A stretch of 64,000 nucleotides of DNA, taken from positions 1,116,001 through 1,180,000 of the forward strand of contig OZ037845.1 of the NCBI GenBank assembly GCA_964035575.1, in the 5' to 3' direction. The notes below the pieces were generated by a model that saw only the letters and a list, made by a program, of their open reading frames with translations, was not told the DNA's origin and made no database searches. A program made the translations under genes and the position numbers. This DNA is from Rhynchopus sp. YZ270_cl-10. Lineage: Eukaryota. Below are positions 1 to 64,000 of this stretch, piece by piece. Every line of letters begins with the position of its first letter. The first letter of the stretch is position 1.

Positions 1-526
1 CCCAGAGGACTTCTTCCCCGCGGAAGGTCCAGAACGCAGTCTTCTCGATCTGCACAATGCAGTGCAGGAGTGTGGTGGTCCTATCCACCACCCCGATGCT
101 CCTACCTTCCGTTGCAGAATGGGGGTCTCCCTACGCGATGCTTGGGAAGAAAGAACGCAGACCGGAAGTCCGTTTTTTCATGGGGAAGGGGGTATGGAGG
201 CGTCGTTGTTGTGTGGGTCTGCGCATCCAGGGGAGGTGCTGTGCTCGCCGATGGTGACAGAAGCGGTAGGGGTGCGTGCGTTTATCAGAGAGAGTGGTGC
301 AACGTTTAAAAATAGGCCGTTGAAGCTGCACTGTGCAGCGCTGCAGCAGCATGTGAGGTTGGTAGAATACGAAGAGGAGCCGACGTCGGTGTTCCCACCC
401 ACGCCGTGCACATCAACCCTCGGGGATGCAAGTGGAAACTATTCTGGGCACAACCCAAATTGGTGGCTACCCTACGCCGCAGTCGATCCGGCCTTACTGA
501 AAATCTCCTTGCGAGATGAAAGATAA
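1..526 (+). CDS. 3' end of a gene (5' truncated by window edge); degenerate class III nucleotide cyclase-like domain
   Basis: Frame is open from base 2 to TAA at 524-526. RCRMGVS...FFHGEGGMEASLLCGSAHPGEVLCS follows the spacing of the cyclase RIGIH...G..VN.AARLE..A.GG.ILVS motif but lacks the catalytic N and R. Confidence 0.5.
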   Translation, partial: PEDFFPAEGPERSLLDLHNAVQECGGPIHHPDAPTFRCRMGVSLRDAWEERTQTGSPFFHGEGGMEASLLCGSAHPGEVLCSPMVTEAVGVRAFIRESGATFKNRPLKLHCAALQQHVRLVEYEEEPTSVFPPTPCTSTLGDASGNYSGHNPNWWLPYAAVDPALLKISLRDER

Positions 527-664
527 CACCATATAAATAAAATCCCGTTTCCGCTGGATTTGGCATCTTTTTTAAAATAGTGGAATAGAATATCACGGTA
601 GTTTTTTACGTCCCCCCCTTCCACCTCTAATAACCCCTCAATTTCTACAGGGCTCACCCCCAAT

Positions 665-1989
665 ATGGGTGTACCCAGGTACAGTATATGTGCGATGGTG
701 GTGGTGCTGTGTGTAGAGGGGCTGCCACCACCACCACCTCTTGAGGTGGATGTGGAGGAGTTTGATGAACGTCTGGCAGAGTTGCAGCAGGACCCTGATG
801 TGACGAGTGACGAGCGGGAGTTGGCGATGGGAAGCAACCACATCCACTCCAAGGACATCACCTCTCAATGCGTGGTGCACGACGGTACGCGGTTATGCAA
901 ACAGGATGTGGAGGAGCCGACGTGCCCAATTCAGTTCTACCGTACTGCGTATCTGAAGTGCGCAAGAAAGGTGGCGAGCGTCACTGCAGGCGCAGACAAC
1001 GATGTCGCAGCAAAGCTGAGACAGGTCTGGTACACAGACGAACGATGTCTCATCCACCGCACCGTCTGCATCATCACCCATCCTGAGGCTCAGACACAAT
1101 ATTCCGATGAAGTGTTCGACTTCACCCCAATGTGCAAGGAGCGGGTGGTCTTTGAGTACCGCTATCAGCATGGGGATGTCGACAGTGCGAATGTGACCAC
1201 CACCGACATCCAGAACAGCGCGACGAACATGAAGTACGGTACGGAGTATTTGGTCATGCGGGTCAACCTGAGGGGGCAACCACAGTCGGACATCTTCTTA
1301 GAGCTCATCGTGTACGAAAGGGATGCGGAGGGGAGGATCGTCGTTGCTCCGGAGGTGATGGACAGGGACACAGATAGGTCACATCTCAAACATGTACAGG
1401 GGGATATGACGGGTGTGTACGCGCACCTTAAGATGCGTATGCAGACATACCTGACACCGAACGGGACAGCGGAGAATTCGTCCTTATCATTTGACTTACA
1501 GTACAAAGTGACGGCGTTCCCCATGCTCTCGCACTGTAGTGCAGAGGACCAGCGTGCCTGGAACCAGACCCTCCTTGTCGTGGATGCTGTCGACACCAAA
1601 AGCTCTAACCCAACCCCCTGGGCTGCAGCAGGAGTCGTCGCAGCATTGTCTGTCGTCTGTGCGATCTGCAGCTTTCTGATTTCCTGTCTCGTTGCAAGAA
1701 GGCAACGGCGAGCCAAACAGCTTCGTGTCGTTGCAGTGACAGATCAAGGGGAAGTATGGTTTTTTTTTTTTTTTGTAAATCTTTCAAAAAAATATATGCA
1801 AAATTTTGTGTAAAATTTACATTTTAAAAAAATCTTTTCTCACCCTTTCTTCTTCCACAGCGTGCCGATGCTGATACTCTCAACGAGGTTGCTATTCCCT
1901 TACCATTCCCACACCCTTTCGTTGTTGGCATCCCTTTACCCGACAATTTCGACATCAATGTCGACAATCCCCCAACAGAAGCACCCTAG
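665..1989 (+). CDS. Type-I membrane protein of an unrecognised family, paralog 1; exons 665-1753 and 1861-1989
   Basis: Signal-peptide-like N-terminus, Cys-patterned ectodomain shared with paralogs 2 and 3, TM segment WAAAGVVAALSVVCAICSFLISCLVA followed by RRQRR. A phase-0 GT..CAG intron (1754-1860) restores a Pro-rich tail ending at TAG 1987-1989. Confidence 0.8.
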
Positions 1990-2774
1990 AATGGGTGAGG
2001 GTGGGTCATCGTTTAATCTTCACTAAATTTTAAGAGGATTTTTTTTTCTCTAATTTCATCATAACAACGATTGTGATCTAGGTGACTACGCGCAAAAGAG
2101 GCTTAGGTTCATCTTTTATAAACTTCTTTCCCCCCCCCCCCCTTTTCATTCAGTTCTGGTTCGTTCTTTTGCTACCTTTTTTTTTTCTACCGTTTCCGTA
2201 CCTTTCTGCCATTCTTCACTTTCTGTTCAGTGCCTGCGTCCGCCGATGTACGGTGAGGCGTTTTCACTTTTCAACTTTTTTTCTATTTGCCAGCTTTGTT
2301 GGCAACGTCCATTCCCCCTATTTTGCATCTTTCTTTTTTTCGTTTTTTTTTGGGGATAATGAACTCCCCCCTACCCATCCCTGCGAGGGAAATGGCAGAC
2401 CGATGTCTCTCCCGCCGGAAAGGTGAAGGAGGGAAAAAAAGTGTACACGAATATTGGTGTTTTCAACTAAGGGTAGAATTTTATCTCAGGACATGCCTCG
2501 TTGAGAGCGCCAAACACCCCCCCTCCCCCTTCCCCCTTTGATGGTCAGTCTAGTGGTTTGTACATATTTTCCTATTTTTATAAGATATGTGCGGACGAGA
2601 GAGGCATATTCATTCACATTTTTCTATTTTTTCTATTAAGGTGCCTCCTCAGGTTTGTCATCTTAAACCAGCTTTTTTTTTTTAAACACAACGTTGAGAC
2701 TGTCTTTCGTGTTAAGGAGGACAACTCCACTAGAGGAATGCACCCTACGGTATCTATTGGTCGTAGGGTATGCA

Positions 2775-2909
2775 TAATGGTGGCAGTATTCTGATGGGAA
2801 GCCCATTGGAATACGCAAAATACACCAAAATACATCACAATACATATTGTGATGTGTTTTGATGTATTTTGCGTATTCCAATGGACTCCCCATCAGAATA
2901 CTACCATTA
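2775..2909. repeat. ~135 bp near-perfect palindrome (foldback or mini-MITE)
   Basis: TAATGGT..AGTATTCTGATGGG..CCATTGGAATACGCAAAATACA..CATCACAATA is followed by its reverse complement. Confidence 0.75.
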
Positions 2910-5900
2910 GGTGTGCATCCCTCGGGGGGCTTGTATCGTACAGTGGGTTGCCTCAATAGCTACCCATGTCTTATTGATCTAATCCTTTTCCCCATCCATG
3001 TACACTATCCATGCTGAACGCACAATGCCATATTTGGACCCATATTTGTTAGCGGGTCTTGTCTCTACCAACAAAAGGGTGTTATGTCCCCGCAAAAGGC
3101 GCAAACACCGTTTCATATATTAGGGTGATTAAGCACTACAGACTTATCATCTTAACCTATTCTTTGTACGAAAGAGGCACATATTTTCAAGGTTTTTTTT
3201 TGGGGGGGGTAATCCCTCTACGTCCACAGTTTTGTTTCCTCGGGGGAGGCTTTGTGTGGTTTAGCATGCCACACTGGAGTATCGGGGGGCATATGTCTGT
3301 CTTTGTGTCTGTAATGGGGTTGAAGGTTTTTGGTAGCTTTGTCTTTGTCCCCCTCTCCCAATCACTCTCCCACTTCCCGTGTCTTCCCTCCCCCCGTGTC
3401 AACTCGTGGGCAATGTTCCCAGGAATTAATGTAATGCTTGATTTTTTGAAATTTTTTGAAAAAAAATTAACATACCTCTCTCCTACTACTCAACCCATTT
3501 CTTCTGCATTTCTACCTTTACGTTTTTTTTTTTTGTATTGAACGACTCTCAGATGCTGCATATTCCAGTATGTCTATTACAGTCCAAAGAAATTTGACAT
3601 TCAAATTTGGCGGGTATTTTGACGCCTTTTTTGGACGCCAAACACATTTGGACCTATTGTACGTTCCTGTTGTCTGTTTGCCCTTTGATGTGTACCTACC
3701 TGTCTATTCTAGATGACAACAATGAGCAAGGCTTAGGTAGGTTACTACCACCCTTAAACATGTGCAAGGTGGCGGGAGGCACATTGTCATCACGCTTTTT
3801 CTATTCTTCCCCTCCCGAAGAATATTAGATTCATATACTTTCAATTCTGTGAATTGAAAGTATATGAATCTAATATTCTTCCCCTCTTCTTTAGTACCTC
3901 ATTTGATGACATAGTCCAAAAACTATCTAAGGGTAAACCCTCTAAGTTGAAAAACCCAAAATCCACCTTAGTTTTTAACCCTGTGTGTTTTAGCCCTCTG
4001 ATGTTTCTACTACGTTATGTGTGTGTAAATGTGGTTAATTTTTACACAAAAAAAAAACTATTATTGTGTCATCCCTGTGGTCCATCATATCTTTCTAATG
4101 TTATTTGCTTGGAGTCAAATCACCTCCACTCAAATGACACAACCTTGTTTTCTTCCATGCGCAACACTCCGGGGGTTCGATAACCCGCGGAGTGTCAGTG
4201 CTTGCGTCCCAGAGGCGTTTGCACTATCAACTTCACTTTCTTTTTACTATAGACCCAACCCTCATCTTTCAGGTTCATTTTTTTGAACAGTTTTATGAAG
4301 TGAAATAAGAAGCAATTTTTCTCCTTCCAAAAGGTATTGTACAGGGAAAAATAAATGACAGTGTAAAGAAAGATGTTATTTGCCAGCGTTCAGCCATAAT
4401 CCATCTATTGTGGGTAGCATCACGGCACTGTCCGATCAGACAAACCGTAGATACCAGGGACTAATGGGAGTTCCTGGCAAAGCTCCATTGGAGAGTTGAG
4501 CATTTTTTGGGATGTGCACAGACATTGACCTGATTTTGGTGAAATTTGCCTGAAATTTGGTGAAAAAGGAGGAGTTTGGTGGGATGTAAACAAACTCCAC
4601 CAAAAATTCAAGCGAAAAAAAATCTGGCACATCCCTCAGAGGCACATACATCTTTCAAATTTACCCCCCTTTTTTTTTACCCTGCAATACGTTCTGAACG
4701 TTCCAAGGAAATACTCTACACAGTTGACCCATTTTTCCTATCTTCTAACGAGACCCTGTTACATGCATGTCTTCTGTGCAAGACGTGTCTGCAAATACAT
4801 TAGGTGTCCACATCTTAAACCATCCGCTATCCCTTCCTACTATTTACTCAAGGTGTGACCTGGGGGAGGGGAGGGGCTCAGGCAAATGTGTGTTTCAGTG
4901 AAGCATATGTATCTTAAGTTTTTCTATTTAGTTGTACACAGCTTTCGCCCTAAAAGAGTGAGGCTTGGGTTCATCTTACGAACCTCTTTTTTCTTTTTCG
5001 CTTTTTTCAAAAAAAGAAGTGGCGGGACATGTTCCTGTCTTTTACTTTACAAAAAAAAAGGGTATATTTTTTTTCTACGCGATCCCGACCTGGGGTTAAC
5101 GGTTCCTATTAGCAATCCTTGTTTTGTGTGCTGTTCGTCGGGTAGGGAAGGGGTCGCTATCGAGCAAATGCAAACGAGACTGGTGTGGCTGAAAGGGGGT
5201 GCTATTTTCTGCTATTTTGGGGTCGTCAGCCACACCAGAGACGTTATATATTTTTCTTTTTTTTTGGGGGGGGGCCTTTTTTGGAAAGGGTTTTGACGCG
5301 TCGTTCTATGGCAGTCTGTTCCCTTTGGGGGGTTTTTTTCTCCTGTTCTACGTCTTGCATTTGTTATGTTGTGTGCGGGTGGAGAAGTTTTGCAAGATGT
5401 ATGTGCAACTAAGTGCGTTCATCTTTCAGAATTTTTCTTTTTTTTGTTTTTGTTTTTGTTTCGGTTTGTGTTTATTTTTGCTTATTATTTGACACAGAGT
5501 CACAGAGCACCTAGTGGTCTTTGCATCTATATTGGAGGTTCCGGGGTATGGTCAGCTCCCCTATAGTTTGAGCTGTGCATCAAACTGGGACGCTATCCTT
5601 CTCCGTGAAACGTTCACCACACAAGTTCTCAACTATTATACGTGCAACGGTGTTGCACTCTACATATTGTTTATTTATTTTTCTTCTAGTACTGCCTGCG
5701 TCCGCCGGTGTCCGGTGAGGCGTTTTGCAGGGACAACTCTTTTTCTAGTTTTTTTTCTTATACATTCAAGGAGATGTGCACAAATTTGGCACAAATTCTT
5801 TTTTTCAGTTTTCGTTCTACATCAGCCTATTCTATCCTATCACGTTCCTTTCCGTTTCCTTCCTATGCTGCCATATTCCTATGCGTTCAGTGCTTGCATA

Positions 5901-6527
5901 TGGCACAGTCCATAAACCCACCCCCCTAAAAGGTAACCTTTTGAATTTTTTTTCACATTAGATAACTTCCACTCGGACTTTTTGCTCGATTTTTGCTCCT
6001 TTGAACTCAGAATAACGTTTCTGAGGTCACAGGAGCAAAAATCGAGCAAAAAGTCCGAGTGGAAGATAGATGGATTAACGTCGAGAGGTAAAAAAACTAA
6101 TTGGGAATTGGGTTTTGCGTTAGTTTCGTGGGTAAACCGTTTCCCAAAAAATATTTTTCATTATTTGTGACACTTCTGAGCATCTCCTGGTGGAAACCAC
6201 TTCCAGAATAGGCCTGGGGCACCCTGTGGGGTGAAATTTCACCAGTTGTCCACCCCAGAACTCGAAAAAATGCAAAAAAGTAGTGAAAAAGTAGCTTTTC
6301 GCAGCCCACTCAAAACCCAATGCCCAATTAGTTTTTTTACCTCTCGACGTTAATCCATCTATCTTCCACTCGGACTTTTTGCTCGATTTTTGCTCCTGTG
6401 ACCTCAGAAACGTTATTCTGAGTTCAAAGGAGCAAAAATCGAGCAAAAAGTCCGAGTGGAAGTTATCTAATGTGAAAAAAAATTCAAAAGGTTACCTTTT
6501 AGGGGGGTGGGTTTATGGACTGTGCCA
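5901..6527. mobile_element. MITE/foldback element with ~205 bp TIRs, each containing an internal hairpin
   Basis: TGGCACAGTCCATAAACCC...GGGTTTATGGACTGTGCCA flanked by TA (CATATG on both sides). The left arm (~5901-6105) is the reverse complement of the right arm (~6323-6527). Confidence 0.85.
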
Positions 6528-6650
6528 TATGCTTTGCATGTCTAGTACGCATTCTCATTACAAAATAAAGTATGATTGTTTTTTTGGTTACAACCCCACC
6601 ACACCTGACCCCATGTGCTTCTGCAGAGGAAAAAAAAAGCGTAACAAACA

Positions 6651-8304
6651 ATGATGATGCTTGCTGCCCTGTCTGTCGCGGCTCTTGCTGCTGATGCTGA
6701 GCACTTTATGCGTATGGAAGTTCCCCACTCAGTGAACCAGGGTCACAGTGATGCAACAGGGTTCAAAGTGCATGGCTTGGAGGCAAGGGACGCCGACACA
6801 CAGCAAAGCACGAACAGGAAGGCCGAGTGTTTCCAGCATCGTGGCAAAACTGTGTGTGCACAGACGGACACCAGCAACCCAACGTGCCCCATCCAGTTCA
6901 TCCGCGCCGCGCATATGAGTTGTGTCAGCACAGTGCATGAGCTCAACAGAAAGGGCGAGAAGAACACACAGAACACAACCATCACGTTGTTCTGGTGGAC
7001 CGACCCTACCTGCATGGTGCACAAGACGTTGTGCGAGATTGCGCACCCTGTGCACTCTGCGCAGTCGGAGGAAGAGTTGTACGACTTCTCCGGCGCCTGT
7101 GAGGAGAGCGCTCATGTGCAGTTCCACTACCACTACAACGTGGAGCAGGGGGACAGGGTCGTTGTCATGAACCGGGATGCGACGGCGAACTTCAAGCTTG
7201 GGGAGGAGCTGCTTATCTTTCAGCTGAAGAACAACAGCCAGCCTGTTTTTGAGCAGCACACCTCTGTTAGGCTCTATGAGCGTGACTCCGCTGGACGTGT
7301 CACGTACTCTACACCTAACCTGGACCAGAGCAGACTCGCACCACGCACCAACGACATGTCAGGCCTCTACGCGCAGATCGCCAGCAAATACGATATTTAC
7401 GTCCTCTTCGAAGGCGAGTTCGTCTCCGTCACCGACAGGTACACAGCCAACTTCCGTGTCACCAGCTACCCCGTCCTCCCGGCGTGCTCCGCTGAGCAGA
7501 GGGACACATGGCAGGACATCGTCGTGTACAAGGAGAAGGACGACGACAGCAAGGCCGGCGTTGTCATTGGTGTCATTGCAGGTACGTTCCCCCACCCCCA
7601 ACCAACTACAGTAAACCTCGAATACGCGGATAGGATCGCTTAGTCAAAAACACACATTGTGGGTTAGGCAAGGCTCCAATTTCCTTGTCTTCTAATATAA
7701 TTTGTATCTCATTTATAAACCCTTCCTTTCACACAGCGATTGTCGTGCTGGTGGCATGCGTGAGCTTCGGGATACACTACTGCATCTTCCAAAAGAAGCG
7801 CCATGTGGAGAAGACGAACGAGGCTGTTGAGTCGAACCGTGTTGATGTATGTCACCACCGCCACCCATTTCCTCACACCCCCCCTAACCCTTTTGGCTCT
7901 ACTTTGCATAAGCAGGGGTGTCACCACCACCACCACCCACCCCTATCACTGTATCATTTATCCCAATACATCCATTTTAATGTTATCTTCGAAGGGCAAC
8001 TTGACTACCCTGCCGGTAGGTTGGCCACCTCTCTTGCCCACATCACACCTTTCATCGTTATTTCATCAAATACCCCTCTTTTGACCAACAGGTGGGCCAA
8101 GCCCCGGTTGTTCTCGGAACTGCTGCAGGGGTTGCAAACCCATACGAGATGCCGCCTGGTGTTGTTGTGGAAGGTGTCCTGGTCCAGTCGGGTGTTCCTG
8201 TGCAGCCTGTTCAGGGTGCGCAGGTGATGACGGAGTGCACAGCGGCACCGCTGCCCCCACAGTCTTGCACTGTCTCTGCAGACTGCCAGGACACACAGCA
8301 GTAG
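6651..8304 (+). CDS. Type-I membrane protein, paralog 2; exons 6651-7581, 7737-7846, 8092-8304
   Basis: Signal peptide and the shared C..D..PTCPIQF.R.A...C/WW.D..C..H.T.C...HP/YDF...CEE/DM.GLY domain. Two GT-AG introns join the TM (GVVIGVIAAIVVLVACVSFGIHY) and the cytoplasmic tail in frame. Confidence 0.85.
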
Positions 8305-10726
8305 TGTGTGGTGGTCCTATTTTGACTATTTCTGTTGAAATGAATAGAAGGATCGTGGGGAGGTTTGTCGTATGGGGGCAAGCCAGACTTTTTGGTGTGT
8401 GATAATTGAGTTTACTTTCTCCTTTGCTTAGTGCGTTTATTTTGGATTTTTTTGTTGTTTTTTCCCTATATTCATCGCAAGTTTTGCCGCCCACAAAAGG
8501 GTGCAAAGTGTATTACACAGTGGTAGCTTTTAACATAGAACTGTTGAGGGTGTTAGAGTAATTGTAGTCAGTTTCCGCCGTCTCTTCTCTGCGAAGGTCA
8601 ATGTGTTGGTAACACAACTCGAAGTTCGAACCAACAATTCTTTGTCCCACAGTTCAAATAAACAAAACAAAAAAAGGTGGATATTGCACAATTGTGGCAA
8701 CATAACTGAGGCAACTACACTAATCCAACAATTTATCACAAAAAAAAACGGAAGAACGGAAAAATGATGTAAAGGCAGTTGCCATATCACATTGCCCCTC
8801 ATTCATATTGTAACGAACAAAATTGCAAATAAAAATATAAGTTGTCTTCAAAGTAGTTTCATTGGGTTGAGGAATGATCTGCATCTTCTTCCTTCGAAAT
8901 TTCATTTAGCGGATGACTGTACAGAACCCCGTCTTCGGACAAAAGGTGATTGTCGATACAAAAAAAAAAAGTGTTATAAAAACAATAGCTGTGTGCATTG
9001 TAGTGCAGTTTTCTTTTAGTTTCTAGTTTTTTTTCTTCTTTAAGGTTTGTGTTTCCAGTTGGGTTTCATCGACACCTTTTCTTTTACGCTGCTTTTTTTT
9101 AATGTGGTCAGCGGTCCACGGGAACCCCGTGAATCACAAAAAGAACCCTGGAGGGGGGACCTAGGTTGCTGCCCGCACCAATTATGAATTTAGTTTGAAA
9201 AGGGCACGATGTTTCGGCTTATCTTACCAACTCTTCTTTTCCCCCCCACCACATTTTTTTCCAGCCTTTTTATACACAGTGTTCATGAAGTATGGGACGG
9301 AGTTACAGTGATCCAAGAACATAGGGGTGGATATTTTTAGATGTGTGTGCACGAGAGGCACATTATCATCTTTTCAAAATTTCTTTTTTTGGGGGTTTTC
9401 ATAACCCTAACGAAAAAAGAACAGTTTATATTCCTCCCCCTGCCGAGGTTTCTTGTATTACATTCGCACCCTCTATGCCTTTTCGTTTAGAAAAGAATGT
9501 ATATGAAGTCATTGTATTACCTTCTCTCCTTTCCGGAGAGGCTCATCCGCACCTGGATAGGGTAGCTATTCCTCAGATTTTCCTTTTATACCATCGAAAA
9601 ACCAAAAGGAGAATTGACTCTGTTTTGGCAAAAAAAATAGCAACTCTCATTTTAAAAAAAAACTGGCGACTTTTATGTTGTCTATAACCAAACAAAAAAC
9701 AGTGGAGATTGCACAAACTGTGGCAACACAACCGAGGCAACTACACTACTCCAACAATTTATCAAAAAAAGAAAAACTTTATGCCATCGAACATGCTAAG
9801 CAACACTGATCATACTATATACTATGCTCCCCTTAACTCTCTGCTCTCTTTACCCACATCACAATGCTCAAAGCAAAATATGTGTGAAAAATTCGTTGGT
9901 CAACTGTACTATTTTTTAAACTACAGTACAAAAATACAATTGCGGGTCAGTGCACATTACCCCCGTATCAGGAAAAGTGCCAAGGCATATCTTGAGGCAG
10001 GTAGTCCATTTTTTTTCTGCCCATCATCCAAGAATGGGTGCGGTGCATGACAATGATTACACTAGAACCAACATATTATCAAAAAAGCAGAAGAAACAAT
10101 TGTGGCAAACCCATTTCTTCGGATTTGGGTGATGCATCAATTAAAAAAAACCCCCCCTTACTGTGGAACAAAGGTTTTCAAATAAAATAGTAAGTATCTC
10201 TTCCCCCCCACCTACGTTTTTGGTTTTTTTTTTTTTTTTTTTTTGTATGTGTGCATTACATCCGTTCCTTTTACCGTCATATATCCATTTTTTTCTTCAG
10301 AATTTTTGGGGGTAGTCCCCCTTTATACTGTAACCGGCGCGGCCTGGTTAAGTTTTGGTTTTGGTTTGAAGCAGCTGCGAGGCTTAGTGTCATCTTTCAA
10401 AACCTTTTTCCCCCCTTTTTTTTTTGTGCTTTCACCCGGATGGCTGGCATCGTACAGTGGGTCAGTCGGAGGTGTGCCTGCATCAACTACAGTTTTCTTT
10501 TCTTTTCAAACCCCGCATAGTGCTTTGTGGGCTCCCCCTCTCCCCCCCTTATAATATGAATGGGAGCAATATATGTGCTACATTCTCTCACATGCTCTTC
10601 TGTTCTCTTGAATTGAAAGTACAGTACTCCAAAAGCTAACTTAGCGTACAAATAAGTTTGGATATTTGGGGATTTTTTTGGGGGGTAATTTTGGCAACGT
10701 TTTTTTTTTTTTTGCCAAACATAGGG

Positions 10727-10843
10727 ACCACCCGATTTTTACCCCGCGTAAAGGCGTGTATAGGCGTGAAGAGGACCGGATAGGCATATGCGGACCGTCC
10801 GTACACGCCTTTCGCCTATACGCGGGGTAAAAAACCAGGTGGT
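10727..10843. mobile_element. ~117 bp mini inverted-repeat element
   Basis: ACCACC..TTTTTACCCCGCGTA ... TACGCGGGGTAAAAA..GGTGGT inverted termini. TSD not clear. Confidence 0.6.
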
Positions 10844-12609
10844 AGGAGTATTGATAAATGAATCAACCTGCATGAGTTCATCCAGGTAATTCGCCTTTGA
10901 AGTTTTCTTTTAGTGCCTTCAGGTAACCATGCCGAGCAAGGCTTAAGGGTCATCATACCAACTTTTTCTCCGCTCTCTTTCTGGGTTCTCTGTGCGATCT
11001 TCCGATATCGACCGTTTCCACCTGAACCGTGGGTGTACGGTCTGTCTAAACATTTCTTGTCTTTGAAAAAAATATGCTGTGTTTGTACTAAATACTCAAA
11101 GCCTGTAGTTTATAACAATTCTGACCGAGTACTCTGTTAATAAGGGTTTTCTTTGGGTATTTGTTTGGTTGACTAAGTAAGAGATGTTTCGGCTAGTGCC
11201 TTATCGTTTTTTTTTTTTTTGTTTGATTTTGTGCATAGTGGACTATCTGGCTGCTGTATTCATTGAGGTTGTCAGAGCAATAAAAAAAAGATTTAATAGT
11301 GTCAAAGTGAAGACTGTCAGCTAAAGCCTACCGAAAACCAGAAGCACATTTTTTTTTCTCTCCCGCTGGAGTTCAGTAACCCAGGGAGTGTGCTTTGGGA
11401 CACGAGAGGGGGGTTTTCGCTGTCAATTTCACCCTTTTTTTTTTTTTTTTTGCCTGCAATTTGTGCAATCAGCCCAATCAGCCTGCGGCCCAAGCAGCTT
11501 GCAGCGCTGTACGGTGTTTTTTGAGAATACCAGCGATACACCCAGAAAAAAAAAAAAAGCACTCTTTGCGTGATATATTGGCCGTCTTACAAATGCGCTC
11601 AACATCGTTTTTTTTTTCTCTTCCAAGAACGAAAAAGAAAGAAAAAAATGAAGTTTTCAAGGTTTCCTTCTAGTGTTCTGCGTTTCGGTGTATAGGCGTT
11701 ATGCACTTTCAAGCTCTCTCTTTCTTTCCTTGTTTGCGGCAGCCACTGTACTCTGTACGAGACGTTTTTATTTGCATCTTATCCCTGCCAGTTTACTAGG
11801 TGACAAAGCATGTGAGGCTATTGATTCATCTTACCAAGCTTTTTTGTGTACATACCGTCTATTCAGTAGAATAGAAAGTATATGAAATAACGTGTTTATG
11901 CCTACAATCCGTTGAGCCCGTTCATCCCTGAAGTGTGTGCATAACCTTTTATGTGCACGGGTGGCACATACATTTTTTTTTTTTCCAAGTTTTTTTTTTC
12001 TTTTTTTCTCATCCCGGAGCAAATCACATTCCAGAGAAGTCTGAAACACCGCACCGGTTAATGACCCACAGACACACAACTCTTATTGCAAGAGCAGGAG
12101 GGGGTGCGTTTTTTTCCCCTTCCAGTGCCTGCGTCCCAGGGGCGTTTGCACTATCAACCTTCACTTTTTTTTTTGCGATGTGTGTGCACGTGAGGCACAT
12201 TCATCTTACAAGCTTTCTTTTTTCCCCTCACCTTTACCTTTCACCTTCGATCCTTTCTTTCCTCCGCGAACCTCCCCCCACAACCCACCTTCGTGTCTTT
12301 TATACTTTGGGTGATATTGTGTTAGGCACACTATGAGAATGAAAAAAAATGTATCCCTTTTTCTATACATCACTCAGCATCACTCCTGAACAACTGTCTC
12401 GACGAAGAGACACCCCATTCTTCAAACCTAGCGTGTTCCAACACGAGAGGCACATTCATCTTACCAAGCTTCCTTTTCTTAAAGGTGGCTAAGCACAGAG
12501 AGGCTTTGGTTTATCTCACCATTTTTCTTTTAATTTTTTGTAAACTCCTTCCTCAATTACATCCCTTAGGCGGTTTAAAGAGGGGTATTTATATAAAAAC
12601 CTCACAAAA

Positions 12610-14260
12610 ATGAAAGTTCACGTATTAGTGTTGTGCGTCAGTGTTGCACATGCGTTTCCTGATCTAGACTCGGTGGCTTCTGTTGCAGTGCCCATGGCAG
12701 TTGATACTATTACGAAGGATGGGAGGATTATCGACTCCGAAGGGCAGGAGGTGACACTTGACCCACGTGACCAGGGGCTGAACCCAAAGGCAACCTTCTC
12801 TGCTTTGTACAGAAACGCCAAGCAGGACGACGTCCTGCGCGCAGCAGATGCACTCCAGCAAAAGTCACGCCACCCCAACATCACCTACACAAAACCCCCA
12901 ATGGGCAGCTGCGTCATCGACCCCACCTCCAACACAAGACTTTGCACGCAAGACAAAACCAACCCAGTTTGCCCGAAACAGTTTTACTCTGGGGCACGTG
13001 TCTCATGCCACCGTTTGGCCCTTTTTCTTCATGAGGTGGACCAGGATAAGATGAATGTGACGGTGTCGTGGTGGGCCGACCAGGACTGTCTGATTCACCG
13101 CACGCTGTGTACTGTGGACCACCCAAAGCATCGTAGACAGTTTGAGGATGAGACGTACGACTTTTCTCGGACCTGTGAGGAGCGCACGGCGTTGACATTT
13201 CATTATCAGTACCACATTGTGTTGCCGTCGGGAAAGCACTACGACAAGCTGTACCACGGATTCCACACACTCGCGCACAACGAGCCGCAGACCATCTTCA
13301 GGATCTACGACAACGAGAAGCCGTACCTGGAGCACTCCCTCACGGTGCTTATGTTCGAAAAGGACGCCTTTGGCGCAATCACCTTCAAACCTGAGGATCT
13401 TGACCAGTCAGTCATCAAATTCCGCAGAGGCGATATGACAGGGATGTATGTGCAGTTTGCCGGCATGCAGCACAGATTTGCCACAGCAACAAAGCCTGAG
13501 TCCTTCCTCTCGCAGAAGGGCAATGCGCAGGTCACAAAGGTCCCCTACATCTCACGATGCACCAAAGCAGAAAAGGACGAATGGCACCAGCTAAAGGCAG
13601 TAATGATCATCCAGCCGGATGACAAACACCATGGGGGGCATCGCACGGTTTTGGTAGTGGTTGCAATTGGAGGTATGTCTGAGGGATTTGTGAGGGGTGT
13701 TGTGGAGATTGTCAAAACAACCCAGTGAGGACTGTCGAAAGGTCACGGAAAAAAGCAAAACAGACCACTCAACACCTACACAGGTCTCCTCTGCTGTCTT
13801 GCCGCCTTCAGCTTTGGTGTGCATTACTATCTCATGAAGCGGAAGGAGTTCTTTGCACAGAAGGCAGAGCTGCAGGCAAACAGAATCGAGGTATTCCACA
13901 TCCCATCCCATCCCCGTCTCAATTCGTTATTTTTCAACTCTTTGCTTAGCCAATAGCGTCACGAGAGGGCTATGCATTTCAAGAAGAAAATCTTTTACCT
14001 GCATTGAGATGTTTGCATGACATATCCATGTTTATGTGTAGTTATAGTATAATCAGACGTAAAACATAAAAAAACCTTCACGTTCACTGAACCCTCAGGT
14101 GGCTCATACCCAGCAGATGCAGCAGACGCATCAGATGCAGCAGATTCACCACCAAATGGCCAGCATGGGCGCCGTGGTGACAGGGACCCCTGTAGAGGCT
14201 GATGCATGCCAAGCTGCCGAACTGCCCCCTCCACAGCTCACCGCTACTGGACAAGCTTGA
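12610..14260 (+). CDS. Type-I membrane protein, paralog 3; exons 12610-13672, 13784-13890, 14099-14260
   Basis: Same ectodomain motifs. Intron positions and phases match paralog 2 (phase 1 within the TM, phase 0 after NRIE/NRVD). Gln-rich tail ends at TGA 14258-14260. Confidence 0.85.
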
Positions 14261-16862
14261 TGACTGCCTTTTTGCAACCCCCTTTTGCATCCTAACACCA
14301 CAGAAATAGAACCACCTCCAACCCCCCCTCCCGAACAGAACAGAACAACACAAATACAGAACAGAACTCACGAACCAGAGTTTTCCAACTCAGTGCCGGT
14401 TCTCTCTCTCTCTCTCTCTCCCTCTCTTCAGGTGGCTAAGCAATACTAGGCTTGAAGATTGGGCTCATTTACAAACTTTCTCTTTTCTTTGCTTTGTTTG
14501 TTTTTGATACAGATCGTTCTTGATACAGCCTGAAACAGATAACAACCGGCCGATCTTGAGTAAGAGTGCCACCATGCGTAGCTGTTTGACACATGTTTCT
14601 CCTTCAAGGGTCGTGTTTCGCACACAGGCGGTTGCTCTTTGCAAGCGATGATGCTGCTCAAAAACCTCCTTTTTTTCAACCACACCGTGCTCTGCAGCTT
14701 CGATGATCATATCGAGAAGCAGAGTCTGAGAAAACCACCTGTACTAGGTGTCCTGAGGCGTTTAGGTTTGCAGAAGAGCAACAGTCGATAAAAAGTTTCT
14801 TTTAGTTCTTCACATCATCCCTTACAACAAACTTGTGGAAACCCACGTAACTGATGCGCAATAACGCATGTAATCAAGGTGACTAAGTACAAGAGGCTTA
14901 GGGTTATCTTATAAACTTTTTTCTTCTTTTTTTTGTCTTCAGGATTGAAGATGAAGGAGGGTGCTTGACAGCGTGGTCTAATGTGACAATATTGCCTCGT
15001 TAAAATCCCCCAGTTTCTTCGTTCATTTCCCGCAAAGCAAAGTTTTCCCAAGCAAACAAAAGCTCCCACACACACAACAAAAAAAATCCCTCCCCAGATT
15101 AAAAAAAACAAGTCCGCATATTGCCGATCTCGTTTTCTTGCTCGTTTCAAGGAGGGGTTTTATGCGATAGGTTTAGAGCCATCTTTTGGGAGTTTCTTTT
15201 TTCCCGTTATTTTTGTTCATTTTAATGCTCTTTTTTCCTTTTTCTTTTCAGTGACCAAGCGAGGCTTAGGTTCATCTTACGAAAAAAGCTTTTGTTTTCG
15301 TCTTGACATTCATGTCAACAGAATTTTTCACCATGATTCACTTTGTCACTCAAATAACGCCCCCCTCCTGCACACGTACCCCCCTCTGGTGCTGTTAATT
15401 ACTTGCGGCCACTTGGGATCGTGTAGATTTCATTCCTTCCATCACCCCCTCTTCCACCCCTGGGTTTTGCCTTTCCTCCCTATCTGAAAGAAACCATTTT
15501 TTTCTCCACAAAATTTCCCCTTTTTTTCACAAAATCACTGCAGTCACAAAAGTGAAGGACACCCTTTGGGAGGTTATTTTTTTCATAAAAGCTGCTCTCA
15601 AGGGTTGAGGACGAACTGCGTCCAGACCTTCCGTACAGAGTTTCGACCAATGCTGAGTACCCAAGGCAACCACTTACCCCTGCTGTACACATTCTTTAGG
15701 ATGAGGTGCGCTGTAGGTGTGCTAGCCTTTGGCCACACTGCACAGAGAAGCCTTGTCTTCAAAATCTACTCCAAAAAAAATTCAACTTAGAGAAAGAAGG
15801 AAACCGAGTCGGGGCGTTTCTTCACAAAGAAAAAGGAACAGAACAGAACAGAACAGCTCATGTAGGTTCTCTGTACATGGACTCTCACTGCACAGTTAAC
15901 ACTGCAAAGGTGTGGAGTTCCGAAGAAGTTTACAAAAAAACGAGCAATTTTTTTTCCCCACAGCGATATTTGCATTCAATTGATCATTTTTTCTGGTGCC
16001 TGCGTCCGCCGATGAACGGTGATGCGTTTGCACTTTTCAACTTCTCTTTTTTTTTTTTTCTCCCCACGAAACTTGATTCAAAGGAGAAATGGTATTACCG
16101 GGTACGGTCGCCAAATCATCCCTCAAACAGGAGGAGTGTACACATCAACGAAACAACTTTACCGATCCTACTATTTCCCCCCCCCCCCCCCTTTTTTTTA
16201 GCGCCACCAGATGGTTGTCTCCAATGTAAATGACGGTTTTCCCCCCCCGCTGCACTAATCAACAGCATATGGGGAGAAAAAAAATACACCAACACAAAAT
16301 ACTACCCCTTTTTTAGCGGAAAAATCAAGCTAGCATCGTATATTTCCACAATGCACCCTTGGTTTATCCACTTTTCTTTTAAAACCCCACCCCCCCATAC
16401 ATCCTCCTCTTTCTCCAAACCTTTGAAAAGGTTTTCCTTTTACCAAAAACGCTTCCCCTCCCCTTTCCTATTTTTCACCTATTCTGCGGGACGTCCTTGC
16501 CGTACTCCAATGGAGAAATTTTTTTTGCCCCATTCCCTTGCAAAAAAAATAGCAACTCTCATTGAAAACTGGCAACATCTTTTGTTGTCAAAAAACCATT
16601 GATGGTGTGGCTGAAAGGGGGTGCTATTGTTGTGACCTGAAGGTTGGTTGTGATACATATCTAGGTCTTGTGCCAATGTTACACACAGCAAGACCCCTGA
16701 CTACATGTGTTCGTCCCGGCCTGGAGTCATCACGCTTGCTATTTTTTGCTACTTTCTGCTATTTTCTGCTATTTTGGGGTCGTCGGCCACACACCAAATT
16801 GAAATTTTTTTCACCTATTCTTATCCCCACCATCCTTCCTTGCAGGGAGGAGGTATTGAAAT

Positions 16863-18116
16863 ATGTCGGAATGCGTTGAACTGTATAAGGAGGCTGTGAG
16901 CGAGCTGGAGGAGACTGGGTATGTCGGGTATGCAGCGTCGGTGAAGGAGTCCAGCATGGGGAGCTCAGCGTACTACAGCGCTTCGGCTGGGTCGTCGGGG
17001 AGCAGTCGCAGGAAGACATACCGGAAGGGCATTGATCTCTACAATCTGTCAGAGGACATTCGGATGATCTTAAAGAACGGTGCGGAAACCCCAAAACTGC
17101 GTTTCCCCAGCGGGAAGGATGTGGAACGTCTGTTGGCACTCAAAATCGCTGCAGATGAAGCGAAAAAATCCTCCAACCTTCGTGCCCTGTGTTACTACCG
17201 TCTTGCGGTCATGATTTTTGGGGATAAAAAGGACAAAATGAAGTCAACCAACATGAAGACACCTCAAAAGGATATGGAACAGAACATTGAGGCGGAGGAG
17301 TTTATGAAGACACCGTTGATGCTTTTGGTTGATGCGATTCGGGAGGAGCCGGGGTTTGTGTTTGCGTGGTTTCAGCTTGCAGAGGTTATGGTTGGGAAGA
17401 CCGGCGTGGTACGCCTGCCTAAGGACGGAGTTCTCACCCGGTTTACTGGACAGGAGGTTTTGGAGCATGCGAACCACCTTGCAGAGCAGATTGCATCTCT
17501 TGCTAATATCAGCACCGCTGCGTCTATTACAGACTCTGATGCAGGGCGTATCCTTTCTCTGTCAGAGGAAATGAGGAGGAGAAGGTCCCGCAATGTCACA
17601 CCCCCCAAAATGTCGAAAGAAATCCGCGAAGAAAACCTTTACAGAGCTATCCTTCTTGCAAAGAAGGTCAGTCCTGAGCATCTTGCCTTGGCGAAGTTTC
17701 ACCTGGCAAAATACCTTGCAGGTCGTGGCAAGGAGGAGCCTACCTTCTATTTGGTGCCAAACAACCTGAGCACCCCGATCCACCCCCATAGACTTCTTCT
17801 TGAAGCGTTGGACTATGTAAACGGAACGCATGAGGTCAGTATGCTCACTTCAACCAGGATCTATCAAGCGCTCTCGGTATACATGAAAGACATCCATCCG
17901 GACTCAAAGATAAGGGTTGACGACGAAACCTTATCCCAAGCGCTTGTCAAAAAGAAGTTTGAAAAGGAGCTCGGCAAACGCTCCCTCGCCTTCTGGGATA
18001 AAAAGGGGAAGCTGCCTTCAGGGAACCCTATCAACGCTGAGCCATCATCTACACAATCCAAAGTCAAAACACGCATTGAGAAACGCAGTGGGGGTGGGGA
18101 ATGGGGGAAGGCCTAG
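16863..18116 (+). CDS. Hypothetical protein with degenerate TPR-like helical repeats
   Basis: 417 aa ORF preceded by a pyrimidine tract and CAG. Recurrent units such as CYYRLA, LLVDAIREEPGFVFAWFQLA, AKFHLAKYL, LLLEALD. Confidence 0.75.
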   Translation: MSECVELYKEAVSELEETGYVGYAASVKESSMGSSAYYSASAGSSGSSRRKTYRKGIDLYNLSEDIRMILKNGAETPKLRFPSGKDVERLLALKIAADEAKKSSNLRALCYYRLAVMIFGDKKDKMKSTNMKTPQKDMEQNIEAEEFMKTPLMLLVDAIREEPGFVFAWFQLAEVMVGKTGVVRLPKDGVLTRFTGQEVLEHANHLAEQIASLANISTAASITDSDAGRILSLSEEMRRRRSRNVTPPKMSKEIREENLYRAILLAKKVSPEHLALAKFHLAKYLAGRGKEEPTFYLVPNNLSTPIHPHRLLLEALDYVNGTHEVSMLTSTRIYQALSVYMKDIHPDSKIRVDDETLSQALVKKKFEKELGKRSLAFWDKKGKLPSGNPINAEPSSTQSKVKTRIEKRSGGGEWGKA

Positions 18117-21100
18117 GGGGTGAGATCAGAATCGGGTGGGGGGGACAAAAATGTGTGGGGTTTTAAGGGAGGAGGGGGAGAGAGGGGGAAGGGTGGGGAG
18201 GAGGGTACGTCCATGGGGCAAAAACGAGCGTTGCATCCGAAAAAGGCGTGTGCACATATCAACTTTATCTTTATTTTATTTTGATGGGTGTGTAGATGGG
18301 TGTTTCATCTTGTCATTTCTTTTTTCTTTTCTTTTGTTATTTATTTGCGCCAGTACGTTCTTACCGCGACCCCCCCCTTTCCCTGGGGTATTTTGATTGT
18401 ACACTCTCTTTGTGTTGTGCATTCAAACTCTCTCAAGTGTTAATTTCAAGACAAACGCGATGTGTGCTCAAGATGAGAGAGCCTTATAGCCCCTATTCAT
18501 ATGTTCAGTGTCCCCCACACCCTCTCCACCCAGTGTTCCCAGAGCCATACTTTCGGTTCACCCCCCCTCCCAGATACGTTTTTGTGTTTGAAGAAATGGT
18601 AAAAAACCCCCATTTTTTTTCAGAGGGGGGAAAAAAAGATGTCTGAAATATGTTCTTCAGCAGGTTCACCCCCCTTCATTCCCCCCATGTTTGTCTAAGT
18701 GTGTGCCTTTTTTTTTGTTCTCCCTTTTTAAGGTGATCCTCACAAAGTACTGTGAGCCTTATTCACCAAAAAAAAATACCCCCCTTCTTCTTTATTGCTG
18801 TTATTATTTTCAAGATTTTTTTTTTGTTGGGAAAAATTCGACGAAGCATGCACGACTCGCTTCGACTCTGCGGGGAGTATCATCTACGTTTTTTCTTATT
18901 TTTCATTTTTTTCATTTTTTGGTTTTTTTATTTCTTTCTTTTCCTTGAACCAAATACCCCTCTTTCCAAGGTTTTTACCACCTGAATTTTGCCTGAATTT
19001 TGGTGGAATTTAGTGGTGTTTGGTGACCAAATTTCATCCAAAATCAGGTGGATTTGTTCATTACTCAAGCGTTTCTTAGTATTCTTCCCCATTTTTTATG
19101 TTCTTTTCAACATGATGTTTTATATTGGGATCAGCACTTTCCACTTTAGGTCTAAGCTTGCGAGGCTAAGGATATTGTCTCACAAAGTTTTTTTTCTTTG
19201 CTTTCTTCCAAGCTTCAAACCCCAGCGTGTTCCCGCACGATTTTCTTTTTCTTTTCGATTACTTTTTTTTTAACTGCATTAAACATGAGACGCTAAGGGT
19301 TATCAGTTTCTGATATTTTGATCTAAAATCATCCCGGGGGAGCAAAAAATTCCTAGAAAAATGAACTATTTTTCGGGTTGAAATGCTCTTTTTTTTTTTC
19401 ATCACCCGGCGTTTCCGCTGCCCATCCTATTGACCTACCATGTTTTATAGTGACTAAGCACACTAAGTATTCAGATGGTGGATCATATCTGAACGGTTGC
19501 TTGGGTTTGTTTACAGGTGTGCGTTGCTCGAGACTCATCTACCCATCTTTCACAGTTTCTCTCTCCCCATTTTTTTGAGAAATGGGATCAAAAAAAAAGC
19601 ACATGGTGACAAAAAAAAGAACGTTTTGTCACCGAGGTCTATCCCACTTTCATTATTTTTCTTTTTCTCACTCCCCGCTGGCGTCCTTGGACTTTTTCCT
19701 CGCTTCTGAGTGCTGTGGTAGCTCCCCCCCCCCACGAAGGAACTCAGATTAATACGCGACCAAACGTCACATCCTGGAGCGGCAGTTTTTTTTCTTTTTT
19801 CTTTTTTTTTCTCTTTTTTTTTTGAAGTGCGCGCGTGGTTCCTTGTCAAGAAGATTCACGAACTCCCTTTTTCCCCAGCGTATTCCAGCGCGATAACGAT
19901 AGTGGTAAAGATGTGTGCAGTAAATGTGCAGAAGAGGCACATTCATCTTTCAAGCTTTCTTCTGTAGAAAAGCGTTGATCCTTTACGGACATAGCACTCA
20001 CCTCCGAATTCTACCTCAGTGGTACCACATTTTTTTTTTTAAAGCTTTTGGTACTAGTCCTGTTCTCTTTTGCTCTGCTGAGGCAGTGTGGTGGCGCGTT
20101 TTTCATTTTTTTCATTTTTATTAAAGATGTCTGTTTTCATCAGCATTCTCTTTCCCTGCATCAGCACCTCTCCCCCCCTTTCCCCTACCCCTTTCTAAGA
20201 AAGATATATGGGCCCCAGGTTCATTTCATCTTTTAGTTTTTTCAATTTTTTTTTATAACAATTTCAGAACTGTGTTGCCAACCTTGCCCCATAGGGGGGA
20301 GGAATCTGTGGAGGAGACAGTAGATCTCAAGGATGTCTCCACGTTTTGTCAATTTTACCCTTTTCTTAGATGCCTGAGCATGAGAAGCTTAGCGTCACGT
20401 AACCCACCCTTTTTTTTTGTTGAAATATTGTTTGATGGTGTGTTCCGGGGTGTGGGACTTTACACATCTTCACAACTCTTCACAACTTTTCACAGCATAG
20501 TATATGCCATGTTTTTTTGTGAATTGAAAATTGAAAATTTGCATTTTTCCGATACCCCGGACGGAACACAACCATTTGACAATATTTTACCTTTTTTTTT
20601 TGTCACCCTTTTGTGCTATTACCCAGTGATTCAGGCCCTTTTTTTTTGGCAGACACCATCCCATGAGGGGGCGTATCCCCCCCACCCAACCCCATCCAAC
20701 ACCCTGTTTTTCATTTTTATATTTTTTGGAACCAAAAAACCCCCAACGTTCCGGTCAAAACGTACAAGAAAAGACCTGAAACCAAGAAAAAGATAAGATC
20801 TTTAGTGATTGTCGATACAAAAAAAAAAAAAAAAACACCCAAACCCACGTATTAAAAAAAACCCCAAGCGGGTCCTCAGGCGATTGTCGACACAACAAAA
20901 AAAAGGACACAGCCTACTCTTTGGTAGGTGATTGTCAATACAACAATAGGTTTAGGGATAGAGGAGGTTATATCATGTGGCAACTGCACTGTTAACTGTT
21001 GCAACAAATTTAACAAAAAAAAAGGAAAAAAAGAACGAGAAAAGAAAAAAAGAGGGGAAAAAAGCAAAGTATTTGGGGCATTGAATCTATCAGACCCCCC

Positions 21101-23827
21101 CTTTTTGCTCGACCCTGAATTTCCCCCCTCCCTCCCCCTTTTATTGCGTCTGATCTCTTTCTGTGCACTCTACAGGATGACTCTGTTGTGCTTAATTAAA
21201 TGCTGATTTTCTTTTGTACATACTGCATCAAAATCCTCTGCATCGTTAAGAGATAGGTGAAGACGTAATAATTTAAAAAAAAGCAGAAAAAATAAAGGGT
21301 TTCACCACTGAAAGAAAACACGATCGGTTTTGTTTTTTTCATTCTTCCTCTCAACCGGATTGTAGCTTTGCTGTCTTCTCGTTTTAATATCAGGAGAGGC
21401 TTAGGTTCATCTTATCAACCTTTTTTCTCTTTTTCTTCAGATGTCTGTTCTTTAGTTCGGGTGTTTGGTGCTCTTCGGAAATCGGTCAGCGACCTGTCAA
21501 TATCGACCCCCCTCCCGGAGCACCAGTGTTCTTATTCTATTCACGTTTGCCCACAAAGAGGTGAAAACCCACTGTACTCAATTTTTCTTCTCGGCAAAAA
21601 GGAATGCCTCTTCTCCCCATTTAGCTTGGATTTTTTCAAAAAAAAGGGTTGTTTTGTCCCTACCCTGTCATTTTGAGTAAGAAATTTTGTTCAGTTGGGA
21701 GTGATGTCCGTGGAAAACAATACCCAGTAACGAGAGACAATTTTTTTTTCTTTTTAAACGAAGTACCTTTAAAACATACCAAATTCTTGGCGCTAGGAAA
21801 ATAGAAACGACTGACGGTGTGTGCCCGCTAGCATTGTTTAGTCCCCCTCTTTTTTTTTCCCTCTCACTTCACAACGAACATCGTACTTCAGTGGGGAAGA
21901 AAAAAAAAAGCATAAATTGCAGAGCGGAGCAATTTTTTTCTCCTTTATCCTGAAGTCAAGTTTCTATTGAAAAAAAAACCCCCCCCCCTTGCGTCTTTGT
22001 ATTTTTTAAGTATCTGTGTCTGTGTCTGCGTTCGCCAATGCACGGTGAGGCACTTTCAACTTCTCTTTTAAGTACAATGCCTTCAATGTGTGCATTGACC
22101 TACCTCGAGTAGGCCATTGCCCATACAACAGGTGCGGTTTCCATAGTATATTTTTTTTTTGACATTTGCTCGACAAAAAGTTGTTCGCAACAACACAACT
22201 CAAAAAAAAAGGTGACAAACAATTTTTTTTTTTTTTGTGAAGAGGAGGGGTTATTGTGCAAATCATGTTAGTCTGTTGTAGACAGGTTATGGATCATATC
22301 AGAAAACACTTTTTTGAGAGAAGCCGTATCGATTTTTTTTTTGTTCGTCAATTTTTTTTTAAAGGTGACTTTTTAGCGAATGACTTGGTTTATCTTTAAG
22401 AAATTGTGTTTTTTTGTCGGTAATTTGTCAGATATCACACCTCTCTGTCTCCACAGAACGTTATTGCACTTTCAACTTTCCCTTTTCTTTTTGTCGTCTT
22501 TTTTGTGGATGTTGCCCTCTCAGGCTGGTCCACTATTTTCAAGTTTTTTTTTTTTTTTGTGTTTGTATTTCATTATTTCATCTACCTTCCATTCAGTACA
22601 ACAGAACGTATATGAAATAATCAAATAATTTATTTTGTGCGAACCTTAGGAACCCCCCCCCCCTCCCCCAATGCTGCCTATGTGTTTAAATAGTGTAGTG
22701 CTAAAACATAGTTTTCTTTACATTAAAGAAAGATTCCCCTTTTAAAAAACCCCCCTTAACGAAGTTGCGAACCTTTTGAGGCTATGATAAATGCCCCTTT
22801 TTGCACTTCGCAAAATAAAAAAACGACAAATTGATGAGTTGGTGGGAGAGGGGATTTAACAGAAGGCGAACTGATTCGTTTTTCAATAGAAAATGACAAT
22901 AAGCTAAGCACATGAACTAACGATTCTTAAGCTAAAAAAAAGTCAAAGTATCCACCGAATATAGTTACTTCGGCTATTGTCCCGCACAACAAGCGATTTC
23001 CCCCCCTCTTCCAGTTACTCACGTCACACATAGTTATTTCATAGCAAGGAGCAGATCATTTTTTAGAGCAAAAAAAAAACAGCTACCAGCGATGGTTTTT
23101 TTATTATTTGTTCCATCGCAAAAGGGAAAATGGGCATGGAGGAGAGAGAGAGAGAGAGAGGAGGGAAAAGGGTAGTTCTCTGGTTTTGAAAATGAAGAAG
23201 GAAAAAAAAAAAAGCTGGTTTTTTTTTTTTATTTGATTGGTTTCAACAAAGAGAAAGCAAAGTTAAAAATGTTGATAGCTTGTTGATGCATGTATCTCTG
23301 GATAGTAGAAGCCTTCTCTAGGCTTTCACTAAACCCAACAGATTATCAAAAAGAATAAATCATTTTTTTTTAATATTAGGAGGACCTATGGGAACCCAAG
23401 GCTCTGTCGTGACAGATGCGGAGACACAATTCAAGTTCAAATAGTGTTTTTTTTTGTTTGTTTTGTGTCTTTCCCTTCTGCATGATACATACGCGTATTA
23501 TACAAATATGCCCCATGCGTATTACAAAAATGACGTTTTTTTTTTGACCAAAAATACGTCTATTATTAGTAACACGCCTGTTATTTACATAGATTTATGT
23601 AAATGTTATACAGATGGGGGGTTTACCTTTTTTTCTCCCGAGATGTGATCCCAACTCCTTCTTTTTTTTTTTTGCATACTAGAGACAATCATTTACCTCC
23701 TCCACTCCCCCTCTCCACCCCTACCCCACCCTCCTCTCGCGTGGCGAGAATACATCTACAACTTGATTTCACTGCTTGTTGGAAAGCCTGGATCTCAGGG
23801 TGTCTTCCGTTTTAAACCGTTCTTTTT

Positions 23828-23875
23828 CAGTGCCTGCGTCCGCCGATGAACGGTGAGGCGTTTGTACTTTTCAAC
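23828..23875 (+). repeat. Representative of dispersed hairpin family B (CAGTGCCTGCGTCCGCCGATG.ACGGTGAGGCGTTTGCACTTTCAAC), roughly 15 copies by eye
   Basis: Copies near 2228, 4196, 5690, 11676, 12123, 15995, 18225, 22022, 23828, 25112, 37563, 41368, 44471. All are in the + orientation. Confidence 0.85.
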
Positions 23876-24197
23876 TTCTCTTTTCTTCCCCCCCCCCTTT
23901 CCCCTTTTCCGTTGCCAATTTTTTTTTTTTTTTTGCATTTTCTGTCTGCATTTTTTCTCTTTTTCAGGTGACTCACGTATGATGAGGCTCAACACTGAGA
24001 GACTTACAAGCCTTCAGGGGGCTTTTAATTCTCTCTTTTTTTTAACACTCCAGTGACCCCAGGTGGTGGGGGTTCGATTTCGATAGCACACACTTGACGA
24101 CATTTGTGATGACATGACAAGCAGTTATTGGTACCCCAGAAATCCAAAATACCAAGTACGCAACAACTACGCACTAAGTACGCAAGAAGTACGTATA

Positions 24198-24304
24198 CAG
24201 TGGTTAAAGAAAGTTTACGCCTAAACTAATGGCGGAATTGAAATCGATGGCGGAAATTACTTTAGGCGGGCACTTTTCTTAGGCGGAACTTTCTTTAACC
24301 ACTG
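24198..24304. mobile_element. 107 bp Tc1/mariner-type MITE
   Basis: TA|CAGTGGTTAAAGAAAGTT ... AACTTTCTTTAACCACTG|TA: CAGT termini with TA duplication. Confidence 0.85.
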
Positions 24305-26033
24305 TATAGGGGATTCCTGCATTTGTTTTTCTTGTGGACAACAATTCTTGTGCGCAAGAAGTACGCAATATGGGGTCGTCAGGAGCACCAGTTATCTTTA
24401 AATTTTTTGTGCTTGTCATATCATGAGTAGTGTCGTCTGGCATGGGGAGATGGTGTCTGTGTCCCCAAAGGCGTACTATCGATATCACATTTTTTTCTTT
24501 TTTATGTGTCTGTGTGCAGCGAGAGAGGGCGCAATTCACTCAAAAAAAAAAAAAATTCTCTCTTTTTTTTTTACCCTACCCTCCCCTACCCTCCCCCATC
24601 TTTCCTGTTCTCTCCCTTTCCCTTTCCCCACACTCCAATCGCATACCGTTACCGCTAGGCAAGACCACACCCCTGAGGGTAAAGAAGAGAATTTAGAGAA
24701 CTGGAGTGTTCCCGTTCTCGTCCCTCCCCTCTCTTTTCGTATCCCCTCCGAACGCTGTGTGTATACACCTTTCCAAAATTAAACACAGTACTCAAAATAC
24801 GGCAGATTTTGGGGGTTTTTTGAAGTAAAATTGGCCCCTTTTTTGTTTTTTTTTTTTTCGATTCATGCTCTGTAAACCTCTACACGCTTTTACGGCAGGT
24901 AACCGGTTTGAGGTGATCCTCGACCTTTTTTTTTTTTGGATGCCGAACACATATTTGGAGTACTGTAAAATAATTGTTGGTGCATCTATAGAGGTGTTCT
25001 GCAGTTCCCCCTTTTTTGATTGTGATGAAGGTGGAGGAAAGCTTATGAGACGAACCTCAGCCTCCCGTGCTTTCTAGGTCTTAGCGTTTCAAGTCAAATT
25101 TTTTTTTTTTTGAACGGTGAGGCGTTTGTACTATCAACTTCTCTTTTTTTTAAATAAAAAGACGTATTGGTTTGGTGATCCATATTCCAAAATATTCACC
25201 TGCCTAGGTTCACATCCTGAGATGTGAACCACGGCACCAACCGGACAAATTCCGGATTTACTCTTAGTAGCACAGAACGAGAAGCACGCTACCTCAGCAG
25301 CGCAAAAGTGACGAGTGAATGTCATTTTTTTTTTTTTAATCTGAAAGATAGTGTTACCGAAATCCTGTCAGGGACCTGTCAATATAGGGGGTGTCATTTT
25401 GTAATTTCCACCTGATTTTTACTGGGTACTGGGTACTGGCAAAAGTGTTAAGGAATTGTAAAGCGGACCCCCCCCTTTGTGTCAGGGATCTGTCAATATC
25501 GGCACTTTCGGAACACCAAAGAATATATAAAAAAAAACATACACAGAGAGACTGGCGACTGTGCTGAAACTAACGTGGGCAGGTTTTTTTTTTTTGCATC
25601 TAAACGGCAGGCCCATTTCTACACCCCTTTTTTTTTCCCACCCATCCCTTAGTACCATCACCATCACCATTCGCCCCATCAAAAAAAAAGCATAGTTTTG
25701 TTTTTGCAAAAAATTAGACATTTTTGTTTTTTGCTTCTCCACTCTCACTTCGAACATTACTTTGGATAGCAGGGTAGAATTCCTTGTCGACATGCTGACC
25801 ACACCTTGCAAAGACAATAAACTAGCGTGACTGAATGGAGAGGTGCACAAAGTACACAAGAAGTGCGAATCACCCCCCCCCCCTTCAGCCACAATACACG
25901 CTTCTGTTCCTTCTACAACATGACGCCACTGTATCAAAACAAAGTTTACGAAGAAGTCATATCACTCCCATACCCTATTCACAATTCTCCTTCACCACAC
26001 CACCACCACAGATATCCTTTTGCAAACTTCAAG

Positions 26034-28721
26034 ATGGGAGGTAAAACCGCTCCTGACAATGATGATGAGTCTTATGAAGAAGAGGAGGAGGAGGAAGAAG
26101 AGGAGGAGGAGGAGGAGGACGAGGAGGATGAAGAAAACGGAGACGGTACTGCGTCCCCACCGATGTGGGCGTTGCTTGGGGAGGTGCATCACGACCCTCT
26201 GGTGGGGCGGGTGTTGTGTCAATCATACAGGTCGAAGCTCATCATATTGATGTCTCTTGTCATATCTGGGGGAGGGTTTTTGTGTTTGACGACGTACCGG
26301 CCTTTGGTTCACATCTACACACATCACATCTCTCCGGCTCAGGAGTCTGATGCTGCTTTTGAACGCGCTGTAGAATCATCTCATATTCAACTGATTCACG
26401 CGAAGCTCCGCCAAAAACAGTCGCAATTCTGCTTTACATTTCTTGCAGAGGACTATCGAGAGTACGTCTCTTTGAAGGACACTGTGCTCGCATTTTTGTC
26501 GCATAAAAATCTGATGCATGCTGGGAAGGGTGAGCTTACAAAAGGGGAAATGCCGGATTCGCCGAAAAGCAGTGTGTACCTGGAAAAGGCATATGAGGAG
26601 TTTTCTGCGTGGGTGGAGACGGCGGATCGGCATATTGCATCTGCACGCAAGACGAGTACTAGCTCGGTGCAGATTGAAAACCAGAAAGAAAAGATCAGTG
26701 TTTTCTTGGCATCGGGGGAGTTTGAAGCGTTTACCGTGATGAACACTTTGACGCAGGAGATGCTTGAACGCTGCAACGCTTCTACAGAGAACGCTCTAAT
26801 GCAGGACCTAGACAGCATCTCGGCTGAGTCGTTTCACCTCCAAAGCATCTTCTACGATAGTGTAGCGCAGATCCCCATCACGGACCCGGTTGCTATTGCC
26901 GATATTGTTGCCAATCTGAATAAAAAGCGGTCTCTCATCATTGACCTGTGTGTTCGTATTCCAGTAGACTCTGTTGTACGGTTGTTCGGAAAGGGAGACT
27001 TTGCGACCCAAATTGCGTTGTTAATATCGAAGCTGGAGATTCTGGTTCACGTAGCAGGGGATGCAGAGAGGAAGGACGCACTGCTGTCGTCGCTGTGGGG
27101 GCAGGAGGAGTTGTATGACAATGCGCCCATCGCAGATATTGATCGTGCTACGGAATACAACTGGAATGTGTTCAAAACGTTTGCAGAGCGTCCGACAGAC
27201 CATGATAACAGTCTAAACAGAGACCCCTTTCTGTCCTTGCTTCTTGTGGGAGCTGCGGCAGTGCTCATCACAGTGACGTTTCCAAAGTACATTGGGATAG
27301 AGTCCAGCCACTATGCGGTGTGCTGTGGTGCCTTTCTGCTTGTAGCTTTGGTGACGTGTATTGTGCAGACGCACATCTTCCGTGAGACGTTGGAGAATCA
27401 GGACGACCTGCAAAGCCATGTGCAAGAGGAGTTCCACGTCCTTGAGCGCTTCAATTCAGAAGGCATCCATCTCCTGCGCTGCTGGACGCTGTTCGACAAA
27501 CACGTCGCCTTTGGGACCGAAGTCACCCGCATCGAATATGAAAACTGCTTTGAAAAGTTTGCACAGCGCACTTCAGGCAACACATCGCTTTCCGACCTCA
27601 AAACTACACTAAACTTGGAGGCCCTGGCAGAGGTGTCTCGCTTAAGACAACATGTCACTGTCAATGATTATGACATTTTGCGCTCCACAGAAGAGCTTCT
27701 TGAAAGTGTACAGAAGCAACGAGATGCACTGCGCGACACACAACACCGCTTCAAAGCGAATGTCTTTCACTTATTGAACGCTGCACACATGCCGCGTCTC
27801 GAGGAGAAATACGCAGAGGCGTACCCACACAACCCAACACCACACCTGCAGGCAGACCGCGGTGAGATCTTTGCAGGCATGCACAGACTTGCCTCACTTC
27901 GTTCGATGGTTCCTACACTGCTCTTTGCGAGGGGTCTGCTCTTCACGAAGGGTGTTGGGACGGAGGCACACGAGGCCATGAAAAGGGCAGTCATGAATGC
28001 CACCGTTCTGACACCACCTAACGTCGCAAACCCACTTCGCTACGTCTCAGAGTCGAATGTCCAGAACACTGCCCTACCAGGCAACCCTGCGATCTGGGAG
28101 CACGTCAGTGCAACCACCGGGAGGCAAGGGGAAACCACGATACGCCTCCTTCAACAACACCACCGCAGTTTGTCCGAACGGACTGCACTCCTCTTTGAAA
28201 AAGTGGCTAACGTAGGTGGCGGGTTGGGTAGTGTTGGTGGTGTAAACCTTTCCGAGACATTGCGTAGCTTTGCAGCGTCAGAACGCCTTCTCGCTGAACG
28301 CCAGGAAGAATGGTGGAAGGAGCTTTCTGAAATTGTCAAGAAAAGCGAACGACTTATGACCAGCACCCCCACCCTGCGCACAGTACAGGCAGCTCGCAAC
28401 AGCCTTGTACCACAGGAACTGGATTTGCAGAAATTACATGCATACATTATAGAGGTGAACCAACATATGCGTTTAAAACGAAAGTCCATCCTCAACCGTT
28501 TCAAGGACACTACGTGGGTTGCCTTTGTTAGCTTTATTGTTTCGACGTTGATATGGGTGTTCATTTACCATTGTGCCTTTTCAGACTATGTGCACTGCCT
28601 CCAAGCGCACATCTGTCCTGACTTTTCATTTGATTCATGTGGCATCCTCGTCGACGCAAGCAAACCCGAATGCGATCTAGAACTCAGCACAGACGATCGA
28701 AACCCTCTATTGAGACGATAA
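26034..28721 (+). CDS. Multi-pass membrane protein of unknown function with an acidic N-terminus
   Basis: Long ORF. Likely ATG at 26034 after the CACAG acceptor at ~26011. Poly-Glu tract and four hydrophobic segments separated by two long helical-looking regions. Confidence 0.8.
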   Translation: MGGKTAPDNDDESYEEEEEEEEEEEEEEDEEDEENGDGTASPPMWALLGEVHHDPLVGRVLCQSYRSKLIILMSLVISGGGFLCLTTYRPLVHIYTHHISPAQESDAAFERAVESSHIQLIHAKLRQKQSQFCFTFLAEDYREYVSLKDTVLAFLSHKNLMHAGKGELTKGEMPDSPKSSVYLEKAYEEFSAWVETADRHIASARKTSTSSVQIENQKEKISVFLASGEFEAFTVMNTLTQEMLERCNASTENALMQDLDSISAESFHLQSIFYDSVAQIPITDPVAIADIVANLNKKRSLIIDLCVRIPVDSVVRLFGKGDFATQIALLISKLEILVHVAGDAERKDALLSSLWGQEELYDNAPIADIDRATEYNWNVFKTFAERPTDHDNSLNRDPFLSLLLVGAAAVLITVTFPKYIGIESSHYAVCCGAFLLVALVTCIVQTHIFRETLENQDDLQSHVQEEFHVLERFNSEGIHLLRCWTLFDKHVAFGTEVTRIEYENCFEKFAQRTSGNTSLSDLKTTLNLEALAEVSRLRQHVTVNDYDILRSTEELLESVQKQRDALRDTQHRFKANVFHLLNAAHMPRLEEKYAEAYPHNPTPHLQADRGEIFAGMHRLASLRSMVPTLLFARGLLFTKGVGTEAHEAMKRAVMNATVLTPPNVANPLRYVSESNVQNTALPGNPAIWEHVSATTGRQGETTIRLLQQHHRSLSERTALLFEKVANVGGGLGSVGGVNLSETLRSFAASERLLAERQEEWWKELSEIVKKSERLMTSTPTLRTVQAARNSLVPQELDLQKLHAYIIEVNQHMRLKRKSILNRFKDTTWVAFVSFIVSTLIWVFIYHCAFSDYVHCLQAHICPDFSFDSCGILVDASKPECDLELSTDDRNPLLRR

Positions 28722-28792
28722 CCCCTAATCAACAGTGACCTTTCCATTCTGTGCGTAAATATTTTTTTTTTTTTAAAGGCGGCTCTAGTAAG

Positions 28793-29443
28793 CATGCTGT
28801 CCTCTAAATCCGGTTTGCGATTTGGGATTTTCTATAAGAAAATTTTATAAGAAAATTTTATTTTTGCAGGTGAAAAAATTTTCGTATGGATATGGGGCAG
28901 TGTCTTTTTGAAATGGGGGCGCCCGGGGGGGTCAAAAGAGTAATGGTAGAAACGTGCACCATGGTTGAACCACGGGAGTTCTCTGGGGAACTGGGTTGCT
29001 GACCGCACCATGAAAGCTGTACCCTAAATTTTTTTTGCCTGCGGCGCCATTTTCCCTTTTTTGCTCCGCAAAAAAGGGTTCGTTGAGTGACTCTGTGGTG
29101 TAAAAAGCTAGATTTTTACACCCCGCTCCAAATTTTTTTTCGCCTGCGGCGCCATTTTATATACAGTTCCCAATGTTCCCTGGTCAGCAGCGCTGGAAAT
29201 ATTATTGGGCAACAAAACAAGCTGACCCCCTTGAAATCTGGATTCCTGGATAAGACACTGGGGTGGGGGAAGAGAAAAATGTGACCACCCGCACTGCGGC
29301 CCTACAACAGCAAAAAGAATATCTCTCCAGTTGTGCGCGAAAAACTTTCGCGCGCAGCGCGAAAATTTTTTTTTCTATAAGAAAATTTTGCGATTTGAAA
29401 AACAGAAAATCCCTGATTTTTCCCCGATTTAAGGACATGCTTG
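28793..29443. mobile_element. hAT-like non-autonomous element
   Basis: 8-bp direct flank CTAGTAAG on both sides. Imperfect TIRs CATGCTGTCCTCTAAATC / GATTTAAGGACATGCTTG. Internal GCCTGCGGCG motifs are shared with the other hAT MITEs here. Confidence 0.75.
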
Positions 29444-30007
29444 CTAGTAAGTAACTTAAGTAGATGGGGTGGTGAGGTGGGGTGGGCAATTTTGCAGTAT
29501 CTTACACATAAAAAAAAAAAAAAACTGCAACAAAACTGAAGAAAAGACAAATAAAAAAAAAATGGAAAAAGGAGATGTGTGGATTCTCCCTTTTGTGGTT
29601 TACACTGCAAAAATAAAGCAATAAACGAGTTGGAAGGAGTTCATGCAGGCTAATATGGTATAAATGCAATGCACCCACCCCTCTCTTTTGATACTGATCC
29701 CTCATTACCCCCCATCCCACATAACCTTCAACCCTTTCAACAGGTGGGTGGGGAAAGGTACCAACACATTAGGTTGGATAAACCCAGAGCAGTTCAACAA
29801 TGGGGGCGGAGCCACTGGACTTGTTGGAGTATGTTTTTTTTTCATTTTTCAGCCTTTATTTTTCCTGTTGCAAACCAAGACTGGAGGAAGAATTCGGGTT
29901 GTCAAGAACCAGCCGGCCTTTTTTTCTCATATTTTTTTTCCACACCTACCTGCGCTAGGCTCTCTCTAGTAAACGAAACCTTGCCTCGGTACAAGAAGTG
30001 ACGGTCA

Positions 30008-31170
30008 TGACATCAAAGCTTTTTGGCGAAGCCACGGTGCGCAACATTTCAAAATTTGTGACTTAAAATCGCACATTTTTACAGCCCATCTATGGCCTGG
30101 GTAGGGGTAGAGAGCTGTGGGCTACCATTCGTACATTTTGGCTGCACAACAACAATTTCATAACCAACCCCCCTCACAGAAAGTCTCTCGGGAAGCAAGT
30201 GGAAGTGCAAATGCGTCACGAACGAGAATTGAAAGGTGTTTTGCTTGCTTATGACATACACGTGAACATGGTGCTGCAGGGGGTGCAGGAGGTATAGTGT
30301 TCTCCCCCTACCCCCTTTTTGAGGAGGGACCCTAACAGTTTGCTCCATTTCGCTGGCAGTTTGCCCCCATTTTCGTCTTTGTCTTTGCACTGGGCAAAAT
30401 AGTGACACAAAATTAGGGTACGGTTGCTGACGTACCTGTCCAAACTCATGAGAGCCCTTTGGGTTTCTTGTTAGGGTTGCCTACAGGCGGGCCGCGCTCA
30501 CGGTCGGACTCACTGGCCTTCCGCTTTCCAGCAGCACCGGTCTTGAGGTCCTCGCGCACCCACAGCGTCTTCGTTTCCCCCCAGTCCTTGTTCATAGGGA
30601 TCTTTGCCTGCAGAGGCTCCCCCTCGATGCCGTGGCGTACATACACCACATCCAGGTTACCATCGGATGTGCGATGGCTCTATCATCTCCGCGAACGCGC
30701 ACGTTTCCTCCACAAAACCCTGCCACTTCTCTTCCTCTATGTATAGTGCCGAAGTTCTCAGGGTTTCGGGTTTCTTTTTTGCGCTGGAACTCTGCGTTTA
30801 AGAACTGGAGGACTGTGTGGCGCTCTCTCAAGCTCTGTGCCAAATCCGACATGGCAGTGAAGCGGGTGTCCGACGTGAGGGGGATGGAGCTGGGACCTCC
30901 ATGTTAGCGACAGTTGTGTCGGATTCGCTGCGCGTCGCTGTCCAGAAGCTTCCTAAGCCATTTTTTTTTTACTGTTTTTATCATTTTGTTTTTTTAGACA
31001 TTTTTAAGGTACCTCCCCTCTCTCATGCCACCCGTTCACTCTCTCATATCCTCCACACCCAACAGACGTTCTACCCCGCCAACTCCTCAACACCTACAAC
31101 ACGAAGGCTGGACATGCTATACGTCCGAGGAGACGGTGTGCTTCTCGTAGTGCCCACAGCCGACGCATAA
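30008..31170 (+). CDS. LSM3: Sm-like protein, LSm3-like; multi-exon (approx. 30008-30037, 30085-30100 or -30116, 30180-30291, 31066-31170)
   Basis: Sm1 motif KSLGKQVEVQMRHERELKGVLLAYDIHVNMVLQGVQE and Sm2 motif RRLDMLYVRGDGVLLV are joined by a GT-AG intron (30292-31065). The 5' exon junction is ambiguous (alternative donor or a 1-nt homopolymer error). Confidence 0.75.
30446..30960 (-). pseudogene. Internally deleted, frameshifted hAT transposase fragment inside the LSm3 intron
   Basis: Minus-strand translation gives IPLTSDTRFTAMSDLAQSLRERHTVL (hAT TRW.S..ML motif), then in another frame YIEEEKWQGFVEETCAFAEMIEP (EEW...L...LEP motif), then LDVVYVRHG resembling the end of the hAT dimerisation domain. 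Confidence 0.6.
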
Positions 31171-31229
31171 CGCTGTAGTTGGAATTTTCCAACGGGGGGG
31201 TTCTGGGGAATGGGGGGGGGGGGGGGGTA

Positions 31230-32404
31230 GGTGGGGGCAAAACCTTCAGGACGGGTGAGGCATTTTGACTTTTTTGGACTTCCGCGCAAAGTACCCACAA
31301 ACCACCCCTCATACCCACCCAGAAATGGGTCAGAAACACCCTGTGACCCGAAAATCCATGCTAAGGGCGACTCAGAATATGAAAAAATGCAAAAAAATAG
31401 TGAAAAAGTGGCCTTTTGACGGTTTTGGCCATGTTGGGTAAAATGGCCATTTTTGGACAAAAAAATCAAAAAAACAGCAAAATTTCGACGTCATGACAGC
31501 TGCTTGGGCACAAACCTACCCCAGGGAGGTCCTGTGAGTCCATTCCGACCTGTTTTGGACACTTTAGGTACTTTTTTTGGCCGTTTTTTGGTGTTTTTAG
31601 GTCAAAAAATACCCTGGACTTTACCCTGGACGTCCCTGGGCCGCGACTTGCGCCCTGCTTTCAGACCCACTCTGGGCCAAAAAATGGGTGAAAACCCCCG
31701 AAAAAGCACTCCGGGAACCCAGATAGTTCCAAATATCCACTAGAAACCCACCCAAACACCTCAAAAACATGCCAGAAAAATATTTTCAAAAACACACTTT
31801 TTTCAAAAAGTTCATCTGGGCAGGTTCCATAATGACTTATTTGAAAAAGTGTGTTTTTAAAAATATTTTTCTGGCATGTTTTTGAGGTGTTTGGGTGGGT
31901 TTCTGGTGGATATTTGGAACTATCTGGGTTCCCGGAGTGCTTTTTCGGGGGTTTTCACCCATTTTTTGGCCCAGAGTGGGTCTGAAAGCAGGGCGCAAGT
32001 CCGGTCCGGGGATAGTCCGGGGATGTTTTTTGACCTAAAAACACCAAAAAACGGCCAAAAAAAGTACCTAAAGTGTCCAAAACAGGTCGGAATAGACTCA
32101 CAGGACCTCCCTGGGGTAGGTTTGTGCCCAAGCAGCTGTCATGACGTCGAAATTTTGCTGTTTTTTTGATTTTTTTGTCCAAAAATGGCCATTTTACCCA
32201 ACATGGCCAAAACCGTCAAAAGGCCACTTTTTCACTATTTTTTTGCATTTTTTCATATTCTGAGTCGCCCTTAGCATGGATTTTCGGGTCACAGGGTGTT
32301 TCTGACCCATTTCTGGGTGGGTATGAGGGGTGGTTTGTACGTACTTTGCGCGGAAGTCCAAAAAAGTCAAAATGCCTCAAAAAAATAGGGGTTTTGCCCC
32401 CACC
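31230..32404. mobile_element. Foldback DNA transposon: ~570 bp TIRs with a ~30 bp spacer, TA TSD
   Basis: TA|GGTGGGGGCAAAACC ... GGTTTTGCCCCCACC|TA. The two halves are near-perfect reverse complements. Confidence 0.9.
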
Positions 32405-32406
32405 TA

Positions 32407-33251
32407 GGCATACTGTGCGGGCGAGTAAAAAAAACTCGCCTACTCGCCAAAAACTCGCCTAAAACTCGCCTATTTTTGGGGGGCGAGTTTTGGCGAGTTT
32501 TTTTTTTTTGGTAGGGATTTTACCTTGGGAAAAGTGTACACACGAAAATATGAGGGAAATTTGAGTTTTGAAGAGAAAATTTTTTTCGTTCCACTTGAAC
32601 AAGACCTCTACAGTTTGCTTTGTAGGCTTCCACAACCAGTACCACCAGTCCAGCTGTAGCTTCTGCGGATCCATGAAGCTTGCACAGATGGGTGCGATGT
32701 AGTCGTGGGGGAGTACCGCCAAGGGGTGGCCTGCAGGGTTGCCATTTACCGGCATGGCGAGGACATTGTTGTATAGCGAGTGTAGCCCCGGCTCATGTCT
32801 TCGTCATCCTCCGGATTGTAGCACGTCTTGTCCCCCGGGATCTATGGCACGCCTGGATCTTCCCCTGGAGCAAATGTTTACATACATGCCTGTCAGCCAC
32901 TGCCGTGACATGGTTGCCTTTAGACGTACAAGTGACACAATTTCAATTTTTTTGTGTGTTTTCGAGTGGCATGTTGTCATCAGTCACCCCCGCCCTCCAT
33001 TTTCACATCCTGGTGCACATTTTCACCCCCAAGGTGCGTATGTGCACCAGGATTTGCACCCAAATTGGGGCGAGTTTAGGCGAGTTTAGGCGAGTTTTTG
33101 GCGAGTTTAGGCGAGTTTTGGCGAGTTTTTGGCGAGTTTTGGCGAGTAATAGGCGAGTAATGGGCGAGTAGGGCGAGTTTTTGGCGAGTTTTTCCTGAAA
33201 ATCAGGAAAACGAAAAACTCGCCTAAAAACGGCTCGCCTGCACAGTATGCC
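32407..33251. mobile_element. Non-autonomous TIR element with GGCGAGT subterminal repeats, TA TSD
   Basis: TA|GGCATACTGTGC.GGCGAG ... CTCGCC.GCACAGTATGCC|TA, with many GGCGAGT/ACTCGCC repeats near both ends. Confidence 0.85.
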
Positions 33252-33612
33252 TAGGGGGGGGGGGGGGGGGGGATTGGCAGGGCGCCATTATACGTTCCAA
33301 AGTCTGTTTCCTTTTAACACAAAATAGAAAGTGGTCATTCCACCGCTTTTTTTATGTGAGTAACTGTTCCCCCCCCCCTTCCCACATTTTATGATTTTCA
33401 AAAAAACCTGGAGATAATCTAAAGCTTTTGTACGACTGCACTAAAAAATGCGATGACGTAGACCTGGCATTGTTAAGGTGACTAAGCGCGAGCTTAGGTT
33501 CATCTCATCAACTTTTGTTTTATTACCCCATTTAGTAGTAGGTGGAAATTTTCCTTTTTAGAGAATCAACGAAGTACTCCCTTTTCAGGTATCACATAGC
33601 ACACAACATATC

Positions 33613-34248
33613 ATGTCGATCATGAGGCAGGTTCTGAGGCGTAGTGTGGTGGCGGCACCACAGTGGCAGCAGCAGGCGTGGACACGCAGGTGGGCGTCGA
33701 CGACGACCGACGCTGCGGAGAAGGCGGAGGAGCACCTCCCCGAGGAGACACACGAGGAGGGAACCACCGCTGAGGTCGACCCTAAGGACGCAAAGATCGC
33801 AGAGCTGTCGAAGCAGGTTGCATACTCGCTTGCAGAGGCCGAGAACGCACGCAAGATTGCGGTGCGTGATGTGGACACTGCACGCCAATACGCGCTTAAA
33901 TCCTTCGCAAAGGAGCTTCTCGAGGTTGTCGACAACCTGGACCGTGCGCTTGGTTCCGTCACCAAGGAAAAGCTTGAGGAGGACGCAAGCTTGGCCACTC
34001 TCCACAAGGGAGTCACCATGACCCAGGGCACCCTGACACGCATCCTCACGAAGAACGGTGTTACCAAGCAGGTCGTCAACAACGGAGACAAATTCGACCC
34101 CAACCTCCACGAGGCGCTCTTCAACATCCCCAACACAGCTGACTCCACACCCGGCACCGTCGGAAACGTCATCAAGAACGGATTCGACTACAAAGAGAGA
34201 GTTCTCCGTGCATCGCAGGTTGGAGTCTTCCAAGAGGACCAGGACTAA
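33613..34248 (+). CDS. grpE: Mitochondrial GrpE/Mge1 nucleotide-exchange factor
   Basis: Arg-rich presequence. AEAENARK...FAKELLEVVDNLDRAL, FDPNLHEAL and GFDYKERVLRASQVGV motifs. Confidence 0.95.
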   Translation: MSIMRQVLRRSVVAAPQWQQQAWTRRWASTTTDAAEKAEEHLPEETHEEGTTAEVDPKDAKIAELSKQVAYSLAEAENARKIAVRDVDTARQYALKSFAKELLEVVDNLDRALGSVTKEKLEEDASLATLHKGVTMTQGTLTRILTKNGVTKQVVNNGDKFDPNLHEALFNIPNTADSTPGTVGNVIKNGFDYKERVLRASQVGVFQEDQD

Positions 34249-35209
34249 GTTGGTTGAGGGATCTGTGTGAGTTTGGGGGGGAAGGGGGGGGCTCCGATTT
34301 CTCCTGTGTCATGTCCCCGTGAGCTGTAGGTAAAAGTTTTCCGGATTTATTGCCAAAAAAAAGGACCCTAACAAAAGAACCTAACCCAGAACAACCGCAA
34401 AAACACTGGATTTTTAAAATAAAGTTTGGAGAAAATGTGTTTCTTTTGTCTAAAAAAAAGGGGGGGGTGATTTTTATGCAGAGTATGAATCAGGAGAGAG
34501 GAGTAGGAATGAGTAACTAGCCTTTTGAACGAGTTTTTTTTTTTTTTTTTTTTGAGGAAAGATTGAGGGGTGTGCATAAACAAGCAGATTGTCCATAATT
34601 GTACAAGAGTTGGCACCCCAAATGAAGCTAAAGCAAGTATGTAAGGCTAAACAAAAAAGAGAGGAAAATATTTACATAAACGTTGACAAAAAAAGACAAA
34701 AAAACAAAATGGCATATCACCGCAAGTGTATCAGTTCGTTTGATAGTTTTAGTAAAGAAATACCGCTTTTTTTTTTTCCTCCCCACCCATCCCATTTATG
34801 ACAATAACATTGAAAACAAGTTTGAAAATTTGTTGAAACCGACACATGTTCATTTTTTTATATTTCTTTTTTGCTATGCAGGTGGCTCTGATGAGTCTGC
34901 GGCAGAAATCAAATGGTTGTTATGTTCTCTTGTTTCTGTTTAGTTCCGAGCTATAGGGGGGATCATGACTGGTTCACATTAATTGCTGTTCTTCACTCTT
35001 TGTGTCCAGAAGGAAGTAATAAATATGTAACAGTACTCACCCCACCAGCCCCACACGCACCCCAAAGTTCCCTTCCTCCCCTACTTTTTTACACTTTGCC
35101 AAGCTCTCTCCCACCTCCGCTTACCTCAGTACCCAAAAGCCCCTCGCACACCACACCACATTCCGACAGGAACTTTGCACACAACACAAACAAACAGCAC
35201 CCTTCGAAG

Positions 35210-36685
35210 ATGAAGATGCTCTCAATCACCGTGTCAGCACTGCTCGCGTCTGTCGCGTCTGCAGACGTGAACTGCTGCCTGCAGCACCCCACCTGCCCGC
35301 TTGGGTTTGTGGAGACGGCGACACCGTGCACACCAGAGGGACTGCAGAGCGGGACGTGCACGACAGCGTCTGCGTGCTGCACCACCATCACGTGCAGGCA
35401 GATTGTGCAGGGGTGTGACACGAACGCCGACTGCCCGAAAACACAGTTCTGCCGCGCCACTCGTGACACCTCCTCGCCCGACCTTTTTGCGTGCCTCACA
35501 ACAAAGGAGTGTGTTGACTACCAGCCTGAGGGTGCGGGCTGTGGCGGCTACACCCTGCCCTGCTTCTACAACAGGTGCGCTTCGGGACTCACCTGCCAGT
35601 GCTCGGAGCCGACGTGCGACGCACCCGGAACCTGTGTGAAGGAGACTGCCCCTCCGGCACCCACTGTTGTGAACGGGTGCGACACGAACGCCGACTGCCC
35701 GAAAACACAGTTCTGCCGCGCCACACGTGACACCTCCTCTCCCGACCGGTTCGCATGCCTCACAACAAAGGAGTGTGTTGACTACCAGCCTGAGGGTGCG
35801 GGTTGTGGCGGCTACACCCTGCCCTGCTTCTACAACAGGTGTGCTTCGGGACTCACCTGCCAGTGTTCGGAGCCAACGTGCGACGCACCCGGAACCTGTG
35901 TGAAGGAGACTGCCCCTCCGGCACCCACTGTTGTGAACGGCTGCGACACGAACGCCGACTGCCCGAAAACACAGTTCTGCCGCGCCACACGTGACACCTC
36001 CTCTCCCGACCAGTTCGCATGCCTCACAACAAAGGAGTGTGTTGACTACCAGCCTGAGGGTGCGGGCTGTGGCGGCTACACTCTGCCCTGCTTCTACAAC
36101 AGGTGTGCTTCGGGACTCACCTGCCAGTGCTCGGAGCCGACGTGCGACGCACCTGGAACCTGTGTGAAGGAGACCCCCCCGACCCCGCCGACCCCCTCCT
36201 TCTGCTCCGCACAGGGCCCCACCTGTGGCACAGGCTTTGACGCCTGCAAGCCTGGCTACACCTGCACCGTTGACCCTACCTGCCAGGGCCCAAGGTGCCA
36301 GAAGTGCTGTGTGCGTGACGAGGAGCCCTGCTGCCCCGCCCCGCTTTCCTGCCCTGCCGGCTACGGCGCTGTTGAGGGCACAGACGCACTCATCTGCAGG
36401 ATCGACATGCTGCTGGCACTGCTCACGGGAAGCACCAGCGCCTGTGTGGAGGTGACTGACCAGAAGCAGGATGGCTGCTGCGAGGACGTGATCTGCAGGA
36501 AGCAGGCCATGTGCGGAGACAAGGCGTCGTGCACAGCCTCCACCGGCTGCACTGCGCGTGACCACGTGTGCGTTGCGGGATCTGACGGCGCCAGCTGCTG
36601 TGTGTTCAACCAGTGTGTGCTCATGGACTGCGGTGTCCAGAAGCGCTGCATGCTGGACAGCGAGGGCCGTGGACAGTGCATCTGA
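35210..36685 (+). CDS. Secreted cysteine-rich protein with three tandem 88-aa repeats
   Basis: ATG 35210 gives a signal peptide (MKMLSITVSALLASVASA). Three near-identical 264-bp units GCDTNADC...GCGGYTLPC..RCASGLTC...CDAPGTC. Confidence 0.85.
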   Translation: MKMLSITVSALLASVASADVNCCLQHPTCPLGFVETATPCTPEGLQSGTCTTASACCTTITCRQIVQGCDTNADCPKTQFCRATRDTSSPDLFACLTTKECVDYQPEGAGCGGYTLPCFYNRCASGLTCQCSEPTCDAPGTCVKETAPPAPTVVNGCDTNADCPKTQFCRATRDTSSPDRFACLTTKECVDYQPEGAGCGGYTLPCFYNRCASGLTCQCSEPTCDAPGTCVKETAPPAPTVVNGCDTNADCPKTQFCRATRDTSSPDQFACLTTKECVDYQPEGAGCGGYTLPCFYNRCASGLTCQCSEPTCDAPGTCVKETPPTPPTPSFCSAQGPTCGTGFDACKPGYTCTVDPTCQGPRCQKCCVRDEEPCCPAPLSCPAGYGAVEGTDALICRIDMLLALLTGSTSACVEVTDQKQDGCCEDVICRKQAMCGDKASCTASTGCTARDHVCVAGSDGASCCVFNQCVLMDCGVQKRCMLDSEGRGQCI

Positions 36686-36730
36686 GTGTGGCTGTGGCTG
36701 TGACTGTGACTGTGACTGTGACTGTGACAG
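36686..36730. repeat. (TGTGAC/TGTGGC)n hexamer microsatellite directly after the stop codon
   Basis: Read directly from the sequence. Confidence 0.8.
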
Positions 36731-37803
36731 TGCTCAGCTTACAAATGTTTTCTTGGCTGCACTTTTTCTTTGCAGGTGGGATCATATGCTAGTTTTTCAA
36801 GTTTTCACTTTTCTCTTTTCTCTACTTTAAAATATTCGCATTGTGTCGTTTTTACAACGTGTTCTCGTTTTTTTCGGGCTTTTATATTAGCAGTTGCTTT
36901 TTTGTGGATGTGACAAAGCGAGGCTGCCAGCACACATGAGATCCTTCTTCTCCTGTCTTGCGTCTTCCTCATTCGCAGTAACAACTTTGCAGCTGCTTTT
37001 TTTTTCACCTGACGATTTCCCTCTTTTTGAGGGCCACGTTGTTGTTTTGAAACGCACATTTTTCGGTTATGTCACTGTTTTCTATTTTCCATGTTCGCAT
37101 TGTTGTGTTCCCTTTGGAACACAATGGTGTTCATTGTTTTTCTTTTCCTTTTCCCTTTCCTCGCCCGCCCCCACGTGCAAACACACACGCACCGACAATG
37201 CGCACCAAGTTTGCCGTTGCTCTGTGTGTGTGTGATGTTCTGCACGACCTTCTCTCTGTCTTGAGGGGTTCTTTTTTTTGTGTGTACTCTCTCCTTTTCC
37301 CTTGTTTGCACTTTGCAAAAAGAGGGAAAGGCGGGCCTGAAATAAAAGTAAAACCTCACAACAGGTTTTCGTCAGGACCACATCCTCAGCAGAAGAAAAC
37401 AAAGTAAAACCAAAGCATGAAACAATAAAGCCCCTTCTCCCTCTGCCACATCTTTGTTACCTATGGACAGCTCCTCTCCCATCATTATACAACCACCCTC
37501 GTGGTAACCGTATGCATGTCAATGAAGTGCTCTCTGTGGTTTGATAACACGCAGAGAACCAGAGTTTGCGTCCCGCCGGTGTGCAGTGAGGCGTTTTCAC
37601 TTTAATATTCTCTCTTTTTTTACTGCCCAAGTTAGCGACTCAGGGTTTTTGCTCCATTATAGACTCTCCCACACTGCGAAACGGGCAGAAGACCCCAACC
37701 GGACCCACATTATACAGGCCTAATTACCCTGTGTTCGCAATGATCCCCCTTCATCTGGTTGATGAGTGGAAGCGGGAGTAGCACATATCAGATGTAAACC
37801 ACG

Positions 37804-37911
37804 AAATGGATGTAGGTAGGACTGCATGGTTGGGTGTCCACCCCCCCGGTACAGCCGGTCATTGTACCACGGTGCACTGTTCACGAGAGGGCTTTTGTAT
37901 TTCAAGTCAAC
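37804..37911 (+). repeat. Representative of dispersed family C ending ..CACGAGAGGGCTTTGTATTTCAAGTCAAC
   Basis: Long copies at 37804-37911 and 41590-41693. Short 3'-only copies near 13957, 25085 and 40669. Confidence 0.8.
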
Positions 37912-38084
37912 CTTTTTTTTCACACTCCTTCCACCCAACAGACCTAATTGATACACTACCCTGACAAGCGTCCCCCCCCACCCCCCCAACCCCCCCTAGT
38001 TGAAGTTCTCCTCTATCTGAATTTTTCTGGGGGGGTTTCGTTCTTCAGGAGGTTTTTTTCTTCTTCGGGGGACGCAAAAGAAGG

Positions 38085-40400
38085 ATGACAGAGGGGAAGG
38101 ACGTGGCGAGTAGCTGGGAGTGGGGACGTTTGTTGGGGAAGGGGTCCTATGGGGACGTCTTTCTTGCGTGGGAGGCGGGTAAGGCAGATGCGTACGCGGT
38201 TAAGGTAGTACGCTTGCACAGGGGGATGGGTCTTGACAAATGCTCGGAATTTCTAAAGGAAGTAGGAATTATGCGGAAAATGGGACAACACGACCGTATA
38301 GTGAACTGTGTAGGTTCTATGTTCGATGAACGTGGCATGCTTTGCATTGTCATGGAGTATATGGGTGGTGGTCCGCTTGGTGCACATCTTCGCAGTTCCG
38401 ACGCACTTCCTAACATAACCGCAGCAAAGTGCATGAAACAAATTCTCGAAGGGTTGAAACATTTGCACGCCAATTCGATTTACCACCGAGACCTGAAAGG
38501 GGATAACATTCTTATCAAGCACCTCTACACCTGCGGGACTCCGGTTCTGAAAATTGCGGATTTTGGAAATTCTAAGGTTCGCGAAACGCAGGTGAGAGAC
38601 TCTGTTATTTCCTCACTCAACAACACTACCCATGCCGACACCGTGGCGGGCACTGCACTGTGGATGGCACCTGAGGTGATCCGTGCCGCAAAGAACGCAG
38701 ACGGATACTCTGCTGCAAAATCCGACGTCTGGTCGCTTGGTATTGTACACTGTGAGGTCCTGAACCAGGGGAAAACCCCGTGGCCGTCGTACGAACATCC
38801 TGTACAAGCTCTGTTTGACATCGCACAGTTTGATGGTGGTGAAGAAGGAAAAGGGCTTCCACCCAAAGTTCCTGTTAACCTCGAAAAGCAATGTGCAGAC
38901 TTCATGGCGCACTGTCTCCGGGTCAACACCCAGCACCGTCCTAGCGCGGCGACGTTGTTGCAGCATCCGTACCTCAACAAAATCGACCCCAGACCTGTAG
39001 GCACGCTCGACATCAAATACGATTCCTCACCGCCCCTGAAGGAGCACGAAAAGATCAGCGATACGTCCAAACTGTTTCCTGTTGAGACGCCGATGAGGTT
39101 GTCGATTCTTTGCAAAAGCGCGGGGGTGGACCTTGATGCGGGGGTTGAGAAGAGGGAGTTGGCTGAACCCGATTTTATTCAAACTAGCACTTGGACCGAA
39201 ATTTCCACAGGCAGTGTGGAGCTGACCCCACCTGTTTCACCTAGCCCTTCTGGAGCCCTTCGCGTTGACGAAGACGCATGCGAAGACGAAGCAGATGTTG
39301 AGTGCAGAACCGCGACCTCCGAAGGCGAAAGCTTCTACGTCGAGGACGACAAAGACGATGACCTCATCGACGAGCTTGCCGAAGAGCAGGAATACCTTGC
39401 CGAGCTGGAAGAAGAAGAACGCTCCCGCATCAACAACGAAACCGCCGGCCTCATCGAACAACTCGAAGACGAAGAGGAAGCGGAAGAAGCCTTCCAACAG
39501 CAGCTCGAACGCGACTCCGACTCCGACGACGGCATCACCATGGAGGAGCTCCTCCACAGCCACGCAGGGCTCGTACAACGTCCTGACAGCCTCAACGAAA
39601 CCTACGATATGACTGCAGAGGTTGCTTCACCTGCAACCCCTATCGGTTCGCTTGGAATGATGTCTGGTGTACCACCACCACCGGTCATGAAGAAAAACAC
39701 TGTCTCTGTTCAGGACGTTTGTGTCTCCGATCTGGACTTTGCCATTCCACATCTTGGATTCGGCAGACGGAACCAACAACAACAACAACCTGGCTCCCCC
39801 GACAGCCCAAACTCCTCCGGATACCAACTCCCCGCAGCTCCTGCAATGGGAGGAGCGCTGTCTGTCGCAGAGGACCGCAGGGTGCCACGGCCTTTGATGA
39901 TGATGGGCGGTGTCATGAGCAACCCTTCCACCACCCCCACCACCCCAGCCACAGCCAGGGTCATGACCCCAGCCACCCCAGCGATGCTAGAGGAGAGTGT
40001 CAAAAGAACGCCACCGAATATGGGAAATGCTCCAAGATTAGGAGGAAGTGTGTCAGTCCGGCTTGCGGTAAGCGCCTTCCAGAAACCCTCCTCCCCTGTG
40101 ATGAGACGGCATAGTACTGGTCCAGGTGCCTCCTTCAGCCCTGCTAGTAGCGCAAATGGAAGTCCCAATTCGGTGTTTACCCCTCCAGGTGTCGATACCG
40201 GATCCTCCCCTCCGCTCACCCCACAGCAAAGCAGGGACAGAAGGAACTCTGCGCCAAACACAAACTTCATGCCAACATTCGCGACGCACGAAGCACGGCA
40301 CATCCCCCATGGATTGGTCCGTGACACTCGCAGGGTTTTTGAACCGAATTCTCCTCTTTCATCACGTCAATTCAACCCAGCGCTCTACAGTCGAGTGTGA
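38085..40400 (+). CDS. Ser/Thr protein kinase, STE/MAP3K-like, with acidic and Pro/Ser-rich C-terminal region
   Basis: LGKGSYGDV, AVK, HRDLKGDNIL, DFG, GTALWMAPE and DVWSLG motifs. Confidence 0.95.
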   Translation: MTEGKDVASSWEWGRLLGKGSYGDVFLAWEAGKADAYAVKVVRLHRGMGLDKCSEFLKEVGIMRKMGQHDRIVNCVGSMFDERGMLCIVMEYMGGGPLGAHLRSSDALPNITAAKCMKQILEGLKHLHANSIYHRDLKGDNILIKHLYTCGTPVLKIADFGNSKVRETQVRDSVISSLNNTTHADTVAGTALWMAPEVIRAAKNADGYSAAKSDVWSLGIVHCEVLNQGKTPWPSYEHPVQALFDIAQFDGGEEGKGLPPKVPVNLEKQCADFMAHCLRVNTQHRPSAATLLQHPYLNKIDPRPVGTLDIKYDSSPPLKEHEKISDTSKLFPVETPMRLSILCKSAGVDLDAGVEKRELAEPDFIQTSTWTEISTGSVELTPPVSPSPSGALRVDEDACEDEADVECRTATSEGESFYVEDDKDDDLIDELAEEQEYLAELEEEERSRINNETAGLIEQLEDEEEAEEAFQQQLERDSDSDDGITMEELLHSHAGLVQRPDSLNETYDMTAEVASPATPIGSLGMMSGVPPPPVMKKNTVSVQDVCVSDLDFAIPHLGFGRRNQQQQQPGSPDSPNSSGYQLPAAPAMGGALSVAEDRRVPRPLMMMGGVMSNPSTTPTTPATARVMTPATPAMLEESVKRTPPNMGNAPRLGGSVSVRLAVSAFQKPSSPVMRRHSTGPGASFSPASSANGSPNSVFTPPGVDTGSSPPLTPQQSRDRRNSAPNTNFMPTFATHEARHIPHGLVRDTRRVFEPNSPLSSRQFNPALYSRV

Positions 40401-40864
40401 TAAAGGGGGGATAGGTTGGGATGGAAACGGATATTCTATGTGATTCAAATAGTACTACGGAGTGGTATATTGAAGGTGTGGTATTAAAAACAAAAACACA
40501 AAAAAAAAAAAATGCAATTTAAAACAACAAAAAAACCCGATCCAAAATTATTGGAGGGGGTGCAAAATGGGATGGGGTTGTGTCTTTTTTTTAGCATGTT
40601 TTTTTTCCCCCACAAGGTGACTAAGCGCGAGATGGTTAGGGTCATCTTATAAACTTTTCTTTTTTTTTAGGTACACTGTCACGAGAGTGGCTTTGTATTT
40701 CAAGTCAAAAAAAAATTTTTCTCTTCCCCCCCTTTATTCCTTTTCTCCGTTTTCCATTCTTTTTCTACTCATATGTTTTGTTTGATCTGTCCATCTTCTT
40801 CGTGGGTTTGTTCGTTCCGGCTTTTTTGTTTTTTGTTTTTTTTTTTTTTTTTACAGATGAAATT

Positions 40865-41318
40865 CAGGGTGTTTCCTAATTTGCTTCCGCTTCCGGGGAT
40901 TTGGAAAAAATTGGCCAGGGAAAAAAATTGCGGGAAAAAATTAGGGACGTATTTAAAGTGCTTATGTTTTGGTATTTTCCCGAAAAAAGTATGTTCGCTG
41001 TTCTGGATCGCTCCAATCATTCAAATAAAGCAGTTTTCGGGAATTTTTATTTTCACCGATGTTGGGTACCGTGCGCCTGCGGCGCTGCCTGTTTCTACAG
41101 GCAAACACTTGGCCCCCTTTACCTTACACTGACGGGTTTTGACCAAAACCAAGGACTTGTCCATTTCGTCAAATTGACCCCACCACAGCGCGGACGGATT
41201 CCGGAAATGCCATTCGCGGTGTGTTTTGGGCCTGAAAACCTACCGTTTCTTCAGGGAAAAAATTTGCTTCCGGATGTCGAAATTTTCCGGAAAAGTTCCG
41301 AAATTAGGAAACACCCTG
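40865..41318. mobile_element. hAT-type MITE (454 bp)
   Basis: TIR CAGGGTGTTTCCTAATTT / AAATTAGGAAACACCCTG with perfect 8-bp TSD ATGAAATT. Confidence 0.92.
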
Positions 41319-41746
41319 ATGAAATTTGCAATGAGAGGTACGTTCAGCTACTCAAATTTTCTTTTTAGGTGCGGTGTGTACGGTGAGTCATTTTGCACTT
41401 TCAAAAAACTTCCCTTTCTTTTTGTTATGTCGCTTTTTTTTCTTCTTCTTCAATAAGGTTCACAGGATGAGTTGGGCCTCTTATCTTATCAGACCCATAT
41501 CGTCTTCCCCCCCTCAATTTTTTTTTTGCCTTGTAAGATGTGTGTGAGGCATTCATCTGAGAAGTTTTTCTTTAAACCCTTTTCGCACAAAATGGATGCA
41601 GGACTGCATGTTTGGGGTCCACCCCGGTACACCTGGGTCATGCACCAAAGGTACACTGTTTCTCACGAGAGGGCCTTTGTATTTCAAGTCAACTATTTTG
41701 CACCCGTTTGTCCCCCACATAGGGTTTCTCCCCCCCTCACTCCACC

Positions 41747-41885
41747 CACAGCTGAGAATAAGACTCGGGGACCCGGTTATTCTCAGCAGGACTGGGACTG
41801 GACCTGGACCTGGACCTGGACCTGGACCTGGACCTGGACCTGGACCTGGACCTGGACCGGGGGACCCGGCTTATTCTCTGTTGTG
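41747..41885. repeat. Small inverted-repeat element enclosing a (GGACCT)n array
   Basis: CACAGCTGAGAATAAG ... CTTATTCTCTGTTGTG imperfect inverted ends with about ten GGACCT units inside. Confidence 0.65.
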
Positions 41886-42436
41886 CCTCCACCACCCCCA
41901 CCCTCCCATGACATTGGAAAATAATCTGTAGAGGTTACGAGATTCATAAAATGGGATTTTTTTTTGGAAGTGTCATTTTAAAAAATACTCCATGAAAACG
42001 ATTCCCCCATCATTTTGATTGTATTTTCTTTTTTTTTTTTTTGTCTCTCTTTGCTACGGCACTTGAATTGTTTTGAAGGAAGGCAGGGACAAATCAAGGG
42101 GGTTCTATTTTCCTATGAGTAGTAGGTATATTTTCCCAACTTGACAACCCCAAAAAGGCGTTGTTAAGCCCCTCTCTCTCTCTCTTTCTCTCTCAATATC
42201 TCTTGCATTTTCTCATATTATCAATAGTGGAAAAATGATGTGTTCAAAAACGCTCTGCAACCGGAGTGGACAACCTTCAACTGGTTACTCGTAAAAAATT
42301 GCAGAGGTTTGTGATAATTAAAAAAAGCTGCTCTCAAGGGTTCAGGACGAATTACGTCTATACCTTTTGTAGTACAAAAAGGCTTCGGCTAACGTTGAGT
42401 ACAGATCCTATTAGCCCCGAATGGGTTCTTTAGGAG

Positions 42437-43067
42437 CAGGGTATTAGTTACCGTACAAATTCTGGTTTTGAAAACCAGAATTCCCCAATTCTGGTTATTC
42501 AAGAAAAAAAAAAAAGTGAGATTCGGGATTTTCCAAAAAAAAATTTTTTTTGGCCAGGGGCCCGAAGGAAGTTCGGTTCCCACCCACCCCCCCAGCAGCC
42601 CAACCTCCTCGTATCGAGCGAGAATAAGGAATCGACGATCATAAAAAAGTAGCGTACCGTGGCTGCGCCTGTGGCGCAGCCAAAAATTCTGAGCAGTAGC
42701 CCTACCATGCCATAGTTTTGCTGTAAAAATGTTCGATTTTATATCACAATTTTTGAAATGTTGCGTACCGTGGCTTCGCCAGAACAGTTTTGATGCCATG
42801 ACCGCCGTTTCTTCTTGTACTAAGGGAAGGTTTTGTTTGCTAGAGAGAGCCCGCTGCAGGTTGGTTTGGTTCTTGATGTACGTTACCATCCCACGTCATC
42901 ACGTTTTGACGCGAAATGAACGGACCTTTTCGTGCGGAGCGCGAAAAATTTTTTGTTGACCCTTTTTTTTGGCAGACCACAAGAAAAAATAGCGATTCCT
43001 GCTGGGGGAGGGAAAAAACCAGATAACCAGAATTTGGCCGGAAAAAAAAAAGCTAACTAATACCCTG
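42437..43067. mobile_element. hAT-type MITE (631 bp)
   Basis: TIR CAGGGTATTAGTTA / TAACTAATACCCTG with 8-bp TSD TTTAGGAG. Confidence 0.92.
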
Positions 43068-44382
43068 TTTAGGAGGTTGTCGACACAAAAAAAAAAGTGT
43101 GTGTGGGTGGGTAGCTCCCAGATCTCAGAGGGGAGTATTACCTAGAAATGTCCCTCTTTTTTTTTCACCCCTAAGATATGTGCTTCGCAGAGAGGTATAG
43201 TAGTCTTACAAAAGCTTTTTTTTCCCTTCCACTTCCAATTTTTAAATAGTTTAGGGTGGTCAATATACTAGCCCCTTGGCAACACCCTTCTCCAAAAAAA
43301 AAAAATCCCCCTTTTTTTAGCTGACTAATCTCTAGAGGCTTAAGTTCATCTTGTATTTTTTTTGTGAAGGATGTGCAGGCGTTGTGGTGCATTGTCTCGC
43401 TCCAGAGAGAGCGTGTTGCAGCTATTCTTGTGCTGGCGGCAAATGTCTGCATGTTCTGCACGTTGATTACTACGTTATTGTTGTTGGTTTTATCTATAGT
43501 GGTGTTATTGTGTATTTTTGATGTTTTTTTTTTTGTGCCGGAATCCCAGCTATTTTTTGCAGAGTTGTGGTAAAAACAAATAGGAAAGTGGAGATTTGCA
43601 CAAAACTGTGGCAACATAAACCGAGGCAACTTCACTATTTCAACAATTTTTATCAAACATACCATCAGAAAATACACATCACCCCTCCATTATCCGCTTC
43701 TTCTCCACTACGATTTGCCATATTTTTTTTTTGGGTTCTTTTTTTGATCCACTGAACGCAAATTACCCAGAACAATTACCCCATTATTTTTCTGACTTCC
43801 TTTCGTACGGTGTTTTGAGTGTGTGAGACTGTAGCTCATCTCTCCTTTTTTCAAAAGGTAAACTGAGCACAGAGGAGCTCAGACTCATGCCAACTTTTTT
43901 TTAAAAAAAGCTGTGTTTTTAAAAATTGTGTGTGACGACATTCGTCGGTTTCTTTCTTTATCCCATGCCCTTTTATAATAAGTCTTTGTGCGGTGAATTG
44001 AAGGGTGTACTGCAGGAGGGCGAATTTTTTTTTCTCTCAGACATTTTTTCGATCCTAATCAATTGGATAGCGTGGCGTTAAAATTGGTAAACTGTCTTTT
44101 TTTTAAAGTGTGCGAATCAAAGCATATTAATTTCAAGTTTTTTCTCATATTTTTTTTTTCTCTTCTTTGCATCAACAAGTGGAAAGGGATCCCCATAAAT
44201 GTCCAGAATAAAGAGCCCTACATCATAGCCTTTTTCAAGAAGGGTATGTAGTTAAAAAAAGACCACATTATGCCAATACATTTTTTGTCATTAAAAAAAG
44301 GGCAAAAATACTATATTTTTTGTTTCTCGTCATACGCCAGGCGTTATAGATGACCCCTACCCTTTTTTTGTGTTTTTTTATT

Positions 44383-44422
44383 AGGTGACTAAGCACGAGA
44401 GGCTTAGGATCATCTTATACAC
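44383..44422 (+). repeat. Representative of dispersed hairpin family A (AGGTGACTAAGCACGAGAGGCTTAGGTTCATCTTAY..AC), roughly 20 or more degenerate copies by eye
   Basis: Copies seen near 2080, 3122, 4955, 10375, 10921, 11797, 12483, 14877, 15250, 21392, 33476, 40615, 43318, 44383, 46159, 46843, 47526, 56470. All are in the + orientation. Confidence 0.85.
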
Positions 44423-44709
44423 TTTTCTTTTTTTTTCACTCCTGGGGTTTCGATAATCCCCACGGAGTGTCGGTACTTCTGCGTCCCAGAGGCGTTTTTG
44501 CACTATCAGGATTTTTTTTTTTTGAAGCGACAGTGCAAATCTTTCCTTACTGTCTCTTCCGTTTCCACATTGGTTGTGTTCCCTCAATAGCATGTTCACA
44601 TTCTTACTAAGGTCGATCCATAACATCCCTTTTTTTCTCTGAAAGAACATCCTTACTTTTGCTAAATCAACATCACCCCCCCACCGCTATTCTGCTGGGT
44701 TATACAGCT

Positions 44710-44958
44710 TGACTCATCAGATCCCACAAAGGGTGTAGGTTCATCTAGACAGCAGGACGGTGGCCATGGAAGTCGGCATCCGATAATGAGTGTGTAACAA
44801 CTCACCTGCCGAATGAAGCTATTCCCGAAAATGGATGGTGGTGCTCAAGCGACCCACCCATAGTCGGCCGTGCTCCGGTATTGAAAAGGCCATAGGAGTG
44901 CGTGACCCACGCCGCGAAAGGAGATGGCGTGAGCCTCTCTGGAGCGTGGGGTGAGTGC
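44710..44958 (+). pseudogene. Degenerate fragment of LSU (28S) rRNA
   Basis: Contains the conserved LSU core CATCTAGACAGCAGGACGGTGGCCATGGAAGTCGG..ATCCG..AGTGTGTAACAACTCACCTGCCGAATGAA...GAAAATGGATGG, isolated in T/A-rich DNA. Confidence 0.9.
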
Positions 44959-46427
44959 TCTAATAAAGTGCTCAAAAATGCAAAAAAAATCAAAAAAAAA
45001 ATCAAAAAAAAAAAAAAAGCAATGATGAGCTCAGGGAATGGTCCATTGTATGTGTCCTTTTTGCTCATTAGAAAGTCTATAGTTCAGGTCTCAATGTATG
45101 TGTCTGCAGGATAGTAACCTCTGCAAAACACTTCTTTTTCAAATCGTTACAAACGCCTTTTTTTAAAACATCGGTCATCGTCGTTCCGAAATGTAATAAA
45201 AAAATAAACGAATTTCCGTAAAATGTTTTCCAAGACTTTCAAAACCCCAGAAAAAAAAAAGGTGATTTTCACCCTAGTTATGTTGCTCTGTTTAGTCCGT
45301 GCGAGTTCTTTGAAAACTCAGTTTCTGTGAGTTTTATTTGCCTTATTTCTTTTTGTTCCCTATTGTCATGCCTGAGACCCTTTGACAAATATGTTAAGAA
45401 TGGTGTGTTGTGTTATTTTCCGCAGAAACTAGAGTCTTTTGTGTCTACAAGTGAAAGCTATTTGTGGATTGCAAAAGGTAAGCCAAAAAAAACCTTCTCC
45501 CCTAAAGGGGAAAAGAACCCATACTGCACTTTGACGTTTTCTTTTTTTTTTTATAGAAAAGAAATGTGGTTGCTGCAGCTAAAGACGGAATAGCTTATCT
45601 AATCCTATCCTTCTGCGAGAGTTTTTTTGTTTATTTGCTTTTTTTGTGCTCCAATATTTTAGGATTTTTCGAAAGAACAAAATCACATCGGGTGAATTTC
45701 ATCTCGCTTTTTTTGGAGGTTCTGTTCACATTGAATGTCGAACACAAAATCCTTTAGCTGTGTGTGCACAAGAAGGCACTGTCATATTCTTCAAATTTTA
45801 TTAGGAAATTCTTACCCTTTTTGCCCTGCGTTTTAGTGTGAGGAAACGCTTCACACTGGGGGAGGGCTATAGAATACACTGTGACTAATCGGGAGACCCT
45901 TGGTACTTTCGTTTCATTTTAACGATGCATAACAGCCACCCTTTTTAAAGATATTTTTTTTTGCATGCTGCGTGAGGGATATCACCTTTGCGCGCATTCT
46001 TTTTGCTTGCCATAAACCTTAACCAAACGATGTTTACATTATACAGTCATTTTTTCCCTTTTTTTTTTTTCAATACCAGAATAGGTGAAGGAAACCGCAC
46101 TTCACCTTAAATTCCACTTTTTTTTTTTATTGTGTTTTTTTTTTAAATACTTTTTTGGGGTTACTAAGCACAGAGGCTTAGATTCATCTTACCAAAAACC
46201 CTTCTCTCTTTTTTTTCTTTTTTCTTTCTCCACAGTCCACCCCCCTTCGTGGAGAATATTCCTTTTTTTCATGAGTCCACAGAGACCTTTGCATTTCCAA
46301 CTCTCTTTCCCCCCCTTTTTTGATGCCATATTTTATCGATGTATTTTTGTTTCCCCACAATGTTGAGTTGTGCACTACAGGGTAACGTTAGAAGTTGGGT
46401 TCAGGTAGGGTGTGAGGGGGGGGGGTA

Positions 46428-46612
46428 TAGTCAAACTCAGGGTTTTCTTTCCCCCGCTGACAGTTTCAAGTCCGTTCCCTTGACTGCTGTTTCGCCAGAT
46501 AGTAGTTAGGGACAGAAGGAATCTCATTGGTCCATTCATGCGCGTCTTTAATTAGAAGACGAGGCATTTGGCTACCTTAAGAGAGAGTCATTTAGTTTAC
46601 TCCTGCCGTTTT
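46428..46612 (-). pseudogene. Degenerate fragment of LSU (28S) rRNA, domain IV/V region
   Basis: The + strand reads as antisense LSU: TTCTTTCCCCGCTGA...TCCATTCATGCGCGTC..TAATTAGA.GACGAGGCATTTGGCTACCTTAAGAGAG..CAT..AGTT.ACTCC.GCCGTT, with small indels. Confidence 0.9.
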
Positions 46613-47677
46613 ATACCATACAACGAAAACGCACCGATCCGATACAAAAAAAACGCCAAAAAAAACCTCGACAGAGAAAAAAACTGTTGAGGAATTTAAA
46701 AAAAAAATGCCTAAAAGAAAGGACTGCTGAGATGTTTCATTTTCAAGCTTTAGCTCAGTTGGGAGGGGGGGGGGTAAAAAAAAAATGGATGTATAGAAAG
46801 AAGCGAATCTTATTTCCCCTTTCCCTCCCCCTCGGTTCTTTTAGGTGACCAAGAGGTTTAGGTTCATCTTACAAATTACTATTTTTTTGTGTGCTTTCAT
46901 GGCTGGCATCGTACAATGGGTCGGTCGGAGGTGCCTGCATCAATAACTACCTTTTTTTTTTTCTCCCCCACCGCGGATGCATTTAAGTATGCAGCCAGCA
47001 GCCGCACTGTCGTTACATAACAACGTATTTTTCCCTCTTTCAATGCAACCCGATTTCAAAAAAAAAAAAAAAAAAAAAAATAGTGAGGACTGTAGCCAGC
47101 TACACTAAACCAGCAGATTAAAAAGTGGTTGCAATGTGGCATCTACGTTAAACTCGAACACCTTTTTTCAAAAAGGTCAATACTTTTTGTGCGGCTTTCG
47201 GCCGGTTTTTGAGTACAGATCTTTCTTCCAGAAGGTGGAAAAGTGATACAGCAATAAAGTGTTATTTCATATAACGGTATCCACAAAATGAGAGGTACGA
47301 AGGTGAAGGCTGCGTGATGGTGTCTACACATTGTCAATTGTTCAATTAGAAAGAAACGTTCTACGAAGAGGCGATTGTCGACAAAAAGGAAGGGAAAAAA
47401 ACGTTTTCTTTTTTGCTTGGAAAGAGTGCAATAAAATTCAGAAAAAGAAACCACCTGTTTTTTTGAGGTGTAGGTCATCTAAGATAACATATGTTATTTC
47501 CCCGCATTTTTCTCTCCCCCCCCCAAGGTGGCGTGGATTAGGTTCATCTCACCATATGCTGTAGTGCGCATAAAAGATGCATTGTGCCCTTGAGGCGAGT
47601 CCATCTTTTTCTCACGTTTTTTTTAATCTAGCCTTTTATGATACTTCTCTCTCTCTCTTTCTTTCTGTTCTTTTTTT

Positions 47678-47714
47678 GATGTGTGTGCACGAGAGGCATG
47701 TTCATCATACAAGT
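47678..47714 (+). repeat. Representative of dispersed hairpin family H (AGATGTGTGCACGAGAGGCACATTCATCTTAC)
   Basis: Copies near 2583, 4637, 9340, 12177, 12441, 19925, 41536, 43174, 47678. All are in the + orientation. Confidence 0.8.
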
Positions 47715-48149
47715 TTTCCTTTTCTCTCTTTTGGTATCCTATTCCTTTTTTCTCTCCTCACACAACAAAAAAAAAGTGCAGAAATTGAAAACAGATACTT
47801 TAAAAAATGGAAATCTATTTTTTGTTCTGATCCCCGAGATCATCCGCAAAGATTGTTCAGGTTTGATGCGTATTTCGGCACCTTCAACGCCAGCTCGGTT
47901 TTGAAGATCCCGACAGACACCAGAGCAAGCAGTCGCATCTTCCACACCGCAATTTACACTATTCTTCTGCTCAGTCATTGCGAGGATATAGGAAATGCAA
48001 GACCGTGTCTCACCTATCTCGCCTATTCTCTGTAATCCACAACATGCCACGAGACTTTATTTAGATAATCTTCTTGAAATCTTCACAAAGCCCCATCCCA
48101 CATCCACACCCCCACACCCCCCTCAGAACACACAACTCCTTTGTACCCC

Positions 48150-49457
48150 ATGCCCGAGGCGAACCCCATACACAGCCCTGTGGTATGGGTCATCGGTCCA
48201 ACCGGATCGGGAAAATCTAAGCTGGGGGTAGACCTGGCACGGCACATACAAAGCCTTGGGGGGTCTGCGGAGATCATCAACGCCGATGTGATGCAGATGT
48301 ACACGGGGCTTCCTATCGCCACCAACAACGTTACTGGGGAGGAGGCGGTTGGGGTGCGGCACCACTTCCTTGCAGACAAAGACCCTTGCACGACGGTGCC
48401 GCTTAGTGTGCCTGACTTTGTGAAAGACGCGACTGCTCTGATTGCTGCCCTGCAAGAGAAGGGCACGACCCCGGTCATTGTAGGTGGTTCTAACTATTAT
48501 GTTCAGTCGCTTCTCTTCCAAGAAGCGTTGATGGGCGACGCCTCGAGTGAAGTACCAAGCATTAACCTTGATGCATTGGACCCTGCTGAGTTGTATAAAC
48601 TGCTTGAAGAGAAGGACCCAGCGATGGCAGGGAAATACCACCCAAACGATGTGCGCAGGGTACGAAGGTCGTTGGATATTACATTGGAGTCGGGGCAAAA
48701 ACATTCGGAGCTTGTTTTGTCACAGAACAAAGGCGCCTTGAGGTACCTCCCTGCAGATCGAAACCTTGTCTTCTGGGTCGATTCTGAGCGTGACGTTCTG
48801 AACAAACGGTTGGACGACCGGGTAGATGACATGGTGAAGAGAGGGGTGTTCGAGGAGGTGAAGGCCTTCTGGTTGCGGTACTGCTCTGAAACGCAGACTC
48901 CACTGGACACAGAGTGCCCAACTAAAGGGATATTTGGTGCAATCGGATTCAAAGAGTTGTATCAATGTACACCACCAGGCGCTCCTACAGACTCCCTTCC
49001 TACATACGAAAAGGGCCTGGAGTTGATGAAAACGAACACCAGACGATATGCGAGACAGCAGGTACAATGGATCCGACACAGGTTTTGTTGTCACAATTCT
49101 CTCTCGGTGTTGAGAGTGGACTCAAGCGAGGCATCCAAATGGGGTGAAAACGTGAGGGCAAAGGCAATAGAGGCGTTGGATGCGTATCTTAAGAATGGTG
49201 TAGTTTCGGAGCAGATTTTGAAAGCATTGCGTGTAGTGGAGGATGTGAATGAGGATGCAAAAGTAGGCACCATGCAGATGTTCACATGCCCGGTCTGTCC
49301 GAATAAAGTTCTGACAGGTAGGGTGCAGTACGACATTCACCTGCAGTCGAGAAAACACAAAGGGCTCCTCCGGAAGGCGGAACGGCAGCCATTTATTGAA
49401 GAACAGCAGCGGAAGAAACGACTCAAATCTGAAGAGAGCAAGACCACCGCACAATAG
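48150..49457 (+). CDS. miaA: tRNA dimethylallyl(isopentenyl)transferase, eukaryotic TRIT1/Mod5 type
   Basis: GPTGSGKS, EIINADVMQMYTGLPIATN, VGGSNYY, HPND.RRV.R, AIGFKE and TRRYARQQ motifs, plus a C-terminal C..C...H...SRKH zinc finger. Confidence 0.95.
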   Translation: MPEANPIHSPVVWVIGPTGSGKSKLGVDLARHIQSLGGSAEIINADVMQMYTGLPIATNNVTGEEAVGVRHHFLADKDPCTTVPLSVPDFVKDATALIAALQEKGTTPVIVGGSNYYVQSLLFQEALMGDASSEVPSINLDALDPAELYKLLEEKDPAMAGKYHPNDVRRVRRSLDITLESGQKHSELVLSQNKGALRYLPADRNLVFWVDSERDVLNKRLDDRVDDMVKRGVFEEVKAFWLRYCSETQTPLDTECPTKGIFGAIGFKELYQCTPPGAPTDSLPTYEKGLELMKTNTRRYARQQVQWIRHRFCCHNSLSVLRVDSSEASKWGENVRAKAIEALDAYLKNGVVSEQILKALRVVEDVNEDAKVGTMQMFTCPVCPNKVLTGRVQYDIHLQSRKHKGLLRKAERQPFIEEQQRKKRLKSEESKTTAQ

Positions 49458-50156
49458 GGGGTGAAGATAGTACCTTGTGTCGTGTAGTCTGGTGTATTCT
49501 GCCTTTCCAGTACAAAACAGGTGTCGTGGATCCAACCCCGCCCTTCTCCGTGGACACCAGGTTTAACTCTTAGCAGAAGACAGTCAGAAACACAGAGAGC
49601 TTTTCTTTGTGTCTAGGGGGGGGATCAGGGATGGGGTCTCTTCACTCCAAGGTTCTTTTTTTAAATTCTACAACGGCTTGCTTGAAAGGGAGAAATAGTT
49701 CGGTACGGTCGCCAATGCACCTAATACAGGAGGATTTGTGCAAAGAAAACAATACTTTCTATTACCTACCGTTCTCACTGTTTTCATGCTAACCCCGAAA
49801 TGGAAAAAAGAATCTCATAAAAGCAATACCGTTTTGAAGGATTTTTCTTTTTTTTGCAGCTTTTTAAAAAAAGGCGAGGTTTCTGCGTTAATGATACACA
49901 GTTTGTTGCTCCCCCACTCCCGCGCCAATTTGGATGGTTTTCTGTGAGGGGGGGTTACGCACTTTTCAAGTCGCTATAGGGTCCTCAAATGTCAACCCCT
50001 CTCTCTCTCTTTTAGTCTACGTTGTGTATGTCGCTCATTCATCGATACCAGCTTTCTCTTGTATTGCACTTCCCTTTGAGGGTAGTGGCATATAGAGACA
50101 CCGCACCACACCACATCCAGGTCAGCCAATCTCCACCCCCTTAAACCAACTTTAAA

Positions 50157-50650
50157 ATGGGAAAGGTCCGCACGAAGACTGTCAAGAGATCCGCGCGTAT
50201 GATCGTGGAGAAGTACTACATTAAGCTGACACAGGACTTCCACACCAACAAGAAGGTATGCCGCCCACTGCTCTGCACACCCACCACTACCCCACAATCC
50301 TACAGGTGATTGACGCCGTGGCCATGATCCCCTCCAAGCGTCTGAGGAACAAGATCTCCGGATTCACCACCCACCTGATGAAGCGTATTGCACGTGGACC
50401 GGTCCGTGGAATCTCCCTGAAGCTTCAGGAGGAGGAGCGTGAGCGCCGTCTTGACTTCGTGCCTGAGGTATGTGTCCGCTGTCCGTAATGTTCTGCAAAA
50501 TAACCACTGTTTCCCTTTGCACAGGTGTCCGCCGTGGACCAGCTCATCATGGACGGAATTGAGGTCGACGAGTGCACCATGGCCATGCTCCGTGACATGA
50601 ACATGTCTGGCATCAGCAACATCAAGAAGGTCTACTCCTCCCGCAACTGA
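50157..50650 (+). CDS. RPS17: 40S ribosomal protein S17 (eS17); exons 50157-50255, 50306-50467, 50525-50650
   Basis: [31 protein letters not shown] / [39 protein letters not shown], with two short GT-AG introns. Confidence 0.97.
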
Positions 50651-50825
50651 GTTCTCTCCTCTAGAGAGAACGAGTGCTGATCAAGAAACAAATACAACAA
50701 AACCAGGACTGTGAGAACTACATGTATCCTGAACTAGTTTAAAAAAAAAAGAGTGCATTGAATTTTTCCATTTTTCCATTTTTTTTTAAACGTCTCGTCT
50801 GAGAACGTTCCCGAGAACACCCCTC

Positions 50826-50916
50826 TGTTGTGCATGATGAAATCCTGGAACCGCCCTAGCCAAGCCGAAGCAACGCTGTGGATACATTCCAACCTCACCT
50901 GACTGCTGACACAACA
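50826..50916 (+). ncRNA. Box C/D snoRNA 1 (second copy at 59718-59807)
   Basis: C box ATGATGA at 50834, D box CTGA at 50906, terminal stem TGTTGTG/CACAACA. CCGCCCTAGCCAA and CCTCACCTGAC are roughly antisense to the LSU GTCAGGTGGGGAGTTTGGCTGGGGCGG region. Confidence 0.8.
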
Positions 50917-50975
50917 CAAACCACACTCCTTTTTATCCGCCTTGCAAGGCTCCTCTACCCACTCTGCACATAGAA

Positions 50976-51060
50976 AGCAATGATGATAAACTTGGCATTT
51001 GGATTGAAGCCTCGGCTGTTGAAACCAAAACCTTTCTACCTTAACATATCTTGCTGAGCA
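50976..51060 (+). ncRNA. Probable box C/D snoRNA 2
   Basis: ATGATGA at 50980, CTGA at 51054. GGCATTTGG is antisense to LSU CCAAATGCC and is followed by a D'-like TTGA. Confidence 0.65.
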
Positions 51061-51076
51061 CACTTCCGTCTCCACA

Positions 51077-51189
51077 CAGCAACATGATGCACAAAACACA
51101 ACCATTCGGCCAGAGGTGGCCAACAAAGTCACGGCACCCTCGGTGGGGCTCGAAAAATTATGTCAAACTCAACAGGTCTGATTGTTGCT
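51077..51189 (+). ncRNA. Box C/D snoRNA 3 (second copy at 59979-60091)
   Basis: Terminal stem CAGCAACA/TGTTGCTG, C-like box ATGATGC. Guide GTCAAACTCAACAGG immediately before CTGA is antisense to LSU CCTGTTGAG(T/C)TTGAC. Confidence 0.85.
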
Positions 51190-51236
51190 GCTCTCCTCTT
51201 TTGAATACAACCACTTCACATGACACCACACACAGC

Positions 51237-51336
51237 GAGCATGATGACAAAACTTCTTGGCAGCACCGCAAGCTGCTCCCAATACACCTCTCAGGAGGAT
51301 ATGAGGGTTGGTCTTTCTTTCGCCCCTAGCTGACTC
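51237..51336 (+). ncRNA. Box C/D snoRNA 4 (second copy at 60139-60238)
   Basis: ATGATGA at 51241. Guide TCTTTCGCCCCTA before CTGA is antisense to LSU TAGGGGCGAAAGA. Confidence 0.88.
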
Positions 51337-51397
51337 CACAACCTGTGCACATTCACACATCACATCACATCACGATGCAACACACAACTGCAGCTTC

Positions 51398-51491
51398 GGA
51401 AGTGATGAAAACCACTGATATGCCGCCCCAGTCGGAGCTCCACGAGCGATGCCCGAATAGGCTTTACAATACCTTAGGACACCTCTGATCT
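51398..51491 (+). ncRNA. Box C/D snoRNA 5, double guide (second copy at 58206-58299)
   Basis: GTGATGA at 51402. TGCCGCCCCAGTC is antisense to LSU G(A/G)CTGGGGCGG(C/T)A, and CCTTAGGACACCT+CTGA is antisense to LSU AGGTGTCCTAAGG. Confidence 0.9.
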
Positions 51492-51629
51492 CTCTTCTGC
51501 CTCGAAACACATGAATACTATTTAGATTGAGGAGCTGTTGATGTGATGGAAGGAGCGACACCTCGTACCCCACAAACACACCACACCAACAGACACACTA
51601 TTATCCTTTCCCTTTCCACTCAGATCCAA

Positions 51630-52109
51630 ATGTCTCTGTCCAGACGTGAGGAACACGCACACACGACAGCATGCTCTGATCTGGTGAACCCCGTGGACGA
51701 GTTTGCACCCGGACAGGTGCTGCGGAAGGGACGGCGTGGGGACGGGGAGCGGTGCTACCTTGTTGCGTGGCGTGGTGCGGAGGGGCTGTGCACGTGGGAG
51801 ACGGAGACTGTGCTTGAGGATGCAGGACACGTGCAGCTGTTGCGTGTTGGCAGTGCAGGTGCAGGTGTGGCGCTTGGTGTTGGGGATGTGGAGACACAGA
51901 ACACACACAGCAGCAGACGGCGGCAGCGTGCGACGGGGTGTGTGAAGCCGGCACGGAGTGGACCGATGATGCGGGTGGGGTTGGGTGGACAGATGCGCGA
52001 GGGTGTGTTGCGGACACTCCCACAGAACAAGCCTGTGCCACGTGTTGCGAAGGGGGAGAAGACGAAGGTGAAGCGTCTGCGTGACGAGTGGCGTGTGTCG
52101 CGATGCTGA
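51630..52109 (+). CDS. Small chromodomain-like protein (possibly degenerate)
   Basis: EFAPGQVLRKGRRGDGERCYLVAWRGAEGLCTWETETVL matches the chromo pattern Y/F..E.IL..R...G...YLVKW.G....TWE...L. ATG at ~51630 follows a pyrimidine tract and CAG. Confidence 0.6.
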   Translation: MSLSRREEHAHTTACSDLVNPVDEFAPGQVLRKGRRGDGERCYLVAWRGAEGLCTWETETVLEDAGHVQLLRVGSAGAGVALGVGDVETQNTHSSRRRQRATGCVKPARSGPMMRVGLGGQMREGVLRTLPQNKPVPRVAKGEKTKVKRLRDEWRVSRC

Positions 52110-52736
52110 GGTGCATGTGAGGCACATCTGTTCTGTCTGACCTGCTTCAGGCAACCCTAACCTTTTATTGCTTTATTGCTTTACTTTTCAAGAAACACTT
52201 TGGCTGGAACATGTGCACTGCACGTGTTGGCAGCTCTCTTGTCCTTCTTCTTTTGTTCATGTGCACATGAATGTTTGCTTCATGTAAATGCAGAGATGTA
52301 CCAAAACAGTCTGTCAAGCGGCTTTCTATCCACAGCTGCAGGACACTGTCTTGTGCATCTGTATTCTATTTAAACGAACACACAATTCATTCACCCATTT
52401 CCCCCAGTGCAGCAGCACAACAACTTTAACCCTAGCTGAGTCCACAACCTGTGCACATCCACACAACACACTACATCAAAGGGCCATATTCTGTACAAGA
52501 ATTCCCCTCACTAGGCATCAACCACATCACATCGCCTCACACCACGATGCAACACACAACTGCAGCTTGCATGACAGAATGCATCTGAGCTTAATGCAAT
52601 AGGGTTACAACACCTTCCCTCTGCACTTTTGTTTCGCCACACTTCACACATGATGTATCACTCTAATATTCCTCCCAGCACCTCAGCCACGTCACCCCAC
52701 AGATACTCTTTTGATACAAACACATACCTTGCTCCA

Positions 52737-55340
52737 ATGCTACGCACGACACTGCTCCTCACAGCTGTTGCGGCTGTCTCAGCTCAGCAGTGCTGGGCCA
52801 ACGACGACTGCGCACCAAGCGAGTGGTGCCGTCCGCTTGAATGGTACGGCCACTGCCTCTCGTTCTACTCTGTCTGTGTGCCGAAGCGTGCAGAGGGTGA
52901 GACCTGTGGCGGTGCACGTCCATGCCGTGCCCAGCGCTGTCAAGACCACCTTTTGTGTGAGGGCGATGGTACGTACCACACACCGCTGTGTGTCCAACCC
53001 AAGCAGGAGACATGCACTCTGCAGTGCGGAACTGTTGTTGCAAACGGATGGATGGGCAACGACGAGGGAACCAACGACTGCAACATGTGCAACTGCATCA
53101 ACGGAGGTCTTGCGTGCACAAAGATGGGTTGCCCCAACAGCAAGGAGTGCCCGAAGCCTGAGCCCACCACCTGCACTCTTGGATGTGGCACTGTTGTTCC
53201 TGTCGGATGGAGTGGACACGACGAGGGTGACAACGCCTGCAACACATGTGGCTGCATGGAGAGTGGTCTCCTTCGCTGCACTCTGATTGCATGCCCTGAC
53301 CTGCCTTGCCCAACAAAGAAGTCCTGTGAGCTTCAGTGCGGAACTGTTGTTGCTGACGGATGGACTGGAAAGGGTGAGGGAACAAACGACTGCAACACTT
53401 GCTCCTGCAGAGATGGAGGTCTTGCGTGCACAAAGATGGGCTGCCCCAACAGCAAGGAGTGCCCGAAGCCTGAACCCACCACCTGCACTCTTGGATGTGG
53501 CACTGTTGTTCCTGTCGGATGGAGTGGACACGACGAGGGTGACAACGCCTGCAACACATGTGGCTGCATGGAGAGTGGTCTCCTTCGCTGCACTCTGATT
53601 GCATGCCCTGACCTGCCTTGCCCAACAAAGAAGTCCTGTGAGCTTCAGTGCGGAACTGTTGTTGCTGACGGATGGACTGGAAAGGGTGAGGGAACAAACG
53701 ACTGCAACACTTGCTCCTGCAGAGATGGAGGTCTTGCGTGCACAAAGATGGGCTGCCCCAACAGCAAGGAGTGCCCGAAGCCTGAACCCACCACCTGCAC
53801 TCTTGGATGTGGCACTGTTGTTCCTGTCGGATGGAGTGGAAACGACGAGGGTGACAACGCCTGCAACACATGTGGCTGCATGGAGAGTGGTCTCCTTCGC
53901 TGCACTCTGATTGCGTGCCCTGACCTGCCTTGCCCAACAAAGAAGTCTTGTGAGCTTCAGTGCGGAACTGTTGTTGCTGATGGATGGACTGGAAAGGGTG
54001 AGGGAACAAACGACTGCAACACTTGCTCCTGCAGAGATGGAGGTCTTGCGTGCACAAGGATGGGTTGCCCCAACAGCAAGGAGTGCCCGAAGCCTGAACC
54101 CACCACCTGCACTCTTGGATGTGGCACTGTTGTTCCTGTCGGATGGAGTGGACACGACGAGGGTGACAACGCCTGCAACACGTGCAGCTGTACTGAGAGC
54201 GGACACCTCATCTGCACTCTGATCGCATGCCCTGACCTGCCCTGCCCAGCAAAGAAGTCCTGTGAGCTTCAGTGCGGAACTGTTGTTGCTGACGGATGGA
54301 CTGGAAAGGGTGAGGGAACAAACGACTGCAACACCTGCTCCTGCAGAGATGGAGGTCTTGGGTGCACAAAGATGGGCTGCCCCAACAGCAAGGAGTGCCC
54401 GAAGCCTGAGCCCACCACCTGCACTCTTGGATGTGGCACTGTTGTTCCTGTCGGATGGAGTGGACACGACGAGGGTGACAACGCCTGCAACACATGTGGC
54501 TGCATGGAGAGTGGTCTCCTTCGCTGCACTCTGATTGCGTGCCCTGACCTGCCTTGCCCAACAAAGAAGTCTTGTGAGCTTCAGTGCGGAACTGTTGTTG
54601 CTGATGGATGGACTGGAAAGGGTGAGGGAACAAACGACTGCAACACTTGCTCCTGCAGAGATGGAGGTCTTGGGTGCACAAAGATGGGCTGCCCCAACAG
54701 CAAGGAGTGCCCGAAGCCTGAGCCCACCACCTGCACTCTTGGATGTGGCACTGTTGTTCCTGTCGGATGGAGTGGACACGACGAGGGTGACAACGCCTGC
54801 AACACGTGCAGCTGTACTGAGAGCGGACACCTCATCTGCACTCTGATCGCATGCCCTGACCTGCCTTGCCCAGCAAAGAAGTCCTGTGAGCTTCAGTGCG
54901 GAACTGTTGTTGCTGATGGATGGACTGGAAAGGGTGAGGGAACAAACGACTGCAACACTTGCTCCTGCAGAGATGGAGGTCTTGCATGCACAAAGATGGG
55001 TTGCCCCGACAGCAAGGAGTGCCCGAAGCCTGAGCCCACCACCTGCACTCTTGGATGCGGCACTGTTGTTCCTGTCGGATGGAGTGGAAACGACGAGGGT
55101 GACAACGCTTGCAACACATGTGGCTGCATGGAGAGTGGACTTCTTCGCTGCACTCTGATTGCGTGCCCTGACCTGCCTTGCCCAACAAAGAAGTCTTGTG
55201 AGCTTCAGTGCGGAACTGTTGTTGCTGACGGATGGACTGGAAAGGGTGAGGGAACAAACGACTGCAACACTTGCTCCTGCAACGACGGAGCTCTCGGATG
55301 CACCAAGATTGCGTGTCTCGACTCGCTGGCATGCCTCTAG
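52737..55340 (+). CDS. Secreted protein with 15 tandem pacifastin-like protease-inhibitor domains
   Basis: Signal peptide MLRTTLLLTAVAAVSA. 312-bp tandem unit encoding two CNxCxC-x2/3-G-x3-CTxxxC domains. Confidence 0.85.
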   Translation: MLRTTLLLTAVAAVSAQQCWANDDCAPSEWCRPLEWYGHCLSFYSVCVPKRAEGETCGGARPCRAQRCQDHLLCEGDGTYHTPLCVQPKQETCTLQCGTVVANGWMGNDEGTNDCNMCNCINGGLACTKMGCPNSKECPKPEPTTCTLGCGTVVPVGWSGHDEGDNACNTCGCMESGLLRCTLIACPDLPCPTKKSCELQCGTVVADGWTGKGEGTNDCNTCSCRDGGLACTKMGCPNSKECPKPEPTTCTLGCGTVVPVGWSGHDEGDNACNTCGCMESGLLRCTLIACPDLPCPTKKSCELQCGTVVADGWTGKGEGTNDCNTCSCRDGGLACTKMGCPNSKECPKPEPTTCTLGCGTVVPVGWSGNDEGDNACNTCGCMESGLLRCTLIACPDLPCPTKKSCELQCGTVVADGWTGKGEGTNDCNTCSCRDGGLACTRMGCPNSKECPKPEPTTCTLGCGTVVPVGWSGHDEGDNACNTCSCTESGHLICTLIACPDLPCPAKKSCELQCGTVVADGWTGKGEGTNDCNTCSCRDGGLGCTKMGCPNSKECPKPEPTTCTLGCGTVVPVGWSGHDEGDNACNTCGCMESGLLRCTLIACPDLPCPTKKSCELQCGTVVADGWTGKGEGTNDCNTCSCRDGGLGCTKMGCPNSKECPKPEPTTCTLGCGTVVPVGWSGHDEGDNACNTCSCTESGHLICTLIACPDLPCPAKKSCELQCGTVVADGWTGKGEGTNDCNTCSCRDGGLACTKMGCPDSKECPKPEPTTCTLGCGTVVPVGWSGNDEGDNACNTCGCMESGLLRCTLIACPDLPCPTKKSCELQCGTVVADGWTGKGEGTNDCNTCSCNDGALGCTKIACLDSLACL

Positions 55341-56811
55341 GCGTTTTCGTTGTGAAAGGATGATGCTGGTGCATTCGGTGAATAGGTGGATGTGGGTGTT
55401 GTCGTCACCTTTTTCGTATTGAAGTTTTCTTGTTTGTGTTATCTATCTGACTAAGAACATGAGCCTCGGTATCGTACAACTTTTATCAGTTTCACTACTT
55501 TGACGTTGTAGCCATGTGCACAGCGTCTGTTTTACTTTTTGTCACACCTTGCCTATTTGCAGGGTACACGGGATTGAGGGTTTTTTTGTTTATTGTCAAC
55601 TCTTTTCTATTTCAAACCCTGTGATGCATTCTGCACACAGGGCTTTGAGAAAAGGTTTTGTGTTCCCTCACGTGTTTCTTTTGCTTTTTTGAAAGAAGAA
55701 TATCATTATTTATGGGTCAACTGGTTTGCAATGTGAACCAGTTGAGTGGCTTCCTTCGTGCACGTCTCTCTTTTCTTGTGTTTTTCGGTATTGCACATTG
55801 ATGTGTCGCAACGCACTGAGCAGAGTGCGTATTGGTGTACTTATTGCAATTGACTGTAGTCTTGTATGCCTTCTGAGATGCTAGATGTCTCAATTTGCCT
55901 GCATGTAGTCCAGTCACTGCAAATACTACAGATACATGAGTCCTGAGCTTGTGCACAGGAGTCACGTTTTTGCGAAGAGCTGCTTGAGAAGTACGCCGAC
56001 ATTATATGTCCACGAGACACACTGGATGGCGGCACGCTTCTCTCTGCTCCTTTTCGCAAATATCCCAGCACCCCTTTTTGGTTTGCTCCCCATTTCCTAT
56101 TTTCCCCGATTTCTTGATGAATTGTGTGCACATCCTGGGCACATAACCTGTTTCAAGTTGTCATTCTTTTAGCTTCCTCCCAAGATCTGATGGTGTGTAC
56201 CCCTGCACACCTTCTGCCCCTTCTTCTCTACCCTGTTTTCTAACGTTCTGTGGACCAGTCACATGGTGCAGGTTGCGGATACGTATCTTCTTAGATACCC
56301 ATCCTGCACCTGGTTCAGAGGATATCTTATTTTCTACCTTTATCGACAATGTGTGTGAACGTGAGTTCCATTCATGTTCGATGTGAAGATGGAGATGCAT
56401 GCACAAGCAGCACTCATCTTTGTGGTTTCTTTTACCCGTTTCTTTCTTTTTCTGACAACGTCTATTGAAAGTGACTGAGCACGAGAGGCTTTCGTCACCT
56501 TTTTCAACGTTCTATTCTTTTCTTGCATGTGCCTGTATCCAACAGGCGTCTGCACGGTTCCTTCATTTTATTTTTTTGGACATTTCTAGTTCCGGGATTG
56601 CTGTGAGCCCCACAAGGTACGTAGAACACGATCTGATAAACGAACAACACCCACCATCCTTGTTTTTCTTCTCTCTCCCTCATTCCTTGATGTTCTTCAG
56701 CATCCCATCCCATCCCATCCCATTACTGACACGCTGTACAGTTTCAATTCACCACCACACGCAGATATTATTATTCACACAACAACGAACAAAACACCAA
56801 AACCACCCAAG

Positions 56812-57513
56812 ATGCCGACCGGAATCCTGAACTCGCACGACTTCTCGCAGCCTTGCCGCTCTGTTTCGTGGTTTGCTGCCTACGCGAAGTCTGATGTTGA
56901 GCTGCGCACGGTTGAGATGCTGAAGGGGGAGCAGAAGCACCCCGACTACGTTGCGAAGTTCCCTGCCGGCCAGATCCCGTCGTACGAGGAGGGCGACTTC
57001 TTCCTGGAGGAGAGTGCTGCGATCCTGCAGTACCTTGCTGAGGGACACGCCATTGTGCCGAAGGACAAGAAGCAGCAGGCGAAGGTGATGCAGTTTGTGG
57101 CACGGAACCTGGCCAGAGTGCGCAAGATCAGCGGCGAGGTTGTGACCCACTGCTTCTTTGCGTCTGCCGAGGAGTTCCCCGCCCTGCTCAAGGCAGGCAT
57201 CGAGAAGGTCACCCCGACCCTGCAGCTGTACGACACCCTCCTCTCGAAGCAGAACTTCGTGGCTGGGGACGACATCTCGATTGCGGACTTCCTGTTCGCA
57301 CCTGAGGTGGACCAGCTCCTCCTTGTGCAGGGGAAAATTGGGAAGAACCTGCTGGAGGGATACCCGTCCATCCTTGCCTACATTGAGCGGTTGAAGTCTG
57401 TTGAGGGCTACAGTGCAAACTTCCAGAAGTCTGGTGAGTGGTTGAAGAATGCAGCAGGAATCAAGGCTGCTATTGAGGCCAAGAAGGCTGCTGCCGCTGC
57501 TGCCCAGAAGTAG
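56812..57513 (+). CDS. Glutathione S-transferase, theta-like
   Basis: SQPCRSV, GEQKHPDY, PAGQIPS, LEESAAILQYL and FVAGDDISIADF motifs. Confidence 0.93.
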   Translation: MPTGILNSHDFSQPCRSVSWFAAYAKSDVELRTVEMLKGEQKHPDYVAKFPAGQIPSYEEGDFFLEESAAILQYLAEGHAIVPKDKKQQAKVMQFVARNLARVRKISGEVVTHCFFASAEEFPALLKAGIEKVTPTLQLYDTLLSKQNFVAGDDISIADFLFAPEVDQLLLVQGKIGKNLLEGYPSILAYIERLKSVEGYSANFQKSGEWLKNAAGIKAAIEAKKAAAAAAQK

Positions 57514-58205
57514 GAAGGTAACAAGGTGCTCAGACTGGAATTTCACTTCATTTTTCTCATTATTTCTCTTTTTCTTGTCTTTTTTGGGATTTCATTATCC
57601 CACGCTACTCTCTTTTCGAGAAAACGTCCCAACAGTGTTTGTTGGGATTTTTCTCTCGTTTCTATCTCCGTCCTAACTCCACTTTTGTTTCTGTTTTCAC
57701 TTTTTTTCTTCAACTCTTTTGATCAGGCGTGTGTGGCCCCAAGTCCAAGTGTGGTCCGTTCGTCTTGGTTTGATTGTTTGTTTCGAGGGTCAGCAGTGGG
57801 AACGGAAAGGAAGGTGACGTGATGTGGCACCCAATATGAAGTGCTGTCACGTTTCCCCTCTCCCCACCCTGCTAACCTCGACATGGTTTGTGGTTTCTGC
57901 ACAAGGAGGTGACCGGGCGTGTCTGTCGTGTGTGTCAACAGCGACTGTGCAGTTGCTCGCTTTTCTGTGAGCTTTGCCTTTCTCTGCAACATACCAATGA
58001 AAATGGCACGCCCGAACCAACCAGAAAATAATGTGCAAAAAAGTTGATAAAATAAAGACACGACGCTTTCTCGTATTCTTCACAGCATCCCATCCGTTCA
58101 GCCCCCTGCTGTGCAGTTTGTCACCGCAATGCAACCTGTGCACATTCACACACCACACCACATCACATCACATCACATCACGATGCAACACACAACTGCA
58201 GCTTC

Positions 58206-58299
58206 GGAAGTGATGAAAACCACTGATATGCCGCCCCAGTCGGAGCTCCACGAGCGATGCCCGAATAGGCTTTACAATACCTTAGGACACCTCTGATCT
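58206..58299 (+). ncRNA. Box C/D snoRNA 5, duplicate copy
   Basis: Essentially identical to 51398-51491. Confidence 0.88.
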
Positions 58300-58430
58300 C
58301 TCTTCTGCCTCGAAACACATCAAGTCTCCTGTTTCTTGGGTTGAGAGGCAACACCACTCCTCTCCTCTCCCAGACAACCCTCCACACAGATTCTCAACAA
58401 CACACCACAACACCACCCTCACCACACAAA

Positions 58431-59075
58431 ATGGCACCCACCCTGAAGCTTCAGTACTTCGGCGTCCCCGCGAAGCCTGAGGCGACCCGTCTTGCCGCAC
58501 ACATCGGTGGCCTTGCGCTTGAGGATGAGCACATTGACTTCCCTGCCTGGGGTGGGGGTCTGAAGGCGAAGGTGGCCCCGCAGCAGCTGCCGCTTCTGCA
58601 CGTGGACGGGGAGGTGGTGGGACAGCACAGCGCAATCCTGCGTTACGTTGCGAAACTCGCGAACCTGTACCCCAAGGATGCACGTGCGGCGCTGAGTGTG
58701 GACGAGACGATTGACTACGCAGATGAGATCTTCGTGATTCTGACCAAGTTGTTTTTCATCCAGGACGAGGACGAGAAGAGGGTGGCCCGCTGCACTGCCA
58801 TTGCTGAGGGTGGGGACATCCACAAGTGGCTTGTCTTCCTGGACTCGCGTCTTGCGGGGAAGAAGTACGCTGTGGGTGACTCCCTGACAGTGGCAGACTT
58901 GGTCATCTTCACGCAGGTGCACTTCCTTGTGTCTGGGTTCCTTGACGGTGTCCCGTTGGACTCACTGGTGTCGTTCAAGAACCTTGCTGCACACAAGGCT
59001 GTGGTTGCAAACCACCCGAAGGTGAAGGAGTACTACGCGTCTGCGGAGGGCCTTCGCACTGTCTTCAAGGCATGA
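58431..59075 (+). CDS. Glutathione S-transferase, sigma-like
   Basis: LKLQYF..PAKPEATRL, QQLPLLHVDG..VGQHSAILRY, LYPKD and YAVGDSLTVADL motifs. ATG at 58431. Confidence 0.93.
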   Translation: MAPTLKLQYFGVPAKPEATRLAAHIGGLALEDEHIDFPAWGGGLKAKVAPQQLPLLHVDGEVVGQHSAILRYVAKLANLYPKDARAALSVDETIDYADEIFVILTKLFFIQDEDEKRVARCTAIAEGGDIHKWLVFLDSRLAGKKYAVGDSLTVADLVIFTQVHFLVSGFLDGVPLDSLVSFKNLAAHKAVVANHPKVKEYYASAEGLRTVFKA

Positions 59076-59599
59076 GCTGCTTTGGGCTGACATTGACTTC
59101 CTTTCACTTTGATACATTCGTCTTACATGTTTTCTTTACTTCGATTTTCTTGTTTTTTTTGACTTGATTGGGTTGGGAGGGATGAATGTGCAATATTTTG
59201 CAGTTCGCTCTGCACAACGGGTGTTCTTCAACCCATTGCATTTGTGTTCTGTTCCCATCCCGTCTGTTTTGTTGAACGGCTCATGTTGGAGTTGAACGGC
59301 TCATGTTGCAATTGTGTGTGATCTGTGTGTTGCACACGAATGTAATTATTGTTGCAAACATGAGTTTTGTTCTTCACATTTTGTTGCTCTCCTCTTCCGT
59401 TCCACGTCCACAAGACGTCTGCACGGTTACAACTTTCTTTGCTTTCTTTGTGTGTCCATACACACAACTAACTTCGACAGCTTACTTATTTTTCGATTTC
59501 AACTTTTTTTTGGTTTGGTTTCTTTCACTGATCCAGATGACACCAACAAACAAACGACACGAACCCCTTCCCTTTTTTCTCTTCTGAATATTGACACGA

Positions 59600-59688
59600 A
59601 ATCATGATGAAAACCTTTTAATTGTCAGTGCTGGCACCAATGTGAGTCTCGACCATGAGCACATACTTTAACCGCTTTGTCTGAAACA
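59600..59688 (+). ncRNA. Probable box C/D snoRNA 6 (SSU-directed)
   Basis: ATGATGA at 59604, CTGA at 59681. TGCTGGCACCA is antisense to the conserved SSU TGGTGCCAGCA, and TTTAACCGC is antisense to SSU GCGGTTAAA. Confidence 0.7.
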
Positions 59689-59717
59689 CTTCTGTTCCCC
59701 ACCTTTCCACCCTCCTC

Positions 59718-59807
59718 TGTTGTGCATGATGAAATCCTGGAACCGCCCTAGCCAAGCCGAAGCAACGCTGTGGATACATTCCAACCTCACCTGACTGCTG
59801 ACACAAC
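59718..59807 (+). ncRNA. Box C/D snoRNA 1, duplicate copy
   Basis: Identical core to 50826-50916. Confidence 0.8.
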
Positions 59808-59836
59808 GCAAACCACACTCCACACTTTCCTTCTCT

Positions 59837-59932
59837 TCTTGAGTGATGAAACATTACGCACATTTGACTAGAGTCTCGGACAGCACAGCTGCATGACCGA
59901 GTAAAGCAACATACTCATTGATTCTGACAAGA
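59837..59932 (+). ncRNA. Probable box C/D snoRNA 7
   Basis: Terminal stem TCTTG/CAAGA, GTGATGA at 59843, CTGA at 59924. ACTAGAGTC is antisense to LSU GACTCTAGT. Confidence 0.7.
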
Positions 59933-59978
59933 CACATTTCAGGTTCTCTTCTTTCGGGAGCACACTTCCGTCTCCAAA

Positions 59979-60238
59979 CAGCAACATGATGCACAAAACA
60001 CAACCATTCGGCCAGAGGTGGCCAACAAAGTCACGGCACCCTCGGTGGGGCTCGAAAAATTATGTCAAACTCAACAGGTCTGATTGTTGCTGCTCTCCTC
60101 TTTTGAACACAACCACTTCACATGACACCACACACAGCGAGCATGATGACAAAACTTCTTGGCAGCACCGCAAGCTGCTCCCAATACACCTCTCAGGAGG
60201 ATATGAGGGTTGGTCTTTCTTTCGCCCCTAGCTGACTC
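59979..60238 (+). ncRNA. Duplicate copies of box C/D snoRNAs 3 and 4
   Basis: Near-identical to 51077-51336 (offset 8902 bp). Confidence 0.85.
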
Positions 60239-60354
60239 CACAACCTGTGCACATTCACACATCACACCACATCACATCACACCATATTCTGCGCAAGGAT
60301 TACCCTCACTAAGCATCACCACACTCCGACACCACCACATGCCACCAGGTATCA

Positions 60355-62484
60355 ATGCTGTCGCTATTAGAGAACATCATCTCTGCGCGGGGCAGTCTTG
60401 AAGGGGTGGGGCGACAGCGGAATAAGGACGTTCTATGTGTTGCGCTGTGGGCTTTAGTGGTGGGTCTTTGTGTGCTGCTTCCTTGGTTTGTCGGCGACAG
60501 CTTCGCCCTAGGCCACCTCGGGGCCGTATTCATTCTCCTCTGTGGCACCGCAATCCTCACGCTAAGCTGCTGCGGCCGCGTAACCTCTGTCTTTTACATC
60601 AAAGCCTTCATTATTATTATCTTCACCTCCGTACTGCTCGTTGATATGTCGTACCGTGCTGTAGGAGGTGTCGCATGGCCATTATGTCTGGTGATCATCG
60701 ACCTCTCAGCAGGGTTGAACCTAGGTGAAACACTTCCCCTCCGTCTGACCTATGTGGGGACAGTGTGGTTGGTGGTGCAGCTTTTTGAAAGGGTGTTTCG
60801 CTTTGGTCTGTATGAGGTTCCGTTGCTGCCTTCGCAGGAGACACGATATGACGCTGCAATGGCAAAGCTGCAGTGCAAATCACTTCCGTGCGAGGACTCT
60901 GCAGAATGGGCTGTTGGAGTGGAGCTTGCTGCACTGTCAGTTTTTGTGTTGCATTTTTCTTCGATTCGCGCGCTCGCAAACCAGGCGAGGACAGAACGAT
61001 TGCTGCATGAAGAGTCGATGAAAGCGTTGCGCAAGGTAGCCAACATGCTAGCAGAATACGAGATTGACACTGCCCTGCATGCGCTAGACGGAATCGAGCT
61101 GAAGCATGAAATGAAGCTGGAATTTCTCCGATTGGAGCAGAATCTACGTCTGTACAGACCGTACCTTCCACATTGGATTCTCAACAAAGAGGGCACCCCT
61201 GGTGGTGGGGAGATGGACCGGAAGTTTAGTATGAACGTCGCACCACCTGGGGTGGTTGCGCGCGAGGCGACCATTGTGTTTACCGATGTCCGCAAATCGA
61301 CTGCCCTCTGGGAGCAGATCCCCGACGCCATGGAGCGTGCGATCGACATACACAACGAGGCCCTGCGCTACGTGGCCAGCTCCTACAACGGGTATGAGGT
61401 GAAGACGATCGGGGACGCTTTTATGGTGGCCTTTGAGACGCCAAGCGCAGGGATCAACTTTGCTTTGAGTTGCCATGAGGAGTTGCTTGAGTCGGAGTGG
61501 CCGGCTGGTATGCAGGAGGTTGTCATGTGCAGACGCGACGGTGAGATATGGGGCGGATTGACAGTCAGAATCGGTCTGAACCATGGTCCCGTAACCTTAG
61601 AGGAAAACGTGCTGACCGGCAGAACGGACTACCACGGACGTACCGTCAACATCGCTGCGCGTCTTGAAGGAAAGTGCAGCCCAGGGGCTGTAGCACTCCC
61701 CACAGAGCTGTGGGACCAAGAAGAGCCTGTGTGCCTCCTATCCAGGTCGTCTCCCCCCGTTGCCACCATCCTCAACGGTGTGTCCGAGCCCATCATGATT
61801 ACTCTAATATGGCCTATAGCCTTAGCAAAGCGGCAGGGGCGTCCGCTCAAGGATGTTGTCGCTTCGCACGCCTTTGGGCTCTCCTTGCATAACCCGAACA
61901 CAGAGCTTCGCAGCACCCACGCGACTGTCGGCATTCTGCAGTTCTGCGTGCAAAAGGAGGTGACCCAGGCTGGCGCGTCGTTGAATGCAGGGCTGGAGTC
62001 TGTAGCTGCGTTTCTCTCTGCGAGTGGAGGGACGTTGGTTACTGTGTTGGGGTTTCGTGCGTGCGTGGGGTGGAATATTACGAGACAGAGTGGCTCGCAT
62101 GCGGAGTGTTCTTTGTGGTTTATGCAACGTTTGCGGGTTGCGAAGAAGTGCATTGTGGAGGCGGCGGGGTTGTCCACTGGAGAGCTGTGGGTAGGGGATA
62201 TGGGCACGCAGACGAACAGGTTCATGACCGTCGCTGGCGACCCAGTGGACCACAGCTGGGAGCTCTGCAGCACCGCCCTCACCACGCACTGCGGCTGTCT
62301 TTACAGACCCCCGCCCTGCTCTGACCTCCCCTCCTCCCTCGCTGCCCTCCTCCGCCCAGCACCCCTAGTCAATAACCCCCAAGAGCAAAGCTGCGACCCA
62401 GTCTACGAACTAATCGATGAAGTCTCCCCACCAGCCTCCCCATATCACTCCGAGGGGGAAGAGAAGGGTGACGAGATCCGGTGA
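60355..62484 (+). CDS. Membrane-anchored class III adenylate/guanylate cyclase
   Basis: Several N-terminal TM segments, YRPYLP linker, and TIVFTDVRKSTALWE, GYEVKTIGDAFMVAF, VRIGLNHG, DYHGRTVNIAARLE motifs. A degenerate second cyclase-like region lies C-terminally. Confidence 0.92.
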   Translation: MLSLLENIISARGSLEGVGRQRNKDVLCVALWALVVGLCVLLPWFVGDSFALGHLGAVFILLCGTAILTLSCCGRVTSVFYIKAFIIIIFTSVLLVDMSYRAVGGVAWPLCLVIIDLSAGLNLGETLPLRLTYVGTVWLVVQLFERVFRFGLYEVPLLPSQETRYDAAMAKLQCKSLPCEDSAEWAVGVELAALSVFVLHFSSIRALANQARTERLLHEESMKALRKVANMLAEYEIDTALHALDGIELKHEMKLEFLRLEQNLRLYRPYLPHWILNKEGTPGGGEMDRKFSMNVAPPGVVAREATIVFTDVRKSTALWEQIPDAMERAIDIHNEALRYVASSYNGYEVKTIGDAFMVAFETPSAGINFALSCHEELLESEWPAGMQEVVMCRRDGEIWGGLTVRIGLNHGPVTLEENVLTGRTDYHGRTVNIAARLEGKCSPGAVALPTELWDQEEPVCLLSRSSPPVATILNGVSEPIMITLIWPIALAKRQGRPLKDVVASHAFGLSLHNPNTELRSTHATVGILQFCVQKEVTQAGASLNAGLESVAAFLSASGGTLVTVLGFRACVGWNITRQSGSHAECSLWFMQRLRVAKKCIVEAAGLSTGELWVGDMGTQTNRFMTVAGDPVDHSWELCSTALTTHCGCLYRPPPCSDLPSSLAALLRPAPLVNNPQEQSCDPVYELIDEVSPPASPYHSEGEEKGDEIR

Positions 62485-62891
62485 TTTTCGGGAAAAAAAT
62501 GTTTGTTTTTAGTGTGCGGAGATCAGCGCTTTGTTTCTCATCTCATGTTTTATTATTGTGGGCCAGGGGGTGGTGCCTGCATCAACGATTTCCTTTTTTT
62601 CCCCTTTGCTTTGTCAAGCAAGGAAGGTGCGTGATGCTGGTCAGATTTACAAAAAATGGCGTCTCCCCCCTTTTTTTTTTGAATTGTTTGGGAATCACAT
62701 ACTCACCACTTTCATACAATTTACAGGACTTTACACAACCTTGGTAACACCTTGGGCACATCTTTTTCGCGGTTTTCCCTTGTATTTGACAAGAAATTTG
62801 TTGCAGGCAATCACAAGAGTTTTGAGTCTCCTTGGTGGAGGCGAGGGTTGGTACCTGTGTTTACACGTTCACAACGCGGAGACACAACAGG

Positions 62892-64000
62892 ATGAGTTCA
62901 GATGCGAAAACGTCTGTACGAGAAAAACGCAGCTCGCGGCATCAACGATTTAATGCGCAGGGCATTGTGCCTTGGGCGCCCTCCCCGGTCTCGGACACAG
63001 TTACCCCCACGCTTCCTGAGCTTCCTAACTGGGCGTCGGAAAGGTATAGTGAACGGTTTTTGCGATCATCATCACCTGTGGCACGGATTGTTGTGAAGCG
63101 TTCACCACGGTCTGTACCGACCCCAGTTCAGACACCACAGACGGAGCAGAATATTGAGGTGGACGATGTCGAGTTGTCCTCCATCTCCTCCAAGGAGGCC
63201 AGCGAAGACAAGGAGCCTGTCTCGTCGCCCCCCTCCGACGACCCCGCATCTACCACGGACGAGCCTGCCCCGCTGCTGTCCTCCTCCTCCTCCTCTTCGC
63301 CTCCGTCGCCGTCTGCAGAGGTGTCCTCTGCTGAGGACGAACCTGCGCAACCGAGCAGCACCTCAGACAACGAGGGCAGCGATAAGAGTGTCTCTTCTTC
63401 TGACAACCGGCGACGCCGGCGGAGTCGGACGTCGATAGCGTTGCATGACATGCTTGATGCGGAGATAAAAGACTTTGTCAACTACATGCAGCTCAACGCA
63501 AAGGAGAGGAAGCACCGTGAGGACGTTGCGGCGCGGGTGCGTGTCGTGACGAAGGAGCTTTTCCCCGACAGCCAGCTCGACATCTTCGGCAGCTGGTCCA
63601 CGGACCTCGCGCTCCCCTCCTCCGACATCGATGTCACACTCTGCGGTGTCGAGCCCTCAGAAGCCACTGAGCTTGCAGAGGCACTCCAAACTGCCGGCTT
63701 CTCCACCCACCTCATCGCGACCTCGAAGGTCCCTATCTTGCGCCTCACAGACCCTGTCACAGGAGTGCACGCTGATATCTCATTCAACATGTCCCGCGCA
63801 GCAGCGTCGGCAGCAAACATGAAGAGATTAATGCAAAAATACCCTCTCGCACGGCCACTCATCATCGCATTGAAATCTATCCTCAAGCAGGGTAACATCA
63901 ATGAAGTCTACACGGTATGTTTTTTTTAAAAAAATGTCAAATAAATATGAAAAAATCAACGACAACAACAACAGGGTGGACTGAGCAGTTATTCGTTGTC
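62892..64000 (+). CDS. TRF4/PAPD5-like non-canonical poly(A) polymerase (partial; intron 63915-63974; continues beyond window)
   Basis: FGSWSTDLALPSSDIDV nucleotidyltransferase motif, KVPIL and DISFN. Splicing gives the conserved NEVYT|GGLSSYSL. Confidence 0.92.

What the first reader, a model, noticed from the sequence alone, without database searches (positions are those of the whole stretch)
2080..62586. Orientation-locked library of short structured elements from several families, most sharing a 3' (T/C)CAAC-type end: candidate Fanzor/TnpB omegaRNA-end relics or a cis-RNA code
Seen: dozens of 35-110 bp elements fill the intergenic DNA and at least one intron. They fall into at least five sequence families (A, H, B, C, G). 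Every copy I found is on the + strand, the same direction as all genes, and I saw none inverted. Each is a hairpin followed by a short tail that ends CAAC in the best copies (B: TTTCAAC/TATCAAC; C: TTCAAGTCAAC; G: GCATCAAC; A: TATCAAC/TACCAAC/TAAAC; H ends CAAG), usually followed by a T tract. They lack TIRs, obvious TSDs and a 3' poly(A). Established: IS200/IS605 right ends are a subterminal hairpin plus TCAA, and that end forms the 3' scaffold of the TnpB omegaRNA, with flanking DNA as guide. Fanzors are the eukaryotic homologs. Trypanosomatid SIDERs are degenerate elements co-oriented with polycistronic units that act as mRNA regulators. Inference: these are either right-end relics of multiple RNA-guided nuclease or HUH-type transposon families, or a domesticated RNA-level signal set. 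No nuclease ORF is present in this window.
Basis: partly seen in the sequence, partly recalled or inferred. Interest (0 to 1): 0.88.

Follow-up and report, generated by a model that had tools for sequence, protein, structure and literature searches.

The report
Sense-locked hairpin repeats in a diplonemid
The non-coding DNA of this protist, a likely diplonemid, is peppered with short repeats that differ in sequence, share one predicted RNA hairpin shape and almost all point the same way as the genes; they are likely tiny RNA-copied mobile elements, not relics of RNA-guided nuclease transposons.

Summary
The elements are real. Profile searches give 53 copies at 10 bits or more: 52 on the gene strand, 1 inverted, 0 in coding exons. 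The host is likely a diplonemid.

Stems change on both sides between families. Within families there is no covariation beyond shuffles, and stems mutate about as fast as loops. The fold is RNA-like and sense-specific (34 of 34 copies). Summed contig depth runs roughly 900-6,000 times single-copy.

The omegaRNA/IS605 idea fails its tests: 0 of 24 copies carry the guide that a TCAA end needs, family sequence continues past CAAC, and no nuclease or transposase was found.

Best reading (0.55): non-autonomous retroposed RNA mini-elements, like stringent LINE 3' tails, kept sense by polycistronic transcription as SIDERs are. No parent, empty site or RNA evidence was obtained.

The parts
2080..2127 (+). 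family A copy, 54 nt after gene-1 stop
   Evidence: 37.0 bits
2228..2284 (+). family B copy
   Evidence: 58.9 bits
2584..2633 (+). family H copy
   Evidence: 26.8 bits
2923..2962 (+). partial family G copy
   Evidence: 10.0 bits
3158..3198 (+). degenerate H copy
   Evidence: 10.7 bits
4165..4236 (+). B2 long form: extra 5' hairpin (loop TTCGATAA) plus core
   Evidence: 42.4 bits for core; RNA fold z -6.0
4626..4676 (+). 5'-degenerate H copy
   Evidence: 16.0 bits
4950..4996 (+). A copy, 3' half
   Evidence: 22.2 bits
5690..5759 (+). family B copy
   Evidence: 48.2 bits
   Evidence: 73.6 bits; fold
9196..9237 (+). degenerate A copy
   Evidence: 12.6 bits
9338..9385 (+). family H copy
   Evidence: 33.9 bits
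9697..9768 (+). family D copy
   Evidence: 76.9 bits
10369..10408 (+). A copy, followed by G (A-then-G pair)
   Evidence: 17.2 bits
10437..10492 (+). family G copy
   Evidence: 58.9 bits
10922..10967 (+). degenerate A copy
   Evidence: 11.0 bits
11798..11844 (+). family A copy
   Evidence: 35.7 bits
12122..12162 (+). B2 copy, followed by H
   Evidence: 41.7 bits
12175..12219 (+). family H copy
   Evidence: 40.8 bits
12430..12474 (+). H copy, followed by A
   Evidence: 33.7 bits
12483..12529 (+). A copy, 81 nt before gene-3 ATG
   Evidence: 34.6 bits
13951..13991 (+). C copy inside a GT-AG intron (13891-14098)
   Evidence: 15.3 bits
14877..14922 (+). family A copy
   Evidence: 41.2 bits
15247..15290 (+). 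family A copy
   Evidence: 31.2 bits
15994..16046 (+). family B copy
   Evidence: 54.5 bits
19909..19961 (+). family H copy
   Evidence: 32.6 bits
20368..20416 (+). divergent A copy
   Evidence: 12.1 bits
21389..21425 (+). A copy, 3' half
   Evidence: 28.9 bits
22020..22070 (+). family B copy
   Evidence: 40.7 bits
23828..23880 (+). family B copy
   Evidence: 56.9 bits
25035..25076 (-). the one inverted copy (family A, lacks the 5' foot)
   Evidence: 19.9 bits, E 3e-5 as a non-seed hit; only '-' family hit in blastn
25110..25144 (+). B copy, 3' half
   Evidence: 19.6 bits
31249..31283 (+). weak B-like hit at the edge of a foldback element; doubtful member
   Evidence: 10.8 bits; its inverted twin scores 6.3
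33476..33518 (+). A copy with GCGA tetraloop, 95 nt before GrpE ATG
   Evidence: 37.0 bits
37560..37613 (+). B copy; an extra 5' hairpin starts near 37530
   Evidence: 44.9 bits; fold
37798..37914 (+). C long form (about 115 nt); multi-copy DNA continues upstream
   Evidence: 49.5 bits for core; blastn to 41586; depth
40615..40660 (+). A copy, followed by C
   Evidence: 41.8 bits
40668..40712 (+). C short form
   Evidence: 46.4 bits
41372..41421 (+). degenerate B copy
   Evidence: 13.5 bits
41586..41696 (+). C long form
   Evidence: 48.8 bits for core
43175..43222 (+). family H copy
   Evidence: 26.6 bits
43319..43363 (+). family A copy
   Evidence: 16.9 bits
43583..43659 (+). family D copy
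   Evidence: 69.0 bits
43857..43901 (+). divergent A-like copy picked by eye; not among the 53
   Evidence: folds alike; a training member of model R1, so its score is not independent
44383..44428 (+). reference A copy; sharp 5' boundary in other genomic copies
   Evidence: 47.5 bits; 200 and 161 contigs diverge just before 44383
44437..44514 (+). B2 long form right after the A copy's T-run
   Evidence: 33.8 bits for core
45756..45802 (+). degenerate H copy
   Evidence: 12.3 bits
46158..46202 (+). family A copy
   Evidence: 36.6 bits
46843..46886 (+). A copy, followed by G (second A-then-G pair)
   Evidence: 20.8 bits
46897..46950 (+). family G copy
   Evidence: 54.3 bits
47530..47560 (+). partial A copy
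   Evidence: 10.8 bits
47676..47720 (+). family H copy
   Evidence: 38.7 bits
56469..56513 (+). family A copy
   Evidence: 31.5 bits
62546..62592 (+). G copy, 3' half, 62 nt after adenylate-cyclase stop
   Evidence: 13.8 bits
20802..20949 (+). three E stubs (A-like 5' foot, short palindrome, A-run); others at 8943, 43070, 47368; relation to the class unproven
   Evidence: 17-22 bits each; no stable fold

Best explanation
These are one class of short dispersed repeats, sharing a predicted sense-strand RNA hairpin, that are likely non-autonomous elements copied through RNA by a reverse transcriptase of a non-LTR retrotransposon. SHOWN: one fold across six sequence families; 52 of 53 copies on the gene strand; none in coding exons; a pyrimidine/T tail; very high copy depth; neutral-looking decay of single copies. 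INFERRED: (1) the copies ride in polycistronic pre-mRNA; (2) the hairpin acts as a stringent LINE-type 3'-tail signal, with swappable stems and a kept loop end, so the fold is selected at the copying step; (3) the RNA is cut or copied from the foot of the stem, which gives the sharp 5' end, and long forms keep extra upstream hairpins; (4) the U-rich tail primes insertion at T-rich sites, which builds head-to-tail chains; (5) orientation is locked by transcription-linked insertion, by loss of antisense copies that would pair with thousands of sense copies in a cell with RNAi, or by both.
For: One fold across families. Between A, H, B2, C, D and G, 43 of 73 inner-stem and 13 of 61 outer-stem comparisons change on both sides, with 0 unpaired; I set the register by hand on one copy per family. 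Within families there is no covariation beyond shuffles (B 230/500, A 59/500, H 349/500). Stem rate is 0.20 against loop 0.22; single changes keep a pair in 44 of 138 cases (32-46 expected by chance) and double changes in 8 of 17. The plus strand folds better as RNA in 34 of 34 copies (-10.8 against -5.9 kcal/mol) and is weak as DNA (-3.9). Summed contig depth is about 900-6,000 times single-copy at A, C and D positions in two runs; this is a rough ratio, not a copy count. The A 5' end is sharp and T-runs follow the 3' end in other genomic copies; the 15 joints shown (of 583) include C-to-A, A-to-A and A-to-B2 links, all on one strand. In stringent LINE tails the stem can be swapped while the loop is read specifically (PMC4176376). 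D. papillatum has unidirectional gene arrays, about 2,500 retroelement ORFs, 52% repeats and RNAi genes (PMC10161547). Sense bias is known for SIDERs (about 4:1) and L1Tc (about 10:1).
Against: No autonomous parent or RT was seen: none in the window, and no genome was available. There is no empty site and no provable TSD. There is no poly(A) or tandem-repeat tail on the sense strand, and A has a fixed rather than ragged 5' end, both unlike typical LINE debris. D and E sit in A-rich flanks, which does not fit the T-priming step. The lock (52:1) is stronger than in SIDER or L1Tc. Pair retention is mildly above chance if the transition share of unpaired sites is used (44 against 32, p 0.013), and A shows 4 pairs with double changes against 1.6 expected (32/500). 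Alignments are small (13-17 rows) and include truncated copies. Close pairs within the window are not significant (9 against 5.5, p 0.08). No excess CpG decay was seen.
Confidence: 0.55

Rival explanations
1. Domesticated cis-RNA code: each copy is kept because a protein reads the fold in pre-mRNA or long 3' UTRs, for decay, processing or elongation through long spacers.
For: Near-perfect sense lock and an RNA-type fold kept across families. Diplonema 3' UTRs are long, median about 800 nt, and SIDERs were co-opted this way (abstracts). There is a slight excess of pair-keeping changes under one null.
Against: No within-family covariation, and stems mutate like loops. 7 of 16 spacers have no copy, and distances to starts (81-892 nt) and stops (54-1,793 nt) are scattered. 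The likely splice acceptors here are C/CA-rich, not the elements' T-runs (same pattern in Diplonemidae).
Confidence: 0.17
2. Minimal single-stranded-DNA elements moved by a HUH enzyme (Helitron-like or REP-like), inserting into the strand displaced by transcription.
For: Hairpin plus short tail, T-rich flanks, a sharp 5' end and chains of copies. Helitron ORFs exist in D. papillatum. 24 of 34 copies begin with AG at the foot.
Against: The hairpins are weak under DNA energies and hold 1-3 G.T pairs each in five of five correctly registered family representatives. The IS608 guide rule fails in 24 of 24 copies. There is no 5' TC or 3' CTRR (Helitron ends recalled). No HUH ORF was found.
Confidence: 0.1
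3. Right-end (omegaRNA scaffold) relics of TnpB/Fanzor transposons, with the flank as guide.
For: TCAA in 25 of 53 tails; long structured forms of about 115 nt exist; multi-copy DNA upstream of C-long thins out leftwards (about 1,000, then 470, then 150 times single-copy in run X1), which leaves room for an unseen parent.
Against: 0 of 24 guides and the wrong spacing. Family sequence and a T-run follow CAAC, so the would-be guide is not a free flank. Most copies are 35-60 nt, against scaffolds of about 120-150 nt. No TnpB/Fanzor motif or Pfam hit in the window. No match in Rfam, viral contigs or plasmids. No IS605/TnpB/OrfB/IS607 term in the 7 readable Diplonema supplements.
Confidence: 0.04
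4. Introner-like or non-canonical introns that are spliced out, and so tolerated only in sense.
For: Hemistasiid diplonemids have short non-canonical introns with paired ends (PMC12621601). Some copies read AG|GT at the foot.
Against: 0 of 53 copies interrupt CDS, although CDS is 33% of the window (p 5e-10). The window's introns are canonical GT-AG. Only 3 of 34 copies have GTA near the 5' end, and the next AG lies 9-147 nt away.
Confidence: 0.05
5. Ordinary poly(A)-tailed SINEs lying antisense, with the flanking T-runs being their A tails and A-rich target duplications.
For: T-runs precede many copies (12 of 31 have at least 9 T in 15 nt; loose-end consensus).
Against: The minus strand folds worse in 34 of 34 copies. 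The T-run is more constant on the other side (24 of 31). No tRNA or Rfam head was found.
Confidence: 0.04

Closest known systems
SIDER1/SIDER2 of Leishmania and L1Tc/NARTc of Trypanosoma cruzi (ingi-clade retroposons; PMC2689281 and PMC5814959, passages)
   Same: Euglenozoan host with unidirectional gene arrays; many degenerate non-coding copies between genes; excess of sense copies; almost none in CDS.
   Different: SIDERs are defined by the 79-nt ingi signature and are much longer (about 550 nt, recalled); sense excess is about 4:1, with antisense copies enriched in spacers. Here the units are 35-115 nt, six sequence families share one hairpin, the bias is 52:1, and the tail is pyrimidine/T rather than poly(A).
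3'-tail stem-loops of stringent LINEs and partner SINEs (ZfL2-1, ZfL2-2, UnaL2; PMC4176376 abstract and Results part 1)
   Same: Upper and lower stem near the 3' end; the stem can be exchanged while the loop carries identity; a short tail follows.
   Different: No partner LINE is shown, no tandem-repeat tail, no tRNA-derived head, a fixed 5' end at the stem foot, and a strand lock that L2-type elements are not known for (recalled).
IS200/IS605 right ends (IS608; PMC3201880 passages) and TnpB/Fanzor reRNA (10.1101/2023.08.09.552727 and PMC10530073, passages)
   Same: Imperfect hairpin near the end; TCAA in about half of the tails.
   Different: No guide tetranucleotide at the foot, pyrimidines rather than AG after the foot, spacing 5-8 rather than 10 nt, weak DNA fold, no free flank after TCAA, no enzyme, and a far shorter scaffold.
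Unclassified dispersed repeats of Diplonema papillatum (PMC10161547, section 8)
   Same: Short dispersed motifs at up to about 6,000 copies and scattered 28S rRNA pieces in a diplonemid.
   Different: The text I read gives no shared fold or strand lock for them. The repeat section of Additional file 1 could not be read and may bear on novelty.

Membership tests
IS200/IS605 right end (HUH) | 4-nt guide 5' of the hairpin foot that pairs with TCAA (G with C-3, A with T-4) | tested here: not met
   0 of 24 intact copies have GA.T at the foot (rule; the last guide base is recalled)
IS200/IS605 right end (HUH) | Purines (AG) directly 3' of the foot and TCAA ending 10 nt from it | tested here: not met
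   First two bases are mostly TT or TA; AG in 1 of 24, where the foot was set one base off; TCAA in 11 of 24, ending at 5-8 nt
IS200/IS605 right end (HUH) | Element ends at TCAA, with unrelated flank beyond | tested here: not met
   TTCTC(T)n follows in 4 B copies and (C)TTCAC(T)n in 2 B2 copies, of 11 printed
IS200/IS605 right end (HUH) | Cognate TnpA (Y1) in the genome | not testable with these tools
   No genome held; none in the window
TnpB/Fanzor omegaRNA locus | RuvC nuclease ORF ending at or upstream of the scaffold | tested here: not met
   Window only: 15 long ORFs and 144 of 540 non-coding frames scanned against Pfam; six-frame scan with recalled motifs gave 0. The rest of the genome is untested.
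TnpB/Fanzor omegaRNA locus | Scaffold of about 120-150 nt plus 17-20 nt variable guide as a small RNA | not testable with these tools
   No raw RNA reads were available; most copies are 35-60 nt; sizes
Stringent LINE 3' tail / SINE | Two-part stem-loop at the 3' end, folding on the transcribed strand | tested here: met
   (predicted folds)
Stringent LINE 3' tail / SINE | Same tail on an RT-encoding partner element | not testable with these tools
   No genome; no pattern match in public collections
Stringent LINE 3' tail / SINE | Target-site duplication and 3' poly(A) or short tandem repeat | tested here: inconclusive
   Flanking repeats are mostly T- or A-runs; the tail is 87% pyrimidine
Stringent LINE 3' tail / SINE | tRNA/5S/7SL-derived Pol III head (SINE) | tested here: not met
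   0 tRNA; no Rfam hit on any element. B2-long has only a T-loop-like hairpin.
SIDER | Sense excess within directional gene clusters, outside CDS | tested here: met
   52 of 53 sense, 0 of 53 in CDS
SIDER | 79-nt ingi signature and descent from an ingi-clade element | not tested
SIDER | Effect on mRNA stability or translation from the 3' UTR | not testable with these tools
   Needs reporter assays
Introner / non-canonical intron | Copies interrupt coding sequence and are spliced out | tested here: not met
   0 of 53 in CDS; splicing itself was not testable
Helitron (canonical) | 5' TC, 3' CTRR after a hairpin (recalled) | tested here: not met
   24 of 34 start with AG, 1 with TC; tails are CAAC-like
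MITE | TIRs, TSD and both orientations (recalled) | tested here: not met
   Asymmetric hairpin plus tail; 52:1 orientation

The most novel reading that the evidence does not exclude
A new class of minimal mobile RNAs. A 35-45 nt hairpin with a U-rich tail is cut out of polycistronic pre-mRNA and written back only into the sense strand of transcribed DNA. Several sequence families are read by one enzyme that sees the fold. At over one copy per kb of long spacers they also mark nascent RNA genome-wide, as a structural code for processing or decay.
Probability: 0.15. Interest if true: 0.85.

Novelty: new variant of a known kind. Interest (0 to 1): 0.5.

Why it matters
Diplonemids regulate genes mostly after transcription and have unusually long 3' UTRs of unknown content (PMC10161547). 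A fold-defined, sense-locked repeat class at about 1.6-1.9 copies per kb of the long spacers is a concrete candidate for what fills those UTRs. It offers a direct test of how retroposons become strand-locked and co-opted in polycistronic genomes, a question raised by SIDERs. If a partner RT reads only this hairpin and inserts in the sense strand, it would be among the smallest retroposition substrates. I found no description in the searches run (Rfam). The Diplonema repeat supplement could not be read and most subscription papers are not searched. The result also closes a false lead: hairpin plus TCAA is not enough to call an omegaRNA end.

Tried and rejected
No whole genome is held, so genome-wide orientation and parent searches could not be run.

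No RNA holder was listed among 9 runs; this is no evidence on expression. Only contigs could be laid, on 33400-44700, so starts, ends, strand and splicing were not seen. Depth ratios are rough, and the leftward fall in depth upstream of C-long may reflect neighbouring repeat families rather than 5' truncation.

Pattern scans: viral contigs gave 2 and 24 short matches with no element context, and model R1 found 0 in 21 of those 26 loci. Gapped A and C patterns gave 0 in viral contigs and 0 in metagenome contigs; a B pattern gave 0 in prokaryote genomes. blastn of C-long against plasmids gave 2 chance hits.

Earlier findings: nothing relevant in 6 look-ups.

A family-free descriptor gave 12 plus-strand hits against 3.2 +/- 2.1 shuffled and 7 minus-strand hits against 5.7 +/- 2.5; recall was low, and 2 of the 12 lie in a foldback. 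A MAFFT alignment across families was not structural and was not used. In one search one pair was mis-set (corrected). In one search family G was mis-registered (corrected).

Branch-point plus polypyrimidine acceptor idea: rejected, because real acceptors are C/CA-rich and distances are scattered. The loop's likeness to the sarcin-ricin loop and to other small RNAs is recalled only; Rfam gave no hit on the elements and one paper search gave 0. CpG decay was not seen.

The orphan gene at 16863-18116 has no Pfam or significant PDB match, one other homolog and no nuclease motif.

Full report
SETTING. The window is intron-bearing eukaryotic DNA with all recognisable genes on the + strand: GrpE, a kinase, tRNA isopentenyltransferase, two GSTs, a receptor-type cyclase, a PAP-like nucleotidyltransferase and several orphans. 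The best named GrpE homolog is Diplonema papillatum at 55%, with trypanosomatids at 36-41%. Introns are GT-AG with C/CA-rich 3' tracts, as reported for Diplonemidae (PMC12621601, parts 1-3 of 8 read). The host is therefore likely a diplonemid other than D. papillatum. In D. papillatum, genes lie in unidirectional arrays of up to 120, 3' UTRs have a median of about 800 nt, repeats make up 52% of the assembly, about 2,500 ORFs are retroelement-like, and RNAi genes are present (PMC10161547: passages, section 8; Additional file 1 unreadable). No whole genome was held.

OBSERVATION. A both-strand blastn of the window against itself showed the families and one inverted hit. Profiles from 40 seeds (34 without family E) were run on both strands. 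The non-redundant catalogue has 73 hits at 7.5 bits or more and 59 at 10 bits or more; six controls gave at most 2 and 1. Without E there are 53 copies at 10 bits or more (A 20, H 10, B 9, B2 3, C 4, G 4, D 3), 52 on + and one inverted A at 25035-25076. T-runs outnumber A-runs only 250 to 137 in non-coding DNA, which cannot give 52:1 (p 3e-9). None of 53 lies in CDS and one lies in an intron. Density is 1.6-1.9 per kb in two long regions and 0.3-0.4 per kb in two others. CAAC is in 19 of 53 tails and TCAA in 25. Other dispersed repeats in the window are also mostly direct (14 against 2 pairs), but 9 of those 14 belong to one set of local duplications.

ONE FOLD. RNAfold gives all families the same plan: an outer stem of 3-7 bp that usually opens with AG and contains G-U-G or A-U-G against C-A-Y, a small internal loop, an inner stem of 4-6 bp, a loop ending in GA or GAG before a G, then a 5-8 nt tail and a pyrimidine tract. 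B, D and G carry an extra helix in the loop; B2-long and C-long add hairpins upstream. With one representative per family, registered by hand, 43 of 73 inner-stem and 13 of 61 outer-stem comparisons differ on both sides and none is unpaired. A covariance model of A alone also picks up five H copies at E below 1. The + strand folds better than the - strand as RNA in 34 of 34 full-length copies (mean -10.8 against -5.9 kcal/mol; z -2.1 against -0.8); under DNA energies the hairpins are weak (-3.9). The boundaries were chosen on the + fold, which favours that strand. Dinucleotide-shuffle z-scores are -3.0 (A), -2.9 (B), -6.0 (B2-long), -1.8 (D) and -0.7 (C-long). No Rfam family or tRNA matches an element.

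SELECTION ON SINGLE COPIES. Within families, pair counts do not exceed the shuffle control: covariation score reached by 230 of 500 shuffles in B/B2, 59 in A and 349 in H. A is borderline on double changes (4 against 1.6; 32 of 500). Over the three alignments, stems differ from consensus at 0.20 of sites, loops at 0.22 and tails at 0.36. Single changes keep a pair in 44 of 138 cases, against 32 (p 0.013) or 46 (p 0.64) expected under two transition shares; double changes keep it in 8 of 17. I read this as decay of copies from a few structured masters, with the caveat of 13-17 rows per alignment.

GENOME-WIDE HINTS. Contigs of four coded runs were laid on 33400-44700. Single-copy contigs have depth of about 108 (X1) and 125 (X4); summed depth at C, A and D positions is about 900-6,000 times that. 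The tool warns that this is no copy number, so only the order of magnitude is taken. 200 (X1) and 161 (X4) contigs diverge exactly before 44383, the foot of A, with a T-run consensus, and 133 and 93 go on as T-runs after the 3' end. The 15 joints shown of 583 include C-to-A, A-to-A and A-to-B2 links on one strand, which suggests head-to-tail chains elsewhere; inside the window close pairs are not significant (9 against 5.5, p 0.08). Low-depth runs X6 and X7 also hold the elements. No RNA evidence was obtained.

TESTING THE OMEGA/HUH IDEA. At the IS608 right end, TCAA lies 10 nt 3' of the hairpin foot and is read by a 4-nt guide 5' of the foot (C-3 with G-35, T-4 with A-34), stabilised by the A and G just 3' of the foot; changing those to pyrimidines weakens the complex (PMC3201880, passages). 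Here 0 of 24 intact copies have a GA.T guide, the bases after the foot are mostly TT or TA, and TCAA occurs in 11 of 24 at 5-8 nt. B and B2 continue with family-specific TTCTC or TTCAC and a T-run, so no free flank could serve as a guide. Reported reRNAs are about 120-150 nt, and Fanzors sit in IS607, TIR/TSD or Helitron-type elements (passages). Pfam found no TnpB, transposase or RT in 15 long ORFs or in 144 of 540 non-coding frames; a six-frame scan with recalled motifs found no TnpB motif and one stray RT-like pentapeptide. Public collections gave no related locus. A search for Fanzor with diplonemid gave 0 papers. A parent elsewhere in the genome is not excluded.

TESTING OTHER IDEAS. Introner: excluded from CDS at p 5e-10, no 5' splice consensus. 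Splice-acceptor module: the nearest copy lies 81-892 nt before a start in 9 of 17 genes; 7 had none in the upstream stretch and one lay beyond an approximate boundary check, so I count only those listed; 7 of 16 spacers have none (some gene ends are off by 1-3 nt). Antisense poly(A) SINE: the fold and the steadier T-run are on the wrong side.

MECHANISM. The pattern of a fold conserved between families, not within them, and readable as sense RNA, fits selection at a copying step that goes through RNA. Stringent LINE tails are the closest worked-out case: an upper and lower stem that can be swapped and a loop read by the RT protein (PMC4176376, abstract and Results part 1). Sense excess in polycistronic arrays is known for SIDERs (about 4-fold; PMC2689281 passages) and L1Tc (an order of magnitude; PMC5814959 passages). 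I infer that copies ride in pre-mRNA, are released or copied from the stem foot, prime at T-rich sites through a U-rich tail, and stay sense through transcription-linked targeting or removal of antisense copies. Every step of that chain is inferred. Against it stand the missing parent, the unprovable TSDs, the fixed 5' end, the A-flanked D family and a lock stronger than in the known cases.

VERDICT. It works like a non-autonomous retroposon tail with SIDER-like strand bias, but it is not shown to be a member of either family, and it fails the IS200/IS605 end test. I found no description of it in the paper searches listed or in earlier scan notes. Novelty: new variant of a known kind. Interest 0.5.

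Noticed in passing
window about 44.7-46.7 kb: Three fragments of eukaryotic LSU rRNA, one on + and two on -. Unlike the hairpin class they are not strand-locked. D. papillatum also has about 3,600 scattered 28S pieces.
   Followed up: no
window 40864-41319: Element with 19-bp perfect terminal inverted repeats and the highest summed depth seen, over 1 million at 41169: a very abundant MITE-like repeat.
   Followed up: no
window 5896-6532 and 31256-32379: Large nested foldback elements with arms of 225 nt (99%) and 376 nt (97%).
   Followed up: no
window 50822-50929 and 59714-59821: Duplicated 108-nt unit with C/D-box-like ends and a weak snoU83B match, below gathering score: candidate box C/D snoRNA.
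   Followed up: no
window 51056-51515, 52430-52568, 58132-58323, 59958-60323: Near-identical CA-rich blocks shared upstream of unrelated genes (97-99% in the long pairs): likely shuffled 5'-acceptor regions.
   Followed up: no
window 5181-5235 against 16603-16792: The second copy holds about 130 extra bases between two TGCTATT repeats: a filled and an empty version of an insertion with a 7-nt direct repeat.
   Followed up: no
window 29940-30109 and 42697-42869: A 170-nt repeat present in opposite orientations (82%); one copy lies in what looks like an intron of an LSm-like gene.
   Followed up: no
window 10369-10492 and 46843-46950: Two A-then-G pairs share the same linker, which suggests a co-copied dimer.
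   Followed up: partly
window 37690-37797: Multi-copy DNA directly upstream of C-long, with depth falling leftwards: a longer parent or a separate family. Best place to start a parent search.
   Followed up: partly
window 666-14262: Three tandem paralogous orphan membrane-protein genes with no Pfam match.
   Followed up: no
window 52738-55340 and 35209-36685: Cys-rich repeat proteins: pacifastin-like, 312-nt units, and a 264-nt triple repeat that is multi-copy in the genome.
   Followed up: no
window 16863-18116: Orphan 417-aa ORF with a single 35% homolog, listed with the same longest-contig length; no nuclease motif.
   Followed up: partly
window 14605-14641 and 14739-14773: Two further hairpins that fit the family-free descriptor but no profile: possible extra families.
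   Followed up: no
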